From Stegostoma tigrinum (Eukaryota), in NCBI RefSeq assembly GCF_030684315.1, contig NC_081375.1, positions 12,685,581 through 12,749,580 on the forward strand: a stretch of DNA of 64,000 nt, read 5' to 3'. Positions 1 through 64,000 of this stretch are shown one piece after another. The first letter of the stretch is position 1. Every line of letters starts with the position of its first letter. Position numbers and translations under genes: made by a program. Under the pieces are notes generated by a model. The model saw nothing but the letters and a program-made list of their open reading frames with translations. It made no database searches and was not told the origin of the DNA.

Positions 1-756
1 ATCCAATAGAACTTATCGAAGCACATTACAGACTTTATTTTCCCTTTAAGGGAAGCTTTATAAGGGATTCATTTTCTACGCATTTCCAACACCAGCTTTC
101 AATGTTATTTCAAATTTCCAGCAGATTCTCTTTTTATGCTGCAATAAGGGTAGTGAACCCGGGAAACTAGAATTTCCCCCAAAGTCAAAGTCGTATCCTT
201 CAGAGTTTTGAATCACCAGGTCTATGGACCAGTTTGACTCTTTACATGACATACTCATACCTCACCTGGAAATATTTACTGTTAAAATTACGAATGTTTA
301 AAATGCCTCAGGTTTACCCTCACTTCAACGTTGTCAAAAACTGTTTCCTTGAATCAGGAGCCGAACTCGATCCAGAGAAGTGTATTATTTGCTCTTGCAC
401 TTTTCATTCTCAACTGAGTACATAGAATGGTTGAGGGATCCTACACCGAATGTGCCAGTAGCAAGGGGGATTCAGGTTTTGTTGGCACAGTCACTGTCAA
501 ATTTATTGCACGTCCTTTATTGCTCCTTGGAAGGTGGTGCTATCTTTTGGAACCACTGGTGTCCAACTGGTATAGGCACACACACAGGAAGAAAGTTTCA
601 GGTTTTAACATAAGAACACAAGAACTGTAAATGGACTGGGAAAATCAGGTTGGTAGCAGTTTGCAAGGAAAGGAATACGTAGAATGTCTACGAGATGGCT
701 TTTTGTAGCAGCTTGTGGTGGAGCACACTAAGGAACAGGCAATACCAGATTTAGTG

Positions 757-884
757 ATAATGGGAACTGCAGATGCTGGAGAATCCAAGATAATAAAATG
801 TGAGGCTGGATGAACACAGCAGGCCCAGCAGCATCTCAGGAGAACAAAAGCTGACGTTTCGGGCCTAGACCCTTCATCAGAGAG
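757..884 (-). mobile_element. Short PLE terminal-repeat insertion with an intact hammerhead core
   Basis: It matches the 3' terminus of the PLE at 56521-56620. TSD gatttagtg lies at 748-756 and 885-893. The minus strand reads CTGATGA-AGGGTCTAGGCCC-GAAA-CGTC at 880-853. Confidence 0.85.
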
Positions 885-951
885 GATTTAGTGCTGTGGA
901 ATGAGGCAGACTGATAGGTGAAGGAACTCTTAGGAGGCAGTGATCATAATA

Positions 952-1059
952 GGAACACAGCAGGCCAAGCAGCATCTTAGGATGCTGCTTGGCCTGCTGT
1001 GTTCATCCAGCTCTACACTTCGTTATCGCGGATTCTCCAGCATCTGCAGTTCCCATTAT
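952..1059 (+). mobile_element. Fold-back PLE-end insertion
   Basis: Hairpin gaacacagcaggccaagcagcatc / gatgctgcttggcctgctgtgttc. The 14-bp TSD cagtgatcataata lies at 938-951 and 1060-1073. Confidence 0.85.
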
Positions 1060-1914
1060 CAGTGATCATAATATGATGAATTTACTCTGCAATCTGAGAG
1101 AGAGAGAAGATAGAATCAGAGGTAACAATATTACAGCTGCATAAAGGCAACCACAGAGACATAAGGGAGGAGCTGGACAGAACTGACTGGGAGAGGATCC
1201 TAGCAACAAAGACAGTGGAACAGCAATGGCAGGAATTTCTGGGCATAATTCAGGAGAATTACAATTACAGCAAAAAAAAAACCGGAGGAAAATACTCATA
1301 CTAAAGGGAGGACAAGACAACCATGGCTGACAAGAAAAGTCAGGACAGAATAAAAGCAAAAGAGAAAGCATACGATGCGGCGAAGGGCACTGGGAAGCCA
1401 AAGGATTGGGAAGCTTACAAAACCAACTGAGGGCAACAAAAAAAAAAAAAGAGGGAGAAGATTAAATATGAGGGTAAGCTAGCCAGTAATATAAAGGAAG
1501 ACTATAAGAGTTTTACATACATAAAGGGCAAAAGTCAGGCAGGTTTGGACATTGGACTGCTGGAAAATGAAGCTGGAGAGATAGCAGTGGGGAACAAAGA
1601 AATGGTTGTGGAACTGAATAATTGTGTCGCATCAGTCTTCATGATGGAAGACACGAGTAACATGCCAAAAATTCAAGAGAGAGACAGTGGGCAGACCAGA
1701 GTACGGTGATCATCACCGAGGAGAAGGTGCGAGAAAAACTGAATGGCTTGAAGGTACATAAATTACCTGGATCAGATGTACTACACCCCAGAGTTCTAAA
1801 GGAGTTAGCTGAAGAGAAAGCGGAGGCATTAGTGGTGGGCTTTCAGGAATCGCTGGAGTCAGGGAGGGTCCCAGAGGACTGGAAAAAAAAAAATCACTAA
1901 CATAACACCCCTGT

Positions 1915-2513
1915 TTAGAACATAGAACATTACAGCACAGTACAGGCCCTTTGGCCCTCTACCTTGTGCCGACCTGTCATACCGAACTCAAGCCCATCTA
2001 ACCTACGCTATTCCACGTACGTCCATATGCTTCTCCAATGACGATTTAAATGTACCTAAAGTTGGCGAATCTACTACCGTTGCAGGCAAAGCGTTCCATT
2101 CTCTTGCTACTCTCCGAGGAAAGAAACTACCTCTGACATCTGTCCTACATCTTTCACCCCTCAATTTAAAGCTATGCCCCCTCGTGCTCGCCGTCACCAT
2201 CCTAGGAAAAAGACTCTCCCTATCCACCCTATCAAACCCTCTGATTATTTTATATGTTTCAATTAAGTCACCTCTCAACCTTCTTCTCTCTAATGAAAAC
2301 AGCCTCAAGTCTCTCAGCCTTTCCTCGTAAGGCCTTCCCTCCATACCAGGCAACATCCTAGTAAATCTCCTCTGCACCCTGTCCAAAGCTTCCACATCCT
2401 TCTTATAATGCGGTGACCAGAACTGTACGCAATACTCCAAGTGCGGCCGCACCAGAGTTTTGCACAGCTTCACCATAACCTCTTGGTTCCGGAACTCGAT
2501 CCCTCTATTAATA
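1915..2513 (-). mobile_element. Young CR1 3' fragment inserted antisense into an older CR1
   Basis: ORF 2003-2536 reads LVRPHLEYCVQFWSPHYKKD...RRRLRGDLIETYKII. It has an (AGAACAT)n tail and interrupts the host codons NITPLF|KK. Confidence 0.95.
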
Positions 2514-3919
2514 ATTTTAAAAAGAGAGTAAGGCAAAAGACGGAAAGTTACAGGCCGAATAGCCTAGCCATGGTCATGGGTAAGATGTTGGAGTCCATTG
2601 TGAAGGACGAGATTTCTGAATACTTGGAAATGTATAGAAAAAAGGGCAAAGTCAGCATGGCTTCATGAAGGGGAGGTGATGCCTGGCCAATCTGTTCGTG
2701 TTCTTTGGGGAAGTAACAAGCAGGTTAGACCAAGAAGAGCCAATGGATGTTATCTACCTGGACTTCAAAAAGGCGGCTGACAAGGTGCCACACAGGAACC
2801 ACTGAGTAATGTAAGGGCCCACGGTCTTAGAGGGAAGGTAGGAGTATGGTTAGAAGATTGATTGACTGGCAGAAGGCAGAGTAGGGATAAAAGGGTCTTT
2901 CTCAGGATGGCAGGTGGGGACAAAATGATATTCCGCAAGGGTTAGTATTGGGACCACAATTTTTCACTTTATACATTAATGATCTAGATGATGGAACTGT
3001 GGGCATTCTGGCTACATTTGCTAATGATACAAAGATATGTCGAAGAACAAGTAGTATTGAAGAGGTAGGGAAGCTGCAGAAGGATTTAGACAGGTTAGCA
3101 GAGTAGGCGAAGAAGAGGCAGATACAGTACAACATGAGAAAGTGTTATGTCATGCACTATGGTGAGATAGAGGCAAGGGCTATTTTCTAAATGGGGAGAA
3201 AATTCAGAAATCTGAAGTGCAAACAGACTTGGGAGTTTGAGTCTGGGATTCTCTCAAGGTAATCTTGCAGGACGAGTCAGTATTTAGGAAGGAAAATGCA
3301 ATGTTGGCAATTATTTTGAGAAGACTTGAATATAAAAGTAAGGATGTACTTCTGAAGCTCTAGACGACTCTGATCAGGCCACATCTGGAATATCGAATAC
3401 AGTTTTGGGCCCCATATCTCAGGAAGAAGTATACTGACCAGGTTTGGAGGAGGTTCAAGAGAATGATGGAATGAAAGGCTTAATATATGAGGAACATTTG
3501 TGGACTCTGGATCTATGCTCAATAGAGTTTAGAAGGATGAAGGGGGATCTAACTGAAAACGTACAGAATACTGAATGTCTGGACAAAGTGGATGTTGGGA
3601 AGATATCTCCATTAGAGGAGAGACTAGGGCACAGCCTTAGAGTAAAGGGAAGACCTTTTAGAACACAGATAAAAGGAGAAACTTCTTCAGCCAGAGTGCA
3701 GAATCTGTGGAACTCACTACCTCAGAGGCTGTGGAGGGCCAGATGATTGAATACATTTAAGACAGAGATAGATAGGTTTTTGAATGTCAAAGGGATCAAG
3801 GGTTACAGGGAGAATGGTGTTGAGAAACTTATCAACCATGCTTGAACAGGAAAGCAGATTCATTGGGCTGAATGGCCTAACTTCTACTCCTATATCTTAT
3901 AGTCTTATGGTCTACCTAA

Positions 3920-4410
3920 GAGTAGGAGTAGGCAAATCAACCCCTTGAGCCTGCACTTGACCTCTTCTCAGCCTCAACTTCACTTCCCTGCCAACTCCCC
4001 ATAATCGTTCAGACTTATTACAAATGAAAACTTTATCTATCTCCTCAAATATGCTCAGTGTCCTGGCATTCACTGCACGTTAGCAAAGTAAATTCCACAA
4101 ATTCAAGGCTCTTCGAGATGAGTAATTTCTCATCTCTGCTTTAAATCAGCTACCCTTCTGCCTTAAAAACTATGACCTCCCATTCTAGATTGCTCCACAA
4201 GAGGAAACATCCTCTCACATCTACTCTGTCAATCCCCTTTGACATCTTACATACCTCAATTAAGTCTAATCTTATTTTTCTGAACTCGAGAGTATAACCC
4301 TAAACTTGCTCAATTTTGGTTTATAAGACAAATTCTCACCTCTGAATTAAATCTACTGAGTCTCTGAACTGTCTCCAATGCAACTACATCCTTCCTTCAG
4401 TAAGGTGACG
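3920..4410 (-). mobile_element. Decayed CR1 3' end
   Basis: The reverse complement resembles the CR1 C-terminus and 3' UTR seen elsewhere in the window. Confidence 0.7.
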
Positions 4411-4589
4411 TACGGTGGTATTTCAACAGAGCTTGCTGATCATCTTCCCCAGTCAAAATTCTGGAAGCTAGTAAATGGGAAAATCCCAAGTGTGACCAAA
4501 AATGTATGGCAAGGCACATCAATGTACCAATGCCAACATCACTAGGATTTCAGGGAAGTGCAATTTAAGGACAACATTTCCAATTTGGT

Positions 4590-4845
4590 GAGAGGAAAGA
4601 CTTACAAGTGACCTGAGGGGCAACTTTTGCACACAGAGTTGTGCATCTATGGAATGAACTGCCAGAAGCAGTGGAGGCAGGTACAATTACAACATTGAGA
4701 AGACAATTGGACAGGTACACAGACAGGAAAGGTTCAGAGGGATAATGGAACTCGTTCGGTTTAAGAACCATTTTCAAATGTTGGTTGGCATGGACAAATT
4801 GGGCCAAAGGGCCTTTTTCCATGTTGTATACTTCTATGACTCTAA
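4590..4845 (+). mobile_element. CR1 3' end fragment
   Basis: gcaacttttgcacacagagttgtgcatctatggaatgaactgccagaagcagtgg (WNELP motif), followed by a gggccaaagggcc hairpin and tail. Confidence 0.75.
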
Positions 4846-6969
4846 GTGCTCTGCAGAGGTTTCTCAACAAGGGTTTCTGTAACGTTTTAATAATAGGGAC
4901 CATACCCATCATAGTGTGCTGTACCATGTCGTGCCAAGTTCATTTGCCGAACAGTACTGTTATCGATTTTGTCCTTACAAAATCAGCAAGTTTTACAGTG
5001 AGCATTCTGAGTAGCATAATGTGAAGTGCTGCTGGTTGGAGTCATTAAAAATGAAGAATCTTGCATACTGAAGCATAGTATACAATAAATATACTGGATT
5101 GTAAATTATGTTAGCAGTGTGCCACAATATCAAGACATTAAACGATGCACAATGCAACACAATTGAACAGGTACATAAATCAATTTCTAAAGTTCATCAT
5201 GCAAATTTCATCTGTTAAAACTGCAGAATAGTATTTGAAGGAAGAGAGAGTGAGTATAACAAGATAAAATAATACCAAGTAAAAGGCACCAAATATGTTC
5301 TGCTACTGTTAATAAATGGTTCAAGTGAAATAAGGGTTCATAATATTGGATTGCATACATTTTCCTTCTGGTAATGTAAATCATTTTAACAAAAACTCAA
5401 GAATGTCATCAAGTTGTATTATATTTGAGTAACACATACTTTTGAAAGATTGAAAGCAAGAAAAATCACCCATATTCTCAGAAGCTGTGTGCCTGACACA
5501 CTGTTACATTCCATTCTGTGAGTATCAATGAGAGCACAGAACACTACACAGCGAACAATGTTACACACAGATATGGAGATACGAAGAGAAAAAAACAACA
5601 CACACACTTTTCTGGAAACCAGAAATTAGTTTGTCCTGGGCTATTAATAAGAAGCTGCTTTTGAAAACAAAAAGCAAAGTTTATCAAAAAGTGTGATTCA
5701 GACAACAATAAAGGATCCTCTTCATTAATCTCTCTCAAAATGTCCATGACATATCAAAATACATTGGGCCTAGGACTCCTTTCCAAGTGGTTCTTTCATG
5801 GGATTAGAACAAAACTCCACAGCTCACCTTATTCCTGCCAGGTTTAAAGTTTGAAATTATACTCAAAGTTCAATTCCAGACCCTACACCAATTTTACTGG
5901 TTATTAACGTTTGATTCAAATATTTCACATTATCCATAGCCTCAAAACAGCAATGCATCGTCGACCTCATCTCCATGCACCCGTTAAGAAAGCAAAATGT
6001 ATTTGGTGCATTCTACTCGTGTTCTTTTGTACTAACCTCCCGTTTTCTACACAATCATCAATTCTAAGGTGGATTCCTTCCTGCTTTTAGAAATGTTTAT
6101 ATTTTCTACCTATTGGAACCACACCAAGTTCTAGTCCCTTGAAGTCAAGGAGTAATGTGCTCACAGCTACATATGAGTTGGCAAAGAAAATATACTTTAG
6201 AAACCTGCTAAAAGATGACTACCAAAAAATCTCAGCTCACACATCAGAACACTTGAATATATCTGTATTTTACAGCTTCAGAATAATCTATTAGTTCTGA
6301 CAAAACTGAAAGGATTCAATATGCAGAAACGTACCTGGGCATCCAATCATCAGCTCATGTTTTGCTTCAAGCGTGCTCATCTTGCAGAATTCAGAGTACA
6401 ATTTTGGTTATTAAACCTACCATTTATCCAAAACAATTGTCCAACTGACTCAGGACATGTATCCTAGTACACATCTGCACTACTGCATTTAAGTTTCTTC
6501 GGCTGTGCCAACATTTTCGGAAACCAGCAGATTTCCAACTGCCAAAATCCAAAGCCCATCCAACACATGGAATGTAGCATAACCCACACGTACAAGAACA
6601 ATTACTAATACTAGATAATTTTTCCATAATATTAATCTACAACATACTTTTCAACTACAAGTTACTAATGGAATCACTGCACAAGTAAGTGAGATTCCTC
6701 AAGTAAATAAGCTAGGATTTAAAGTCAGAAATATTTCAAAAGGTTAGCAAGTTGCACTGGCAAGAGAAGCTTAAGGATGCTGTTTCCATTTCCCTCCAGC
6801 TCATAGCTCAGAATGAAAAATAAAATTGATCTCATGCTTGTATCAATGTACAAGATAGCTTGGGAAAAACTACCCATTCCATGTAGGGCCAACGGTTCGG
6901 GAAAGAGAAAAGCTATGTGAATATCTTGTAAAAGTACGACAGAGACTAGAAGATGACAAAGCAATTCAA

Positions 6970-7950
6970 GTTCAGTAGGTAATAAAAGGGAGGCAAATGA
7001 AATGTCATCTTTATTTCAAAGGGAACAGAGTATAGAAATTGTAGGGTTTTGTTAAAACTATAAAAGGCTCTAGAGAGACCATTACTAGAATATTGAACAG
7101 TTTTGGACACCTTAACTAACAATGATGTACTGGCATTACAGGCAATCCCGAGATGGATCCCTAGGCTGCCATAGCAAACTTATTATTAACTCCCATCTAT
7201 GGGATCAGTAGACGCCAGTTGACCAAATATTTCAGTTGATCAAGAGGTCCACAAAATCTGTGGAAAAACACACAGTAATAGAAACAGAAAGCAGGGATAT
7301 ACATATCACTGTTATATTTCATTTACTGCATAAATCACTTTAATAATGCAATTTTGCCTTAAATAAAACTTACCAGCAGACAGCTTTCTTACATGTAGCC
7401 TCAACTGACTATTCAGACAGTGCAGAAATCGCAATAATACAATGAGCTTCCAGGATCTGAGATATATAACTTCTACCAGTTTATTGAGAGCGCCATTTCA
7501 AATAAAGGCTGCTGTACTATGTATGGAGGGATTGTCTTATGAGAAGAGATTGAGCAAGTTAAGTCTGCATTCATTGGAATACAGAAGAATGAGAGGTGTC
7601 CTTATTAAAACAGACAAGCTTCTGACAGGACTTGACAAGGTAGTTGAGGAAAGATTGTTTTCCCCTTGTGGGAGAGTCTAGGACCAGACGGCATAATCTC
7701 ACAGACTAAGGGGGCCCACATTTAAGACAAAGATGACGAGGAGTTTCTTCTCTGAATTCCTTCCCACAGAGGGTTGTCAAGGCTGAGTCATTATGCATAC
7801 TGAGGCTGTGATAGATTTTTAATTAAAATGGGAATTAAAGGTTACCGAGAAAAGAAAGTGGAATTGAAGAATTAGCCTTTATCTCATTGAAAGACAGGAC
7901 AAACTCGAAGAACTGAATGGCCTTCTTCTGCTTTATATTTTATGGTCTTA
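6970..7950 (+). mobile_element. Decayed CR1 3' pieces (about 6970-7170 and 7520-7950)
   Basis: MEGLSYEKRLSKLSLHSLEYRRMRGVLIKT and a CR1 3' UTR. Confidence 0.75.
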
Positions 7951-8542
7951 AACTATGGAGTATTACTTCACAGTGGCAACCCTTTGAATCCCATCATACT
8001 ATGGCACCACATTGTGCTACCCATATGAAACAAATACATATTAAATCACGGAAGAAAAATAAAAAGTATTGCCAGCACATATTCAATGGATCATTTCTCC
8101 CCAATAACTTTTAGCTTAGATAACTTAGATAACTTTTAAAATAGATATTTGAACCTTTTTCATTCAAGTCTACATGTTCCAAACAATACAAGGCTCTTGT
8201 CTGAAAGCAATTTCACCTCACTCTAGGAAGGGAAACATGTTGTGCAGATGTCCTGTATTATTATCCCTTCCCCAAAAAAATAAATATATTAGATGCTCTT
8301 CTTGACATAATCCAGGCAGAACAGCGTTTACAGAATCTTTTCATTTCATAATATGAAAACCATATGGAAGTGAGGTTTTATACCATAAAACAATTGTCAA
8401 TGGTTACATTTAATATCACAGACAAGTTGCAAGTTGTGGTTAAATTGATGTAAATATGAAGAGATTTAACCAAAAGTATATGTTGTTTAACAGTCTTTGT
8501 ACTAAGGATAGGCATTAGCCCATTTGTACAAAAATGCGGAAG

Positions 8543-9622
8543 AATGGGAGATATAGCAGTTTGGATCGGTAATTGGCTTGCTGAGAGAAGACAGAGGATG
8601 GTAGTTGATGGGAAATGTTCATCCTGGAGACCAGTTACTAGTGGTGTACCGCAAGGGTCGGTGTTGGGTCCACTGCTGTTTGTCATTTTTATAAATGACC
8701 TGGATGAGGGCGTAGAAGGATGGGTTAGTAAATTTGCAGACGACACTAGGGTCGGTGGAGATGTGGATAGTGACGAAGGATGCTGTAGGTTGCAGAGAGA
8801 CATAGATAAGCTGCAGAGCTGGGCTGAGAGGTGGCAAATGGAGTTTAATGCAGACAAGTGTGAGGTGATGCACTTTGGTAGGAGTAACCGGAAGGCAAAG
8901 TACTGGGCTAATGGTAAGATTCTTAGTAGTGTAGATGAGCAGAGAGATCTCGGTGTCCACGTACACAGATCCTTGAAAGTTGCCACCCAGGTTGACAGGG
9001 CTGTTAAGGCGGCATATAGTGTTTTAGCTTTCATTAACAGAGGGATCGAGTTCCAGGACCAAGAGGTTATGGTGAAGCTGTACAAAACTGTGGTGCAGCC
9101 GCACTTGGAGTATCGCGTACAGTTCTGGTCACCGCATTATAAGAAGGATGTGGAAGCTTTGGAAAGGGTGCAGAGGAGATTTACTAGGATGTTGCCTGGT
9201 ATGGAGGGAAGGTCTTACAAGGAAAGGCTGAGGGATTTGAGGCTGTTTTCATTAGTGAGAAGAAGGTTGAGAGGTGACTTAATTGAGACATATAAAATAA
9301 TCAGAGGGTTAGATAGGGACAGCCTTTTTCCTAGGATGGTGACGGCGAGCACGAGGGGGCATAGCTTTAAATTGAGGGGTGAAAGATATAGGACAGATGT
9401 CAGAGGTAGTTTCTTTCCTCGGAGAGTAGTAAGGGAATGGAACGCTTTGCCTGCAACGGTAGTAGATTCGCCAACTTTAGGTACATTTAAGTCGTCATTG
9501 GATAAGCATATGGACGTACATGGAACAGTGTGGGTTAGATGGGCTTCAGATCGGTATGACAGGTCGGCACAACATAGAGGGCCGAAGGGCCTGTACTGTG
9601 CTGTAATGTTCTATGTTCTATG
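8543..9622 (+). mobile_element. Young 5'-truncated CR1 with an open ORF2 C-terminal half (RT and C-terminal domain)
   Basis: The 369-aa ORF contains SGVPQGSVLGPLLF, SKFADDT, WQMEFNADKC and PHLEY.VQFWSP. It ends in an (ATGTTCT)n tail and is near-identical to the copies at 1915, 23030 and 28150. Confidence 0.95.
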
Positions 9623-9829
9623 TACCTCTTCACCGAGAAATGAAGATTCTTAGATCTTCCAGTATAAAATCTTATGGAGTCAGAAAAGTTACATATCTGC
9701 TGGCTTTAGAAATCCATGTCCCACCCCCATTTTTAACAATCATGTTAAAAATGCAGAGAGACCAATTTTACAAATGATAAATTAAATTTCAACAGCAGTT
9801 AGCATAACAGGAAATCCAATAAGAACTTG

Positions 9830-10080
9830 AATAATAGGAGGAACAGTACACTATAACTTCCATTAAACATTGCCCACCATTCAGAGTAATTAGGGCTGAT
9901 CCTGTGCTTCTATTCTATTTACCTACCCACTCCCCATTTCCCTGGATTTCCAAAAGACTCCAAAAATCCAGCAATCTTAACTATGAATATATTCATTGAT
10001 CATCCACTCCCCTCCAAGTAAGAGAAATCCAAACAGTCCCAAACCCTCCTCAAGTGAAGAAATTTCTCATCTCTATTTCA
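9830..10080 (-). mobile_element. Decayed CR1 3' end
   Basis: Weak similarity to the reverse complement of the CR1 3' UTR and C-terminus. Confidence 0.55.
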
Positions 10081-10089
10081 TTGGTGAGA

Positions 10090-11130
10090 ATTAGTTTTAT
10101 TTAATAAATCTGAAATTAAAGTCCAATCTCAGTAGTACTGACAATGAAACCATGATTGATTGTCACAAAAATGCTGAAGTTTCACTGAAGCTCTTTAGAC
10201 CAGGTAAACAGCCATCTTCATATCGTCTGGCTGAAATGTGACTCCAGGTCCACAGCAATGACAGACTCTTAAACACCATCTGAAATGGTCCAGCAAGCCT
10301 CGCACTTGTATCTAAGTACTACAGAAATGTCAATAAAAGTGAAGTTAGATGGACCTCCAGGCATTGGCATAGGTATCTTAACCAACACCTGGGAGGCTTG
10401 TGCCAAAGTTGGAGAGCTGTCCCACAGACTAGTTAAACAACTGCCTGCCAGAGACTCATGGAATCATACACCTTGAGTAACCACTGCAGAATTTTGTGGA
10501 GATGTGGACACAAAGTCTTGTCTCCATACTAAAGGACACCCTGAACATTGTGTGACACTTACACTGAGCTAAGTGGGTTGATTTCAAACATATCTAGTAA
10601 CAGAGTTGAGCAACCATGTCCAACTGTGGGACATCAGCAGTAGCAGAACTGTACATAAACACTATATGAAACCTCATAGCCTGCCATATCTGGAACTCTT
10701 TGCAGTGGCATCAAGCCAGGAGTTAGGAGAACCAGACATGCATCAGGAGTCAACCTAGTAAAGCTGCAACACACAACTATTTCCATGCAAAACAACAGAA
10801 GCAGAATGCAACAGGTTGACATAAGCATCCCAACAATCAACAGATTTTATCTAAGTTCTCCTGTTCTGCCACATCCAGTTCTGAATAGTGGCGGACACAA
10901 ACAACTGACATGAGATGGCTCCACAAATATTCCCAGAACATCAGTGCCAGTCAAGGATGAAGTTTCTACAATTATCATTGTCAAAAACTACCTAATCAAC
11001 GATCCATCTCAACTTCCGCCTGAGGTTCCCAACATCACATGACAATCCAATTCAGTCCATTTGATACCGAGAAAAGCCTAAAGCAACTGGACTTTGAAAT
11101 ACTATAAACCCTAACAACATTCCAGTAATG
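10090..11130 (+). mobile_element. Decayed LINE 5'/internal fragment: SINE-like 5' region running into AP-endonuclease-like coding sequence
   Basis: 10100-10290 aligns by eye to the SINE body at 12070-12245. It is followed by LTN-W...KVGELSHRLVKQLP, which resembles the start of a LINE endonuclease domain. Confidence 0.55.
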
Positions 11131-11477
11131 ATACCACTGAGCCATAGAAAAGCTAAGACACAGAAAGAAGCCATTCAGCCCATTTTAATTTTTTCCACTA
11201 GTAAATATACAAAGATACTGTAATCCCAGCTGATATTACTTATGGACAAGTTATATCCCAACCTGAAAGCTAGCTTGACAGATCCTTAACACATTTTGTT
11301 TTGGTTTTAACAAGGTAGACTCTCATTGAAACATATGCACGTAACATTACAGATTTGGTTTTAACAGAAAAACAGATGTTTCTTTTGTGAAATAAGCAAA
11401 GGTTAAATAGGATAAACCCATACCACTAACATATGACACAAACTTAAAGATTTTGAAAAACATGATTTTTTTTTTTA

Positions 11478-11860
11478 AAAATCCATTCATGGGATCTGAG
11501 CATCATTTGCTAAACAGCATTTGTTGTCCCTCACTATTCAGAGGTAATTAAGAGTCAAGCACATTGCTGCGGGTCTGAAGTCAAATGTAGGCAAGACCAA
11601 GTAAGGATGGCAGATTTGCGTCCTTCTACAACATTACAGAAGATGATAGGTTAGCGAGTTTTGAGAAGGCTTGAAGCTCAGGTTGAGTTTCTGGATGGGA
11701 GTTTGCTCGCTGACTACTAACCTTCCAGCTCAGCGAGCAAACTCACATTCAGAAGACAGGCTTTTACAATAATCAACAGTGGTTACACGGTCATCAATTA
11801 GGTTTGAGTTTATTCCAGGACTTTTATTTTTGTATTCAGATGCCACCATTCAAAGTGATG
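11478..11860 (-). mobile_element. tRNA-derived SINE (same family as 11985, 20400, 46165), interrupted by a PLE hairpin
   Basis: Reverse complement of the body and tail at 12070-12305. Confidence 0.75.
11645..11750. mobile_element. Fold-back fragment of the Penelope/Poseidon-type terminal repeat
   Basis: gagtttgctcgctga ... tcagcgagcaaactc hairpin, matching 13484-13518 and 12735-12768. cagaaga is repeated at both edges. Confidence 0.7.
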
Positions 11861-11984
11861 GCTCCAGATATTTAAGGCTTTTGAGGAGAAGATTCAGTGG
11901 AAATATAGAAAAAATTAACACACAGAAGTAATGACCTTGACCTCACCACCCAAGAGAGTAGTAGAAGTCGCGACAACTGGGGAG

Positions 11985-12310
11985 GAGATGGCCTAATTGC
12001 ATTACTGCTAGAAACCCTGGTAATGTTCTGTGTTCGAATGTCACCACAGTGGATGATGGAATATGAATCCAATACAAATCTGGACATAAGAGTCTTCTGA
12101 TGACTCTGAAACCATTATCAATTTTCAGAAAAACCCATCTCATCGACAAATGTCCTTTCGGGAAGGGAACTGCCATCCTTGCCAGGTCCGGCCTCCATGT
12201 GATTCCACACCCACAGCAACATGGTTGACTCCTAACTGTCCTCTAAGCAATTAAGGATTGGCAATAAATGTTGGCATAGCCAGCAATGCCCATGTCCTGT
12301 GAATAATTTT
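11985..12310 (+). mobile_element. tRNA-derived SINE with a LINE-derived tail
   Basis: A-box-like gatggcctaattg and B-box-like gttcgaat. The tail ggcaataaatgttggcatagccagcaatgcccatgtcc is shared with the LINE end at 60640-60700. Confidence 0.75.
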
Positions 12311-12734
12311 TTTTTAAAAAGTGATTTTCAAAAGGAAATTGAAAGGGTATGAGGGAATACAAGTACAGGGATCAAGCCAGAGTGTGATATTACAGTTTGC
12401 TCAACACAGCCAGCTTGGATTCGACAGACTAAATTCCCACCTCCTGTTTTTAATGATTCTACAAATCTAGTCGCGGACTGGCCCGAAGTGATCAAAAACT
12501 CACTGGTAAGTATTAATCACATCAGAACTTCAATAAGTATTTTGTTCAATTGCCACTTGACATACAGAATCAATTTCTAGTAAGTTCTATAAAAGGCATT
12601 TGGACAAGATTATTCTAATCAACATGAGTTTGTGCACAAAAGGAAACAAAGTTTTATAGTTACATAATTTCCAAAACAGGCTCAAACTTTGTTGAGTCAA
12701 CACACAATTTGTTTCATTTGGATTAATACAAATA

Positions 12735-13520
12735 GTGAGTTTTGAGAAGATTTGTAGCTCAGGTTGAGCTACAAATATACGCAACAACTTATTTTAAGGA
12801 TTGAATACCATGGACAACAGTCGAGTGTACTAATTCATAGATTAAACTTGCTTTGATCGGACTTTCCCAGCAACAAAACCCAAACAAACAGACAAAACGG
12901 GCTCAGAAACCATAACCACTCTCCCCGACATCAAAGACATTTCCGAAATGACTGCCAGACTACTCGGACCTCTCGACATCAGGGTAGCCCACAAACCCAC
13001 CGACACACTAAAACAGCAGCTAATGAACTTAAAAGACCCTATACAGACAACAAGCAAAATGAACGTCATCTACAAAATACCTTGCAAGAACTGTGACAAA
13101 CACTACATAGGACAAACAGGTAGAAAGCTAGCCACCAGGATACATGAACATCAACTAGCCACAAAACGGCATGACCCACTATCACTAGTATCCTTACATA
13201 CAGATGAGGAAGGACACCACTTTGATTGGGACAACACATCCGTCCTAGGACAAGCCAAACAGAGACACACGAGAATTCCTAGAGGCATGGCATTCCAACC
13301 GTAACTCCATCAACAAACACATGGATTTGGACCCTATCTACCACCCTCTGAGAAAAAGAACAGGAAATGACATCACCAACCCAAGGAAACCTAAACAGGT
13401 AAGCAGAAAGGGGACATAACACGAGCGCTTCGTCAGAGGCTCACTGATGATGTTACCTAGAATGGTGACCAAACGTCTAAAAACTAACCCTCCAGCTCAG
13501 TGAGCAAACTCACATCCATT
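12735..13520 (+). mobile_element. Penelope-like element (Penelope/Poseidon type) 3' fragment: GIY-YIG endonuclease, terminal repeat, and a short inverted repeat piece at the 5' side
   Basis: ORF 12948-13304 reads NVIYKIPCKNCDKHYIGQTGRKLATRIHEH...HHFDW (GIY-YIG with CCHH). A hammerhead-like core lies at 13444-13477. Confidence 0.9.
13444..13477 (+). ncRNA. Minimal hammerhead ribozyme motif, probably inactive (G12 to C)
   Basis: CTGATGA-T-[GTTACC tagaat GGTGAC]-cAAA-CGTC. It has a 6-bp stem II and an ACGT palindrome in place of stem III, as described for PLE minimal HHRs. Confidence 0.7.
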
Positions 13521-14651
13521 ACTACAAAGGATTAAATTCATCCTGTTCTTCAGGTTCTACTTTAATATTAATGAAATATCCTTTTTTACTCCTCAATGAC
13601 CAAGACATGCCAATATCATAAATGCAATTCAACCACTTTCATACAAGTGCTTTCATAGTCCATTATCTGCTAAAATAGCAGAATCAGGAGAACAATGGCC
13701 AAAAAAGTATTTGCAGAAATTCAAACTATCATACTGTTTATATCTATTTCCAGTGGACAGAAGATATACTGCAGTCAAATGCCTTTTTTCAAAAAAAAAA
13801 GAAGAGAACGACTCTGAACTAACATCTTTAAGTGAATTACATTCTTAAAATTTTCTTTTTTAAACAAGTATTTTATGACTATTTTTAGATGATCGAAGAA
13901 ATGCCAGGAGAGCCTCAGATATTTTTAAGATAATGGCCTGGATTATGCTATAGTAATGACCATGAACCTGTCGGCATCACCGTCATTACCTCACTGAAAC
14001 CGACAGCGATTTTGGAAGTCTCCACATGCACAGGATGCCGTGGAAATCCAGAAGTTATCGTCAGTTTTTTTTTAGTACTCATACGTAAAGTGAACAGTTG
14101 AAGTATCCATAGACTGTATTCTCCAGTGCAATTAAGATATTATGAAAACTTTCACCTCTTACGCTGTTAGTCTCATTGTCAAAACGCTTGAGAGAGTTGC
14201 ATCTTGTTTGTCGTGGTGTAACTAGGTTTTTCACTTCATGCTGACTTCAGAATTACTGCCAAACCCCCTTGCTGACACTGACAAGTTAGTATTATACCTG
14301 TGGAATGTTAAAAGTTTGCCATCAACATTTTCTTTCAGTTTTCACTGCCTTTTACTTGGAGTCACAACAATGCTATTTGACCTTCCTTCTCAGTCACCTA
14401 TTCAGCTTACGATTCAAGTCTCTCATCATTCCATTCAATCTAGTCTGTCTGTTGTTCTTCCTGGCACTCCTATATGCATCATCACCACACATCACCTGTC
14501 TCTCCCCACTGCTGCAAAGATAACCTTACCATTTCATTCTCTCCTTAAATACTTTCTTCAACGTCCTCATAATCTTCACTGTCTATACCAGCCTGTTATT
14601 GAAATTTCTAAGTAAGGATTTTTTTTAAAAAACCTACATCAACTTTATTTT

Positions 14652-14878
14652 GTATCACAGATAATAGGAACTGCAGACGCTGGAGAATCCAAGGTAATAA
14701 AGTGTGGAGCTGGATGAACACAGCAGGCCAAGCAGCATCTCAGGAGCACAAAAGCTGACGTTTCAGGCCTAGACCCTTCAGAGATGTCTCTGATGAAGGG
14801 TCTAGGCCCGAAACGTCAGCTTTTGTGCTCCTGAGATGCTGCTTGGCCTGCTGTGTTCATCCAGCTCCACACTTTATT
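14652..14878. mobile_element. Long fold-back PLE-end insertion (arms of about 85 bp)
   Basis: Arms are at 14695-14780 and 14794-14879. TSD atcaactt(t/c)atttt lies at 14638 and 14879. Confidence 0.9.
14790..14817 (+). ncRNA. Minimal hammerhead ribozyme motif, intact core
   Basis: CTGATGA-A-[GGG tctagg CCC]-GAAA-C-GTC|agc. All conserved core nucleotides and a GUC cleavage triplet are present. There is an extra nucleotide after A9, and stem I is only about 2 bp. Confidence 0.65.
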
Positions 14879-15499
14879 ATCAACTTCATTTTTTTTAAGC
14901 ATCTATTTTAATAGTGGTTTATTTTGCCTTACTAAATTTTTAATTTAAAAAAGTGAAGGGATTCCAAGTGTTGAAAATTCTGGTTTGCTGTCTCTGAGAA
15001 TACTTACACTTGCTAACTTAAACTACCATCAGGGAAGGGAAAAGTCCTGATGGAGATTGCTAAATCTTTGTGGATAGTTTTCATTAACATCAATGGCAAG
15101 CTCCCTTGTTTTCTTATTGACCGCAAAACTCGGGTCATTATACAGAAATATATAATTGAACAACTGGCGTAACAGCATGTTGCAGCATAAATCAGGCCAT
15201 TCAATCCTTCAAGACTTCAAGACATTTTACACTGAATCACATTTCATTTTTTTGGTGCCTCTCCACGTTCTTTTAAATTTATTACGTCCAATTAATGAAT
15301 TCCATTTTTTCAAGGGAGTGCATCAACAATCATCTCAGCATTCCATCTTTTAACCATTTCCTGCACAAAGAATCTTTCTAGCATTCCCCCATCAAGTCTG
15401 TTTTTGGACTTTCTTAAAACTGAAAAAACAAAAAGGGGTCCAACATTATTCATATCAAAGAAAATGTTATGAACAGTAGAATTCTATAAGTTTCTGAGA

Positions 15500-16210
15500 T
15501 TCCCCTTCCTCATTCTTCTAGTCTCCAGTGAATACAGTCCTGATCCAGTCTCTCTTCATATGTCAGTCCTGACATCCCAGGAATCAGCTTGTCGCACTCT
15601 TTCTACAGCCAGAACATCTCTCTCTAGAGAAGGAGACCAAAAGTGCACTCAATACTCCAGGTGTGGCCTCACCAAGGCCCTGTACGATTGCAGCAAGACG
15701 TCCCTGCTCCTGTGTTTGAATCCTCTCGCTTTAAAAGGCCAACATATTATTTGCCTTCTTCACCAACAGCTGCACACTTACTTTTAGCAACTGGTGTAGA
15801 AGGACAACCAGATCTTGTTGCAACCCACCACTTTCCCAATCCATCACCATTCAGATAAAAATCCACCCTTCTCTTTATCCTATCAAAGTGGATAACCTCA
15901 TATCTATTCACATTATACTTCACACGTTATGCACTTGTCCACACACTGTAGTATCTCTGCATCATCCTCATAGTTCACTCTCGACCCAGCCTTGTGTTAT
16001 TTGCAGATTTGGAGATATTACGTTTAGCTCCCTCATCTAAATCATCAAAACATATTCTGTATAGCTGTGATTCAAGCACTGCTCTCTGCAGCATCCACTC
16101 TTTGCTGGCTGCCATTTTTCAGACTCTTACAGAACTGGTTGGCAGACAGGAAGCTATCTGTCAGTACACTACCCCAAATCCTCTGTACTTTAAATTATAC
16201 ATGGTAATAT
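15500..16210 (-). mobile_element. Decayed CR1 ORF2 fragment
   Basis: The reverse strand contains LVRPHLEY.VHFWSP (ccaaaagtgcactcaatactccaggtgtggcctcacc). Confidence 0.85.
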
Positions 16211-17241
16211 TGCTAGATATTAGACACTAATTACAGCTACAATTTTATGTGCCAGCGAGTTAATTCAGCTCTACTGTCAAACACCCAGTTCCTTCACAAC
16301 TTGCACCCAAACCTCCAGTGAGTTTGACTACTGAAATGATTGCCAAGTACTGAGTAGTATTAGCTATAAACTGATATAATTTGACATTATTCCATTGTCA
16401 TCAGTTGTTTGCAAACCATGTTTTGATGCTTCGCAATCATGAAAATAAATTATGTATTTGGGAAGTATAATAGCATGGAGGCAATGAAAGAGAGACAGGC
16501 ATAAAGGAAACCTCAAAATCAAATGCAAGTAATCTGTCCAAGGCCACGGCGCTTTCCTTCACAAAATACTAACAGAATTAAAGCTGCAGAATCCTTCACA
16601 ACTACTGTCAGCTATAACTATCAGAAAAAACAGTATAAATATGACTTTATTAGCCATAAAATTAACTATTACCGCACAATCACACTCCTGCACTTCATAG
16701 AGGACATAACACAATCTGTCTAATTGACCTGTCTACATCTTGGGGTCAATTATGTCAACCTTCAGAGTTCTACTCCCTCCATTAACTCAAAAACATTTGA
16801 CTTTGGAGACAGGCTTGTTTGCACACCTGTTACTTCTAAACCACAATTTAAGATCCCAAGGAAACAAATGTATAAAATAGCTTAAAACTGAGAGAGAATA
16901 GGGGAAAATAAAATAGGTGCAGAAAGGTTATTATGGTACCATTCTGATCATTTGACTGGGTTTATTATTATAATACTGGCTGATCCTTCATGTGTTTGTA
17001 TAATAGGACAAAGACCCCAGTACAGTCTTCATATTACAAGTAGTTACAAATCGGAGTTTTTTAACAAAGAGCACAGATTGAAATTCAATCTTCATTTGTA
17101 AAGTCATATATTGTCATTATTTGTCTATGCAACTGCTACAAATTCCTATATCTGCATTTATAATAAAAAACTACATAAATTTGCAAACACTAATTCCACC
17201 CTTTTGCCAATGGTGACAACAAACTACCACATAGTGGAATG

Positions 17242-17431
17242 CTGGAACTGCCGATGCTGGAGAATCTGAGATAACAAGGTGTAGAGCTGGAAGAACACGG
17301 CAGGCCAAACAGGATCAGAGGAGCAGGAAAGCTGACATTTCGGTTCTGGACCCTTCCCGAAACGTCAGCTTTCCTGCTCCTCTAATGCTGCTTGGCCTGC
17401 CATGTTCTTCCAGCTCTACACCTTGTTATCT
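17242..17431. mobile_element. Fold-back PLE-end insertion (sister subfamily)
   Basis: Inverted arms turn inside the HHR stem II (cccttc|ccgaaacgtc). The 14-bp TSD cacatagtggaatg lies at 17228-17241 and 17432-17445. Confidence 0.85.
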
Positions 17432-18497
17432 CACATAGTGGAATGTTTTGATTCCAGAGTGGTAGACTTACATTTCCATTATTAACATGGAAATGAGAAT
17501 TTAAAAAGTAAACAGCAAGCACCCACATGTGAAATATGTTTAATATTAAAATAAAATTAGGACTGGTTTTAGAATCACAACATGTGATTTGAATAAGCTT
17601 AAGCACTGCATTATCAATCTCAGTCTAGCAATAAAACAAGACCAAAGATCCTGAAATGTTATGATATCATTACTTGTATCTTAATGTCATTTCAGCAAAG
17701 AATCTACCATACCTACCCAATTTGGTCTATGTGGGGCTTTAATTCCACAAAGTATTGGTGATTTTAAATGCCCTCAGGACAAGAAAACGTTGCCTTGCTA
17801 GTGATGCCCCAATCAAAATTAAACCCAAAACACTAACTGGAACTATGATGTTTCACTGCGACTTGCACTTCAATTAGTTCAGAGTTCTACAAATGTCATT
17901 TAGACTGTAATTACAGTGTGCTGTTGACCTTCACTAGTTATCACTGTATCCATATTCTGGGCTGCAACACAGTTTCACAATACTGTCCTCAAAGGTATTT
18001 TGTATGCTTTTTATTCGGCATGAATTTAACTTACATCAATTCCGGTTCGTAGTTAGAATGAAATTGACCAATTGTCTTATTTCAGCGCTTTCTGTGGGGG
18101 CGGGGGGGCGCGCCGCCGCCGAAACACAGGGAATCATACAACTTCCAAACTCATTAACAAAGCTTTCATTCTTAAAAAGCAGGTGTCCAATTCAAATGGA
18201 TTTTATAGGCATCTGGCACAAGTACGCAACCATTACAGACTTCAAAGTCAACACTGCTAGATTATCACCAACCTGTTCAAAGTGTATACAATGCCAACAA
18301 TGAATGTTTCAACTTTTATGCAGATAAAGGTTGAGCTAAGTGAAATGTAAAGCTTCCCCTACATTTCTACTGTTCCTCAGAAAAATACTTTAGTTCTAAT
18401 TTATGAAAAAAGTCATAGAGCTATTTGCCATTTCCTGAAATTAAACTGCTAGAGGTCGTGAAAATATCACTAAATAATGGAGAATTCTACACTGAAC

Positions 18498-18760
18498 CAA
18501 AACAGAAATTGTTGGCAAAACTCAGCAGGTCTGGCAGCATCTGTAGAAGAAAATAGAGTTAACATTTCAAGTTCTATAATCCTTCATCAGCAAGAATGTT
18601 GTAAAATCACACCTTGTATAATTTGTAATCTGATGAAGGCAGTGATTGGTCTCAAAATGTTAACTCTGCTTTCTTCCCACAGATGCTATCAAATCTGCTG
18701 AATTTCACCAGTAATTTCTGTTTTTGTTTCAGAAACATCAGCATCTGTAATTCTTCGTTA
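18498..18760. mobile_element. Older fold-back PLE-end element
   Basis: aaacagaaattg...cagcatctgt...agagttaacattt...ccttcatcag, then a spacer of about 40 nt, then ctgatgaagg...aaatgttaactct...acagatgct...aatttctgttt. Confidence 0.75.
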
Positions 18761-20399
18761 TATCTCATTTAAGAACCATAAAACGCAAACTTTATTTTAT
18801 CCGACACCTTATGAAACAGCATTCTTGACAAAACAGGAAAAATTAAATACCACGAAGTTTACTATAGTATTCTATCCAAATTTTATAGTTTTTAAAATGT
18901 ATTTACTTCAGTGTAAATACACTGCCGTTCAATTGAATGGCTACACGAAATATCAACATTTGTCTCAGCTTCAAGTCAATTACTCCACAAGTACTTGCCA
19001 ACCACCGTAATGTTCGAGTAGTCAGTTGAGGGTGAGTGAGAAGATTCTGTCGGTGAGTTCTGTTTAACGCAAAGTTACACTCTTATTTAAGTGATTAATG
19101 CTATAAATAAAACACAACAGTGATGTGCACACCTCCTGCATTACATTACTTAATGTGTGCTTTTACATTGATTAGGTGGACTTCTTGACTATCGGGAATA
19201 TCTGATCAACCACCTAGTCCCACAGGTGCCTGTTAACACCAAGTGTGTTGTACTTAAATTCAGGACCTGGACTTCAGGGACTAAACTTTATCTAAATATG
19301 AACCACAGTAACAACTGGTAGAGGAATTGAAGTCGGCACGGGGGTGGGGGGCAGGAGAAGGAGGAAATTAAAAACATTCAAAAGGAATTCAATCCCAAAA
19401 ATAGCAGTGGATATCAGGGCATCAGAGTGTCCTGCCTTGAAGATGACTCCTACAGTGCAATTTGATTTAAAATTTAACTGCTCCTTCCATTGATCCAACT
19501 GTTCCTGACTCCAGTTCCTTTCTGACCTGCTAGGGAATGTCTTGAAGGTTGTCTGGCTACAGTCTTCTTCTACGGATTTCCCTCCAATTCATTTGACAGC
19601 CATCAACTTGGTAAACTGACAAACAGGAGACAGGAATTTCTCTCTTTAACACTGGTAACATAATTGTATTGGTAATATTATTTTTGCCATTGCTTCAAAT
19701 CTTGTCATCATTCATACTCTCTTCACCCCCCTGTAAGTCAGGGCATATGTAACTATGGACTACTGCCCAGGACATCTGTGCTACTAAATCCATTTTCTGT
19801 TCACCAGTGACAGACCTACAGACCCAAGTAAAACTACAGATAGTGGATTTAGTAGCATATGTGTCAGAAGCAAGTTTTCAGCATCCTGGAATCCAAGCTA
19901 AATGACTAATACATCAGTGACCAGAGAAACATGCATCTCATTGTCGTAGGCTATATTTACACCATGAGCTTTTTAATTGAGTATGACAATGTGATAAAGC
20001 AGGTTGTTAAACCATTTACACAGATTGTTTACACAAAAGGTTGTTAAAGCAAACCAAATATGTCACTAAGCTGCATTGGAATTTCACACCTCTTGATTGG
20101 CAGTACACACAGATTCCATTCTATTCCAAACTTATGACTAAATAAAATTACAAACTTCAGGAGACAAATCAAAATTTACTGGGAAAGCGAATGAGGGGAA
20201 AGTTGGATCAGTCATAATCCCAACAAATGGCGAAGCAAAGTCAAGGGGCTGAATGGCATATACCAGTTCCTATTTCTTATGGTCTTGTGTCAAAGTTGAT
20301 AGCTCTTAAATATCTTCAATTTTTAAATTTTACATTTCAGAGATAGAATTCGTGTATTCACAGGCATGATTCTATGTAAAATAAACGAATTTGAGTAAA

Positions 20400-20640
20400 A
20401 GTGGTGGCATAGTGGCAATATGACTGGACTGGTAATCGAGAGGCCCAGGCCAATGCTTTGTGAATGTGGGTTGAAATTCCACCACAAACTAAACAGAATT
20501 TCATCTTGATTAGTAAATCTGCAAGTGTGAAGCAAGACACAATACTGGAGACCATGAAACCATCTGGTTCACTCATGTCCTTTAAAGAAAAGAAATCTGC
20601 CATTTTTATCTGATCTAACCTACGCATGACTCCAAGGCTA
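20400..20640 (+). mobile_element. tRNA-derived SINE (family of 11985)
   Basis: gtggcatagtggcaatatgactggact head and a ccatctggttcactcatgtcctttaa body. Confidence 0.7.
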
Positions 20641-20883
20641 CTCGTAACTAATTTAGGTCTTGCTGCTAACACCCTTAGGCCATGAAAGAATAAAAAAATT
20701 TCTGAAAATTAATCATAATGTCCTGTAATACCATGGTGAAAATGCTTGAATTTGAGAAATCCAACTACTACTGAAACACAATTTTTGGGCATTATGAATT
20801 TAGGGCAGACATGCAGTTATAGGAAACTTTTTTCCAACAACCAGATGCCTCAAAGAGTTTAGCAGTCAACAAAGTCTTTTCAA

Positions 20884-21230
20884 AGCAGAAAAGAAATTGC
20901 TGGAGGAACTCAGCAGATCTGACAGCATCTGAGGAGAGAAAGTAGAGTTAGCAATTTGGTCCAATGTTAAGTCCACTGTCGCAATGCTGGATAATGTGGC
21001 ATTATAAAATTACAAAATCCCACTTACAGCAATGTGATCATGACCTCATTGTCTGTTTCTGTGATGTTGACTGGGGAATAAATATTCGCCAGCACACTTG
21101 TGACAACTCCCCTGTTCTTCTCTGCAACAGTGCTACAGGAGTGCGGCATCTATTTAAGGTCTTAACTAAAAGATTGCTCTTGCATTAATACAGCTCTACG
21201 GCAGTACTGTCTTGGACTGTTAGCCTTTCT
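20884..21230 (-). mobile_element. Old PLE terminal-repeat fragment (20884-20975) abutting a Deu-domain SINE remnant (20985-21230)
   Basis: gaaattgctggaggaactcagcagatctgacagcatctg, then tgatgttgactggggaataaatattcgccagcacac, the reverse of the Deu core seen at 53580-53610. Confidence 0.65.
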
Positions 21231-21970
21231 TAAATAGGGAGAAAATTCAGAAATCTGAACGACAAACAAACTTGGGAATCCTAGTCCAGGATTCTCTTAA
21301 GGTAAACCTGCAGGTTGAGGTGGTAGTTAGGAAGGCAAATACAACGTTACCATTTATTTCAAGAGGACTACAATATAAAAGCAGGGATGTACTACTGAGG
21401 CTTTAAGGCTAATGCTCTGGTCAGACCACAGAGTTTTGTGAGCAATTTTGGGCCCCATACCTCAGGAAAGGATACACTGTCCCTGGAGCAGGTCAATTTC
21501 ACGAGAATGATCACAGGAATGAAAAGCTTAATATACGGAGGAGCGTTTGGGGACTCTGGGTCTATAGTTGATGGAGTTTAGAAGGATGAGGGGGATCTGA
21601 CTGAAACTCAAAATACCAAACAGCGTGGACAGAGTGAATGTTGAGAAGACGTTTCCATTAGAGAGACTGGAACCTGAGGGCATAGCCGTACAGGAAAGGG
21701 AAGACCATTTAGAATGGAGACGAGGAGAAACTTGTTCAGCCAGAGAGTAGTGAATCTCTTGAATTCGTTGCCACTGAAGGCTGTGGAGGCCAGGTCATTG
21801 AGAATATTAAAGACAGAGATAGATAGGTTCTTGATTGTCAAAGGGATCAAAGGTTATGGGGAGAAAGCTGGAGAATGGGGTTAAGAAACTTATCAGCCAT
21901 GTTTGAACAGCAAAGCAGACTCAATGGGCTGAATGGCCTAATTTCAGCTTTTATGTCACATGGTCTTGTG
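21230..21970 (+). mobile_element. CR1 3' fragment (family of 630-3913)
   Basis: Colinear with 3185-3910. Confidence 0.9.
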
Positions 21971-22135
21971 GTGTTATATGCTTTAACCCTAGAATATCTC
22001 AAAATGATACATGCAACTGAAAAATTTGGGGTTTAAGAGAGCTATGCATTCAACAATAACACAACTAAAACTTTTTTCAATCTTTCCAAACTCTCTATCA
22101 AAATAGATTACAACAAATGAAAAAAACTCATACAA

Positions 22136-24880
22136 AAAAAGCAAAGAAAAGTGGGAAACTAGTAGACTGGGAAACCTTTAAAGGCCAACAGAAAGCCACA
22201 AAAAAGTTATAAAGAAAAGAAAGATAGATTATGAGAGTAAACTAGCTCAGAATATAAAACAGACAGCAAAAGTTTCTATAAATACATAAATCGTAAAAGA
22301 GTGGCGAAGGCAAACTTTGGCCCTTTAAAGGATGAGAAGGCCAATTTATTAACTGGGAATGAGGAAATAGCTGAGACGTTAAGCAGTTATTTTGTGTCAG
22401 TCTTCACTGTGGAAGACACAAATAACACGCCGAAAACTAACGGCGAGAAGGTTTTAGCAGGTGAGGACCTAGAAACTATCATTACTAAGGATGGGCAAGC
22501 TAATGGGGCTAAAGGTAGACAAGTCTCCGGGCCCTGATTAAATGCATCCCACAGTACTGAAAAAGAGGTGATGGGGAAAATAGCAAACGCACTAGTAATT
22601 ATTTACCAAAATTCACTGGATTCTGGGATAGTTCCCGCAGATTGGAAAAGTCAATGTGACGCCACTGTTTAAAAAAGGAAGTAGACAAAAAGCAGTAACT
22701 GTAGGCCAGTTAGCTTAACTTCGGTAGTGGGGAAATTGCTTGAAATCGATCATTAAGGAAGAAATAGCAAGACATCTGGATATAAATTGTCCCACTGGAA
22801 ACTCCCAGCATGGGTTCATGAAGGGTAGGTCATGTTTAACTAATTTGGTGGAATTCTTTGAGGACATTACTTGCATGGTGGACAATGGGGAACCTGTGGA
22901 TGTTGTGTAACTGGATTTCCAGAGGCATTTGACAAGGTGCCACACCAAAGGCTGCTACATAAGATAATGTTGCATGGTATTACAGGTAATGTACTGGCAT
23001 GGATAGAGGATTGGTTGATCAGCAGAAAGCAATGGAGTTTAATGCAGACAAGTGTGAGGTGATGCACTTTGGTAGGAGTAACCAGAAGGCAAAGTACAGG
23101 GCTATCGGTAAGATTCTTAGTAGTAGAGGTGAGCAGAGAGATCTCTGTGTCCATGAACACAGATCCTTGAAAGTTGCCACCCAGGTTGACAGGGCTGTTA
23201 GGGCATAGTGTTTTAGCTTTGATTAATAGAGGGATCGAGTTCCGGAACCAAGAGGTTATGGTGAAGCTGTACACAACTCTGGTGCGGCCGCACTTGGAGT
23301 ATTGCGTACAGTTCTGGTCACCGCATTATAAGAAGGATGTGGAAGCTTTGGAGAGGGTGCAGAGGAGATTTACTAGGATGTTGCCTGGTATGGAGGGAAG
23401 GTCTTACGAGGAAAGGCTGAGGGACTTGAGGCTGTTTTCATTAGTGAGAAGAAGGTTGAGAGGTGACTTAATTGAAACATATAAAATAATCAGAGGGTTA
23501 GATAGGGAGAGTCTTTTTCCTAGGATGGTGACAGCGAGCACGAGGGGGCATAGCTTTAAATTGAGGGGTGAAAGATATAGGACAGATGTCAGAGGTAGTT
23601 TCTTTCCTCAGAGAGTAGTAAGGGAACGGAACGCTTTGCCTGCAACGGTAGTAGATTCGCCAACTTTAGGTACATTTAAGTTGTCATTGGAGAAGCATAT
23701 GGATGTACATGGAATAGTGTAGGTTAGATGGGCTGGAGATTGGTATGACAGGTCGGCACAACATCAAGGGCCAAAGGGCCTGTACTGTGCTGTAATGTTC
23801 TATGTTCTATGTTCAAAGAGATGGGGTAAATGGGTGTTTTTCTGGCTGGCAGTCAGTGGCGAGTGGTGTGCCTCAGAGATCAGTGTTGGGACCTCAATCG
23901 TTTACGATTTACATAGATGATTTGGAGTCGGGGACTAAGTGTGGTATGTCAAAATTTACAGATGACATTAAGGTGAGTGGTAGACCAAAGTGTGTAGAAG
24001 ACACTGAAAGCCTGCAGAGGGATATAGATAGTCTAAGTGAGTGGACAAAGGTCTGGCAGATGGAGTACAATGTTGATAAGTGTGAGGTCATCCATTTTGG
24101 TAGGAATAACAGCAAAATGGACTATGTTCTAAATGGTAAAAAAATTAAGCATGCTGCTGTGCAGAGAGACTTGAGTGTCCTTGGGCACAAATCACTACAA
24201 GTAGGATTGCAGGTGCAGCAGCTAATTAAAAAGGCAAATGGAATTTTGTCTGCCATTGCTACAGGGATGAAGTTTAAAAACAGGAGGCTATGCTGCAGCT
24301 GTATAGAGTCCTGGTAAAGCCACACCTGGAATACTGTGCAGTTTTGGTCTCCTTACTCGAGGAGAGATATACCAGCACTGGAGGAGGGTGCAGAGGAGAT
24401 TCACTCCATTAATTCCAGAGTTAAGAGGGTTGGGTTATGAGGACAGACTGAGTAGACTGGGATTATACTCATTGGAATTCAGAAGGATGAGGGGAGATCC
24501 TATAGAAACATAAGATTATGAAGGGCATAGACAAGGTGGAGGCAGGGAGGTTGTTTCTGCTAGCAGATGAAATTAGGACTAGAGGGCATTGCCTCAAAAT
24601 AAAAGGGAGGCAGATGTAGGACTGAGGTCAGGAGGAACTTCTTCACCCAAAAGGGTTATGAATCTGTGGAATTCCCTGCCCAGTGAAGCAGTTGAAGCTA
24701 CCTCACTGAATGTTTTTAAGGCAAGACTCAAAATATTTTTGAACAGTAAAGGAATTAAGGGTTATGGTGAGTGAGCAGGGAAGTGGAGCTGAGTCTCAAA
24801 AAGATCAGCCATGATCTTATTAAATGGCAGGGCAGGTTCAAGAGGCCAGATGGCCTACTCCTGGTCCCAGTTCTTATGTA
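22136..24880 (+). mobile_element. CR1 ORF2 remnant with a nested young CR1
   Basis: QHGFMKGRSCLTNL, AFDKVPH, SGVPQRSVLGP, KFTDDI, WQMEYNVDKC and a CR1 tail. Confidence 0.92.
23030..23813 (+). mobile_element. Young CR1 3' fragment nested in sense orientation in an older CR1
   Basis: ORF 23174-23722 and an (ATGTTCT)n tail. The host reads ...agaaagCAA | CAAagagatgggg (RKQR). Confidence 0.95.
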
Positions 24881-27679
24881 AATCATACAATCAGGTACAC
24901 AACTTTAAATGCTTACATCGGATATCCTAGTCCTGAAACGATTCACAAGACTTTCCTCAAGTGAAACAAGTTACATTGACCTCTTACAGATTATGAAACC
25001 ATGAAAGCCAGTGTTATTTTCAGGTCAGAAACTATACACTGCATTAATGCACGAATATCACTATTACGTCCACTTTGTACATTACAGTCAGTAATAAACT
25101 TGCAATTCTACATGATGTCCTCCAAAATAACAAGTATTATTGCACTTAAGAATTGGCTTTGTAAGTTGCTGAGGACAACTAACGAATCAACAGGTTGTTA
25201 ATTCTGCGCAAATCATACTTAACATATATTCCCCCCAAAAGTTAGTACCATAGATTATTTTCACAAATGAAACATGACTAATAATTTACAAATAAAATTT
25301 GAAATAAAGAAAATATAGGCTGATTACTCACCAAACTCAATTAGGAATTAATTCTCAACCCAGGATTTAATGAAAAGCAAAGCAGTATTATTCACGCTCC
25401 AATGTCTTATACTCATACTCCCACCGTAATAAATTTTTACTTGAAATTTCATTTTAAACTAGTGGAGATTGGGTTGCTTTTCTTAAAAAAAGTGTAACAT
25501 AGGACAATGGGTACAGAACTCTGCAGTTTGGTCTCAAACAATTGCCATTATTTAAATGTTGTTATATTAAACCAAAAACCAGAATTATCAACACCAGCAA
25601 ACCCTGGATATCTTCATTTTCCTGTGCTGTGCTCATGTCTGACCTTACTATATTACACTTATGTCCAGAAAGGAAAATGAAGCAGCATCATCAGCCCAGA
25701 TCCAGTCTACATTTTAGTCAATTATTGTTTATTATAAACAAGCTATTAAATTATTTGTTTTATGAGGTAGTTGGGGATAATGTGTGCGCATGCATGCACG
25801 TGCCTGTGTCCTTGGGGGAGGGGAGTGGGGAGGAGGGATATGCCCGAAGTTTAGTCATTACTTATGCAAAAATGCCTTGGTAAGAAACCATTAGATTAAC
25901 TGTCATGCAGACTCTGCCCAGTGAATCTTTAATGTTGTGCAATAATCATGGAATTGGGAAATGTTACACAAGATTGAAAGGACAAACGTAAGAAATTTTT
26001 TGAAAGAAACAAAAATGAGACAACGACTGGCAGTATGCTTCTTACACTCATACAATGCAAAATGCATTCATTCATGAAATGCAGCCAAATGCCTTCCACT
26101 TCTCATACAATAAACTTGAATCTACCCTCAAAACACTTCACAGATTCTAATTACTGTAACTACATCATCACAGAATATATCTAGCTACACACTTATCATA
26201 TTGTTACCTTGGCATTAAATCAACAGTTGTGTTAGTAGGCACACTTCCCACCTTCCAAATACTTCTGGCTCACTAAGAGGCTGGAACTCCACTGGGCTCT
26301 TTTTCAGACACTTGTGGCTGCTTCTTGGTCCTTGCCTTTGAACAGTTTCCAGTTTGGGATTACTGTTCCAAAACTATACCCAAAAAATCAACTTTTCTGA
26401 GCTGCCAGAAGATGATGCCAACAAATCTCTAGAACATACAAATCCTCTTGTCTCTGAAAATCAGTTTTTAGATTTGTATTGGCTAAAAGGAAATTGCATC
26501 ATCATTGAAACACTCAATTCTGAACAGTTGAAGCAAAGGTTGTATTTTGAACGGTGCCTAAATTCTAGAATACAGGGTGGGTTTAAGAGTTCATTTCTCC
26601 CAACTGTTTTAGAATATAGCTCCTGTTGCTGTTCAAAACTGGGACATTCATATATGTAAATTAAGGTAATTATCACTTCCACAACTGAAACACTTCACTG
26701 CACCTACAATTCACACTTTAACCACTGTGTAAAAGGTGATCCTCTTGAAATTAGCTTCAGTGACTTATGGCTAATGGTGTCATAGGAAATATTTTAATGT
26801 AATTATGCAGTGAGTTGTGGTTGTGATAGCCTGAAATGTGATGGAAGCAGATTTAGAAGTTATTCAAAAAGAGAACTGAACAAATGTTTGAATGAGACCA
26901 AAAAAGTAGAACAATAGGGAAAATAAAATAAATCAGTGAAGATGGGCCATAGCATCCTAACACTCAGCTATTGAACTCTTTGAAAATCAAAAATTTTAAG
27001 TCACCCAAAGGATATTCCATCAACCCGCAAATCCTCCGTCAATAATGGCTACAGAATATTTGGTGATTCTTTCCCCAACTCGTATAATTTATTGAGCTTG
27101 ATATACTTTGAGATACTAGAGGCCACAGAGTTCAATGAATGATTGAGTACCACTTGTGCACAAACTTGCATTAGTTAGCACCATGCATCAGTACAACAAT
27201 GATAATAATGGAAGAGGTCATTTGTCACACTGGCAGTACCTGCACCAGAGAAAGAAAAAGCAAATCACCTCCCTCAATATTTCAGAAGATCAGACTTTTT
27301 GTAAAGTTATAGGAAGTTACATAAATTAGAAGGTTCTCTTGCCTCCAAGCCAGTTGCCGCCAAGGAAGCTTATTTGCCAGAGGGGAACGTGAGCGAAGCC
27401 ACAGTGGCATGAAACAAAAATTTGTTCTGAGATGCATCACTGAAGACAGTCAAACTGGGCAGCTGAATTCATCTGGCTTTGGATCACGAACACCCACAAT
27501 CCCTCAACCAGTACTGGTGTGGTGGCAACTGCTACGTTCTTTTTGTCTAGTTCTTCTGCAGTCATTTTTTTTCCATTTTATAATAGGGGTGTGAAAATTA
27601 AATTTATATGATTACTCTCCAGTAACTCCAAAGGAGCTAGATCTTCCTCATTCTTTACAAAGTCATCAACACACCTTAG

Positions 27680-27810
27680 AGTTCCAATGAAAGGTCGTTG
27701 ATTTGACAAGTTATTGTTACCCCTCTCTCTGGTGGTTCTGCCTGACCTGAATATTTCCAACATTGTGTTTTCATTTCAGATTTCTAGCAAATGCAACACT
27801 TGGATCTTTG
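27680..27810 (+). mobile_element. Old PLE terminal-repeat fragment
   Basis: atgaaaggtc...ctgcctgacctgaatatttccaacattgtgttttcatttcagatttctagca, a decayed copy of the 18630-18760 arm. Confidence 0.55.
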
Positions 27811-28147
27811 TTTTTGTATTTCAATCTCTAAACAATTCATAATACACTGTTACAAGTCAACGGGCAGGAACTCCACAAACGCACAGAAATTTCATTTGAT
27901 TCAGAGGTACCTAATGGGCAAATCTACATCGGTCTTCAATTAGAACCATTTGCAAAGCAAAAAAAAAGCACCGCATCACATTCATAAAGCAATGTTGCTT
28001 AGATCTTCCAGGGGTGGAGGACCTGCCATCTAATAGTTACTTCCTTGTAGCTAAAATATGATCAAATCAGTACTACCTGAATCAACCTTTCATTAGCGTA
28101 TGGACAATTGCCAAATAAGGACGTTTTTTATAATAACAACCCCTGTT

Positions 28148-29143
28148 CTAGAACCTAGAACCTAGAACATTACAGCACAGTACAGGCCCTTCGGCCCTCT
28201 ATGTTGTGCCGACCTGTCATACCGATCTCAAGCCCATCTAACCCACACTGTTCCATGTACGTCCATATGCTTCTCCAATGACAACTTAAATGTACCTAAA
28301 GTTGGCGAATCTACTACCGTTGCAGGCAGAGCGTTCCATTCCCTTACTACTCTGAGGAAAGAAACTACCTCTGACATCTGTCCTATATCTTTCAACCCTC
28401 AATTTAAAGCTATGCACCCTCGTGCTCGCCATCACCATCCGAGGAAAAAGACTCTCCCTATCCACCCTATCTAACCCTCTGATTATTTTATATGTTTCAA
28501 TTAAGTCACCTCTCAACCTTCTTCTCACTAATCAAAACAGCCTCAAGTCCCTCAGCCTTTCCTTGTAAGGCCTTCCCTCCATACCAGGCAACATCCTAGT
28601 AAATCTCCTCTGCACCCTCTCCAAAGCTTCCACATCCTTCTTATAATGCGGTGACCAGAACTGTACGCAATACTCCAAGTGCGGCCGCACTAGAGTTGTG
28701 TACAGCTTCACCATAACCTCTTGGTTCTGGAACTCGATCCCTCTATTAATAAAAGCTAAAACACGGTATGCCACCTTAAAAGCCCTGTCAACCTGGGTGG
28801 CAACTTTCAAGGATCTGTGTACGTGGACACCGAGATCTCTCTGCTCATCTACACTACTAAGAATCTTACCATTAGCCCTGTACTTTGCCTTCTGGTTACT
28901 CCTGCCAAAGTGCATCACCTCACACTTGTCTGCATTAAACTCCATTTGCCACCTCTCAGCCCAGCTCTGCAGCTTATCCATGTCTCTCTGCAACCTACAG
29001 CATCCTTCGTCACTATCCACAACTCCACTGACCTTAGTGTTGTCTGCAAATTTACTAACCCATCCTTCTACGCCCTCATCCAGGTTATTTATAAAAATGA
29101 CGAACAGCAGTGGACCCACAACCGACCCTTGCGGTACACCACT
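28148..29143 (-). mobile_element. Young 5'-truncated CR1
   Basis: ORFs 28532-29119 and 28286-28528 are separated by a frameshift. The tail reads agaacct-agaacct-agaacat. Confidence 0.95.
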
Positions 29144-30076
29144 CTGTCAAAATTCCATTCAGATTTCTTAGTTCGTACTGCAAAGAGTCAACCAATTACC
29201 AGCATTTTCTTTTTCTTTCTTGTGGACAAGGCCAGAATAAGCTGATATTCTGTGAACATTGCAGGTAAAACTTTTATAGTTATGTAACTGTTGCTTTTAG
29301 GAGGAGAGGTACAAGTGCAACATCAGTCATGGTACCTTTGTCAAAGGGTTATGACTAGCCTATATGTTTTTATTTATCTTCCAGCAGGCCTATTCTGGTG
29401 AACCTGTCATCATGTTAAAGATACTTCAATTTGAGAATAAAAATTGTACCCAGAGAAACAAGTCTTCTTCTCTCACAAACTTTTCATATCAATTGTTGAA
29501 CCATTACTGCACGTCAGCATACTCAAGTCTAAAGTAGCATCTCTAGATGGTTACTTCCTAGCTTCAATTAGAATTTAGTAAAATGTGAATGGAGACAATT
29601 TGAAGAAAACAAGCCTGCAACTTTCCACATTCCAGTCTTTGACATTCCAGTTTTAACATACACAACATTCATTCACAATTTTTTTTTTAAATAAGCTTAT
29701 CTAACACAATGTTGTATTACAACAGCTTACTGTCTTCATCTTAAACCGATCCATAACGATTTAACAATACATTTTACAAATCAATTTTAGTCTCCATCAA
29801 ATAAAAGTCTCAATATCATTATCTTGTTTTCACTGTTAGATATTGTAGTTGTGAGAGGTGACAGTATATGTCATTATGTCAAAAAGCAGAATCAGATTCT
29901 GTCTGTCCTTGACCAGCTCCAAATTCAAAATACTAGTGCCTAAAAAAAAATTCTGAAAACCCATTTCCTCTGCTGGAGAAAACCAGAATCCAAAGGGATA
30001 ATCTCAAAATTTCAGTTTGGCATTTTCAAAATGAAACCAGCATTTTCCCCCCCCCTCTCAGGATGATAGAAAACAA

Positions 30077-30403
30077 AGGGCGGCACGATGGCTCAGTGGT
30101 TAGCACTGCAGCCTCACAGCGCCTGGGACCCAGGATCAATTCCAGATTCAGGTGACTGTCTGTGTGGAGTGTGCACATTCTCCCCGTGTCTGTGTGGGTT
30201 TCCTCTGGATGCTCCGGTTTCTTCCCACAGTCCAAAGATGTGCAGGCTAGGTGGATCGGCCATGCTAAATTGCCTGTAGTGTTCAGGGGTGTGTGGGTTA
30301 TAGGAGGATGGGTCTGGGCGGGATGCTTCAAGGGGCGGTGTGGATTTGTTAGGCTCAAGGGCCTGCTTCCACACTGTAGGGAATCTAATCTAATCTAATC
30401 TAA
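30077..30403 (+). mobile_element. HE1-type V-SINE (tRNA-derived)
   Basis: gggcggcacgatggctcagtggttagcactgcagcctcacagc head, V-domain ttctccccgtgtctgtgtgggtttcctc, CR1-derived tail and (AATCT)n end. Confidence 0.9.
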
Positions 30404-31527
30404 TAAAGGCTGTGGACACGAAGTCAACTGAACTTTCCAAGATCGAGACAGGCTCCAGTAGGCAAAAATGAGAAGATAAATTAAATATGCTTGATGGATT
30501 GATTAACAAGAGTTAAGTCACTTGGCACAGATGCAAATAAGGACTATGATTCAAAGACAACTTACAAAAAGAAATGACTATACGGTAATTAGTCAACCCC
30601 TCCATGTGAAGGAGCGGAAACCAACTTTGGAGCTCAAGACACTCAGTTTATTAATGCAATAGCAATTCAAAAATTCTCTTTTCCATCATAAGATATCAAA
30701 AGCTTTTTTATATCTAAATTTTAAAACTGTTCCTGAAGAGAATAGCTTTCTGTTCTGGAATACTATGGCTTATGCCTCCTGTAGTCGAATACTTACACAA
30801 GTTGATTTTGGCAGTTTGTTTATGCCCTTACTTTATTCTAACCAGTATGCTTTACAGAAAACAGTTGAGATTAACAAACCCTATGGTGAAAATATTGCAG
30901 TAGCATAAGCTCTATTCCTACAGTGTAACTGTCACAAATAAGATACAAATGTTCACTTTTTGACAATACTGTAACCCTCTTCTTCCTAGTTCAGTAACCA
31001 GGCACTTACCCTACACAATAAAGATCTACCTACATTGCTTTTTAGTTGATTCTATGTACAATAGATTTTTTTTAAAAGCTCACAAGGTAGTTTTAGTTAG
31101 AAAAGGAGAGTGAGCTTCAGCTTTTGGCAATCTTGTTGGGTAGACTAGATTAAGCTTCACTTTGCCTCAAATCATACTATCTGCAACTATCTGTTGCCAA
31201 ATTGGGTTAGAAGAGAAGAGGAGCTTTTCCGTTCAATGACACTAACAGTGCTTACTCTGATGAACAAAAAAGTTAATGAAGACTTTTTTTCCCCCCAAAT
31301 TATTCACTCAATATAAGAAATTAAACCTTTAAAAATGAGTAATAGCTATTCAACATGCAATATATAAAATATATTACCAAAAAGAAAAAGCTAAATGATT
31401 GAAAAGCTTAACTAAAAAGGAACCTATTAGAGTAAATTGCAATTTGTAGGTGGCATATTTTTGAAAGTCTGGTTGTGAATGTTGTTCAATTAATAACTAA
31501 CATTAGCAAATTGACCTGAAAATTTAC

Positions 31528-31642
31528 CTTGCTCTCTGTTCCAGCATGTTGACGTGCAGCTGCAACCATCTCCAATTTGGCATTGTTAGGGACATTGGCA
31601 AACCGCCACTGCTGTGACAAATCCAAAATTGTTCTCTGGAAC
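31528..31642 (-). CDS. ASPSCR1: ASPSCR1 coding exon 3 (115 bp)
   Basis: ag|G TTC CAG...AGC AAG|gtaaat encodes (K)FQRTILDLSQQWRFANVPNNAKLEMVAAARQHAGTESK. Human TUG as recalled is FQRSVLDLSLQWRFANLPNNAKLEMV. The phase fits exon 2. Confidence 0.97.
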
Positions 31643-33738
31643 CTAGAATAAACCAACAAAGTATCAATATTATAATTTTATCACATATCAGTATATATTA
31701 TTCATCCCTTCCAAACGCCAAAGAGTTCAAGAGAATATTTTTAAGATTTCTGGTTCACTTTGCTGTCTTGGTTGCAAGATTTATCTTAAGAATCTACAGA
31801 CAATCATTATTTGCAAGAATGTTAAGGCAACATTTTGAAGAATAATTTGTAGCAAGTAATATCAAAAAGGTGTTTCTTTAGGGGTATGAGACATTTTGAA
31901 CTGGCATTTAAAGCTACCACTTGAATCTAACCGAAGCGGAACACTGTTACCATCAGAATGCTGGAAGGAGAACGCATTGTCATCGATCCTTTATGTAACT
32001 CAAGAATGTTTTGAGCAATATAATGAAGTTTTTAAGTAGATATTAGTATACGTATGTGGATGTACGTGGTTTCAGGTGAAACAGTGAGTGTATTTATTAC
32101 GACATACAAGATACACAATTGCTTGAGACAAGCTGAATGGACCAAACTGACTAGTTCAATGCAACACTGTTCATTTGTGCAGACAGAGACCGTTTATGAA
32201 ACAGGGTATGTTCTGCTGCGATAAGGCATGGTTCCCTGTAGTCTGCCAGGATTGAAGTCACACTGATGTCCTTTTGGAAAAAAAAATCTATCAGATTGTT
32301 GTCACTGCAAAATCATTTCAACCAAGTTTCACACTGTTCTGAAATAAAACACTACATCAAAAAGAAAGTTTACCATCCAATTAACACTGCTGGACCAAAC
32401 ACAAATAGAAAGTGCTCCTTCTGATGCAAAAATGCCACAACAAAAGGTACATGAAAATTGTCTGTCTTTCAAAGGACTTTGCTCTCGAAATCTTTTTCCA
32501 TGTCTACTACAGATGGGCAAATGAAGAAATCCGTTTGCTGTCTCTACATGTCAGAATCAGTTAAACTTACATAATATCATTTTACATAGTTTAATCCACA
32601 TCAAAAAAGATGACGTCCAGTAAAGAATTCCAACAGTAAACCACATCAATTTGCAAGAAGGACTTCATCAATGTGCTTACAATTCTAGTAAAGCCAGAAA
32701 CAAAAAATGTTACTATCTAAATTTTTTCTAAGGCCAGAGCAAAAGTTATGAGCAACACGAAATAGTTGAAAGCCTGACACAATAACACTACAAAAATCTG
32801 TTCTAATCCAGCTAAATCCTGGTCTGTAATGGGCATTATAACAACTTACATTTATATCTCTAATAGAGCAGAATATCCCCAGGTGTCTTACAAAGGGCAG
32901 GGGGTAAAGACGCCCAGAGAGACTGGGAAGGGTCTTTCACTTTAGCTAATTACTCTACCAACATTCACAGGGCAGCGAATGCATGATTATGATGCAACAG
33001 GGCACGAGGGATACGGAAAAAATGCTAGTACAAATTACAGAACAAGGAAAGCCATGGAAAATTTGTAAGCAACAAGGATTTTGAATTCAAAGCATCAGCC
33101 TCCAAGTACAAGGCCGTTCTGTTTTATCACTAATAAAACAATGAGGGGAATCAAACATGCTAAGAATGTGGAACAAGGAATCACAAGGAGGTTGACAAAT
33201 GCGTGAAGAAGTAAAAGAATATTAAGATATGTCATAGGGATGGATGAAGGAGGACGGGAAGAACATTGTAAATGCCAGCACAGGCTTGGGAGACTAAAAG
33301 ACTGCTACTGTGTCCTAATTCTACATAATTATACATACAAAATTGTATGACGTAAAAATGTAAAAAATTCCTGTGACAACCTAAACATACATAAATGATG
33401 CTGAAACTGGACAGATATTTGCAGATCTGCTGCAAAATTACATCAGGATGAGAAATAATGTTGGAAGAAAGAAGTATACCTAGTATTCCATTAGAAAAGT
33501 GGCTGAGTTTAATCTAGTTGAACTCTACATGGCCAAAAAGGTCCAACTGCTTAAAGTAAACGATGGCTTCTTCAAGTCACTGCGATTTTACTGTGCTTCA
33601 GTTAGCAAACATTCAGGGTTGCATTTGTCCATCACCTTCAGATCAATATTTATAATCAAATTTTATTACGATTGCTATGCCAGACAACATGTTCATCTGC
33701 CCTAACTAATCTATGCTGGAATCTTGTATGTTAAGGAC

Positions 33739-34205
33739 AGAAATCACAACACCAGGTTATAGTCCAACAGGCTTATTTGAAAACACAAGTTTTCAGAGCC
33801 TCACTCCTTCTTCAGGTCGTGAAGAGAGAGATAGTATGAGACACAGAATTTGTTAGTAAAAGATCAGAGGGTCACACTGCTGATGAGGATGAATTAAACA
33901 TACCTAAGATGCTGTTAAATCTTTAATCAGTTAGAAGGTTTTAATTGACTAATATGTACATGTAAATCCCCAAATTCCTTTCAAGTCCTGAGAGAACTAA
34001 AGGTTTTATTATTGTAAAGAAGAGGTGACATTTTAGGTCAAACTATGCACGTTAGGCGTGAGACCTTGTTTAGAATCTGTTTGTGTTTTGGTTTGAAGTC
34101 AGAAGTCAGACTGGTTTTATTTCTAAAGCAGAAATTTATAGAACACCACAATGACAGACAGTCTATAAATTGTGGCTTTTTGAACAAAATAGAATGTATC
34201 TGCAA
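33739..34205 (-). mobile_element. Terminal repeat of a third PLE family with a degenerate HHR
   Basis: The minus strand reads CTGAAGA-AGGAG-tgagg-CTCT-GAAA at 33815-33791. A related fragment lies at 58797-58835. No coding part was seen, so the family assignment is inferred. Confidence 0.55.
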
Positions 34206-34894
34206 AAATAAATAAATAACAAAATCAGTACTGTATATAGAAAATCATTAAGAATATACGAATAGCTATCTCAATCTGAAAACTGTTATATGGAGGATCA
34301 ACTTCAGATCTTAACTCTATTTACTGTGATTAAATACAAGCATGAAACTGAGGTAATTTATTCAATTTATGTTACCATGGAAGTTGCCAGATTGATCTGA
34401 TGCCACACATTCATAAGTACATGGTAGTCTGCAAAGTTTCCTCACCTACAGCAAGTGAGCCAAATTACTCAAGCATGTATTTATTTGCAGTAACTAGTCT
34501 TAAAACGGAACAAGCCAGATTCAACTTTGCAGCAGAATACCCCATTATAAAGCAGCATGCCTGACTGACTCAAAGCATAATTACACCAAAGGATAGCTGT
34601 AATTATTTTGCAAATACGAAACATTATAAAAAGAGATTGCTCAACAAATTCTAAAAACAGTTAAGTGGGTATAGCAATTTGCATTAGATGCCAGGGTGTC
34701 AACAATCCACTGTTTCGATCTCCTCTCCATTAAGTTTAACTGTGACTATCTCAAAATGTAGGTTAATCTGAAATCAGCAGGATGCTGTACATAAAAGTTA
34801 ACTATTCCAACATGAAAGATAATAAAATAAACTTATAACCACAAAGTAGATTGGCAGCATTATTAGAAGTTCACTAGCTTTAAAAGATTCTTAC

Positions 34895-34950
34895 TTGAGA
34901 CCATATTCCTTGGGATCCAATTTCTGTTTTCTACACACCTCTTCTAAAAC
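34895..34950 (-). CDS. ASPSCR1: ASPSCR1 coding exon 2 (56 bp)
   Basis: ttttctgttcattag|GTT TTA GAA...CTC AA|gtaag encodes VLEEVCRKQKLDPKEYGL(K). Human as recalled is VLEDTCRRQDFNPCEYDLK. Confidence 0.96.
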
Positions 34951-36449
34951 CTAATGAACAGAAAAATATAATGACAAATAACATTCATTTTGCATGACAA
35001 AGATAAATCATTTTTGGTTGTAGAATAAGATAAGTTTGAATTATAAAAGGATTCTCTTCAGTGGCAACTCAGACGAAAATTAAAATGAAAAACGTACCTT
35101 TTTCTGATTTTACTGACTGATGACAGGGGTTCAAATCAAAGTTCAGTGCAGCAGTATCTATCCAACACTGTAACTCAAACTAAACCACAACTCTTCAGAT
35201 ATCTGCAAATAAATTCTAAAAGCCCATATAACCTCTGTATCTTTGCGTTTAGAGACAATGGGTGCTGCTTTCATACCATTTTAAAAATTCAACATTCAAT
35301 TGTTTTTTATTGAATATTTGTATTTTTCAATTTTTTTCAACTAGTAGCATATTACTTCCATTATTATACATTGTCAAAGTTTTCTGTAGAAAGTTTTCCT
35401 TGAGAAACAAGTGTTGTATTTCAATAACTGATGAAGTTTCCACCAGACATAAGTCAATATTTATTACACACCAATGGCATAGGAATATTTAGCAACACTT
35501 TTAAAATAGCCAGTGGGATAACAGCAGCACAAGTATAATATTTAGCTTTTCCTTGTTTTGTTTCTGGGGTCCGATTTCCACAAACACCTTAAGTACTTGC
35601 TTCAAATTGATTTTACATAGTACACAAATCATAAAAGCAGTTACATCTGATAATCTAGGGATGGTGATTATGTCTTCACATTCTTAAGCAAGCAGCAATT
35701 TTAGGATTAGACATATCAGATTTTTCAGTATGCTAAACAGAAATAACCTAAACAATAAACTGGCTGTGAAGTATATATTGTTGCAACTTTGTATAATAGA
35801 TCTTGTTCTCTCTTGACACCAAGTTAACACCCATAAGGCAATTAAATTTCTTTCCAGCTCCAATAATTACGCGGTGGTGGAGTCTATAACAGATCTGAAA
35901 TTCTAAAAGTTTTTGTCATAATTTATTAAATGTAACAGATAGAGTTATCAACATTTCCAGAACTAAAATGTGACAAATGACTGCATTATTATGAAGTAAT
36001 TATGGCCTGAGTTCTTGGTTCTTATAAACATACCAGCACTGAGTAAATAAGGTAGCTATAAATTTATTTGCTCTGGCCAGAAAGTTTAGAACAAGGAGGT
36101 AGAAAACTCAATTTTAAAGTTGAGCTATGCAAAAATAATCTCAGGAGTACTTCTTCACATAATAAAAAGTGGTGGAAATTTGAAATTCTCTCCCCAAAAA
36201 GCAGGTGACACTGGGAGTCAATTAAAAAATTCAAAGCAGAGATGTTAGTTAACTTTGTTAGGTAAGCACATCATGACTTTTAGAAGATAGATGGAGTTAA
36301 GATAAATTCTTCTATAATTTATTTGAATAAGACAGATTCAAACAGGTAAGTAAACTTCTGTCTCCAGTTAGCTAATCTATACAAAATGGACAAAATGTTA
36401 AACTTAGGCCCCATGTGTTTGCTTTGATTTTTTAAAACCTAAACGCTTC

Positions 36450-36690
36450 TTCCAAAAGAGCAGGGAGTTCTCTGTGGGCTAACCAACATTCCTCCCTCAA
36501 CCAACAACACAAAGAGATTTAACTGGTCAATCCTTTCATGGTGTTTGTGGTACCATGCTGCGTGCAAATTGGCTGTCGTGTTTGTCTACAAAAGGAACTA
36601 CACTTCAAAGGTCAATTCATTGGTCACGAAGTACTTGGGGATGTTTTGAACACATAAAAGGAACTATAAATAGAAGTTTTTTCTTCCCTC
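36450..36690 (+). mobile_element. Deu-domain SINE remnant (SacSINE1/AmnSINE1-like)
   Basis: aagagcagggagttctc...ccaacattcctccctcaaccaacaacac...tgcgtgcaaattggctg...cacttcaaag...gaactataaatagaag. Confidence 0.75.
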
Positions 36691-37189
36691 TTTTAGATTT
36701 AGTCTGCCAAAGAAAATGTATTTAAAATTGGTAACCACATCATCTGCACATCGAGAGCATGAAGCAGGCAAAGAATTCCATCTTCCCTATGAATGCAAGC
36801 AACTCTCAAGAAAGACCTATCCGAAACCAGCTGGCAGAATTAAAACTTTGAAGTTTACAAAACATGTAAAAGAGAAGTTGAAAATGGGGATATTGCAACT
36901 TTGCAAGTTGTGCATTTGAGAAGTGGGTTACTCAACTCAGCCCAAAAGCAGGGCAGCTGGCAAGCCAGAGAACCCAGGGGTATCTTTTATGAAAATAGTT
37001 TCATTATTTCAAAAGGGTTTGCATGTGAAAGAAAATGTATTGAAAGTTTGAAAACAGCTGCATTTTAACCATTATCAAGGAATAAGAAAGAATTTACAAC
37101 CCACCAGCAATATATTGTAAAAGGTAAATAATTAATACAACAATACATTATGCGTATGTAATTCTGTATTTGTCCCTTCCTCCTCCACT

Positions 37190-38630
37190 CCCAACACCTC
37201 CAAAGCATCTTCCCAAGCGATCACAGAAAGTGCAACACTTTTCCATTTACTTCCTCCCTCTTCACTATCCAAGGCCTCAGGCAGCATTCCCAGTGAAGCA
37301 ACAATTTACTTACAGTTCACCCAATCTAATCTACTGTCGACATTCGTTGATCACAATGTGATCTCCTCTACAATTGGACAATGAAATGCAGAATGGGTGA
37401 CCATATTTGGAACATTGAGCAGATTTGGGTCCCATATCCAAGGAAGGATGGATTGGCCAGATGAGGTTTAGAGGAATGATCCCGGTAAGCGGTTGGGTCT
37501 AAAATCTATCAATTTCAGAAGGATAAGGGGAGGGGATCTGATTGAAACTTACAAGTCTCAATAGAATAGACATGGAGAAGATCCTGCCACGAGTAGGAGA
37601 GTCGAGGACCCAAGGGCACAGCCTCAGAGTGAAGGCATGACGCTTTAGAACTGAGATTAGGAGGAATTTCTTCAGCCAGGGGTGGTTAATCTGTGGAACT
37701 CATCACTGCACGGGCTGTGGAGGTCAAGTCTTTGAGTGCATTTAAAACTGCGATAGATAGGTTCTGGATTATTAAAGGGATCAAGGGTTACGTTGAGGAG
37801 GCAGGAGAATGGAGTTGAAAAGCATATCAGCCATTATCAAATGATGGAGCAGACTCGATCAGTCAAATAGTCTGAAGCTGCTCCTATATCTTACGGTCGT
37901 TGCAGAACACCTACACACTGTCGATTAAAAACTATTCCAAGGTTCAAACTGCCTGACACTTCAACACACCATTATGCTCCCTGACCAACCACTGGGATTG
38001 GAATCCCCACCACTGCCTACCTGCACTCACCTATCACCACCCCCTCCTCTATTAATTTCTGAGCTCCCTTGCCCCTACCCCATTTCTGAAGAAGGGTCCT
38101 GAACCAAAACGTCAACTTTCCTGCTCCTCAGATGCTGCGTGACCCGCTGTGTTCATCCAGCTCCACACCGTGTTATCTCTGACTCCAGCATCAGCAGTTC
38201 TAACTATGTGATTTTTATCTCAGGCCTGCTGCAATGCTCCAAAGAGACTTAGCAAAATCTGGAAGAAGAGCATCTCATTTTCCATTTGGGAACTCTACTA
38301 CCTTCAAGAATGAATATCAAGTTCAATAATTTTAGACCCTGATCACCTCATTCCAATGTCATTTACCCCCACTCTCCAAGTCCCATCATGACATGGGCTC
38401 CTTTCAATGGTGCCAACCCATTTTAACCTACTCATTGACACCATCATCAGCTTTTCTCCCTCCTTGGCTTACAACAACCATCTTTTGTCTGCCTAATTTC
38501 CTTTCTCTCTCTCTGTTCTCCGCTTCCACCTATCTGCTCAGTCCCTTTTCCTCCCAGCCCATCATCAACATAAATACCACCTTTTCCTAGTTACTATCAG
38601 TTGTGCAGGGTCACTGGGCTCAAAAGTTAA
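37190..38630 (+). mobile_element. Old Neptune-type PLE remnant with a nested CR1 (37405-37898) and a nested PLE terminal repeat (37991-38208)
   Basis: Decayed GIY-YIG sequence colinear with 56846-57433 (VKQQFTYSSPNLIYC..., AEHL, LEEEHLIFHLGTL). The nested repeat carries CTGAAGA-AGGG...aAAACGTC at 38086-38113. Confidence 0.75.
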
Positions 38631-38631
38631 G

Positions 38632-40000
38632 ACCATAGAAATGTGCAGCATGGAAACAGACCCTTCGGTCCAACTCGTCTATGCTGACCAGATATCCTAA
38701 ACTATTCTGGTCCCAACTGCTAGCATTTGGCCCAAATCCCTCCCAAAGCCACATCACAAACCGTTCCTATTCATATACCCATCTAGATGCCTTTTAAATG
38801 TTGTTATACAAAGAACAAAGAAAATTTCAGCACAGCAACAGGCCCTTCGGCCCTCCAAGCCTGCACCGAACGAGATTCTCTGTCTAAACCTGTCATTTAT
38901 TTTCTAAGGGTCTGTATCCCTTTGCTCCCTGCCCACCTACGTTCCTGTCCAGATACATCTTAAAAGACACTATCATGTCTGAGTCTACCACCTCAGCTGG
39001 CAACACGTCCCAGACACCCACCACCCACTGTGTAAAGAACTTTCCGCACATATTTCCCATAAACTTTCCTCCTCTCACTTTGAACTCATGACCCCTAGTA
39101 ACTGAGTCCCCCACCTACTTCCTCTGGCAGTTCCTCCCATACTGGCACCACCATCCATTTGGAAAAAAGTTGGTCCTTAGGTCCCTCTTAAATCTATACG
39201 CATTAGTTTTGGGATCCCCCTACTCTGAGGAAAAGGCCCTCACCCTATTCATGCCCGTCATGATTTTACAAGCTACTATAAAAGGTCACCACTCAGCTTC
39301 TGACACTCCGAATAGCCTCAACCCATTCAGTCTGTCCCTATAGCTCAAACCCCACCCCCCCCAATTCAGGCAACATGGGAAATTGGGCCATTTGGCCCAG
39401 TGAGTCTGCTCCACCATTCAATCATGGCTATCTCAAGCCATTCCCCTGTCTTCCCCACATAATCCTTGAAAACTTTACTAATTAAGAACATCTCAGTCTT
39501 AAATATAGTTAATGACTCAACCTCCTCAGCCCTCTACAGCGAGTTCCAAATATTAACCACTCTCTTGCTGAAGAAATTCCTCATCTCAGTGCTAAAGGGT
39601 TATCCTGACACTCAGAAGCTGTGGCCTCGGGTCTTCATCTCTCCTACTAGCAGCAACATCTTCTCCACATCCATTCCATCCAAGCCTCTCAGTATTCTGT
39701 TAGGGTTTCAATCAAATCCTCCTTATCTTTCTTAACCCCAGTACAGACCCAGAGTCCTAACCACTTTTCAGCTGACAAGCCCTTCATCCCCAGGTGCATT
39801 CTTGGAAACCTCCTCTAGACCCATTCCAACACTAACACATTGTTGTAATTTAGATAAACAGCCCAAACCTGCTCACTATGCTCAGAATGCAGTTTGACCA
39901 GGGCTCAGACTGCCTCAGCAGTACATGTCTGCTTTTGTTTTCTAGCCCTCTTGAAACAAATGCTGACATTGCACTTGCCTTTGCCTTCCTGCCAAATGAA
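38632..40000 (-). mobile_element. Cluster of three CR1 3' fragments (38810-39113 nested in 38632-39360, and 39375-40000)
   Basis: ORF 38893-39114 reads TRGHEFKVRGGKF...FFTQWVVGVWDVLP. CR1 3' hairpins and tails are present. Confidence 0.8.
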
Positions 40001-40499
40001 CTTGTTAGTGCGTGTTAACTACATGTTAACTCAGCTTACTCTCCAGAAATACTGAGATCTGAATTTCTCCTACAGTTTGTTTTTCTTCCAGATTGTTAGA
40101 AAAGTGTGAAGGTAAATTAACAGAATAAAAGAGTTGTGTAACCCTGATCAATATGGCGTTTTATATACATCATGAAGGTGACTGACAAAATAAAAAGGTA
40201 TGTAACCCACAATCAGTATATTGTCTGATATACAGTATGAAGCTGAAACATTAACACAGAATTTTAAAGAAGTGGAACCACCAACAATATGCTTTTTTTT
40301 TGTAGATAGTATGAAAGCAAATCAGACTAGGATGTATGGCCAATAAACATTTCCAAGCTTAATATTGCCATTGCCTGTGTGAGGAGACGTCTGACTCAGC
40401 TCCAAATGCCAAGGCCCGGTTTACCAGGGTATATGGGGGGGGGGGGGGGGGAAACAGAGGAATCCTTCCCCTGAAATGCGGCTGTCAGGAGTAGGGATC

Positions 40500-40810
40500 C
40501 AGGCCGTCTCTCACCTGTAGCAGCGGTGTGCTCGCCGCCACTCTCACTTGCTGCCGCCTACCATTCGGCGCCAGCACCGTAACCGCCGCCGCCGTCATTG
40601 CCATCCCCCGTCAAGCGGAGCTGCAACTGGCACAATGCGCACGCGCCGAGGACGAAGTCACGAAACGGACGTTGACCCCTTTTAGTCACGGCGTGCTCGT
40701 TCCCCACGCCCACGCAGGTACCGCGCACGCGTAACCGACCCCCCGGGAGGCGCGCACGCCATGACTGATCGATTCACCAACCACAACCCCCCGCCCCGGC
40801 ATGCATCCGT
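40500..40810 (-). promoter_or_regulatory. CpG-island promoter of ASPSCR1
   Basis: This is the only extended CpG-rich segment in the window. It has three NRF1-like GCGCACGC motifs (about 40637, 40724, 40752) and a GC box ccccgccc (about 40789). No TATA box was seen. Confidence 0.85.
40515..40604 (-). CDS. ASPSCR1: ASPSCR1 (TUG, tether containing UBX domain for GLUT4) coding exon 1
   Basis: gggATGG Kozak context. It encodes MAMTAAAVTVLAPNGRRQQVRVAASTPLLQ|gtgag (90 bp). Human as recalled is AVSVLAPNGRRHTVKVTPSTVLLQ. Confidence 0.97.
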
Positions 40811-41530
40811 CCAGCCAACTGCTGCAACCTGCCCAGCCAATCACTGCAGCCAGTCCAGAAGACACTGGTGTCAGTCCAGCCAATCATGCAGCCTGCCAGG
40901 CAAATCACTACCGCCCGTCCAGCAAATCCTTACGATCACTGCAGCCAGCCCAACCAATCAGTGCAGTCAGTCCAGTATGTCCAATCACATTAACAATCAA
41001 CCAGTCTAGGGATCCTCATCCCAGCCAATCACTGCAAGAGCCCAGTATGTCAAATCGCATTAAGAACCATATTAAGAATTAAGAATTATTTCTGAAGGGT
41101 CTAGGCCTGAAATGTCAGTCTTCCTGCTCCTCTGATGCTGCTTGGCCTGCTGTGTTCATCCAGCTCTGCACTTTGTAATCTCGGATTCTCCAGCATTTGC
41201 AGTTCCTACTATCTCTGAAACAACATTAAGAATCAACCAGTCAAAGAATCCCCAGCCAATCACTGCACCCATTCCAGCAAATCCATTCACATTCGGAATC
41301 AACCAGTCAAAGGGTCCCCAACCTAGCCAATCACTGCAGCCATCAGAGCAAATCCAATCATATCAATAGTCAACCCCATAAAGGATTCTAAGCCAATCCA
41401 ATCACTTCAGCCAGTCTAAAATGTCATTTCCACATCCAGAATCAACCAGTCAAAGAATTCCCCAGCCCAGCCAATCATATCAAGCCAATTGGGGTCTGTG
41501 TGACCCCCAGCCCCCAGCTCAGCCAATCAA
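40810..41530 (+). repeat. Degenerate tandem array rich in AGCCAATCA (CCAAT/NF-Y) boxes
   Basis: Recurring cccagccaatcactgcagcc and aatcaaccagtc blocks, with about 12 CCAAT motifs. Confidence 0.8.
41091..41220 (+). mobile_element. PLE terminal-repeat insertion within the CCAAT array
   Basis: It starts in the HHR (tctgaagggtctaggcctgaaatgtcag) and runs to cagttcctactatctct. cattaagaa is repeated on both sides. Confidence 0.85.
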
Positions 41531-41573
41531 TATATTGAGCATAAATTTAGTACTAAACATGCAAGAATTTTAA

Positions 41574-41771
41574 TCAGAGATTATGGGAACCCCAGATGCT
41601 GGAGAATCCAAGATAACAAAGTGTGGGGCTGGATGAACACAGCAGGCCAAGCAGCATCTCAGGAGCACAAAAGCTGACGTTTCGGGCCTAGATCCTTCAT
41701 CAGGGAGCGTCTAGGCCCTAAACATCAGCTTTTGTGCTCCTGAGATGCTGCTTGGCCTGCTGTGTTCATGG
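41574..41771. mobile_element. Fold-back PLE-end insertion
   Basis: HHR core on the minus strand at 41703-41676. TSD aagaattttaa lies at 41563-41573 and 41772-41782. Confidence 0.88.
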
Positions 41772-41784
41772 AAGAATTTTAAAC

Positions 41785-42940
41785 TGTGGGGTGGACCGTG
41801 TGGAACTCCAAAAGGGTATTAGCAAGTTGATCGGGTGGGCAGATAGATAGCAGATGAGGTTCAATGCCGAGAAGTGTGAGGTGATGGCCAGAAGAATGTT
41901 GAAAGGCAATATAAAAATGGGGTACAATTCTAAAAGGGGTGCAAGATCAGAGGGACTTAGGTGTGTATGTGCACAGAAGGTGGCAGTACAAGTGGAGAGA
42001 ACGTAGTAACCTCAGCTTAACTACAGTTGGCATAGTGTACAAGAGCAGGGAGGTGATGTTCAACTTGTAACAGGCACATCAGACCTTGTCAACTTTAAGT
42101 ATATTCAAGTTTATCCAAGATTTCCTCCTTATTAATTTTGAACTCTTCTAGTGACTGAATGACCTGCTCAGTCACCATGGCCCAGACAGCATCCTTCTAT
42201 TTTGTAAGAGCAAATGCAAATTATTCATTTAAAACCTTGCCATTCCCCCCCCCCCCCCCTTTTTGGTTTCTGATTGGCCCGATGTCTATCTAATCTTTTA
42301 CTATTAAATGTATATAGTAGGCTTTAGGATTCCCCTTTATGTTAGTTGCTAGTCTTTTTTTATAATTCTTCTTTGCTTCTCTTATTTGTTCTTTCATCCT
42401 TTCTTGTTGAATTGCCCACATACTACTGTAGGTAGCTCTACTGAGTGCAATGTAAGAACACTGTTGTCCCTTACACAATCAGTATCCTGGCCTATTTTGA
42501 GTAATTCGAATCCCCATTGTTACAAATCTACGATGTTGGCACTTCTCTGTAATTTCCCCGCAGATTTCTTCCTCTATGTCCTTTCCACTGGTTGGTGATC
42601 AATAGACTACATTGAACAATATAGTTGTACCCTTTTTATTCAATTCTAATCAAATTGACTTAGTACTTGAACCCCATGAGATATTCTGTGTCTCCAGCAC
42701 TGCAACACTCCTTAACCCATGAGAGGGACTCCAGAATCTCCAGCAGGACTCCAGCACTACCTGACAGTTTCCCTTGGACTGCCTGGTTGTCACATTTTCC
42801 CTTTCTTCCTCCAGTCCCTTAAACTGCAGTGCGGCCACCTCTGTAAACGTGCTATCTACATAATTCAGCCTTCTGAATGCGCTACGGTGTCTCCTGTCGC
42901 CGCTCGATCAGTAGGTCAGGTAATTAAACTTTATTAGATT
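41785..42940. mobile_element. Decayed CR1 fragments (+ 41785-42090, - 42120-42940)
   Basis: QMRFNAEKCEV and DQRDLGVYVH on +. IREAKKNYKKRLATNIKGNPKAYY on -. Confidence 0.7.
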
Positions 42941-43705
42941 CCTGAAGGTATTTTTACAAAATAGCACACCTCAATGTGATGAACAGAAAGTGAATGACTC
43001 CACTCAGCAAATCTCTGTTCTTATACTTGAGTCTTTGATGTTTTCTATGTTCAGAGATTAACTGCTGGGGATTCAATTGCACACAACCTGAGCAACAGAA
43101 TGCAAAAAGTAAGTTTAATCAAAAAATGTTGTTTTGCAAATTTAGTAGTCAGTAGTCAGCATCCATACATCAGAAAAGTTAGGTGCCATAAGACCAAAAG
43201 ACATAGGAGTGGAAGTAAGGCCATTTGGCCCATCACATGCATTACCCATGGGAGAATGTCTTTCACGTAAAACAACAACTTATAGTGACACAATAGCATC
43301 AAAAATGGTCTATGACTTTGTGGTTATATAACAGATGTTAAGTTGTCAAAGAAGCACATATTGGGAATTGGGATCAAAAACCTGCTCAGAGGTGGATTTT
43401 AAGGTAGCCTTATAGGAGAAAATAGAAGTAGAGAGGCAAAGGCGTTTGGTCAGGAAATTTCAGAGCATTACAAACAAAAACAGGAATTGCTGGAAAATCT
43501 CAGCATGTCTGGCAGCATCTGTGAAGAGATATCAGAGTTAATGTTTCAGGTGCAGTGATTGTTCTTCAGAACCGATGGTAGCCAGGAAAATGTTGGTTTA
43601 AATGCAGAAGGTGGTGTTGGGAGTTTTCCCAAAGAGAGAGAAAAACAATTGGACAGACAAACAGACAGTGAATAATGGTCAGCCTAGGAGAATAAATAGC
43701 TGCTT

Positions 43706-44018
43706 GATTAGATGCCATACGGTGTGGAAACAGGCCCTCCAGCCCAACAAGTCCACACTACCCCTTGGAGCATCCCACCCAGACCCATTCCCCTATAACC
43801 CACACACCCCTGAACATTATGGGCAATTTAGCATGGCTGATACACCTAGCCTGCACATCTTTGGACTGTGGGAGGAAACCGGAGCACCCGGACGAAACCC
43901 ACACAGACACAGGGAGAATGTGCAAACTCCGCACAGACAGTTACCCAAGGGTGGAATTGAACCTAGGTGCCTGGTGCTGTGAGGCTGCAGTGCTAACCAC
44001 TGAGCCACCGTGCCACCC
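43706..44018 (-). mobile_element. HE1-type V-SINE
   Basis: Reverse complement of 30077-30390. Confidence 0.9.
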
Positions 44019-44078
44019 GACCGTAACCGCCCGTGGCTAACAATGGATGAGTGTAAAAGCAAACTACGTGATAACAAG

Positions 44079-44245
44079 AGATAATGGGAACTGCAGATGC
44101 TGGAGATTCCAAGATAATAAAATGTGAGGCTGGATGAACACAGCAGGCCAAGCAGCATCTCAGGAGCACAAAAGCTGACAAAAGCTTTTGTGCTCCTGAG
44201 ATGCTGCTTGGCCTGCTGTGTTCATCCAGCCTCACATTTTATTAT
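44079..44245. mobile_element. Fold-back PLE-end insertion
   Basis: Arms of about 60 bp pair perfectly. The 15-bp TSD ctacgtgataacaag lies at 44064-44078 and 44246-44260. Confidence 0.9.
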
Positions 44246-45825
44246 CTACGTGATAACAAGGCCTGGTGTGTGGTGATGGAGGAAAGCATGGGGAAGGTGC
44301 TCAAGCACAAAAATTGTTCTGGATATTGAGTGCAGAAGGCTGTAGAGTTGCCAAGCAGAAAACGCGGTGCTGTTTTTCAAGCTTACACTGAGCTTCACTG
44401 GAGCACTGCAGCAAGATGAGACAGATATGTTGGCCGGGAAAATGGCAGTGTGTTGAGGTGGCAGGCAATGGGCAGCTTGGGGTCTTTCGGCCTTAGGCCT
44501 GGATGTGCAAAGACAAACGGCTGCCAAAGTTGGAGCCAGGGGAGGGGAGGAAGCACATGAGTCCAGGGTTGGAGGAACATCGAGTTCAGGGAGGCTGCAG
44601 GGCTGGAAGTGGTCACAGATTTGGGGGAAGAGGGTACTAGATCATGAGGAGATTTAAACATGCGAATGAGAATTATCAATCAGAATAGCCGGGAGACCAG
44701 GAGAGCCAACGTACATCAGTAAGGATGCAAGTCATGGGTGAATAGGAATTAGGATGAGCCAACAGAAGTTCTGCTCAGTCAAAATTTATCAAGAATGCAC
44801 ATTACGTGACTAACTAGGAAGGCATTAAAAAGTCAAGTCTAGAGGTGACAAAGGCAAAAATGAGTCATTCAGCAGGTCTGAAGGAGGATGGGAAGTGGGT
44901 ATTATTATAAAGGTAAAAGTAGTTGGTGTTTGTGTTACGGAGAAATATGGCACAAGAAGCTCAGATTGCAGACAAACAAGATGCAAAGGTTGTAATTGAT
45001 TTATTTTAACCTGATGTAATTAAAACTAGTGCCCACAATTAAATATCCTTTCTGTTTTCTGTTTCCAGTATATTCTTAGAATCTGCAAATTCCATCTTGT
45101 TTCATTGCTAATTTGAGAGCATTTAAAAATAATTTTGGTTCAGCATTTTGATTTTAACATCTGCCCAAGTTAGAGTATCCCAAATTATTAATCATTAGAT
45201 ATGGGAACTCTAACCATTTCTCCCCTTTGTTGCTCAATGATCAGAGAAGACAGTTGTGCATGTCCACTGTTTAGTTAACCCTAGTGTTCAAGTTTGCAAA
45301 CCTTCATGGTGAGATGGTTTAAATGCATATTGTGAGGTGTGGTTTACTCACTGAGGCAGCTAGCTTTCCTTAGTGGGTGGAATTTAGGTAGCTATCTCCC
45401 AATAGGGCTCATAAAATGCTTATCAAGGTAGCAGGCATTCTTGTGAGAAGTTTGTAACATAATAATGAGCACTGGTTTATTATGTGCATATAGAAAATAA
45501 ATTATTAAAAGAAATAACATTTTGAACATGTGGCATTTATATCAGAAGCCCAAATGCATTGCATCCTGTAGGGTAATCAGCACAAAAAGGTTTTCAATTA
45601 CTAAATGGTCACAAAATATTTAAACAATTTCCAGTAACAGCGGTAAAGAAAGTGTAATAAGATTACTGAGTGTGTGAGTGATAATCCATTTAGCTTTGGA
45701 TTTGTCCAGTGATAAATCAGTGGTGTTACTAAACCTGCATATTAAGATCAGTTAAAGTTTATGAAACAGTACTCAGGAGTAAAACACTTGAAATCGTCTT
45801 TTATTAGTTTGATCTAGTGGTGGTA

Positions 45826-45856
45826 TTATATATGTATATATATATAGATATATATC
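45826..45856. repeat. (TA)n microsatellite, imperfect
   Basis: tatatatgtatatatatatagatatatat. Confidence 0.8.
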
Positions 45857-46159
45857 TCAATGTCAACTTTGACTGAGCTTTATAACAAGGATAGAGTAGT
45901 GGTGCCAAAGCTAGCTGGACAGCTTGAGGTGTAAGTTCCACAGGATTCCTACATCTAATTGTTTATTTTCCAAAAAGAAACTTTGTTCACAAAAATTTAT
46001 TTTAATTACAGTTCACATTGGACATTGCAGGAAATATTTCCATATAACATGTGTCTCACTGAGGTGACTTAATACAATTGCCACTACCGTTGATATTTAC
46101 AATATATATTCCATGACAAAGATATTGCCTAAAAGGGTTGTGCAGGCTCCAGCTGCTTT

Positions 46160-46520
46160 TTTATTTAATCACAGGATGAAGGGCATCGCTGTCCAGGCAG
46201 CATTTATTGCCCGTCCCTAATTGCCCAGGGGGCAGTTAAGAGTCAACCACATTGCTGTGGGTTTGGAGTAACATGTAGGCCAGACCAGGAAAGGATGGCA
46301 GTTTCCTTCCTTAAAGAACATCAGTGAACGAAGTGGGTTTTTCCAACAATTGACAATGGATTCATGGTCATCATTAGACTCTTAATTCCAGATTTTTAAA
46401 AATTGAATTCAAATTCCACCATCAGCTGTGGTAGGATTCAAACCCAGTTTCCCAGAACATTATCTAGGTCTCTGGGTTAACAGACTAGCAATAATACTAT
46501 GAGGCCATTGCTTCCCCTGC
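46160..46520 (-). mobile_element. Well-preserved tRNA-derived SINE (family of 11985)
   Basis: The minus strand reads gcaatggcctcatagtattattgctagtctgttaacccagag...ggtttgaatcc...gggcaataaatgctg. Confidence 0.85.
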
Positions 46521-47430
46521 CTGGTATGCTATTGTAGGTGAACCTTAGATAGGAAAAGGGCAGCATTCTGTTTTCCCCAGTATATCTTTGTAGCAGCTGT
46601 CCCAAGCTTCAGTGTGTCCCTCAGTGCATTGTCCTGGACAGTGAAACATCCCAGTCTATATCACTCACTCATGGATAACTCTTTGCCCTGGAAGACCAAT
46701 GGGTTCAAAGAGCCAAGAGAGTGTCTTTCACCAAACTTATGTTCATCTTGGAGGTCATCTGGGATACCTCATACAGCACAAAGTCCTGAATGAGAGAGCT
46801 GCTCAGGATGAACCTCAGCATTTAACAATGCATCTCTTTCCAGACCTGTTTGCAAAGGCACATTCCAGAAAAAGGTACATGCCGATTCCTCCCCGGCAGC
46901 TGACATCCCAAGGACAATGTTTGAGTGGATGTGAGGGGGTAGTGAGACTGTGGACATGCAGGATGCATCTGAAGGGAGTGTCATTCTCAGCACCAGCCAA
47001 ACTACATTTACACAAGTTCTTCTGAGGAGGCATTCTGCCAAATTACTTTGACAGCCTGCTCTGTGAACCATCTGAGAGGATCCATCATCTCCTTTGTCTG
47101 CTGGAACTTGAGAATGTTATGCATGGACCACAGCCCAATGGACTTGTGGTCAAAAGTGTTCTTTTGTATTAATTTCTTCACGAGCGACAGGTGGTATGGC
47201 ACAATTCAATTGCATTGAGTGTTCTGCTTCAACATGCCAGTCCCACCCTTCTCAACACCAGAAGCATACAGAAACTCGACCCAGAGTGACAATTGGCAGT
47301 TGGCATGCTGAGGGTCTCTGGATGTATCCACACAGAGAGGTGGCCGATCGTTCTGTTTGTGGAAAATCTCATGCATTTATAGTTGAATGAGGATGGGGTC
47401 TGGCTCAGCAATAGTGCTGCCATTCATTGT
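46520..47430 (-). mobile_element. Tx1/L1-clade LINE 3' remnant
   Basis: A degenerate zinc knuckle CP..SC.G....YLFLECAFA, plus KNTFDHKSI..WS and a terminal VQDNALRDTLKLGTAATK..WGK, as recalled for fish Tx1 C-termini. Confidence 0.6.
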
Positions 47431-47879
47431 CCAGCAACAAGTGGGAAGATTAACTACTAACAGGTCACTGAGGAAAGCTATTTGTGAATTCAGAATTGTT
47501 CAGCTTCATTAATACTGAGCAAATCATTCAAACTTTTACCTTTGTAAAAGGTAGTTAAAATGACAGGAAATAGCAGCAACACATAAGCATGGTCAATACA
47601 GCCGCCTGGTGAAAGAAAATACAGTATTCAAGAGGCTCAGAGAAAAACTTTTCTAATGTGTTTTCTCTAATTGCCCTTTATAATCTTATCTACAAACAGA
47701 CTACATGACCTGTGGTTGATTGGCATTTCCAAATATGTTGCTTTGTGCTCTCCAACAAAGTAGGATTGATCTTGATGCACTCAATGGCCTTTTCCTGTTC
47801 ACCTATTCTCATTTGTTTGGCGACTGCCAAATGTTAAATGTTGAGGTTCTGCAGCAAATCATCACACACAGACAAAATG

Positions 47880-47980
47880 AAATCACAAAATGCTGGGGGA
47901 AAACTCGGCAGGTCAGACAGCAGCTTGGTGAGCGATATTAAGTTAACATCTCAGGTCGTTGACCCTTTGTCAGAAATGAA
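47880..47980 (-). mobile_element. Old PLE terminal-repeat fragment (further copies at 49285-49380 and 49610-49880)
   Basis: aaaatgctgg..aaaactc.gcaggtc.gacagca...agttaaca..tcaggtc...gaccctt.gtcagaa. Confidence 0.6.
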
Positions 47981-50900
47981 TAAAAAGTCTAGAGATGAAA
48001 CAGGCACTTCGGAGACAGGACGCGTCAGAGTGGCACGAACGAAAAAGTAAAAATTGTGATAAGGTGTAAGGCAGGAAAGATTAAATGACAAAAGGGACGA
48101 TGGTGATAGAACCGTTGATTCATGAATCGTACCGTACAGAAGGAGATCAGCGAGTCTATTATGCCTACGGGATTCTCTAAAAGTGCTATCCACTTACTCT
48201 CATTTATCTTCCCTTCCCCATATGAAATTTCATTTTATTTTTCCTTTTCAACTATTTAACCATTTGCCTTTTAAAAACTAATTGCAAATCCTGCTCTCTG
48301 CACTGTGAGACATTGCATGTATGAGCTGCTCATGGGATCACCTCCATTATTTAGAGAATACATTAAACATTCTGCCTTCTGTAGCATTTTGCTCAGTGAG
48401 AAATAAAGCTTTTACCGTTTCAATGGGGAAGGAGCTCTGTGGACCGCTCTCGTTAATGATACCACATTTCGCTAAACTGTCGTGTATGATGGCTTCCGTC
48501 TGGTCTGTTTTTTTTGTAAAGCAAGTGCCTATTCACTTAGTTCTAACGGTATTAAAGCTGTATTGTGTGCTTTTGTGCAATGGGCTTGGAAGCTAGCCAG
48601 TGGCACTCTGCACCTGTTTCTGATGATGCGCCCGTCTGCGTCTAATGACTGCATTTCTTGTCTATTCTCTTTGATGTAACCCGATCCATACATTTCCATA
48701 TTGTGGGATTTGAGGATCATAAAACCACATTTGAAGCACGTGCAAATCAAAAATAACCAGAGAAGGAGGTCGCCGGAGGGAGAAAGGTCACATTTCAAAT
48801 TGCATATGCAAAATATGTACAGTAATAAGTAGATTGAAACCACAACAACGCGAGCGCTGAAAGAATGAAGTGTGGAAAATGGTCACCATTCAGCACCATG
48901 CATTAGTTGCAATCCTATTTAATTGAAATACAAGGAACAACATTTAAACTGAAGGAGAATAAACACTGTTCTCAATTGGAATCTGCTTGTCAGTTGGATT
49001 AAATTGATACAGATCTACCTACGAGACAACATTTGTGCCCTGATAAACTACAGCTCAAACTTTGCATCATTACATTGCATGTCAGCTCAGTTTCAGAAAC
49101 AATTGAATTTTATGCCTGTTGCTTGTGGTTATACCTTTATGCTGCAAATCTATAATACTTGGATAAGTATGTCACTAACCCCTTGCCAACATTTTTTGCT
49201 GATGCTAATTTAGAAAGTTAGCACAACAATGCACAGCTTAAATAATATCCAAAAGCAAAATAATTCAGGAACTTGAAATTTAAAACAAAATACTGGAAAA
49301 AATGAGCAGGTTTGGTAGCATCTGTGGGGGAATAAAAAAGCAATGTTAGCATTTCAGGTCTGAGACCTTTTATTAGAACATGATGATACCAAAATACATT
49401 CATTAACAATCAGTATCAAAACTGTGAACTATCAATTCACTTTGCAGTTGCAGGAAGTTATGCTGGCAACCTTTACTGCAAGTATTTGGCCATTATATAT
49501 GATATGCTATGATAAGCTATGATAACAAACTTAATATTGAGAGATTGGATGGCTATGTCGAGCCAAATATTTTGTATGGTTCCAGTCCGCAAGCTCAAAT
49601 AATACTAAAGTAAAAACAGAAATTAATGGAAATATTCAACACATCTGGCAGAGTCTTTCACCAGAGAAATACAATGAACTGTTCAGGACTGAACATTCCA
49701 TGAGAATTGAATAAAGCTAGAACTGCCACAGGCTTTGAGGAAGTATTCTACAGAGACAAGGAAAGGGTGGGAGGTTGGGGGGGTGGGGGGTGATCAAGGA
49801 ACGACAAAAGAGAAGGTCTGCAGTAAGGTGTAAATCAGGAAAGTTTAAATGACAGAAGGAATGATGGTGCAAGGCAAAATGGGTGACAATGGGAAAAGTA
49901 AAGTTTCCATTCCAGGGGGCAAACCTGGGCAAAATGTATGGAGATCCTGGATTGCCCAAATGTCAGGATTTCCTTCTTGACCTCCAAGGTTAAGTAGAAA
50001 GGAGTTAACTTCCCAATAACAGGCATTGACTTGGTTGCAGGAATTACTAGAAAGATGACAGATTTAGAAAACAGTCTGCCTTTTGCCTTGACTCCAGAAT
50101 TTTTGTTAGGATTTATTCCCTTAGCCTTCAACTCTGTTGATGTATCCACAAGACTGTGAAGCTATCCAGGCATATTTGGGAGTCTTGTTACTGAGTTCCA
50201 CGATGTGTCCAGACGTCATGAAGCTTGCACACGGCATATCTCAGGGCCAAACATCATCTGCATTCCTCTGAAGATATAGCTTGGGGCTGTGAGGTACCAA
50301 GTTTCCAACTGTTACCACAAGGAAACACAGCTGAGAACTTGCCAATAGAAATGCTTCTTCCTGGCAGGGAGAGACTCACAACATGTGCTGAAAATGAGAT
50401 GTAAACAGGCACACAAAAACAGAAAGCAATACTAACATGCTTCACTCCCAGACCAGATGCTTCACATCAACATCTTGGACACACAGTAGGCTTTCAAGTC
50501 CTCTTCAGAATGAATGTGTGACCACCTACATACCAGAATTGACAGGCAACTGCAACTGTTCTGCCTTGCTCACCTGAGATTCAAGACAAAAGTGCATTAA
50601 GTTATCAGCAGAGTGTTGCTCCAAGCTGTCAAGTCAACAATAATATCCCATACAGAAGAACACATTCAGTCCCAAATGGACATTTTCACATTTGTACAGA
50701 GTTTGGTTTGACCATCACTGTCAGGAAGACAAGTGTTGTGTTCTGGCATGTTACCTTAGCAAGAGGGACAATTGACAGGTGAATACTGAGGCAGCAATTT
50801 TGAAGGAAAAGTGAACATTGCCCTCAAGGGAAAGCTGTAAGGTGATTGTTTTGGAATGAAAAGAACATAGGTGGACCTATGAGAGATACACAGGGCTGAC

Positions 50901-51209
50901 TGGAATGTGGGGGTGGTGGTAAATGTTCTGAGTTTGGATAAAAATGATTGCACAGGAAAATTGTGAGTTGGTGAGTGACTGCTGTTATGGACTGAGTGTG
51001 AAGTGCTGAAATTGAGCAACTTAATTATTTTTACCAACCTGCAATTACCTGCATGATAGTTATAAAGAGATTTTAGCATCAAGAGAAGTAAGAAATTATT
51101 GATTTATCATTTATCTTTTTCCTGGGTTTATTAGATCTTAAGTAGCGAAAAGACACATTAATTTACTTAATAATTAATTAATCATACAATGTAATAATAA
51201 CAAAGATAA

Positions 51210-52922
51210 CAAGGCAGGTGGTGTGTTGCGACTGCAATATGTGGGCAAGCCTGGACATCGGTGTGATCCAAGGCAGTAAGTATTTGCACCTCAAGTAATT
51301 TCAGCTCAGAGTTTATGAGCTAGAGGCCAATCAACAGACACTGCAATAGATCAGGGAGAGAACCATCATCTGGACATTTTATCTCAGGAGGTGGTCACAC
51401 CCTTTAGGATAGAATCTTCTGAGTTGATCACGGGTCAGAGAAAGAAGGTCTGGCTATGAATTAGGCAAGCGCAGGGATCTGGTGGGCAAGAATCTAATAG
51501 CATGTCAAATGATAAGACTAGAAGCTGCAAATAATAAAATGGCCGAGCTAAAGATTCTGTATCTGAATGCATGTGGTATTTGTAACAAACGAGATGAACC
51601 AACAGTAAAAAGAGATATGAGGAAACAATACAATAGATATTACCGAGACTTGGCTACAGGGATTTTATAGACTGGGACATGAGTATCAAAGGGAATATGC
51701 AATTTAGGAAGGACAGGAAGCTCAGAAAAGGTGGGCCAGTGGACCAGTTAATCATGTTCCCAGATGAAACTAGAGGTCTGACCTAAGTTCAAGAAACCAG
51801 GATGTAAAAGTGGTTTGAAATTGACAAGGGCAGGAAGTCACTTATGGGAGTGATGTATAAATTCCATAACAGTACTCACATAGTAGGATGGAATATAAAT
51901 GAAGATATATGGGACTTCTTCAGAAACGTATGGTGATGATCATAAGGTATTTCAATCCACATATAGACTGGAAAAATCAAATGGGCAAAGATAGCCTGGA
52001 TGAGATTTTTGTGGAACGTTATCAGGACAGTTTCTTAGAATAACACCTTCTGGAGTCAACCAGAGAACAGGCTACTCTAGCCCTGGCATTGTCTAACAAG
52101 ATAGGATTAATAATGATCTCATAGTGAAGTTGTCCCCAGCTAACAGCAACCATACTGTAATTAAATTTTACATTTACTTGACGGAGACAAAAGTGAGTCC
52201 AAGAAAAATGATTTAAACTTAAAACAAGGAAATTATGAGGACATAAAACCAAAACTAGCTAAAGTGAACTGACAAATTAGGTGAAAGGATACGGTAAGAG
52301 ATGCAGTGGTCACCATTTAAGGCAATGTTTTAGATTTTCAGATGCAAAAAACTGCTAAAAATACTGAAGAGGGAAAAAATAGAGTACAAGAGATAGCTAG
52401 AAGAATCAAAGGAGGCAATAAGAGTTTCTATAGACATTGAAAAAGAAATGAGTTAACAAAGAAGCATTGAGAATGAAAGCCCTATTAAAAGTGAGTCTGA
52501 TGAATTAACAATGAGAAATAAGGAGTCAACAGATTAATTGTACATGTATTTTAGATCAGTGCCAAGGATACAAGTAACATCCCAGAAATTACTGTAAATC
52601 AGGAAATGGAAGGGAGGGATGAACTCAAGAAAATTGTAGTCACTTGGTGGTGGTACTGAGTGCATTGTCAAAATTATAGTTGACAAATGCCCATGGCCTT
52701 ATGGACTTCCTGCTGAAGTCTTGATAAAAATGGCTAGTGAGAGCTGATGCATTGATCTTAATTTCTCCAAAATTCCCTAGATTTAGAGAAGCTCCCATTA
52801 GATTGATAAACTGGGATTTTTTTCCAAAAACTGAAGGATTTAGAAAACAGGAAACTATAGGTCAGTTGGTTGTTATAAGGAAAATGTTAGAAGCTGTAAT
52901 GAAAGAGGTTATAGCAGAACAG
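51210..52922 (+). mobile_element. Decayed CR1 5' part (ORF1 zinc finger/coiled coil, ORF2 endonuclease and linker)
   Basis: QVVCCDCNMW...LRVYELEA, then LKILYLNACGICNKRDE and FRKDRK..KGG.V. Confidence 0.8.
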
Positions 52923-53310
52923 ATGAATGGCAACTGCATCCCCAAGGACCTTCTTTACGGAAAATTGGCCACTGGGCCACAATCTCCAGAGCATCTATAT
53001 ATCTCTGCTATATGAACACCTGCAAACGAAGATGTTGGATCTTGACACTGACAGCTGGCATCAGCTGCTGACGGCTGTAATCTCTGGAAGTTCACTGTTT
53101 GGAGGGGTGTTGGAAGGGCTGAGCTGGAAGTGGAAAGCCCATATGGCTGCAAAAAGGGGCCAGAGAAAACTGAAACCAACAAATCATGGTCTTTCTCAGC
53201 ACACAATTCCTCTGCAGGAAATGCAGCATGGATTGTGATGCCTGAGAACTGAGTAAAGCTTGACATGGAATTGGCAACCTCCAGGCAAAAATGCAATCTC
53301 TAGACAAGAG
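52923..53310 (+). mobile_element. RTE-clade LINE 3' fragment
   Basis: MNGNCIPKDLLYGKLATG resembles the RTE C-terminal RIPK.LLYGEL..G motif. Confidence 0.7.
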
Positions 53311-53334
53311 TGGAACCTCCAGAGTTTTGACTCA

Positions 53335-53775
53335 GTCAGCAGTCCTCTTGCTGCCAAGTCAGAAGGTTATGGGTTTAAAGTCCACTCAAATAACTGACTA
53401 GAAAACTCAAGAAAACCAGGCTGATGCTTCAGTGCTATTCCTGAATGAGTGCTGCAATGTTGGAAGTATCATGTTTTCGACAATATCAAACCAAAGACCT
53501 GTCTCATTTTACAGGATGTCAGAAAGGATCCTGTGGCACTTGTTCTTTTAAAAAAAAACCAGTGGTGTTCTCCCAGAATTCCTGGCTAATATTTATCCCT
53601 CAACCAACACCTCTAAGATAACTGGCCATCTCTCCATTTTTGGCTTAGCGCTATGTGCAATTGGCTGCTGTGTAGGCTGCATTACAACAGTTGCACATCA
53701 AGAGGACTTCATAGACTGTTGGGACACCCTGAGAATACAAAAGACACTATTTAAATAAAAGCTATTCTTTATTTA
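53335..53775 (+). mobile_element. Near full-length Deu-domain SINE (SacSINE1-like)
   Basis: agtcagaaggttatgggtt head, ggatgtc...gatcctgtggcact...cctggctaatatttatccctcaaccaacac core, and a gtgcaattggctgc...cattacaacag tail. Confidence 0.8.
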
Positions 53776-55842
53776 ATTTTTAACCCATTGTCGGCAAAAC
53801 ATACATGGATTGATGAATATTTGAGGAGCGTCTAATGCTGGCTGTGCTGTGTTGTACGACAATGATTCTTTCTGGAATATATTTTGTATATTACAGAATG
53901 TGTCATGCTCTCAGCATTTCCATTTCCATTGGGTTTCCATCTGCAAATAATTTAGACAGATTACTTTGGGATGGTTTCTTCTGCTGATGAAACAGAAGCA
54001 GAGTTCGAGGAGATAATGAGTGACAGCACTCAACTTCTTGGGTTACAACATATCCAAATCCATGGAAACATCTGTTTGAAGTTCCTAATTAATAATTCAA
54101 CATGTGAAGGCTCTTTGAATCACTTTCCAAGATTTACAGGTAGAACAATGGCTGTCTTCGTAGGTTCAGATCAAAAATATTTCTGAATGGGACTGATGTG
54201 TTAATTACCTGCACCACACAATGTAGATGCAGCCACTTTTAAGAATCAATCTGTAATATATATTCCACTTTGTGGCCATGAATCATTGTTAATTTCCTGT
54301 AACGTCAATATATTGAAACTTACAGAAGCAAAGAACTAAATGTATTTCTGAAAACAGAAGCTGAAAGCTATCCTTTCTAAAATGGTAGGATGTACTTTAT
54401 ATATGCATATGAAAATAATAAGATCTTCACAGCTTAATAAAAGACCATAAATGTCTTAGCTAACACATTGTAAACCATATTTGGGTAAGAGGAATATTGT
54501 ACCCATTTAAAAATGTCAAACATATTTATCTGGTGAATTGCTGAATCATTCTGTTTAAATCCTCCTTATAATTGGACCACTTTGATCTAATATAATGGAT
54601 CCCATTTAAGATAGACTCTGACAAGATCAAATACATGTTAAATAAACTTCCCATGAAAAAATGAGGTTGGTCTTATCAGGGCTCCACTGTGCCACTTTGA
54701 GGTTGGTTTTGTTGTAGACAGGCTCAGTCGGGTGGCTTTTGAAGTGGCTATTGTAGTCTAATAGTATTTTCCAACAGCTGTGTTTTACGTTCTTGAACCT
54801 TCTGTCTAATCCCTGATCTGACCTGCAACACATAGCTACCAGCTTTAATTTGGAATCTGCAATGCTGCAATATTACTCCTGAAATAGGACTGCTTAATGA
54901 TGTTTACTCTGGGGACGCAGCGAGCAGGCAAGACTGAAAACACTAAAGCATGCAGTGAGCTTCCCTAATTTGTCCCTTCCTCTTCTGAAGCGGTCAGAGC
55001 CTTTTATACCTGCTATTCTCCAATGACTCACATTATGGGTAATGTTTCATTTGTGAAGCTCGACATTTAACAGCTTTCTTTCCAACCACACACACTATCA
55101 CGACCCAATTAAACAATTTTCTCACCAGTTTTTACACAATGCACATCAATAAATGTCATCAGGTGTGGAAATGTTGTTGCAGAGGCCAATAGAAGCACCT
55201 CGACCATTATGCTGCCAACAAAAGTCAAGCCAGAGATCAGACAATCAAACTTTGATTCTGAGTACGACGATGATTCACCTTGAATCATTTTTCACTGGCT
55301 GTTTCCTTTCAATTTGTTTTAATTTTGTGTAAATAGAGCCCTGTTTTCAGTCTGGATCCACTTACAATGATCTGGCTCATCTGTCTATGCACAGAGTATC
55401 CTTACAGCTAGTAATGAAGCTGAATTGGGCTGTCTAGAGTGGGCGAAAGGGGCAGAGATTTTGGGGGTGGGCGTGTGAGTAAGGATTTTGGGTTGGGGTG
55501 CATTGTGGGGTTTGGCATTTGATCGGTGTGATAGAAAATTTGAAATGCTGAGTTTGGTAGCCTAGCAGCCTTGTGTGTCAAAGCGGGAGGCTGAAGACAG
55601 GTAAGAGATGTCCCATTTGAGAAAGCCAGAGGCAAACTTCCAAACTTACTTTGGCTGGTGATGTTAGTGGATGAATGAAGACATAGTTTTCTTGTCACGT
55701 CTACTTTGCTGCAAAATATGCAGTAAAATGCTGCAAAATGCTTCCACTGTCCCCGTGATCCGGCACCATTTTGAATAGTTTTAGAATAATTTAAAAAAAC
55801 AAAATGTATGGTTTAAGGAGAACACATGACCTTTCCACCAAT

Positions 55843-56155
55843 AGGGGTGGCACGGTGGCTCAGTGGCTCAGTGGTTAGCACTGCTCCCTCACAGTGCCAG
55901 GGACCTGGGTTTGATTCCACCCTCAGGCAACTGTCTGTGTGATGTTTACACATTCTCCCTGTGTCTGTGTGGGTTTGCTCCCACAGTTCAAAGATGCACA
56001 CGTTAGCTGGATTAGCCATGCTAAATTGCCCATAGTGTTCAGGGATGTGTAGATTATGGGGTGACAAGGGGAATGGGTCTCGGTGGGATGCTCTGAGGTT
56101 TGGTGTGGACTTATTTGGCGGAAGGGCCTGTTTCTACACTGTAGGGATTCTATGA
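55843..56155 (+). mobile_element. HE1-type V-SINE with a duplicated A-box (gtggctcagtggctcagtgg) and a short internal deletion
   Basis: Colinear with 30077-30390. Confidence 0.88.
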
Positions 56156-56520
56156 CAACTTTGCCTGGCCAGTGCTGGACCCAACCAACATTGAAGTTAC
56201 TGCTCTTCAGGTGCCATCTTTTGCCACTGTGCCTACCTTGCCAACATCACCTTTGCCTGCCAATGCCATTGAAGAACTGTCTTTTAATTCAGAGGTGCTT
56301 GAACTATGGTCCACATGCTACAAGCAATTGGTGGACATTTTCAGAGGAGATCATAAAATAACTGAATGGTAGTTCGACTGGGCTTAAGTGCTATCCTAGA
56401 GGGGGGAGTAAAATGCAGGTATCATAGGAATGGGTGGGCTGGCTATATCTGACCTGGAGCAAAGAAAGTACATGCAAGTGAGCTGAGAACAGTGCAGAAA
56501 AAACCAAGACCCTAAATTAT

Positions 56521-57665
56521 CAAGATAACAAAGTGTGAAGCTGGATGAACACAGCAGGCCAAGCAGCATCTCAGGAGCACAAAAGCTGATGTTTCGGGCC
56601 TAGACCCTTCATCAGAGAGCGGGATAGGGAGAGAGTTCTGGAATAAATAGGGAGAGAGGGTGAGGCAGACCAAAGATAGAGAGAAAAGAAGATAGGTGGA
56701 GAGGAGAGTATAGGTGGGGAGGTAGGGAGGGGATAGTTCAGTCCAGAGAAGACGGACAGGTCATGGAGGTGGGATGAGGTTAGTAGGTAGGAAATGGAGG
56801 TGCAGCTTGAGGTCGGAGGAAGGGATGGGTGAGAGGAAGAACAGGTTAGGGAGGCGGGGACATTCTGGACTGGTTTTGGGATGCAGGGGGGGGAGAGGAC
56901 GGGCTGGGCTGGTTTTGGGATGCAGTAGGGGAAGGGGAGATTTTGAAGCTTGTGAAGTCCACATTGATACCATTGGGCTGCAGGGTTCCCGAGCGGAATA
57001 CGAGTTGCTGTTCCTGCAACCTTCGGGTGGCATCATTGTGGCACTGCAGGAGGCCCACGATGGACGTATCGTCTAAGGAATGGGAGGGGGAGTTAACATG
57101 GTTCACGACTGGGAGGTGCAGTTGTTTGCTGCGAACTGAGCGGAGGTGTTCTGCAAAGTGGTCCCCAAGCCTCCGCTTGGTTTCCCCAATGTAGAGGAAG
57201 CCACACCGGGTACAGTGGATACAGTATACCACATTGGCAGATGTGCAGCTGAACATCTGCTTAATATGGAAAGGCATCTTGAGGCCTGGGATGGGGGTGA
57301 GGGAGGAGGTGTGGGGGCAAGTGTAGCATTTCCTGCGGTTGCAGGGGAAGGTGCCGGGTGTGGTGGGATTGGAGGGCAGTGTGGAGCAGACAAGGGAGTC
57401 ACGGAGAGAGTGGTCTCTCCGGAAGGCAGACAAGAGTGGGGATGGAAAAATGCCTTAGGTGGTGGGGTCAGATTGTAGATGGCGGAAGTGACGGAGGATG
57501 ATGCGTTGTATCCGGAGGTTGGTGGGGTGGTGTGTGAGAATGAGGGGGATCCTCTTGGGCGGTTGTGGCGGGGGCGGGGTGTGAGGGATGTGTTGCGGGA
57601 AATGCAGGAGACGCGGTCAAGGGCGTTCTTGACCACTGTGGGGGAAAAGTTGCAGTCCTTGAAAA
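56521..57665 (-). mobile_element. Young Neptune-type Penelope-like element, 5'-truncated (Cys-rich linker, GIY-YIG endonuclease, pyrimidine-rich 3' region, HHR terminal repeat)
   Basis: ORF 56846-57433 reads FPCNRRKCYTCPH...NVVYCIHCTRCGFLYIGETKRRLGDHFAEHL...QPNGINVDF. The HHR core CTGATGA-AGGGTCTAGGCCC-GAAA-CATC lies at 56615-56588. Confidence 0.93.
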
Positions 57666-57774
57666 ACGTGTTTAGTTGAACATTGTTCAAGGAACAAGAG
57701 CCCTTTAAACTATTTTTATCACTGAACACTGCAACAAGAAGCAGCCATACCCATCTCACTGACACAAGAGCCAA

Positions 57775-59735
57775 AGAAGTAGGAGCAGGATGAGACCATA
57801 CATGTATGAAGATACAAATTCGGAGCAGAAGTTGGCCATTCAGCCCCTCAAGTCTGCTGATCTACTCAGTGTGATTATATCGTATTGATCAGCTTGTAAC
57901 TTCAAATTTATATTCCTGCCTATCCCTTTCAACATCTTGCTTTCCAACAATCCATCCACTTCTGCCTTAAAGATATTCAAAGGCTCTGCCTCCAACAGAA
58001 AAGCCAGTTTGAAAGGCTGATAACCCTCTGTGAAAAAAATATTGTCCTACCTCTGTTCAATGTGTGACCCATTATTTTTAATCAGTGGCCCTTAGTTCCA
58101 GGTTGTCCCACAAAACGATACATTCTCTTCACATCTCCCCTCTCAGAATCTCTCAGATCTTTAATGTAACCATCAACTAACATCTGAATCTTCTAAACTC
58201 TACCAGATGCAAATTGAACCTGTTCAAACTTACTTCACGAGAAAATGTGCCTTTTCTAGGTATTTGTGAAGCAAACCTCTCTGACCTGTCTCCAACGCAT
58301 TTACAGCCTAAAGTGATCAAAACTGTGCATAGACTGGAATGCCCTTAATAGCTGAACCATTGCCTGCCTACTCTAGTATTCAATTCCACTTGCAATAAAT
58401 GATTACATTCTATTTGCTTTCATACTTGTTTGCTGTACTTGCATCCTAACGTTTTGTGATTCATGAACTAGGACACCCACATCTCTCTGCTTGTCAGATC
58501 TCTGATATCTTCACCGTTTACATTGTTTTCTATTCTTCCTTCCAAAATAGATAATATCACACTTTCTCGCACATCATTGCCCATTCACTTAACCTATCAA
58601 TATCTTTCTGTCAATAAAAATCTAAAGAACTGCGCAAGATGCAAATCAGAGTCAAAAGCAGAAATTGCTGGAAAAGCTCAGCAGGTCCGGATGCATCTGT
58701 GAAGAGAAACCAGAGTTAATAATTTGGGTCCGGTGACCCTTCCTCAGAGGAAGAGCACTGCTTCTTCAACAGGTGAAGTGAAGATGAAGTCAACTCACCT
58801 GACAAAGGAGCAATGCTCTGAAAACTTGTGATTGGACGTCCCAGCATTTATCCCTGTGGCATACTACTCATTAATTTATCCCTTTGGCATACTACTCATT
58901 ACATTTATCCCTGTGGCATACTACTCATTACATTTGCTCACCTGGAAAAGATAACATTGTACCTATTTTCTGCTTCCAGCCAATCTTCTATCAATGCCGA
59001 TATAATACACGCTACACCATGAACTTTTATGTTCAATTGGCACTTCAGCAAATGCCTCCTGGAGATCTAAGCATGGTACGTCAATTGTTTTGCCTTTATC
59101 CACAGCACATGTTAACTTTTCAAACAACTTTAATAAATTGTTCAAAAATGATTTCCCTTTCACAAAACCATGTTGACTCAGTCTGGTTACCTTGAACTTA
59201 TCCTAGTACCCTGTCATACTGTCTTTAATAATTGCTTATAACATTTCGCCATTGCAGATGTTAAGCTAACTGGCTTGTAGTTTCTCACTTTATATCTCCC
59301 ACTCTGAATAAATAAGTCACATTCACTATCTTCCAATCCAAAGGAATGATCTCTAAACCAAGGGAGTTTTGTAAAATCAAAACCAACTCATCATCTATCT
59401 CATGAGCTAATTCTTTTAAGACCTTAGGAAGGGGTCCACCAGAACCTGGGCACTTGTCAGCCCACAGCGTCAACTATTTACTGAGTATCACTTCTCTGGT
59501 ATTTGTAATTTTCCTTGAGTTCCTCCCTTCCATTTCTTTATATATCATGGGTTTTGGAATGTTACCATTATCCACTGATGCAAAATGTCTATTGAATTCA
59601 CCTGCCCATTTCCTTATTTTCCATTATTAATTTTATAGTCTGACTTTTGATGTGGCCAACTTTCACTTTGTTCGCTCTTTCCCTCTCCAAATGTTTGTAG
59701 AAACACTTGTTATTGGTTCTTATACTAGCCTCCAG
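57775..59735 (-). mobile_element. Decayed CR1 ORF2 with PLE-end fragments inserted at 58612-58840
   Basis: KCPGSGGPLPKVLKELA, PLDWKIVNVT, KGKSFLNNLLKLFE, LDLQEAFAEVP. Confidence 0.85.
58845..58935. repeat. Three tandem copies of a 28-29 bp unit
   Basis: atttatccct(g/t)tggcatactactcatta(c) x3. Confidence 0.9.
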
Positions 59736-59894
59736 CCTATATCATTGGAAGCCATATGGGTGACAACAACATGACTCTCTCCTTCCTACCCCAACTTCCT
59801 TTTCAGCCCACAGCAGATGTCCTGAATTCCAGCACAGAGGAGGCAGAAAACCAATTTGGACTCATGCTGTTTGTTGCAGAGAAGGCATATTCTG

Positions 59895-60702
59895 GACAAA
59901 TGCAATTAACATTCATGCCACACAACTGCCAGGCAATGACTATCTCCAGTAAGAAATAATCTAATCATCACCTTTTGACATTCAATGGTGCTACCATCGC
60001 TGAATCCCCTACTATCGACATCCTGCGGGTTGCTACTGACCAGAAACTGAAATGGTCTCGCCACATAAACACAGTGGATACCAGTGCAGGACAGAGACCA
60101 GGAATACTACACCAAGTAACTCATCTCCTGCCTTCCCAAAGCCTGTACACCATTTACAAGGTACAAGTCAAGAGTGTGATGGATGGTCCCCACTTGCCTG
60201 GATGGATGCGGTTTCAACATCACTCAAGACTTGTGACACCATCAGTCCAAAGCAGCCTGCTTGATAGGAACCACATCTACAAGCATCCGTTTCCTTCACC
60301 ACCATTGCTCAGTAGCAGCAGTGTGTACTATCTACAAGATGCACTGTAGAGATTTGCCTAAGCTCCTTAGACACCACCTTCCAAACACACAACCACTTCC
60401 ATCTAGAAGGACAAGGAGAGCAGATATATGGGAACATCACCACCTATGAGTTCCCCTCCAAGCCACTCACCAACCTAACTTGGAAATATATAACCATTCC
60501 TTCACTGCCGCTGGGTCAAATTCTGGAATTCCCTTTTTAAGGATATTTTGGGTCAACCTACAGCACATGGACATCACCTTCCTCAGCACATGGACTGCAG
60601 CAGTTCAAGAAGGCAATTCACCACCAATTCTCTAGGGCAGCTAGGTACAGGCAATAAATGCTAGCCAGCCAGCAACACTCATGTCCCATGAGTGAATAAA
60701 AG
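59895..60702 (+). mobile_element. CR1-supergroup LINE 3' fragment, probable partner of the 11985-family SINE
   Basis: TFNGATIAESPTIDIL.V..DQKLKWSRHIN...LYTIYKVQVKSVM. The tail reads ggcaataaatgctagccagccagcaacactcatgtccc. Confidence 0.8.
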
Positions 60703-62530
60703 TACATCTCTGCTCTTGTATTTTTGGAATGAATGCTAACATTGCATTTGCCTACCTAACTGCTACTTGAACCTGCTTGTTAACCATATTTAGCTGCCTA
60801 CTATGTGAAACCTTGTCAAAGCTTTTGTAAATCCAAATAGATTGCATCCATTGGCTCTCCATTGTCTAACTTGCTCATTGCCTCCTAAAAGAATTCTAAA
60901 AGCTTTGTCAGGCATGACCTCTCCTTGTCGAAGCCATGTTGACTCAACCTATTTTACTGTGCACTTCCAAATACTCCACAACTTTATCCTTAATAATCCA
61001 ACTCAACCCAATCCAACCCTATGTGGTGTGACTGCTTCCCAATGCAAAGAATCTGGGTCACTCTGCCCTCCCTCAATTGTCTCAGTATCAAGCTCCAGCT
61101 CATTAAATCTGAATTGAAGCTGCTTGAACTTCAGATGTTTGCTGCCGGACTGTTTGCTATGGACCAAACCAGCATCCAGGAACTCCCACATGCTGCAACT
61201 ATGATGCCTCACCTGTCCTGTCACCTTCAGTGGGTTATAAGGAGCAGCTTAATTATGATATTCAACTTTATCTTTTATTATGTTTCCTATATTTTTCAAT
61301 CTTACTACTAGTTGGTATACCATTATGAGCCTTAAGAATAGCATAAACCTAAATCACTTACCAATACTAATCAACTTCTTCTCATTTAACAGAATAAGAA
61401 TCAATCCCTGAAGGCTGAAAATCTTCAGGAAAAGGGAAAAGCAGAAATAACAAAACATATTTCTCCCTTCCTGCCTTTAACTGCCTACTCAGCCATTCAA
61501 CAAGATATGATTGTAGCCTTAAGCCCACTTCCCATACCTTTGATCCCCTTGTAGATCAAAAACTTGTCTAACTGAGCCTGGAATACATTCCAATAAATCA
61601 GATTCCCATGCTGTCTAGGGCAGTGATTCCAAAGGTTAATGACTCTCTTAACATAAACATTGCTCTTCATCTCAGTCTTAAATGGGAGGCACCTCATTTT
61701 GAAACAACGTACCCTCGTATTAGATTCCACACCAGGGGAAACATCATCTCAGCATTTAACCTGTCAAAATCCCTCATAATCTTACATGCTTCAAAAAGAT
61801 AATCTTTCACTTTTCTAAACTACAATGAATATACGCCCAACCTGCCAAACCTTTCCTCATAAAACAACAGCTTCATCCCAGGAATCAAGGCAGAGAATAT
61901 TCCCTGAACTGCTTCCAATGCAAGCATATTCCTCAACAAATAAGTGGACCGAAACAGTACTCAATAATCCAGGTGCAGTCTTATGTGTGTAGCAGAAATA
62001 AAACTTCCCTTCTTTCATGTTCTTTTCCCCCGAAATAAATACCAACATTCCATTTGTCTTTCTAGTTACCAGCTGTCCCTGCACACTGACTTTTTTGATT
62101 GAAGTAAAAGGATCTCTTGATTTCTCTGTATCGCAGAATTCTTCAGCCTATCTTCTTTTAGATAGTATTCTGTTTTTCTATTCTACCCGTACATCTTCCC
62201 ACATTATGTGTATAATAGTAATTTTTTTACCTGCTTAGTCAACCTGTTTCTATGTTCTTTTGTGGCCCTTTGCAACCTGCTCACAGCTAGCTTTCTGAGC
62301 AATGTCTGCAACATCAGCAAATTTGGCTACAATAATCCAGGTCCCTTCACCAGGTCATTAAAATATCGCTTGTAAATAGTTAAGCCCCTGACACTAGGGC
62401 TAGATGCACCATGCTAACTTCAGATTGCAAATCTGAAAATGTCCCATTTATCCTAACTCTCTGTTTCCCATTCATTGCCAACCCTCTAACAATGCTAATA
62501 TATTACCAGAAATACCTTGAGCCGTATCTC
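60703..62530 (-). mobile_element. Decayed CR1 pieces (ORF2 60703-61000, ORF1 61003-61230, 3' part 61480-62530)
   Basis: GQV...SCSMWE...LQFRFNELE (ORF1), and FKTEMKSNVYVKRVINLWN. Confidence 0.75.
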
Positions 62531-64000
62531 TAAGTAAATAAACGTTTTCTTAAAAACATTAATAAAGTACTTTTTACACACAACGCATTGATATTGCGAG
62601 TATCATAGAGCAGTAATTGTTAGTTACTTTGAAAATGGAAACATCAACCAAATATTTCACCCCTTGCGTTAACGAGACTGCCCTTTACTTTCATTTACTG
62701 CCTTGGTCAGTTAGAACAGCTTGACTCCTCTGATAATGTAATGAAGAGATTCTTCTGGAAATGGTTGCTATTTTGGACTGTCATTTCTTATGATTGTGGA
62801 ATTTTTCTCTTTATTGAACACTACCTTTGAAAAACAAATTTCACTCTTCCGAAGGGAACTCGTGTTTTGTTCCGAGGCAAGCACTGTAACTGTACATTTC
62901 TCTAACAGTGGATGAAAAAATGTCTAAATGCAAGTAATTAAAACATCAGTGGATAAGAAGAAAAGGATATAACGAGTAATGACAGGAACAGTTGCATTTG
63001 TTTTGAGATTATCTTGATGGTTAGAATCTGTCTTTAAGAAGACGGAAAGAAAAGCACTTTCAACTGCTAACAATATCAGACACAGGAGTGTGCTTTCTGG
63101 TTTTGCCTATCTTAGTAAACTGTGAACATCACAGAAGGCATGAAATCCAAAATGAGAGATGGGAATATGTGGAAAGCATGTTAATACCACTGCCTTCATG
63201 TCATTAAGCCATAACTTGCCACAAGATCAAACAACTACCTGAATGCTGAGAGAAATTAGCACAAGAGGTCCAAATATATCAACTTCACAGCCAGATATAA
63301 AAACATCCTCAGCTGTAGACAGGCGCCAACCTTTAGAACTTGCTCTGATGTGTTGTGTATCAAGAGAATGATCTAAAACATTTCTGAGGTATTTTCGGCA
63401 AGTCATCAACACGTAAACAAAATCTGCCCTTTCAGTTAAGTGCCATCAGACATTTCCAGTCACCATTTACTTTACTAAATCCCCCAGCATCAGAAATGAC
63501 AGTTTCCTCTCTAACAGTTCCAGTTCATTCATTGAAACTATATTGTTGAAGCTTTCATTTCCATTCTAAGTGCCACTTAAAGTGGAAATGGTGGATTGCT
63601 CAAATAGATGTATAAGGCACAACCTTACAGTGATTACTTTGTACCAGTTACGACAGCAGTTGGGCAATTTTGTCCAGGAATTAACTTAAAATCATCTTTC
63701 ATTGCACTGAGGTACATGTGGCAGATTCACAATTAATTTCACTCATGGAAATCTCATCATGGCCTAATTTTTCAAAAGAATTAGACTATTTATTTAATAA
63801 TCCTGAGTTCAGAAGATGACTAAGCTATATCATTCTGACATAACATTCTGCTGATTTGCTCAGATACATGTTTAGGTAGCAGCCTTCTTTAATTTAACAA
63901 TTATTCAAATTCTGTTGTGTCCCAGATACTATTTCACAGTAATTCAGGATTAGAGGGAAAAGGTGGGTCGACAGAAGTAAGATACAGATCAGCCATAATC

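What the first reader, a model, noticed from the sequence alone, without database searches (positions are those of the whole stretch)
748..44260. Young family of miniature, mostly fold-back Penelope-end insertions with clean 9-15 bp TSDs
Seen: seven 110-220 bp insertions (757, 952, 14652, 17242, 41091, 41574, 44079) made only of the terminal repeat of the Neptune-type PLE family at 56521. Five are long hairpins. All end at or near the same 3' terminus (cagcatctgcagttcc[cattatc]). Six have readable TSDs: gatttagtg, cagtgatcataata, atcaactt(t/c)atttt, cacatagtggaatg, aagaattttaa and ctacgtgataacaag. Each hairpin has a different turn point, so they are independent integration products rather than copies of one MITE. 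Known: PLEs often carry inverted 5' pseudo-LTRs, and their TSDs are variable or hard to find. Inference: a GIY-YIG/RT system is making tiny snap-back cDNAs, at about one per 9 kb here. This could be an under-described non-autonomous PLE or retrozyme-like class and a readable record of the PLE integration mechanism.
Basis: partly seen in the sequence, partly recalled or inferred. Interest (0 to 1): 0.75.

Follow-up and report, generated by a model that had tools for sequence, protein, structure and literature searches.

The report
Penelope retrotransposon hairpin stubs in shark
These short DNA hairpins are real stubs left in a shark genome by a known kind of jumping gene (Penelope-like retrotransposons), in a layout already described for that group; they likely form when the enzyme starts copying its RNA from both cut DNA ends at once, so they are ordinary in kind but could serve as a record of how these elements insert.

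Summary
Observation confirmed. Seven inserts of 108-227 bp consist of the hammerhead-bearing 3' repeat (pLTR) of a Neptune-type Penelope-like element; five are hairpins. Three duplicated targets occur once in uninterrupted paralogues. An eighth copy (38038-38207) was missed; three of the eight belong to an older subfamily. Arms pair within each hairpin, and contigs of the same species show many different turn points, so this is not a MITE.

The layout (5'-truncated copy, inverted copy, ~30-nt tail on one arm, short TSD) is published for PLEs, as are ~128-bp PLE insertions and in vitro extension of both cut strands from two internal RNA sites. Snap-back is not the best reading: two of five turns do not fit it, and tailless arms end at a second recurrent start site with 2-3 nt of target homology. 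Best mechanism (0.6): both nicks prime reverse transcription and the two short cDNAs are joined head to head. No separate non-autonomous or retrozyme class is shown. The scan has reported this pattern many times in this and other genomes. New member of a known kind; interest 0.3.

The parts
748..756 (.). TSD of insert 757, left copy (right copy 885-893); encodes DLV of the interrupted LINE endonuclease
757..884 (-). Solo 5'-truncated pLTR stub, element positions -3 to +124, with hammerhead core (CUGAUGA at 880-874) and tail
938..951 (.). TSD of hairpin 952, left copy (right copy 1060-1073; 17 bp with 1 mismatch); encodes SDHN of the same LINE endonuclease
952..982 (-). Hairpin 952, tailless arm, element +40 to about +70
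979..1059 (+). Hairpin 952, tailed arm, element +46 to +124
14638..14651 (.). TSD of hairpin 14652, left copy (right copy 14879-14892, 1 mismatch)
14652..14784 (-). Hairpin 14652, tailed arm, element -2 to about +133, 3-nt deletion in the hammerhead core
14787..14881 (+). Hairpin 14652, tailless arm, element -2 to +92, intact hammerhead core at 14790
17228..17241 (.). TSD of hairpin 17242, left copy (right copy 17432-17445)
17242..17356 (-). Hairpin 17242 (older subfamily), tailed arm, element +6 to +118
17357..17433 (+). Hairpin 17242, tailless arm, element about +19 to +95
38038..38207 (+).
41058..41066 (.). TSD of insert 41091, left copy (right copy 41224-41232); occurs once in neighbouring units of the host tandem repeat
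41067..41090 (+). Filler of repeated target sequence at the 5' junction of 41091
   Evidence: sequence directly
41091..41223 (+). Solo stub (older subfamily), hammerhead start to about +135
41563..41573 (.). TSD of hairpin 41574, left copy (right copy 41772-41782; 16 bp with 1 mismatch from 41558 and 41767)
41574..41709 (-). Hairpin 41574, tailed arm, element -5 to +128
41709..41769 (+). Hairpin 41574, tailless arm, element +11 to +71
44064..44078 (.). TSD of hairpin 44079, left copy (right copy 44246-44260)
44079..44179 (-). Hairpin 44079, tailed arm, element +26 to +126
44183..44247 (+). Hairpin 44079, tailless arm, starting at +29, the first base after the predicted hammerhead cut, to +93; 65 of 65 bases match the other arm
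56521..57678 (-). 5'-truncated Neptune-type PLE: C-terminal ORF with CxxxxCxxC linker (57343-57317) and GIY-YIG domain, 3' UTR, hammerhead core at 56615, ending at the inner (+95) site without tail; no TSD found

Best explanation
The inserts are very short, 5'-truncated integration products of a Neptune-type Penelope-like retrotransposon, and the hairpins likely form when both 3' ends of a staggered DNA cut prime reverse transcription of the element's terminal repeat and the two short cDNAs are then joined head to head. Steps: (1) Shown: each insert is pLTR sequence between 9-17-bp duplications, which implies two nicks that far apart leaving 3' overhangs (inferred geometry). (2) Shown: in all five hairpins each target 3' end runs straight into antisense element sequence. 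(3) Inferred, with in vitro precedent in the anole PLE: one end primes at the outer site (about +124 to +135) and the other at an inner site (+92 to +95, or +70), helped by 1-3 nt of pairing at an AUC-type motif; the stretch between the sites is the known 30-40-nt tail. (4) Inferred: both cDNAs stop early, often near the start of the hammerhead core (-5 to +6) or at or after its cut site (+29), and cellular end joining links them through 0-4 nt of microhomology or short templated fillers. If only one end is extended, a solo stub results (757, 41091). The stubs would be dead on arrival, not a self-propagating family.
For: TSDs real and single in uninterrupted paralogues for 3 of 7 inserts: DLL and SDHN occur once in LINE endonuclease homologue P0013, and the 41091 target occurs once per tandem-repeat unit. 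Arms of a hairpin are sisters in 3 of 3 cases put in the tree, on different subfamily branches (FastTree support 0.76-0.81). Tailless arms end at +92 to +95 in 3 of 5 cases, the site where the ORF-bearing copy at 56521 also ends; chance of 3 of 5 in that fixed window about 0.01, of any 3 within 4 nt about 0.04. In contigs of the same species (run X17) loose ends pile at +93/+94: 1,804 and 1,026 contigs with A- or T-rich, low-agreement flanks (table 7; mapping). Overlap with the target of 2 nt or more at 4 of 5 tailless junctions (P 0.003), or 3 of 5 if the imperfect 41574 TSD extension is not accepted (P 0.04). 2 of 5 turns (952, 14652) do not fit self-copying, and the turns of 17242 and 41574 show at most 1 nt that could prime it. 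One listed joint is a loop-less palindrome centred on AGCT at the predicted ribozyme cut (4 contigs), as expected if two cDNAs ending there anneal. Literature: anole PLE protein cuts and extends both strands and starts at two internal RNA sites that bound the tail (PMC11167929); inverted truncated copy with one-sided tail (PMC8557442; PMC3846280).
Against: Only five hairpins were read in full. 3 of 5 turns are geometrically compatible with snap-back, and the deepest listed joint in run X17 (+37/+31, summed depth 2,269 against 15-20 for single-copy DNA) reads as a 1-bp stem closing a 4-nt loop, which snap-back could make and which may recur in many copies. Later deletion at a palindrome's centre could blur any turn. 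PMC11167929 reports initiation without homology to the target, whereas I read 1-3 nt of homology; for 14652 the 3-nt overlap holds against the family majority but is 1 nt against its own long arm. PMC8557442 attributes the tail to endonuclease resolution and PMC3846280 favours self-priming. Only 15 of 954 joints were listed, chosen by support, and X17 counts were incomplete. Part of the loose-end pile-up comes from older subfamilies diverging at that position (clear in run X2). No orthologous empty site was obtained. Rfam did not recognise the hammerhead, and its cleavage was not tested.
Confidence: 0.6

Rival explanations
1. Snap-back: one cDNA primed at the outer site folds back, copies itself, and the second arm is cut or captured at the inner site, perhaps by the element's endonuclease.
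For: Arms near-identical within hairpins (0 of 65, 1 of 86, 2 of 60, 5 of 77, 2 of 30 mismatches). In 3 of 5 hairpins the tailed arm reaches further 5'. The deepest listed joint looks like a tetraloop fold-back. PMC3846280 argues for self-priming and PMC8557442 for endonuclease resolution of the tail (passages).
Against: 952 has tailless-arm sequence absent from the tailed arm; 14652 has both arms at -2 with a 2-nt spacer; 17242 and 41574 show 0-1 nt of priming stem. A loop-less AGCT palindrome occurs among the listed joints. The inner site is also the end of a non-hairpin copy (56521).
Confidence: 0.2
2. Some hairpins are themselves transcribed and re-copied as a unit by the PLE machinery, i.e. 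a non-autonomous, retrozyme-like family.
For: Several joints in run X17 are carried by 2-4 contigs or have summed depth of 300-2,269 against 15-20 for single-copy DNA. Non-autonomous PLE derivatives exist (PMC8557442; bioRxiv 2026.07.22.740005).
Against: 0 of 10 hairpin pairs in the window share a turn; arms group by locus; the 14 listed intra-hairpin joints are all different. Retrozymes are defined as head-to-tail tandems, not seen here. Contig depth is not a copy number, and microhomology can make the same joint recur independently.
Confidence: 0.1
3. The hairpins are remnants of longer inverted-pLTR insertions whose middle was deleted after insertion, so the turns record later repair rather than integration.
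For: Longer inverted-pLTR insertions with 8-10-bp TSDs are known (PMC3846280); microhomology at several turns fits deletion repair; long palindromes are unstable (general knowledge).
Against: 44079 has 0 mismatches between arms yet is already minimal; solo stubs stop at the same positions as hairpin arms; de novo PLE insertions have a median of 128 bp in Chlamydomonas (PMC9977147).
Confidence: 0.08
4. A DNA-transposon MITE with fixed inverted ends.
For: Short, non-coding, inverted-repeat structure with TSDs.
Against: TSD length varies from 9 to 17; arms are asymmetric and not terminal; every turn differs; the sequence is the 3' end of an RT/GIY-YIG element.
Confidence: 0.02

Closest known systems
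Insertion units of EN+ Penelope-like elements: 5'-truncated copy with adjacent inverted truncated copy and 30-40-bp tail on one end (PMC8557442 Fig. 2 legend; Pen2a_Av of Adineta vaga, PMC3846280; passages seen)
   Same: Head-to-head inverted pLTR, tail of about 30-35 nt on one arm, TSD of similar size (8-10 bp there), hammerhead in the pLTR.
   Different: Here the whole unit is 108-227 bp with no ORF, TSDs reach 14-17 bp, and the family is very abundant (168,951 contigs of one run were laid on a 1.65-kb stretch).
PAc (Poseidon of Anolis carolinensis) in vitro, PMC11167929 (main text seen)
   Same: Both strands cut and extended; two internal RT start sites bounding the tail, one about 111-118 nt past the hammerhead stem II; AT-rich targets (TSDs 70% AT against 60% for the window).
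   Different: PAc is Poseidon clade, this is Neptune type; the paper reports no target homology at initiation, did not follow joining of the products, and found no RNA ends at the ribozyme cut.
Minimal type I hammerheads of PLE pLTRs (PMC4209133, passages seen)
   Same: CUGAUGA core, stem II, GAAA, palindromic ACGU in place of helix III.
   Different: Activity not tested here; sharks are not mentioned in that paper; no Rfam match.
Non-LTR retrozymes (bioRxiv 10.64898/2026.07.22.740005, part 1 and passages seen)
   Same: Non-coding, hammerhead-bearing, derived from PLE terminal repeats, present in one chondrichthyan.
   Different: Defined as head-to-tail tandems of at least two hammerhead units; these inserts are single or head-to-head, and several lack a whole hammerhead.
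L1 twin priming (recalled, not from a call)
   Same: Both target ends prime cDNA synthesis and the products are joined by microhomology.
   Different: In L1 the inverted part comes from upstream, non-overlapping RNA; here the two arms copy the same stretch, giving a hairpin.

Membership tests
EN+ Penelope-like element, Neptune type (partner at 56521) | C-terminal GIY-YIG endonuclease followed by the terminal repeat | tested here: met
   Weak Pfam GIY-YIG hit (E 0.027, below cutoff); 87% and 81% identity to whale-shark and zebra-shark proteins and hits to GIY-YIG/RT proteins; repeat follows the ORF.
EN+ Penelope-like element, Neptune type (partner at 56521) | CX2-5CxxC linker before the endonuclease (Neptune and Nematis, per PMC8557442) | tested here: met
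   CNRRKCYTC at 57343-57317; absent from the other GIY-YIG fragment at 12846. Does not separate Neptune from Nematis.
EN+ Penelope-like element, Neptune type (partner at 56521) | RT phylogeny within the Neptune clade | not tested
PLE insertion unit with inverted pLTR | Inverted 5'-truncated copy directly at the 5' end | tested here: met
   5 of 7 inserts.
PLE insertion unit with inverted pLTR | 30-40-bp tail on one end only | tested here: met
   Arm 3' ends differ by about 23-41 nt in 14652, 17242 and 44079; by about 55 nt in 952 and 41574, whose tailless arms end at +70.
PLE insertion unit with inverted pLTR | Target-site duplication, single at the empty site | tested here: met
   7 of 7 have TSDs; single copy in paralogues for 3 of 7; orthologous empty sites inconclusive.
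PLE minimal hammerhead | Conserved core with stem II and palindromic helix III positions | tested here: met
   Motif scan and fold against the description in PMC4209133; Rfam silent.
PLE minimal hammerhead | Self-cleavage | not testable with these tools
   Only indirect: 44079 tailless arm starts at +29; 13 of 14 listed joints have both arms at or after +29 (biased list).
Non-LTR retrozyme | Head-to-tail tandem of at least two complete hammerhead units | tested here: not met
   No such tandem among the 9 copies in the window.
Non-LTR retrozyme | Circular RNA intermediate | not tested
   No RNA run held the stretch searched.
MITE | Fixed terminal inverted repeats and fixed TSD length shared across copies | tested here: not met
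   TSD 9-17 bp, asymmetric arms, all turns different.

The most novel reading that the evidence does not exclude
Shark genomes hold a very large natural library of PLE 'strong-stop' products in which one RT complex primed both nicks at two fixed RNA sites, with arm ends mapping the RNA 5' end and the hammerhead cut in vivo. This would be the first genomic demonstration of two-ended target-primed reverse transcription and of in vivo cleavage by a minimal PLE hammerhead.
Probability: 0.4. Interest if true: 0.55.

Novelty: new member of a known kind. Interest (0 to 1): 0.3.

Why it matters
How PLEs finish integration and why they carry inverted repeats with a one-sided tail is still open: PMC11167929 leaves the later steps unvalidated. 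Tiny hairpins keep both outer junctions, the inner junction and the TSD in about 200 bp, and sharks have very many of them, so a genome-wide count can decide between two-ended priming, snap-back and endonuclease resolution without bench work. The layout itself is known, so the value lies in the test set, not in a new class of element.

Tried and rejected
No assembly is held for this window, so the genome-wide table asked for could not be made. Pattern scans for further loci: metagenome contigs 0 and 1 (L001 matches only the 21-nt pattern, chance), genome contigs 0, viral contigs 0. Rfam gave only below-threshold microRNA hits, as any long hairpin would (6 hits); rejected. Orthologous empty site at 41091 and 41574: no listed contig of organisms A, B or C bridges either site; one organism A contig (431 nt) aligns 41227-41559, beginning at the 41091 TSD, with 96 further letters not listed; inconclusive. 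Assembly artefact rejected: contigs of run X17 cross three junctions with 0 differences (records 16, 19, 21) and TSDs exist. No TSD found for 38085, 56521 or the copies of the second PLE family. No nucleotide-level paralogue of the 757, 952, 14652 or 17242 flanks in the window. No fixed target motif in seven TSDs beyond AT richness. Paper searches for a report of such shark mini-hairpins found none; subscription journals, Repbase and Dfam were not searchable, and no supplements were opened.
Full report
What is there. A BLAST of 757-884 against the window finds the seven inserts named, one more copy at 38085-38200 and the end of the element at 56521. Edge searches give the six TSDs as written and a seventh for 41091. 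All 7 of 7 have an exact direct repeat of at least 8 bp at their edges against 5 of 500 random pairs. Five inserts are fold-backs. Contigs from a public run of the same species cross three of the junctions without a difference, so these are not assembly artefacts.

The duplications are real duplications. 757 and 952 sit in a decayed LINE endonuclease: the frames read EQAIPDLV | DLVLWNEAD..GGSDHN | SDHNMM, and the uninterrupted homologue P0013 has one DLL and one SDHN. 41091 sits in a degenerate tandem repeat whose other units carry the target once. An orthologous empty site could not be shown (inconclusive; only two of seven sites were laid).

What the sequence is. The element at 56521-57678 (minus strand) is a 5'-truncated PLE: weak Pfam GIY-YIG hit, 87% and 81% identity to whale-shark and zebra-shark proteins, and a CX4CxxC linker that PMC8557442 gives for Neptune and Nematis. 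Its 3' repeat begins with a minimal hammerhead motif of the kind described in PMC4209133; Rfam does not score it. Counting the C of CUGAUGA as +1, with the predicted cut after +28, the arms span: 757 -3 to 124; 952 46 to 124 and 40 to about 70; 14652 -2 to 133 and -2 to 92; 17242 6 to 118 and 19 to 95; 41574 -5 to 128 and 11 to 71; 44079 26 to 126 and 29 to 93; 41091 hammerhead start to about 135. At least two subfamilies are involved: 757, 14652, 41574 and 44079 are 94-97% identical to 56521; 952 is 87%; 17242, 41091 and 38085 are 79-83%. In 3 of 3 hairpins with both arms in the tree the arms are sisters, on different branches (the short arms of 952 and 41574 were left out as too short). So each hairpin came from its own template, or its arms were homogenised later.

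Beyond the window. No assembly was available. Laying contigs of four runs on 40750-42400 placed 168,951 contigs for the same species, 31,499 for organism A and about 2,500 each for B and C. The 14 listed joints inside the 41574 hairpin are all different arm pairs, with 939 more joints unlisted; this rules out one fixed hairpin. Loose ends pile at +93/+94 (1,804 and 1,026 contigs in X17) and near the start of the hammerhead (1,062 and 776), although older subfamilies diverging at these places inflate the counts. The list is biased to well-supported joints, counts in X17 were incomplete, and depth is not copy number.

How it most likely works. In every hairpin both target 3' ends run directly into antisense element sequence, which is what a primer extended by reverse transcription looks like. 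One arm starts at the outer site, the other at an inner site that recurs (3 of 5 at +92 to +95, as does 56521; 2 of 5 at about +70; chance 0.01-0.04). Tailless junctions overlap the target by 2-3 nt in 3 or 4 of 5 cases (P 0.04 or 0.003). Snap-back needs the second arm to be a subset of the first and a priming stem at the turn: 952 and 14652 fail the first test, 17242 and 41574 show at most 1 nt of stem, and 44079 turns at the self-complementary AGCT just after the predicted ribozyme cut with a re-templated 10-nt repeat. A loop-less AGCT palindrome is also among the listed joints. I therefore favour priming from both nicks followed by end joining (0.6). Against it: n is five, later central deletions could mislead, the deepest listed joint looks like a tetraloop fold-back, and published authors have preferred self-priming (PMC3846280) or endonuclease resolution (PMC8557442).

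Comparison with what is known. PMC8557442 (passages) and PMC8969392 (passages) describe 5' truncation, an adjacent inverted truncated copy and a 30-40-bp tail at one end as general PLE features. PMC3846280 (passages) shows such units with 8-10-bp TSDs, one with an empty allele. PMC11167929 (parts 1-2 of 4) shows cutting and extension of both strands and two internal start sites bounding the tail. PMC9977147 (passages) reports de novo PLE insertions of median 128 bp. PMC2377424 (passages) places the promoter in the pLTR and notes inverted repeats of variable size. Retrozymes are tandem arrays by definition (bioRxiv 10.64898/2026.07.22.740005, part 1 and passages), which these are not. Five searches found no paper on such ORF-less hairpins in sharks; Repbase, Dfam, subscription journals and supplements were not seen. 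L1 twin priming is recalled, not from a call.

Earlier notes of this scan. The same pattern was reported often: 199 of 306 notes in this genome fit 'Penelope hairpin', and 67 findings in at least 12 genomes hold all my search words. These are unchecked AI notes and add no evidence; the reading that shared stops near the hammerhead start mark the RNA's 5' end is taken from them and only partly tested here.

Verdict. Real, correctly assigned to a PLE, independent products, but the smallest form of a known insertion layout rather than a new class; the snap-back mechanism is less likely than two-ended priming. New member of a known kind, interest 0.3; 0.55 if a genome-wide count proves two-ended priming and in vivo ribozyme cleavage.

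Noticed in passing
window 18495-18760: Hairpin of a second, older PLE family with the same layout: both arms stop at the CUGAUGA start, about 40 nt of unrelated spacer between them, a tail-like extension on one arm; arms 76% complementary, no TSD found.
   Followed up: partly
window 20883-20965, 43472-43570, 47880-47956, 49282-49359, 49612-49651, 58653-58748: Solo stubs of that second PLE family; several also stop at the start of the hammerhead core.
   Followed up: partly
window 12846-13480: A third PLE fragment: GIY-YIG without the CxxC linker (Poseidon-like), followed by its own hammerhead-like motif near 13445.
   Followed up: partly
window 38217-38336 and 44319-44585: Decayed GIY-YIG fragments of older PLEs directly beside copies 38085 and 44079; the two flanks are 70% alike, so these inserts landed in or next to older PLE remains. 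The 44079 target also resembles the element's own inner end site.
   Followed up: no
window 41067-41090: 5' junction filler made of repeated pieces of the target duplication, as seen in templated end-joining insertions.
   Followed up: partly
window 14780-14784 and 41091-41096: Two copies have lost one 3-nt unit of the hammerhead core repeat, likely by slippage; in 14652 only one arm has it.
   Followed up: no
window 40780-41480: Degenerate tandem repeat of about 70-bp units next to a GC-rich stretch at 40700-40780.
   Followed up: no
window 41225 (run X2, record 24): An organism A contig begins at the right-hand TSD of 41091 without element sequence, with lower depth to the left; possibly an empty or polymorphic allele, not proven.
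   Followed up: partly
window 2003-2563, 8460-9653, 22867-24317, 28532-29245: Several fragments of a LINE reverse-transcriptase family (Pfam RVT_1 for 8460); ordinary.
   Followed up: no
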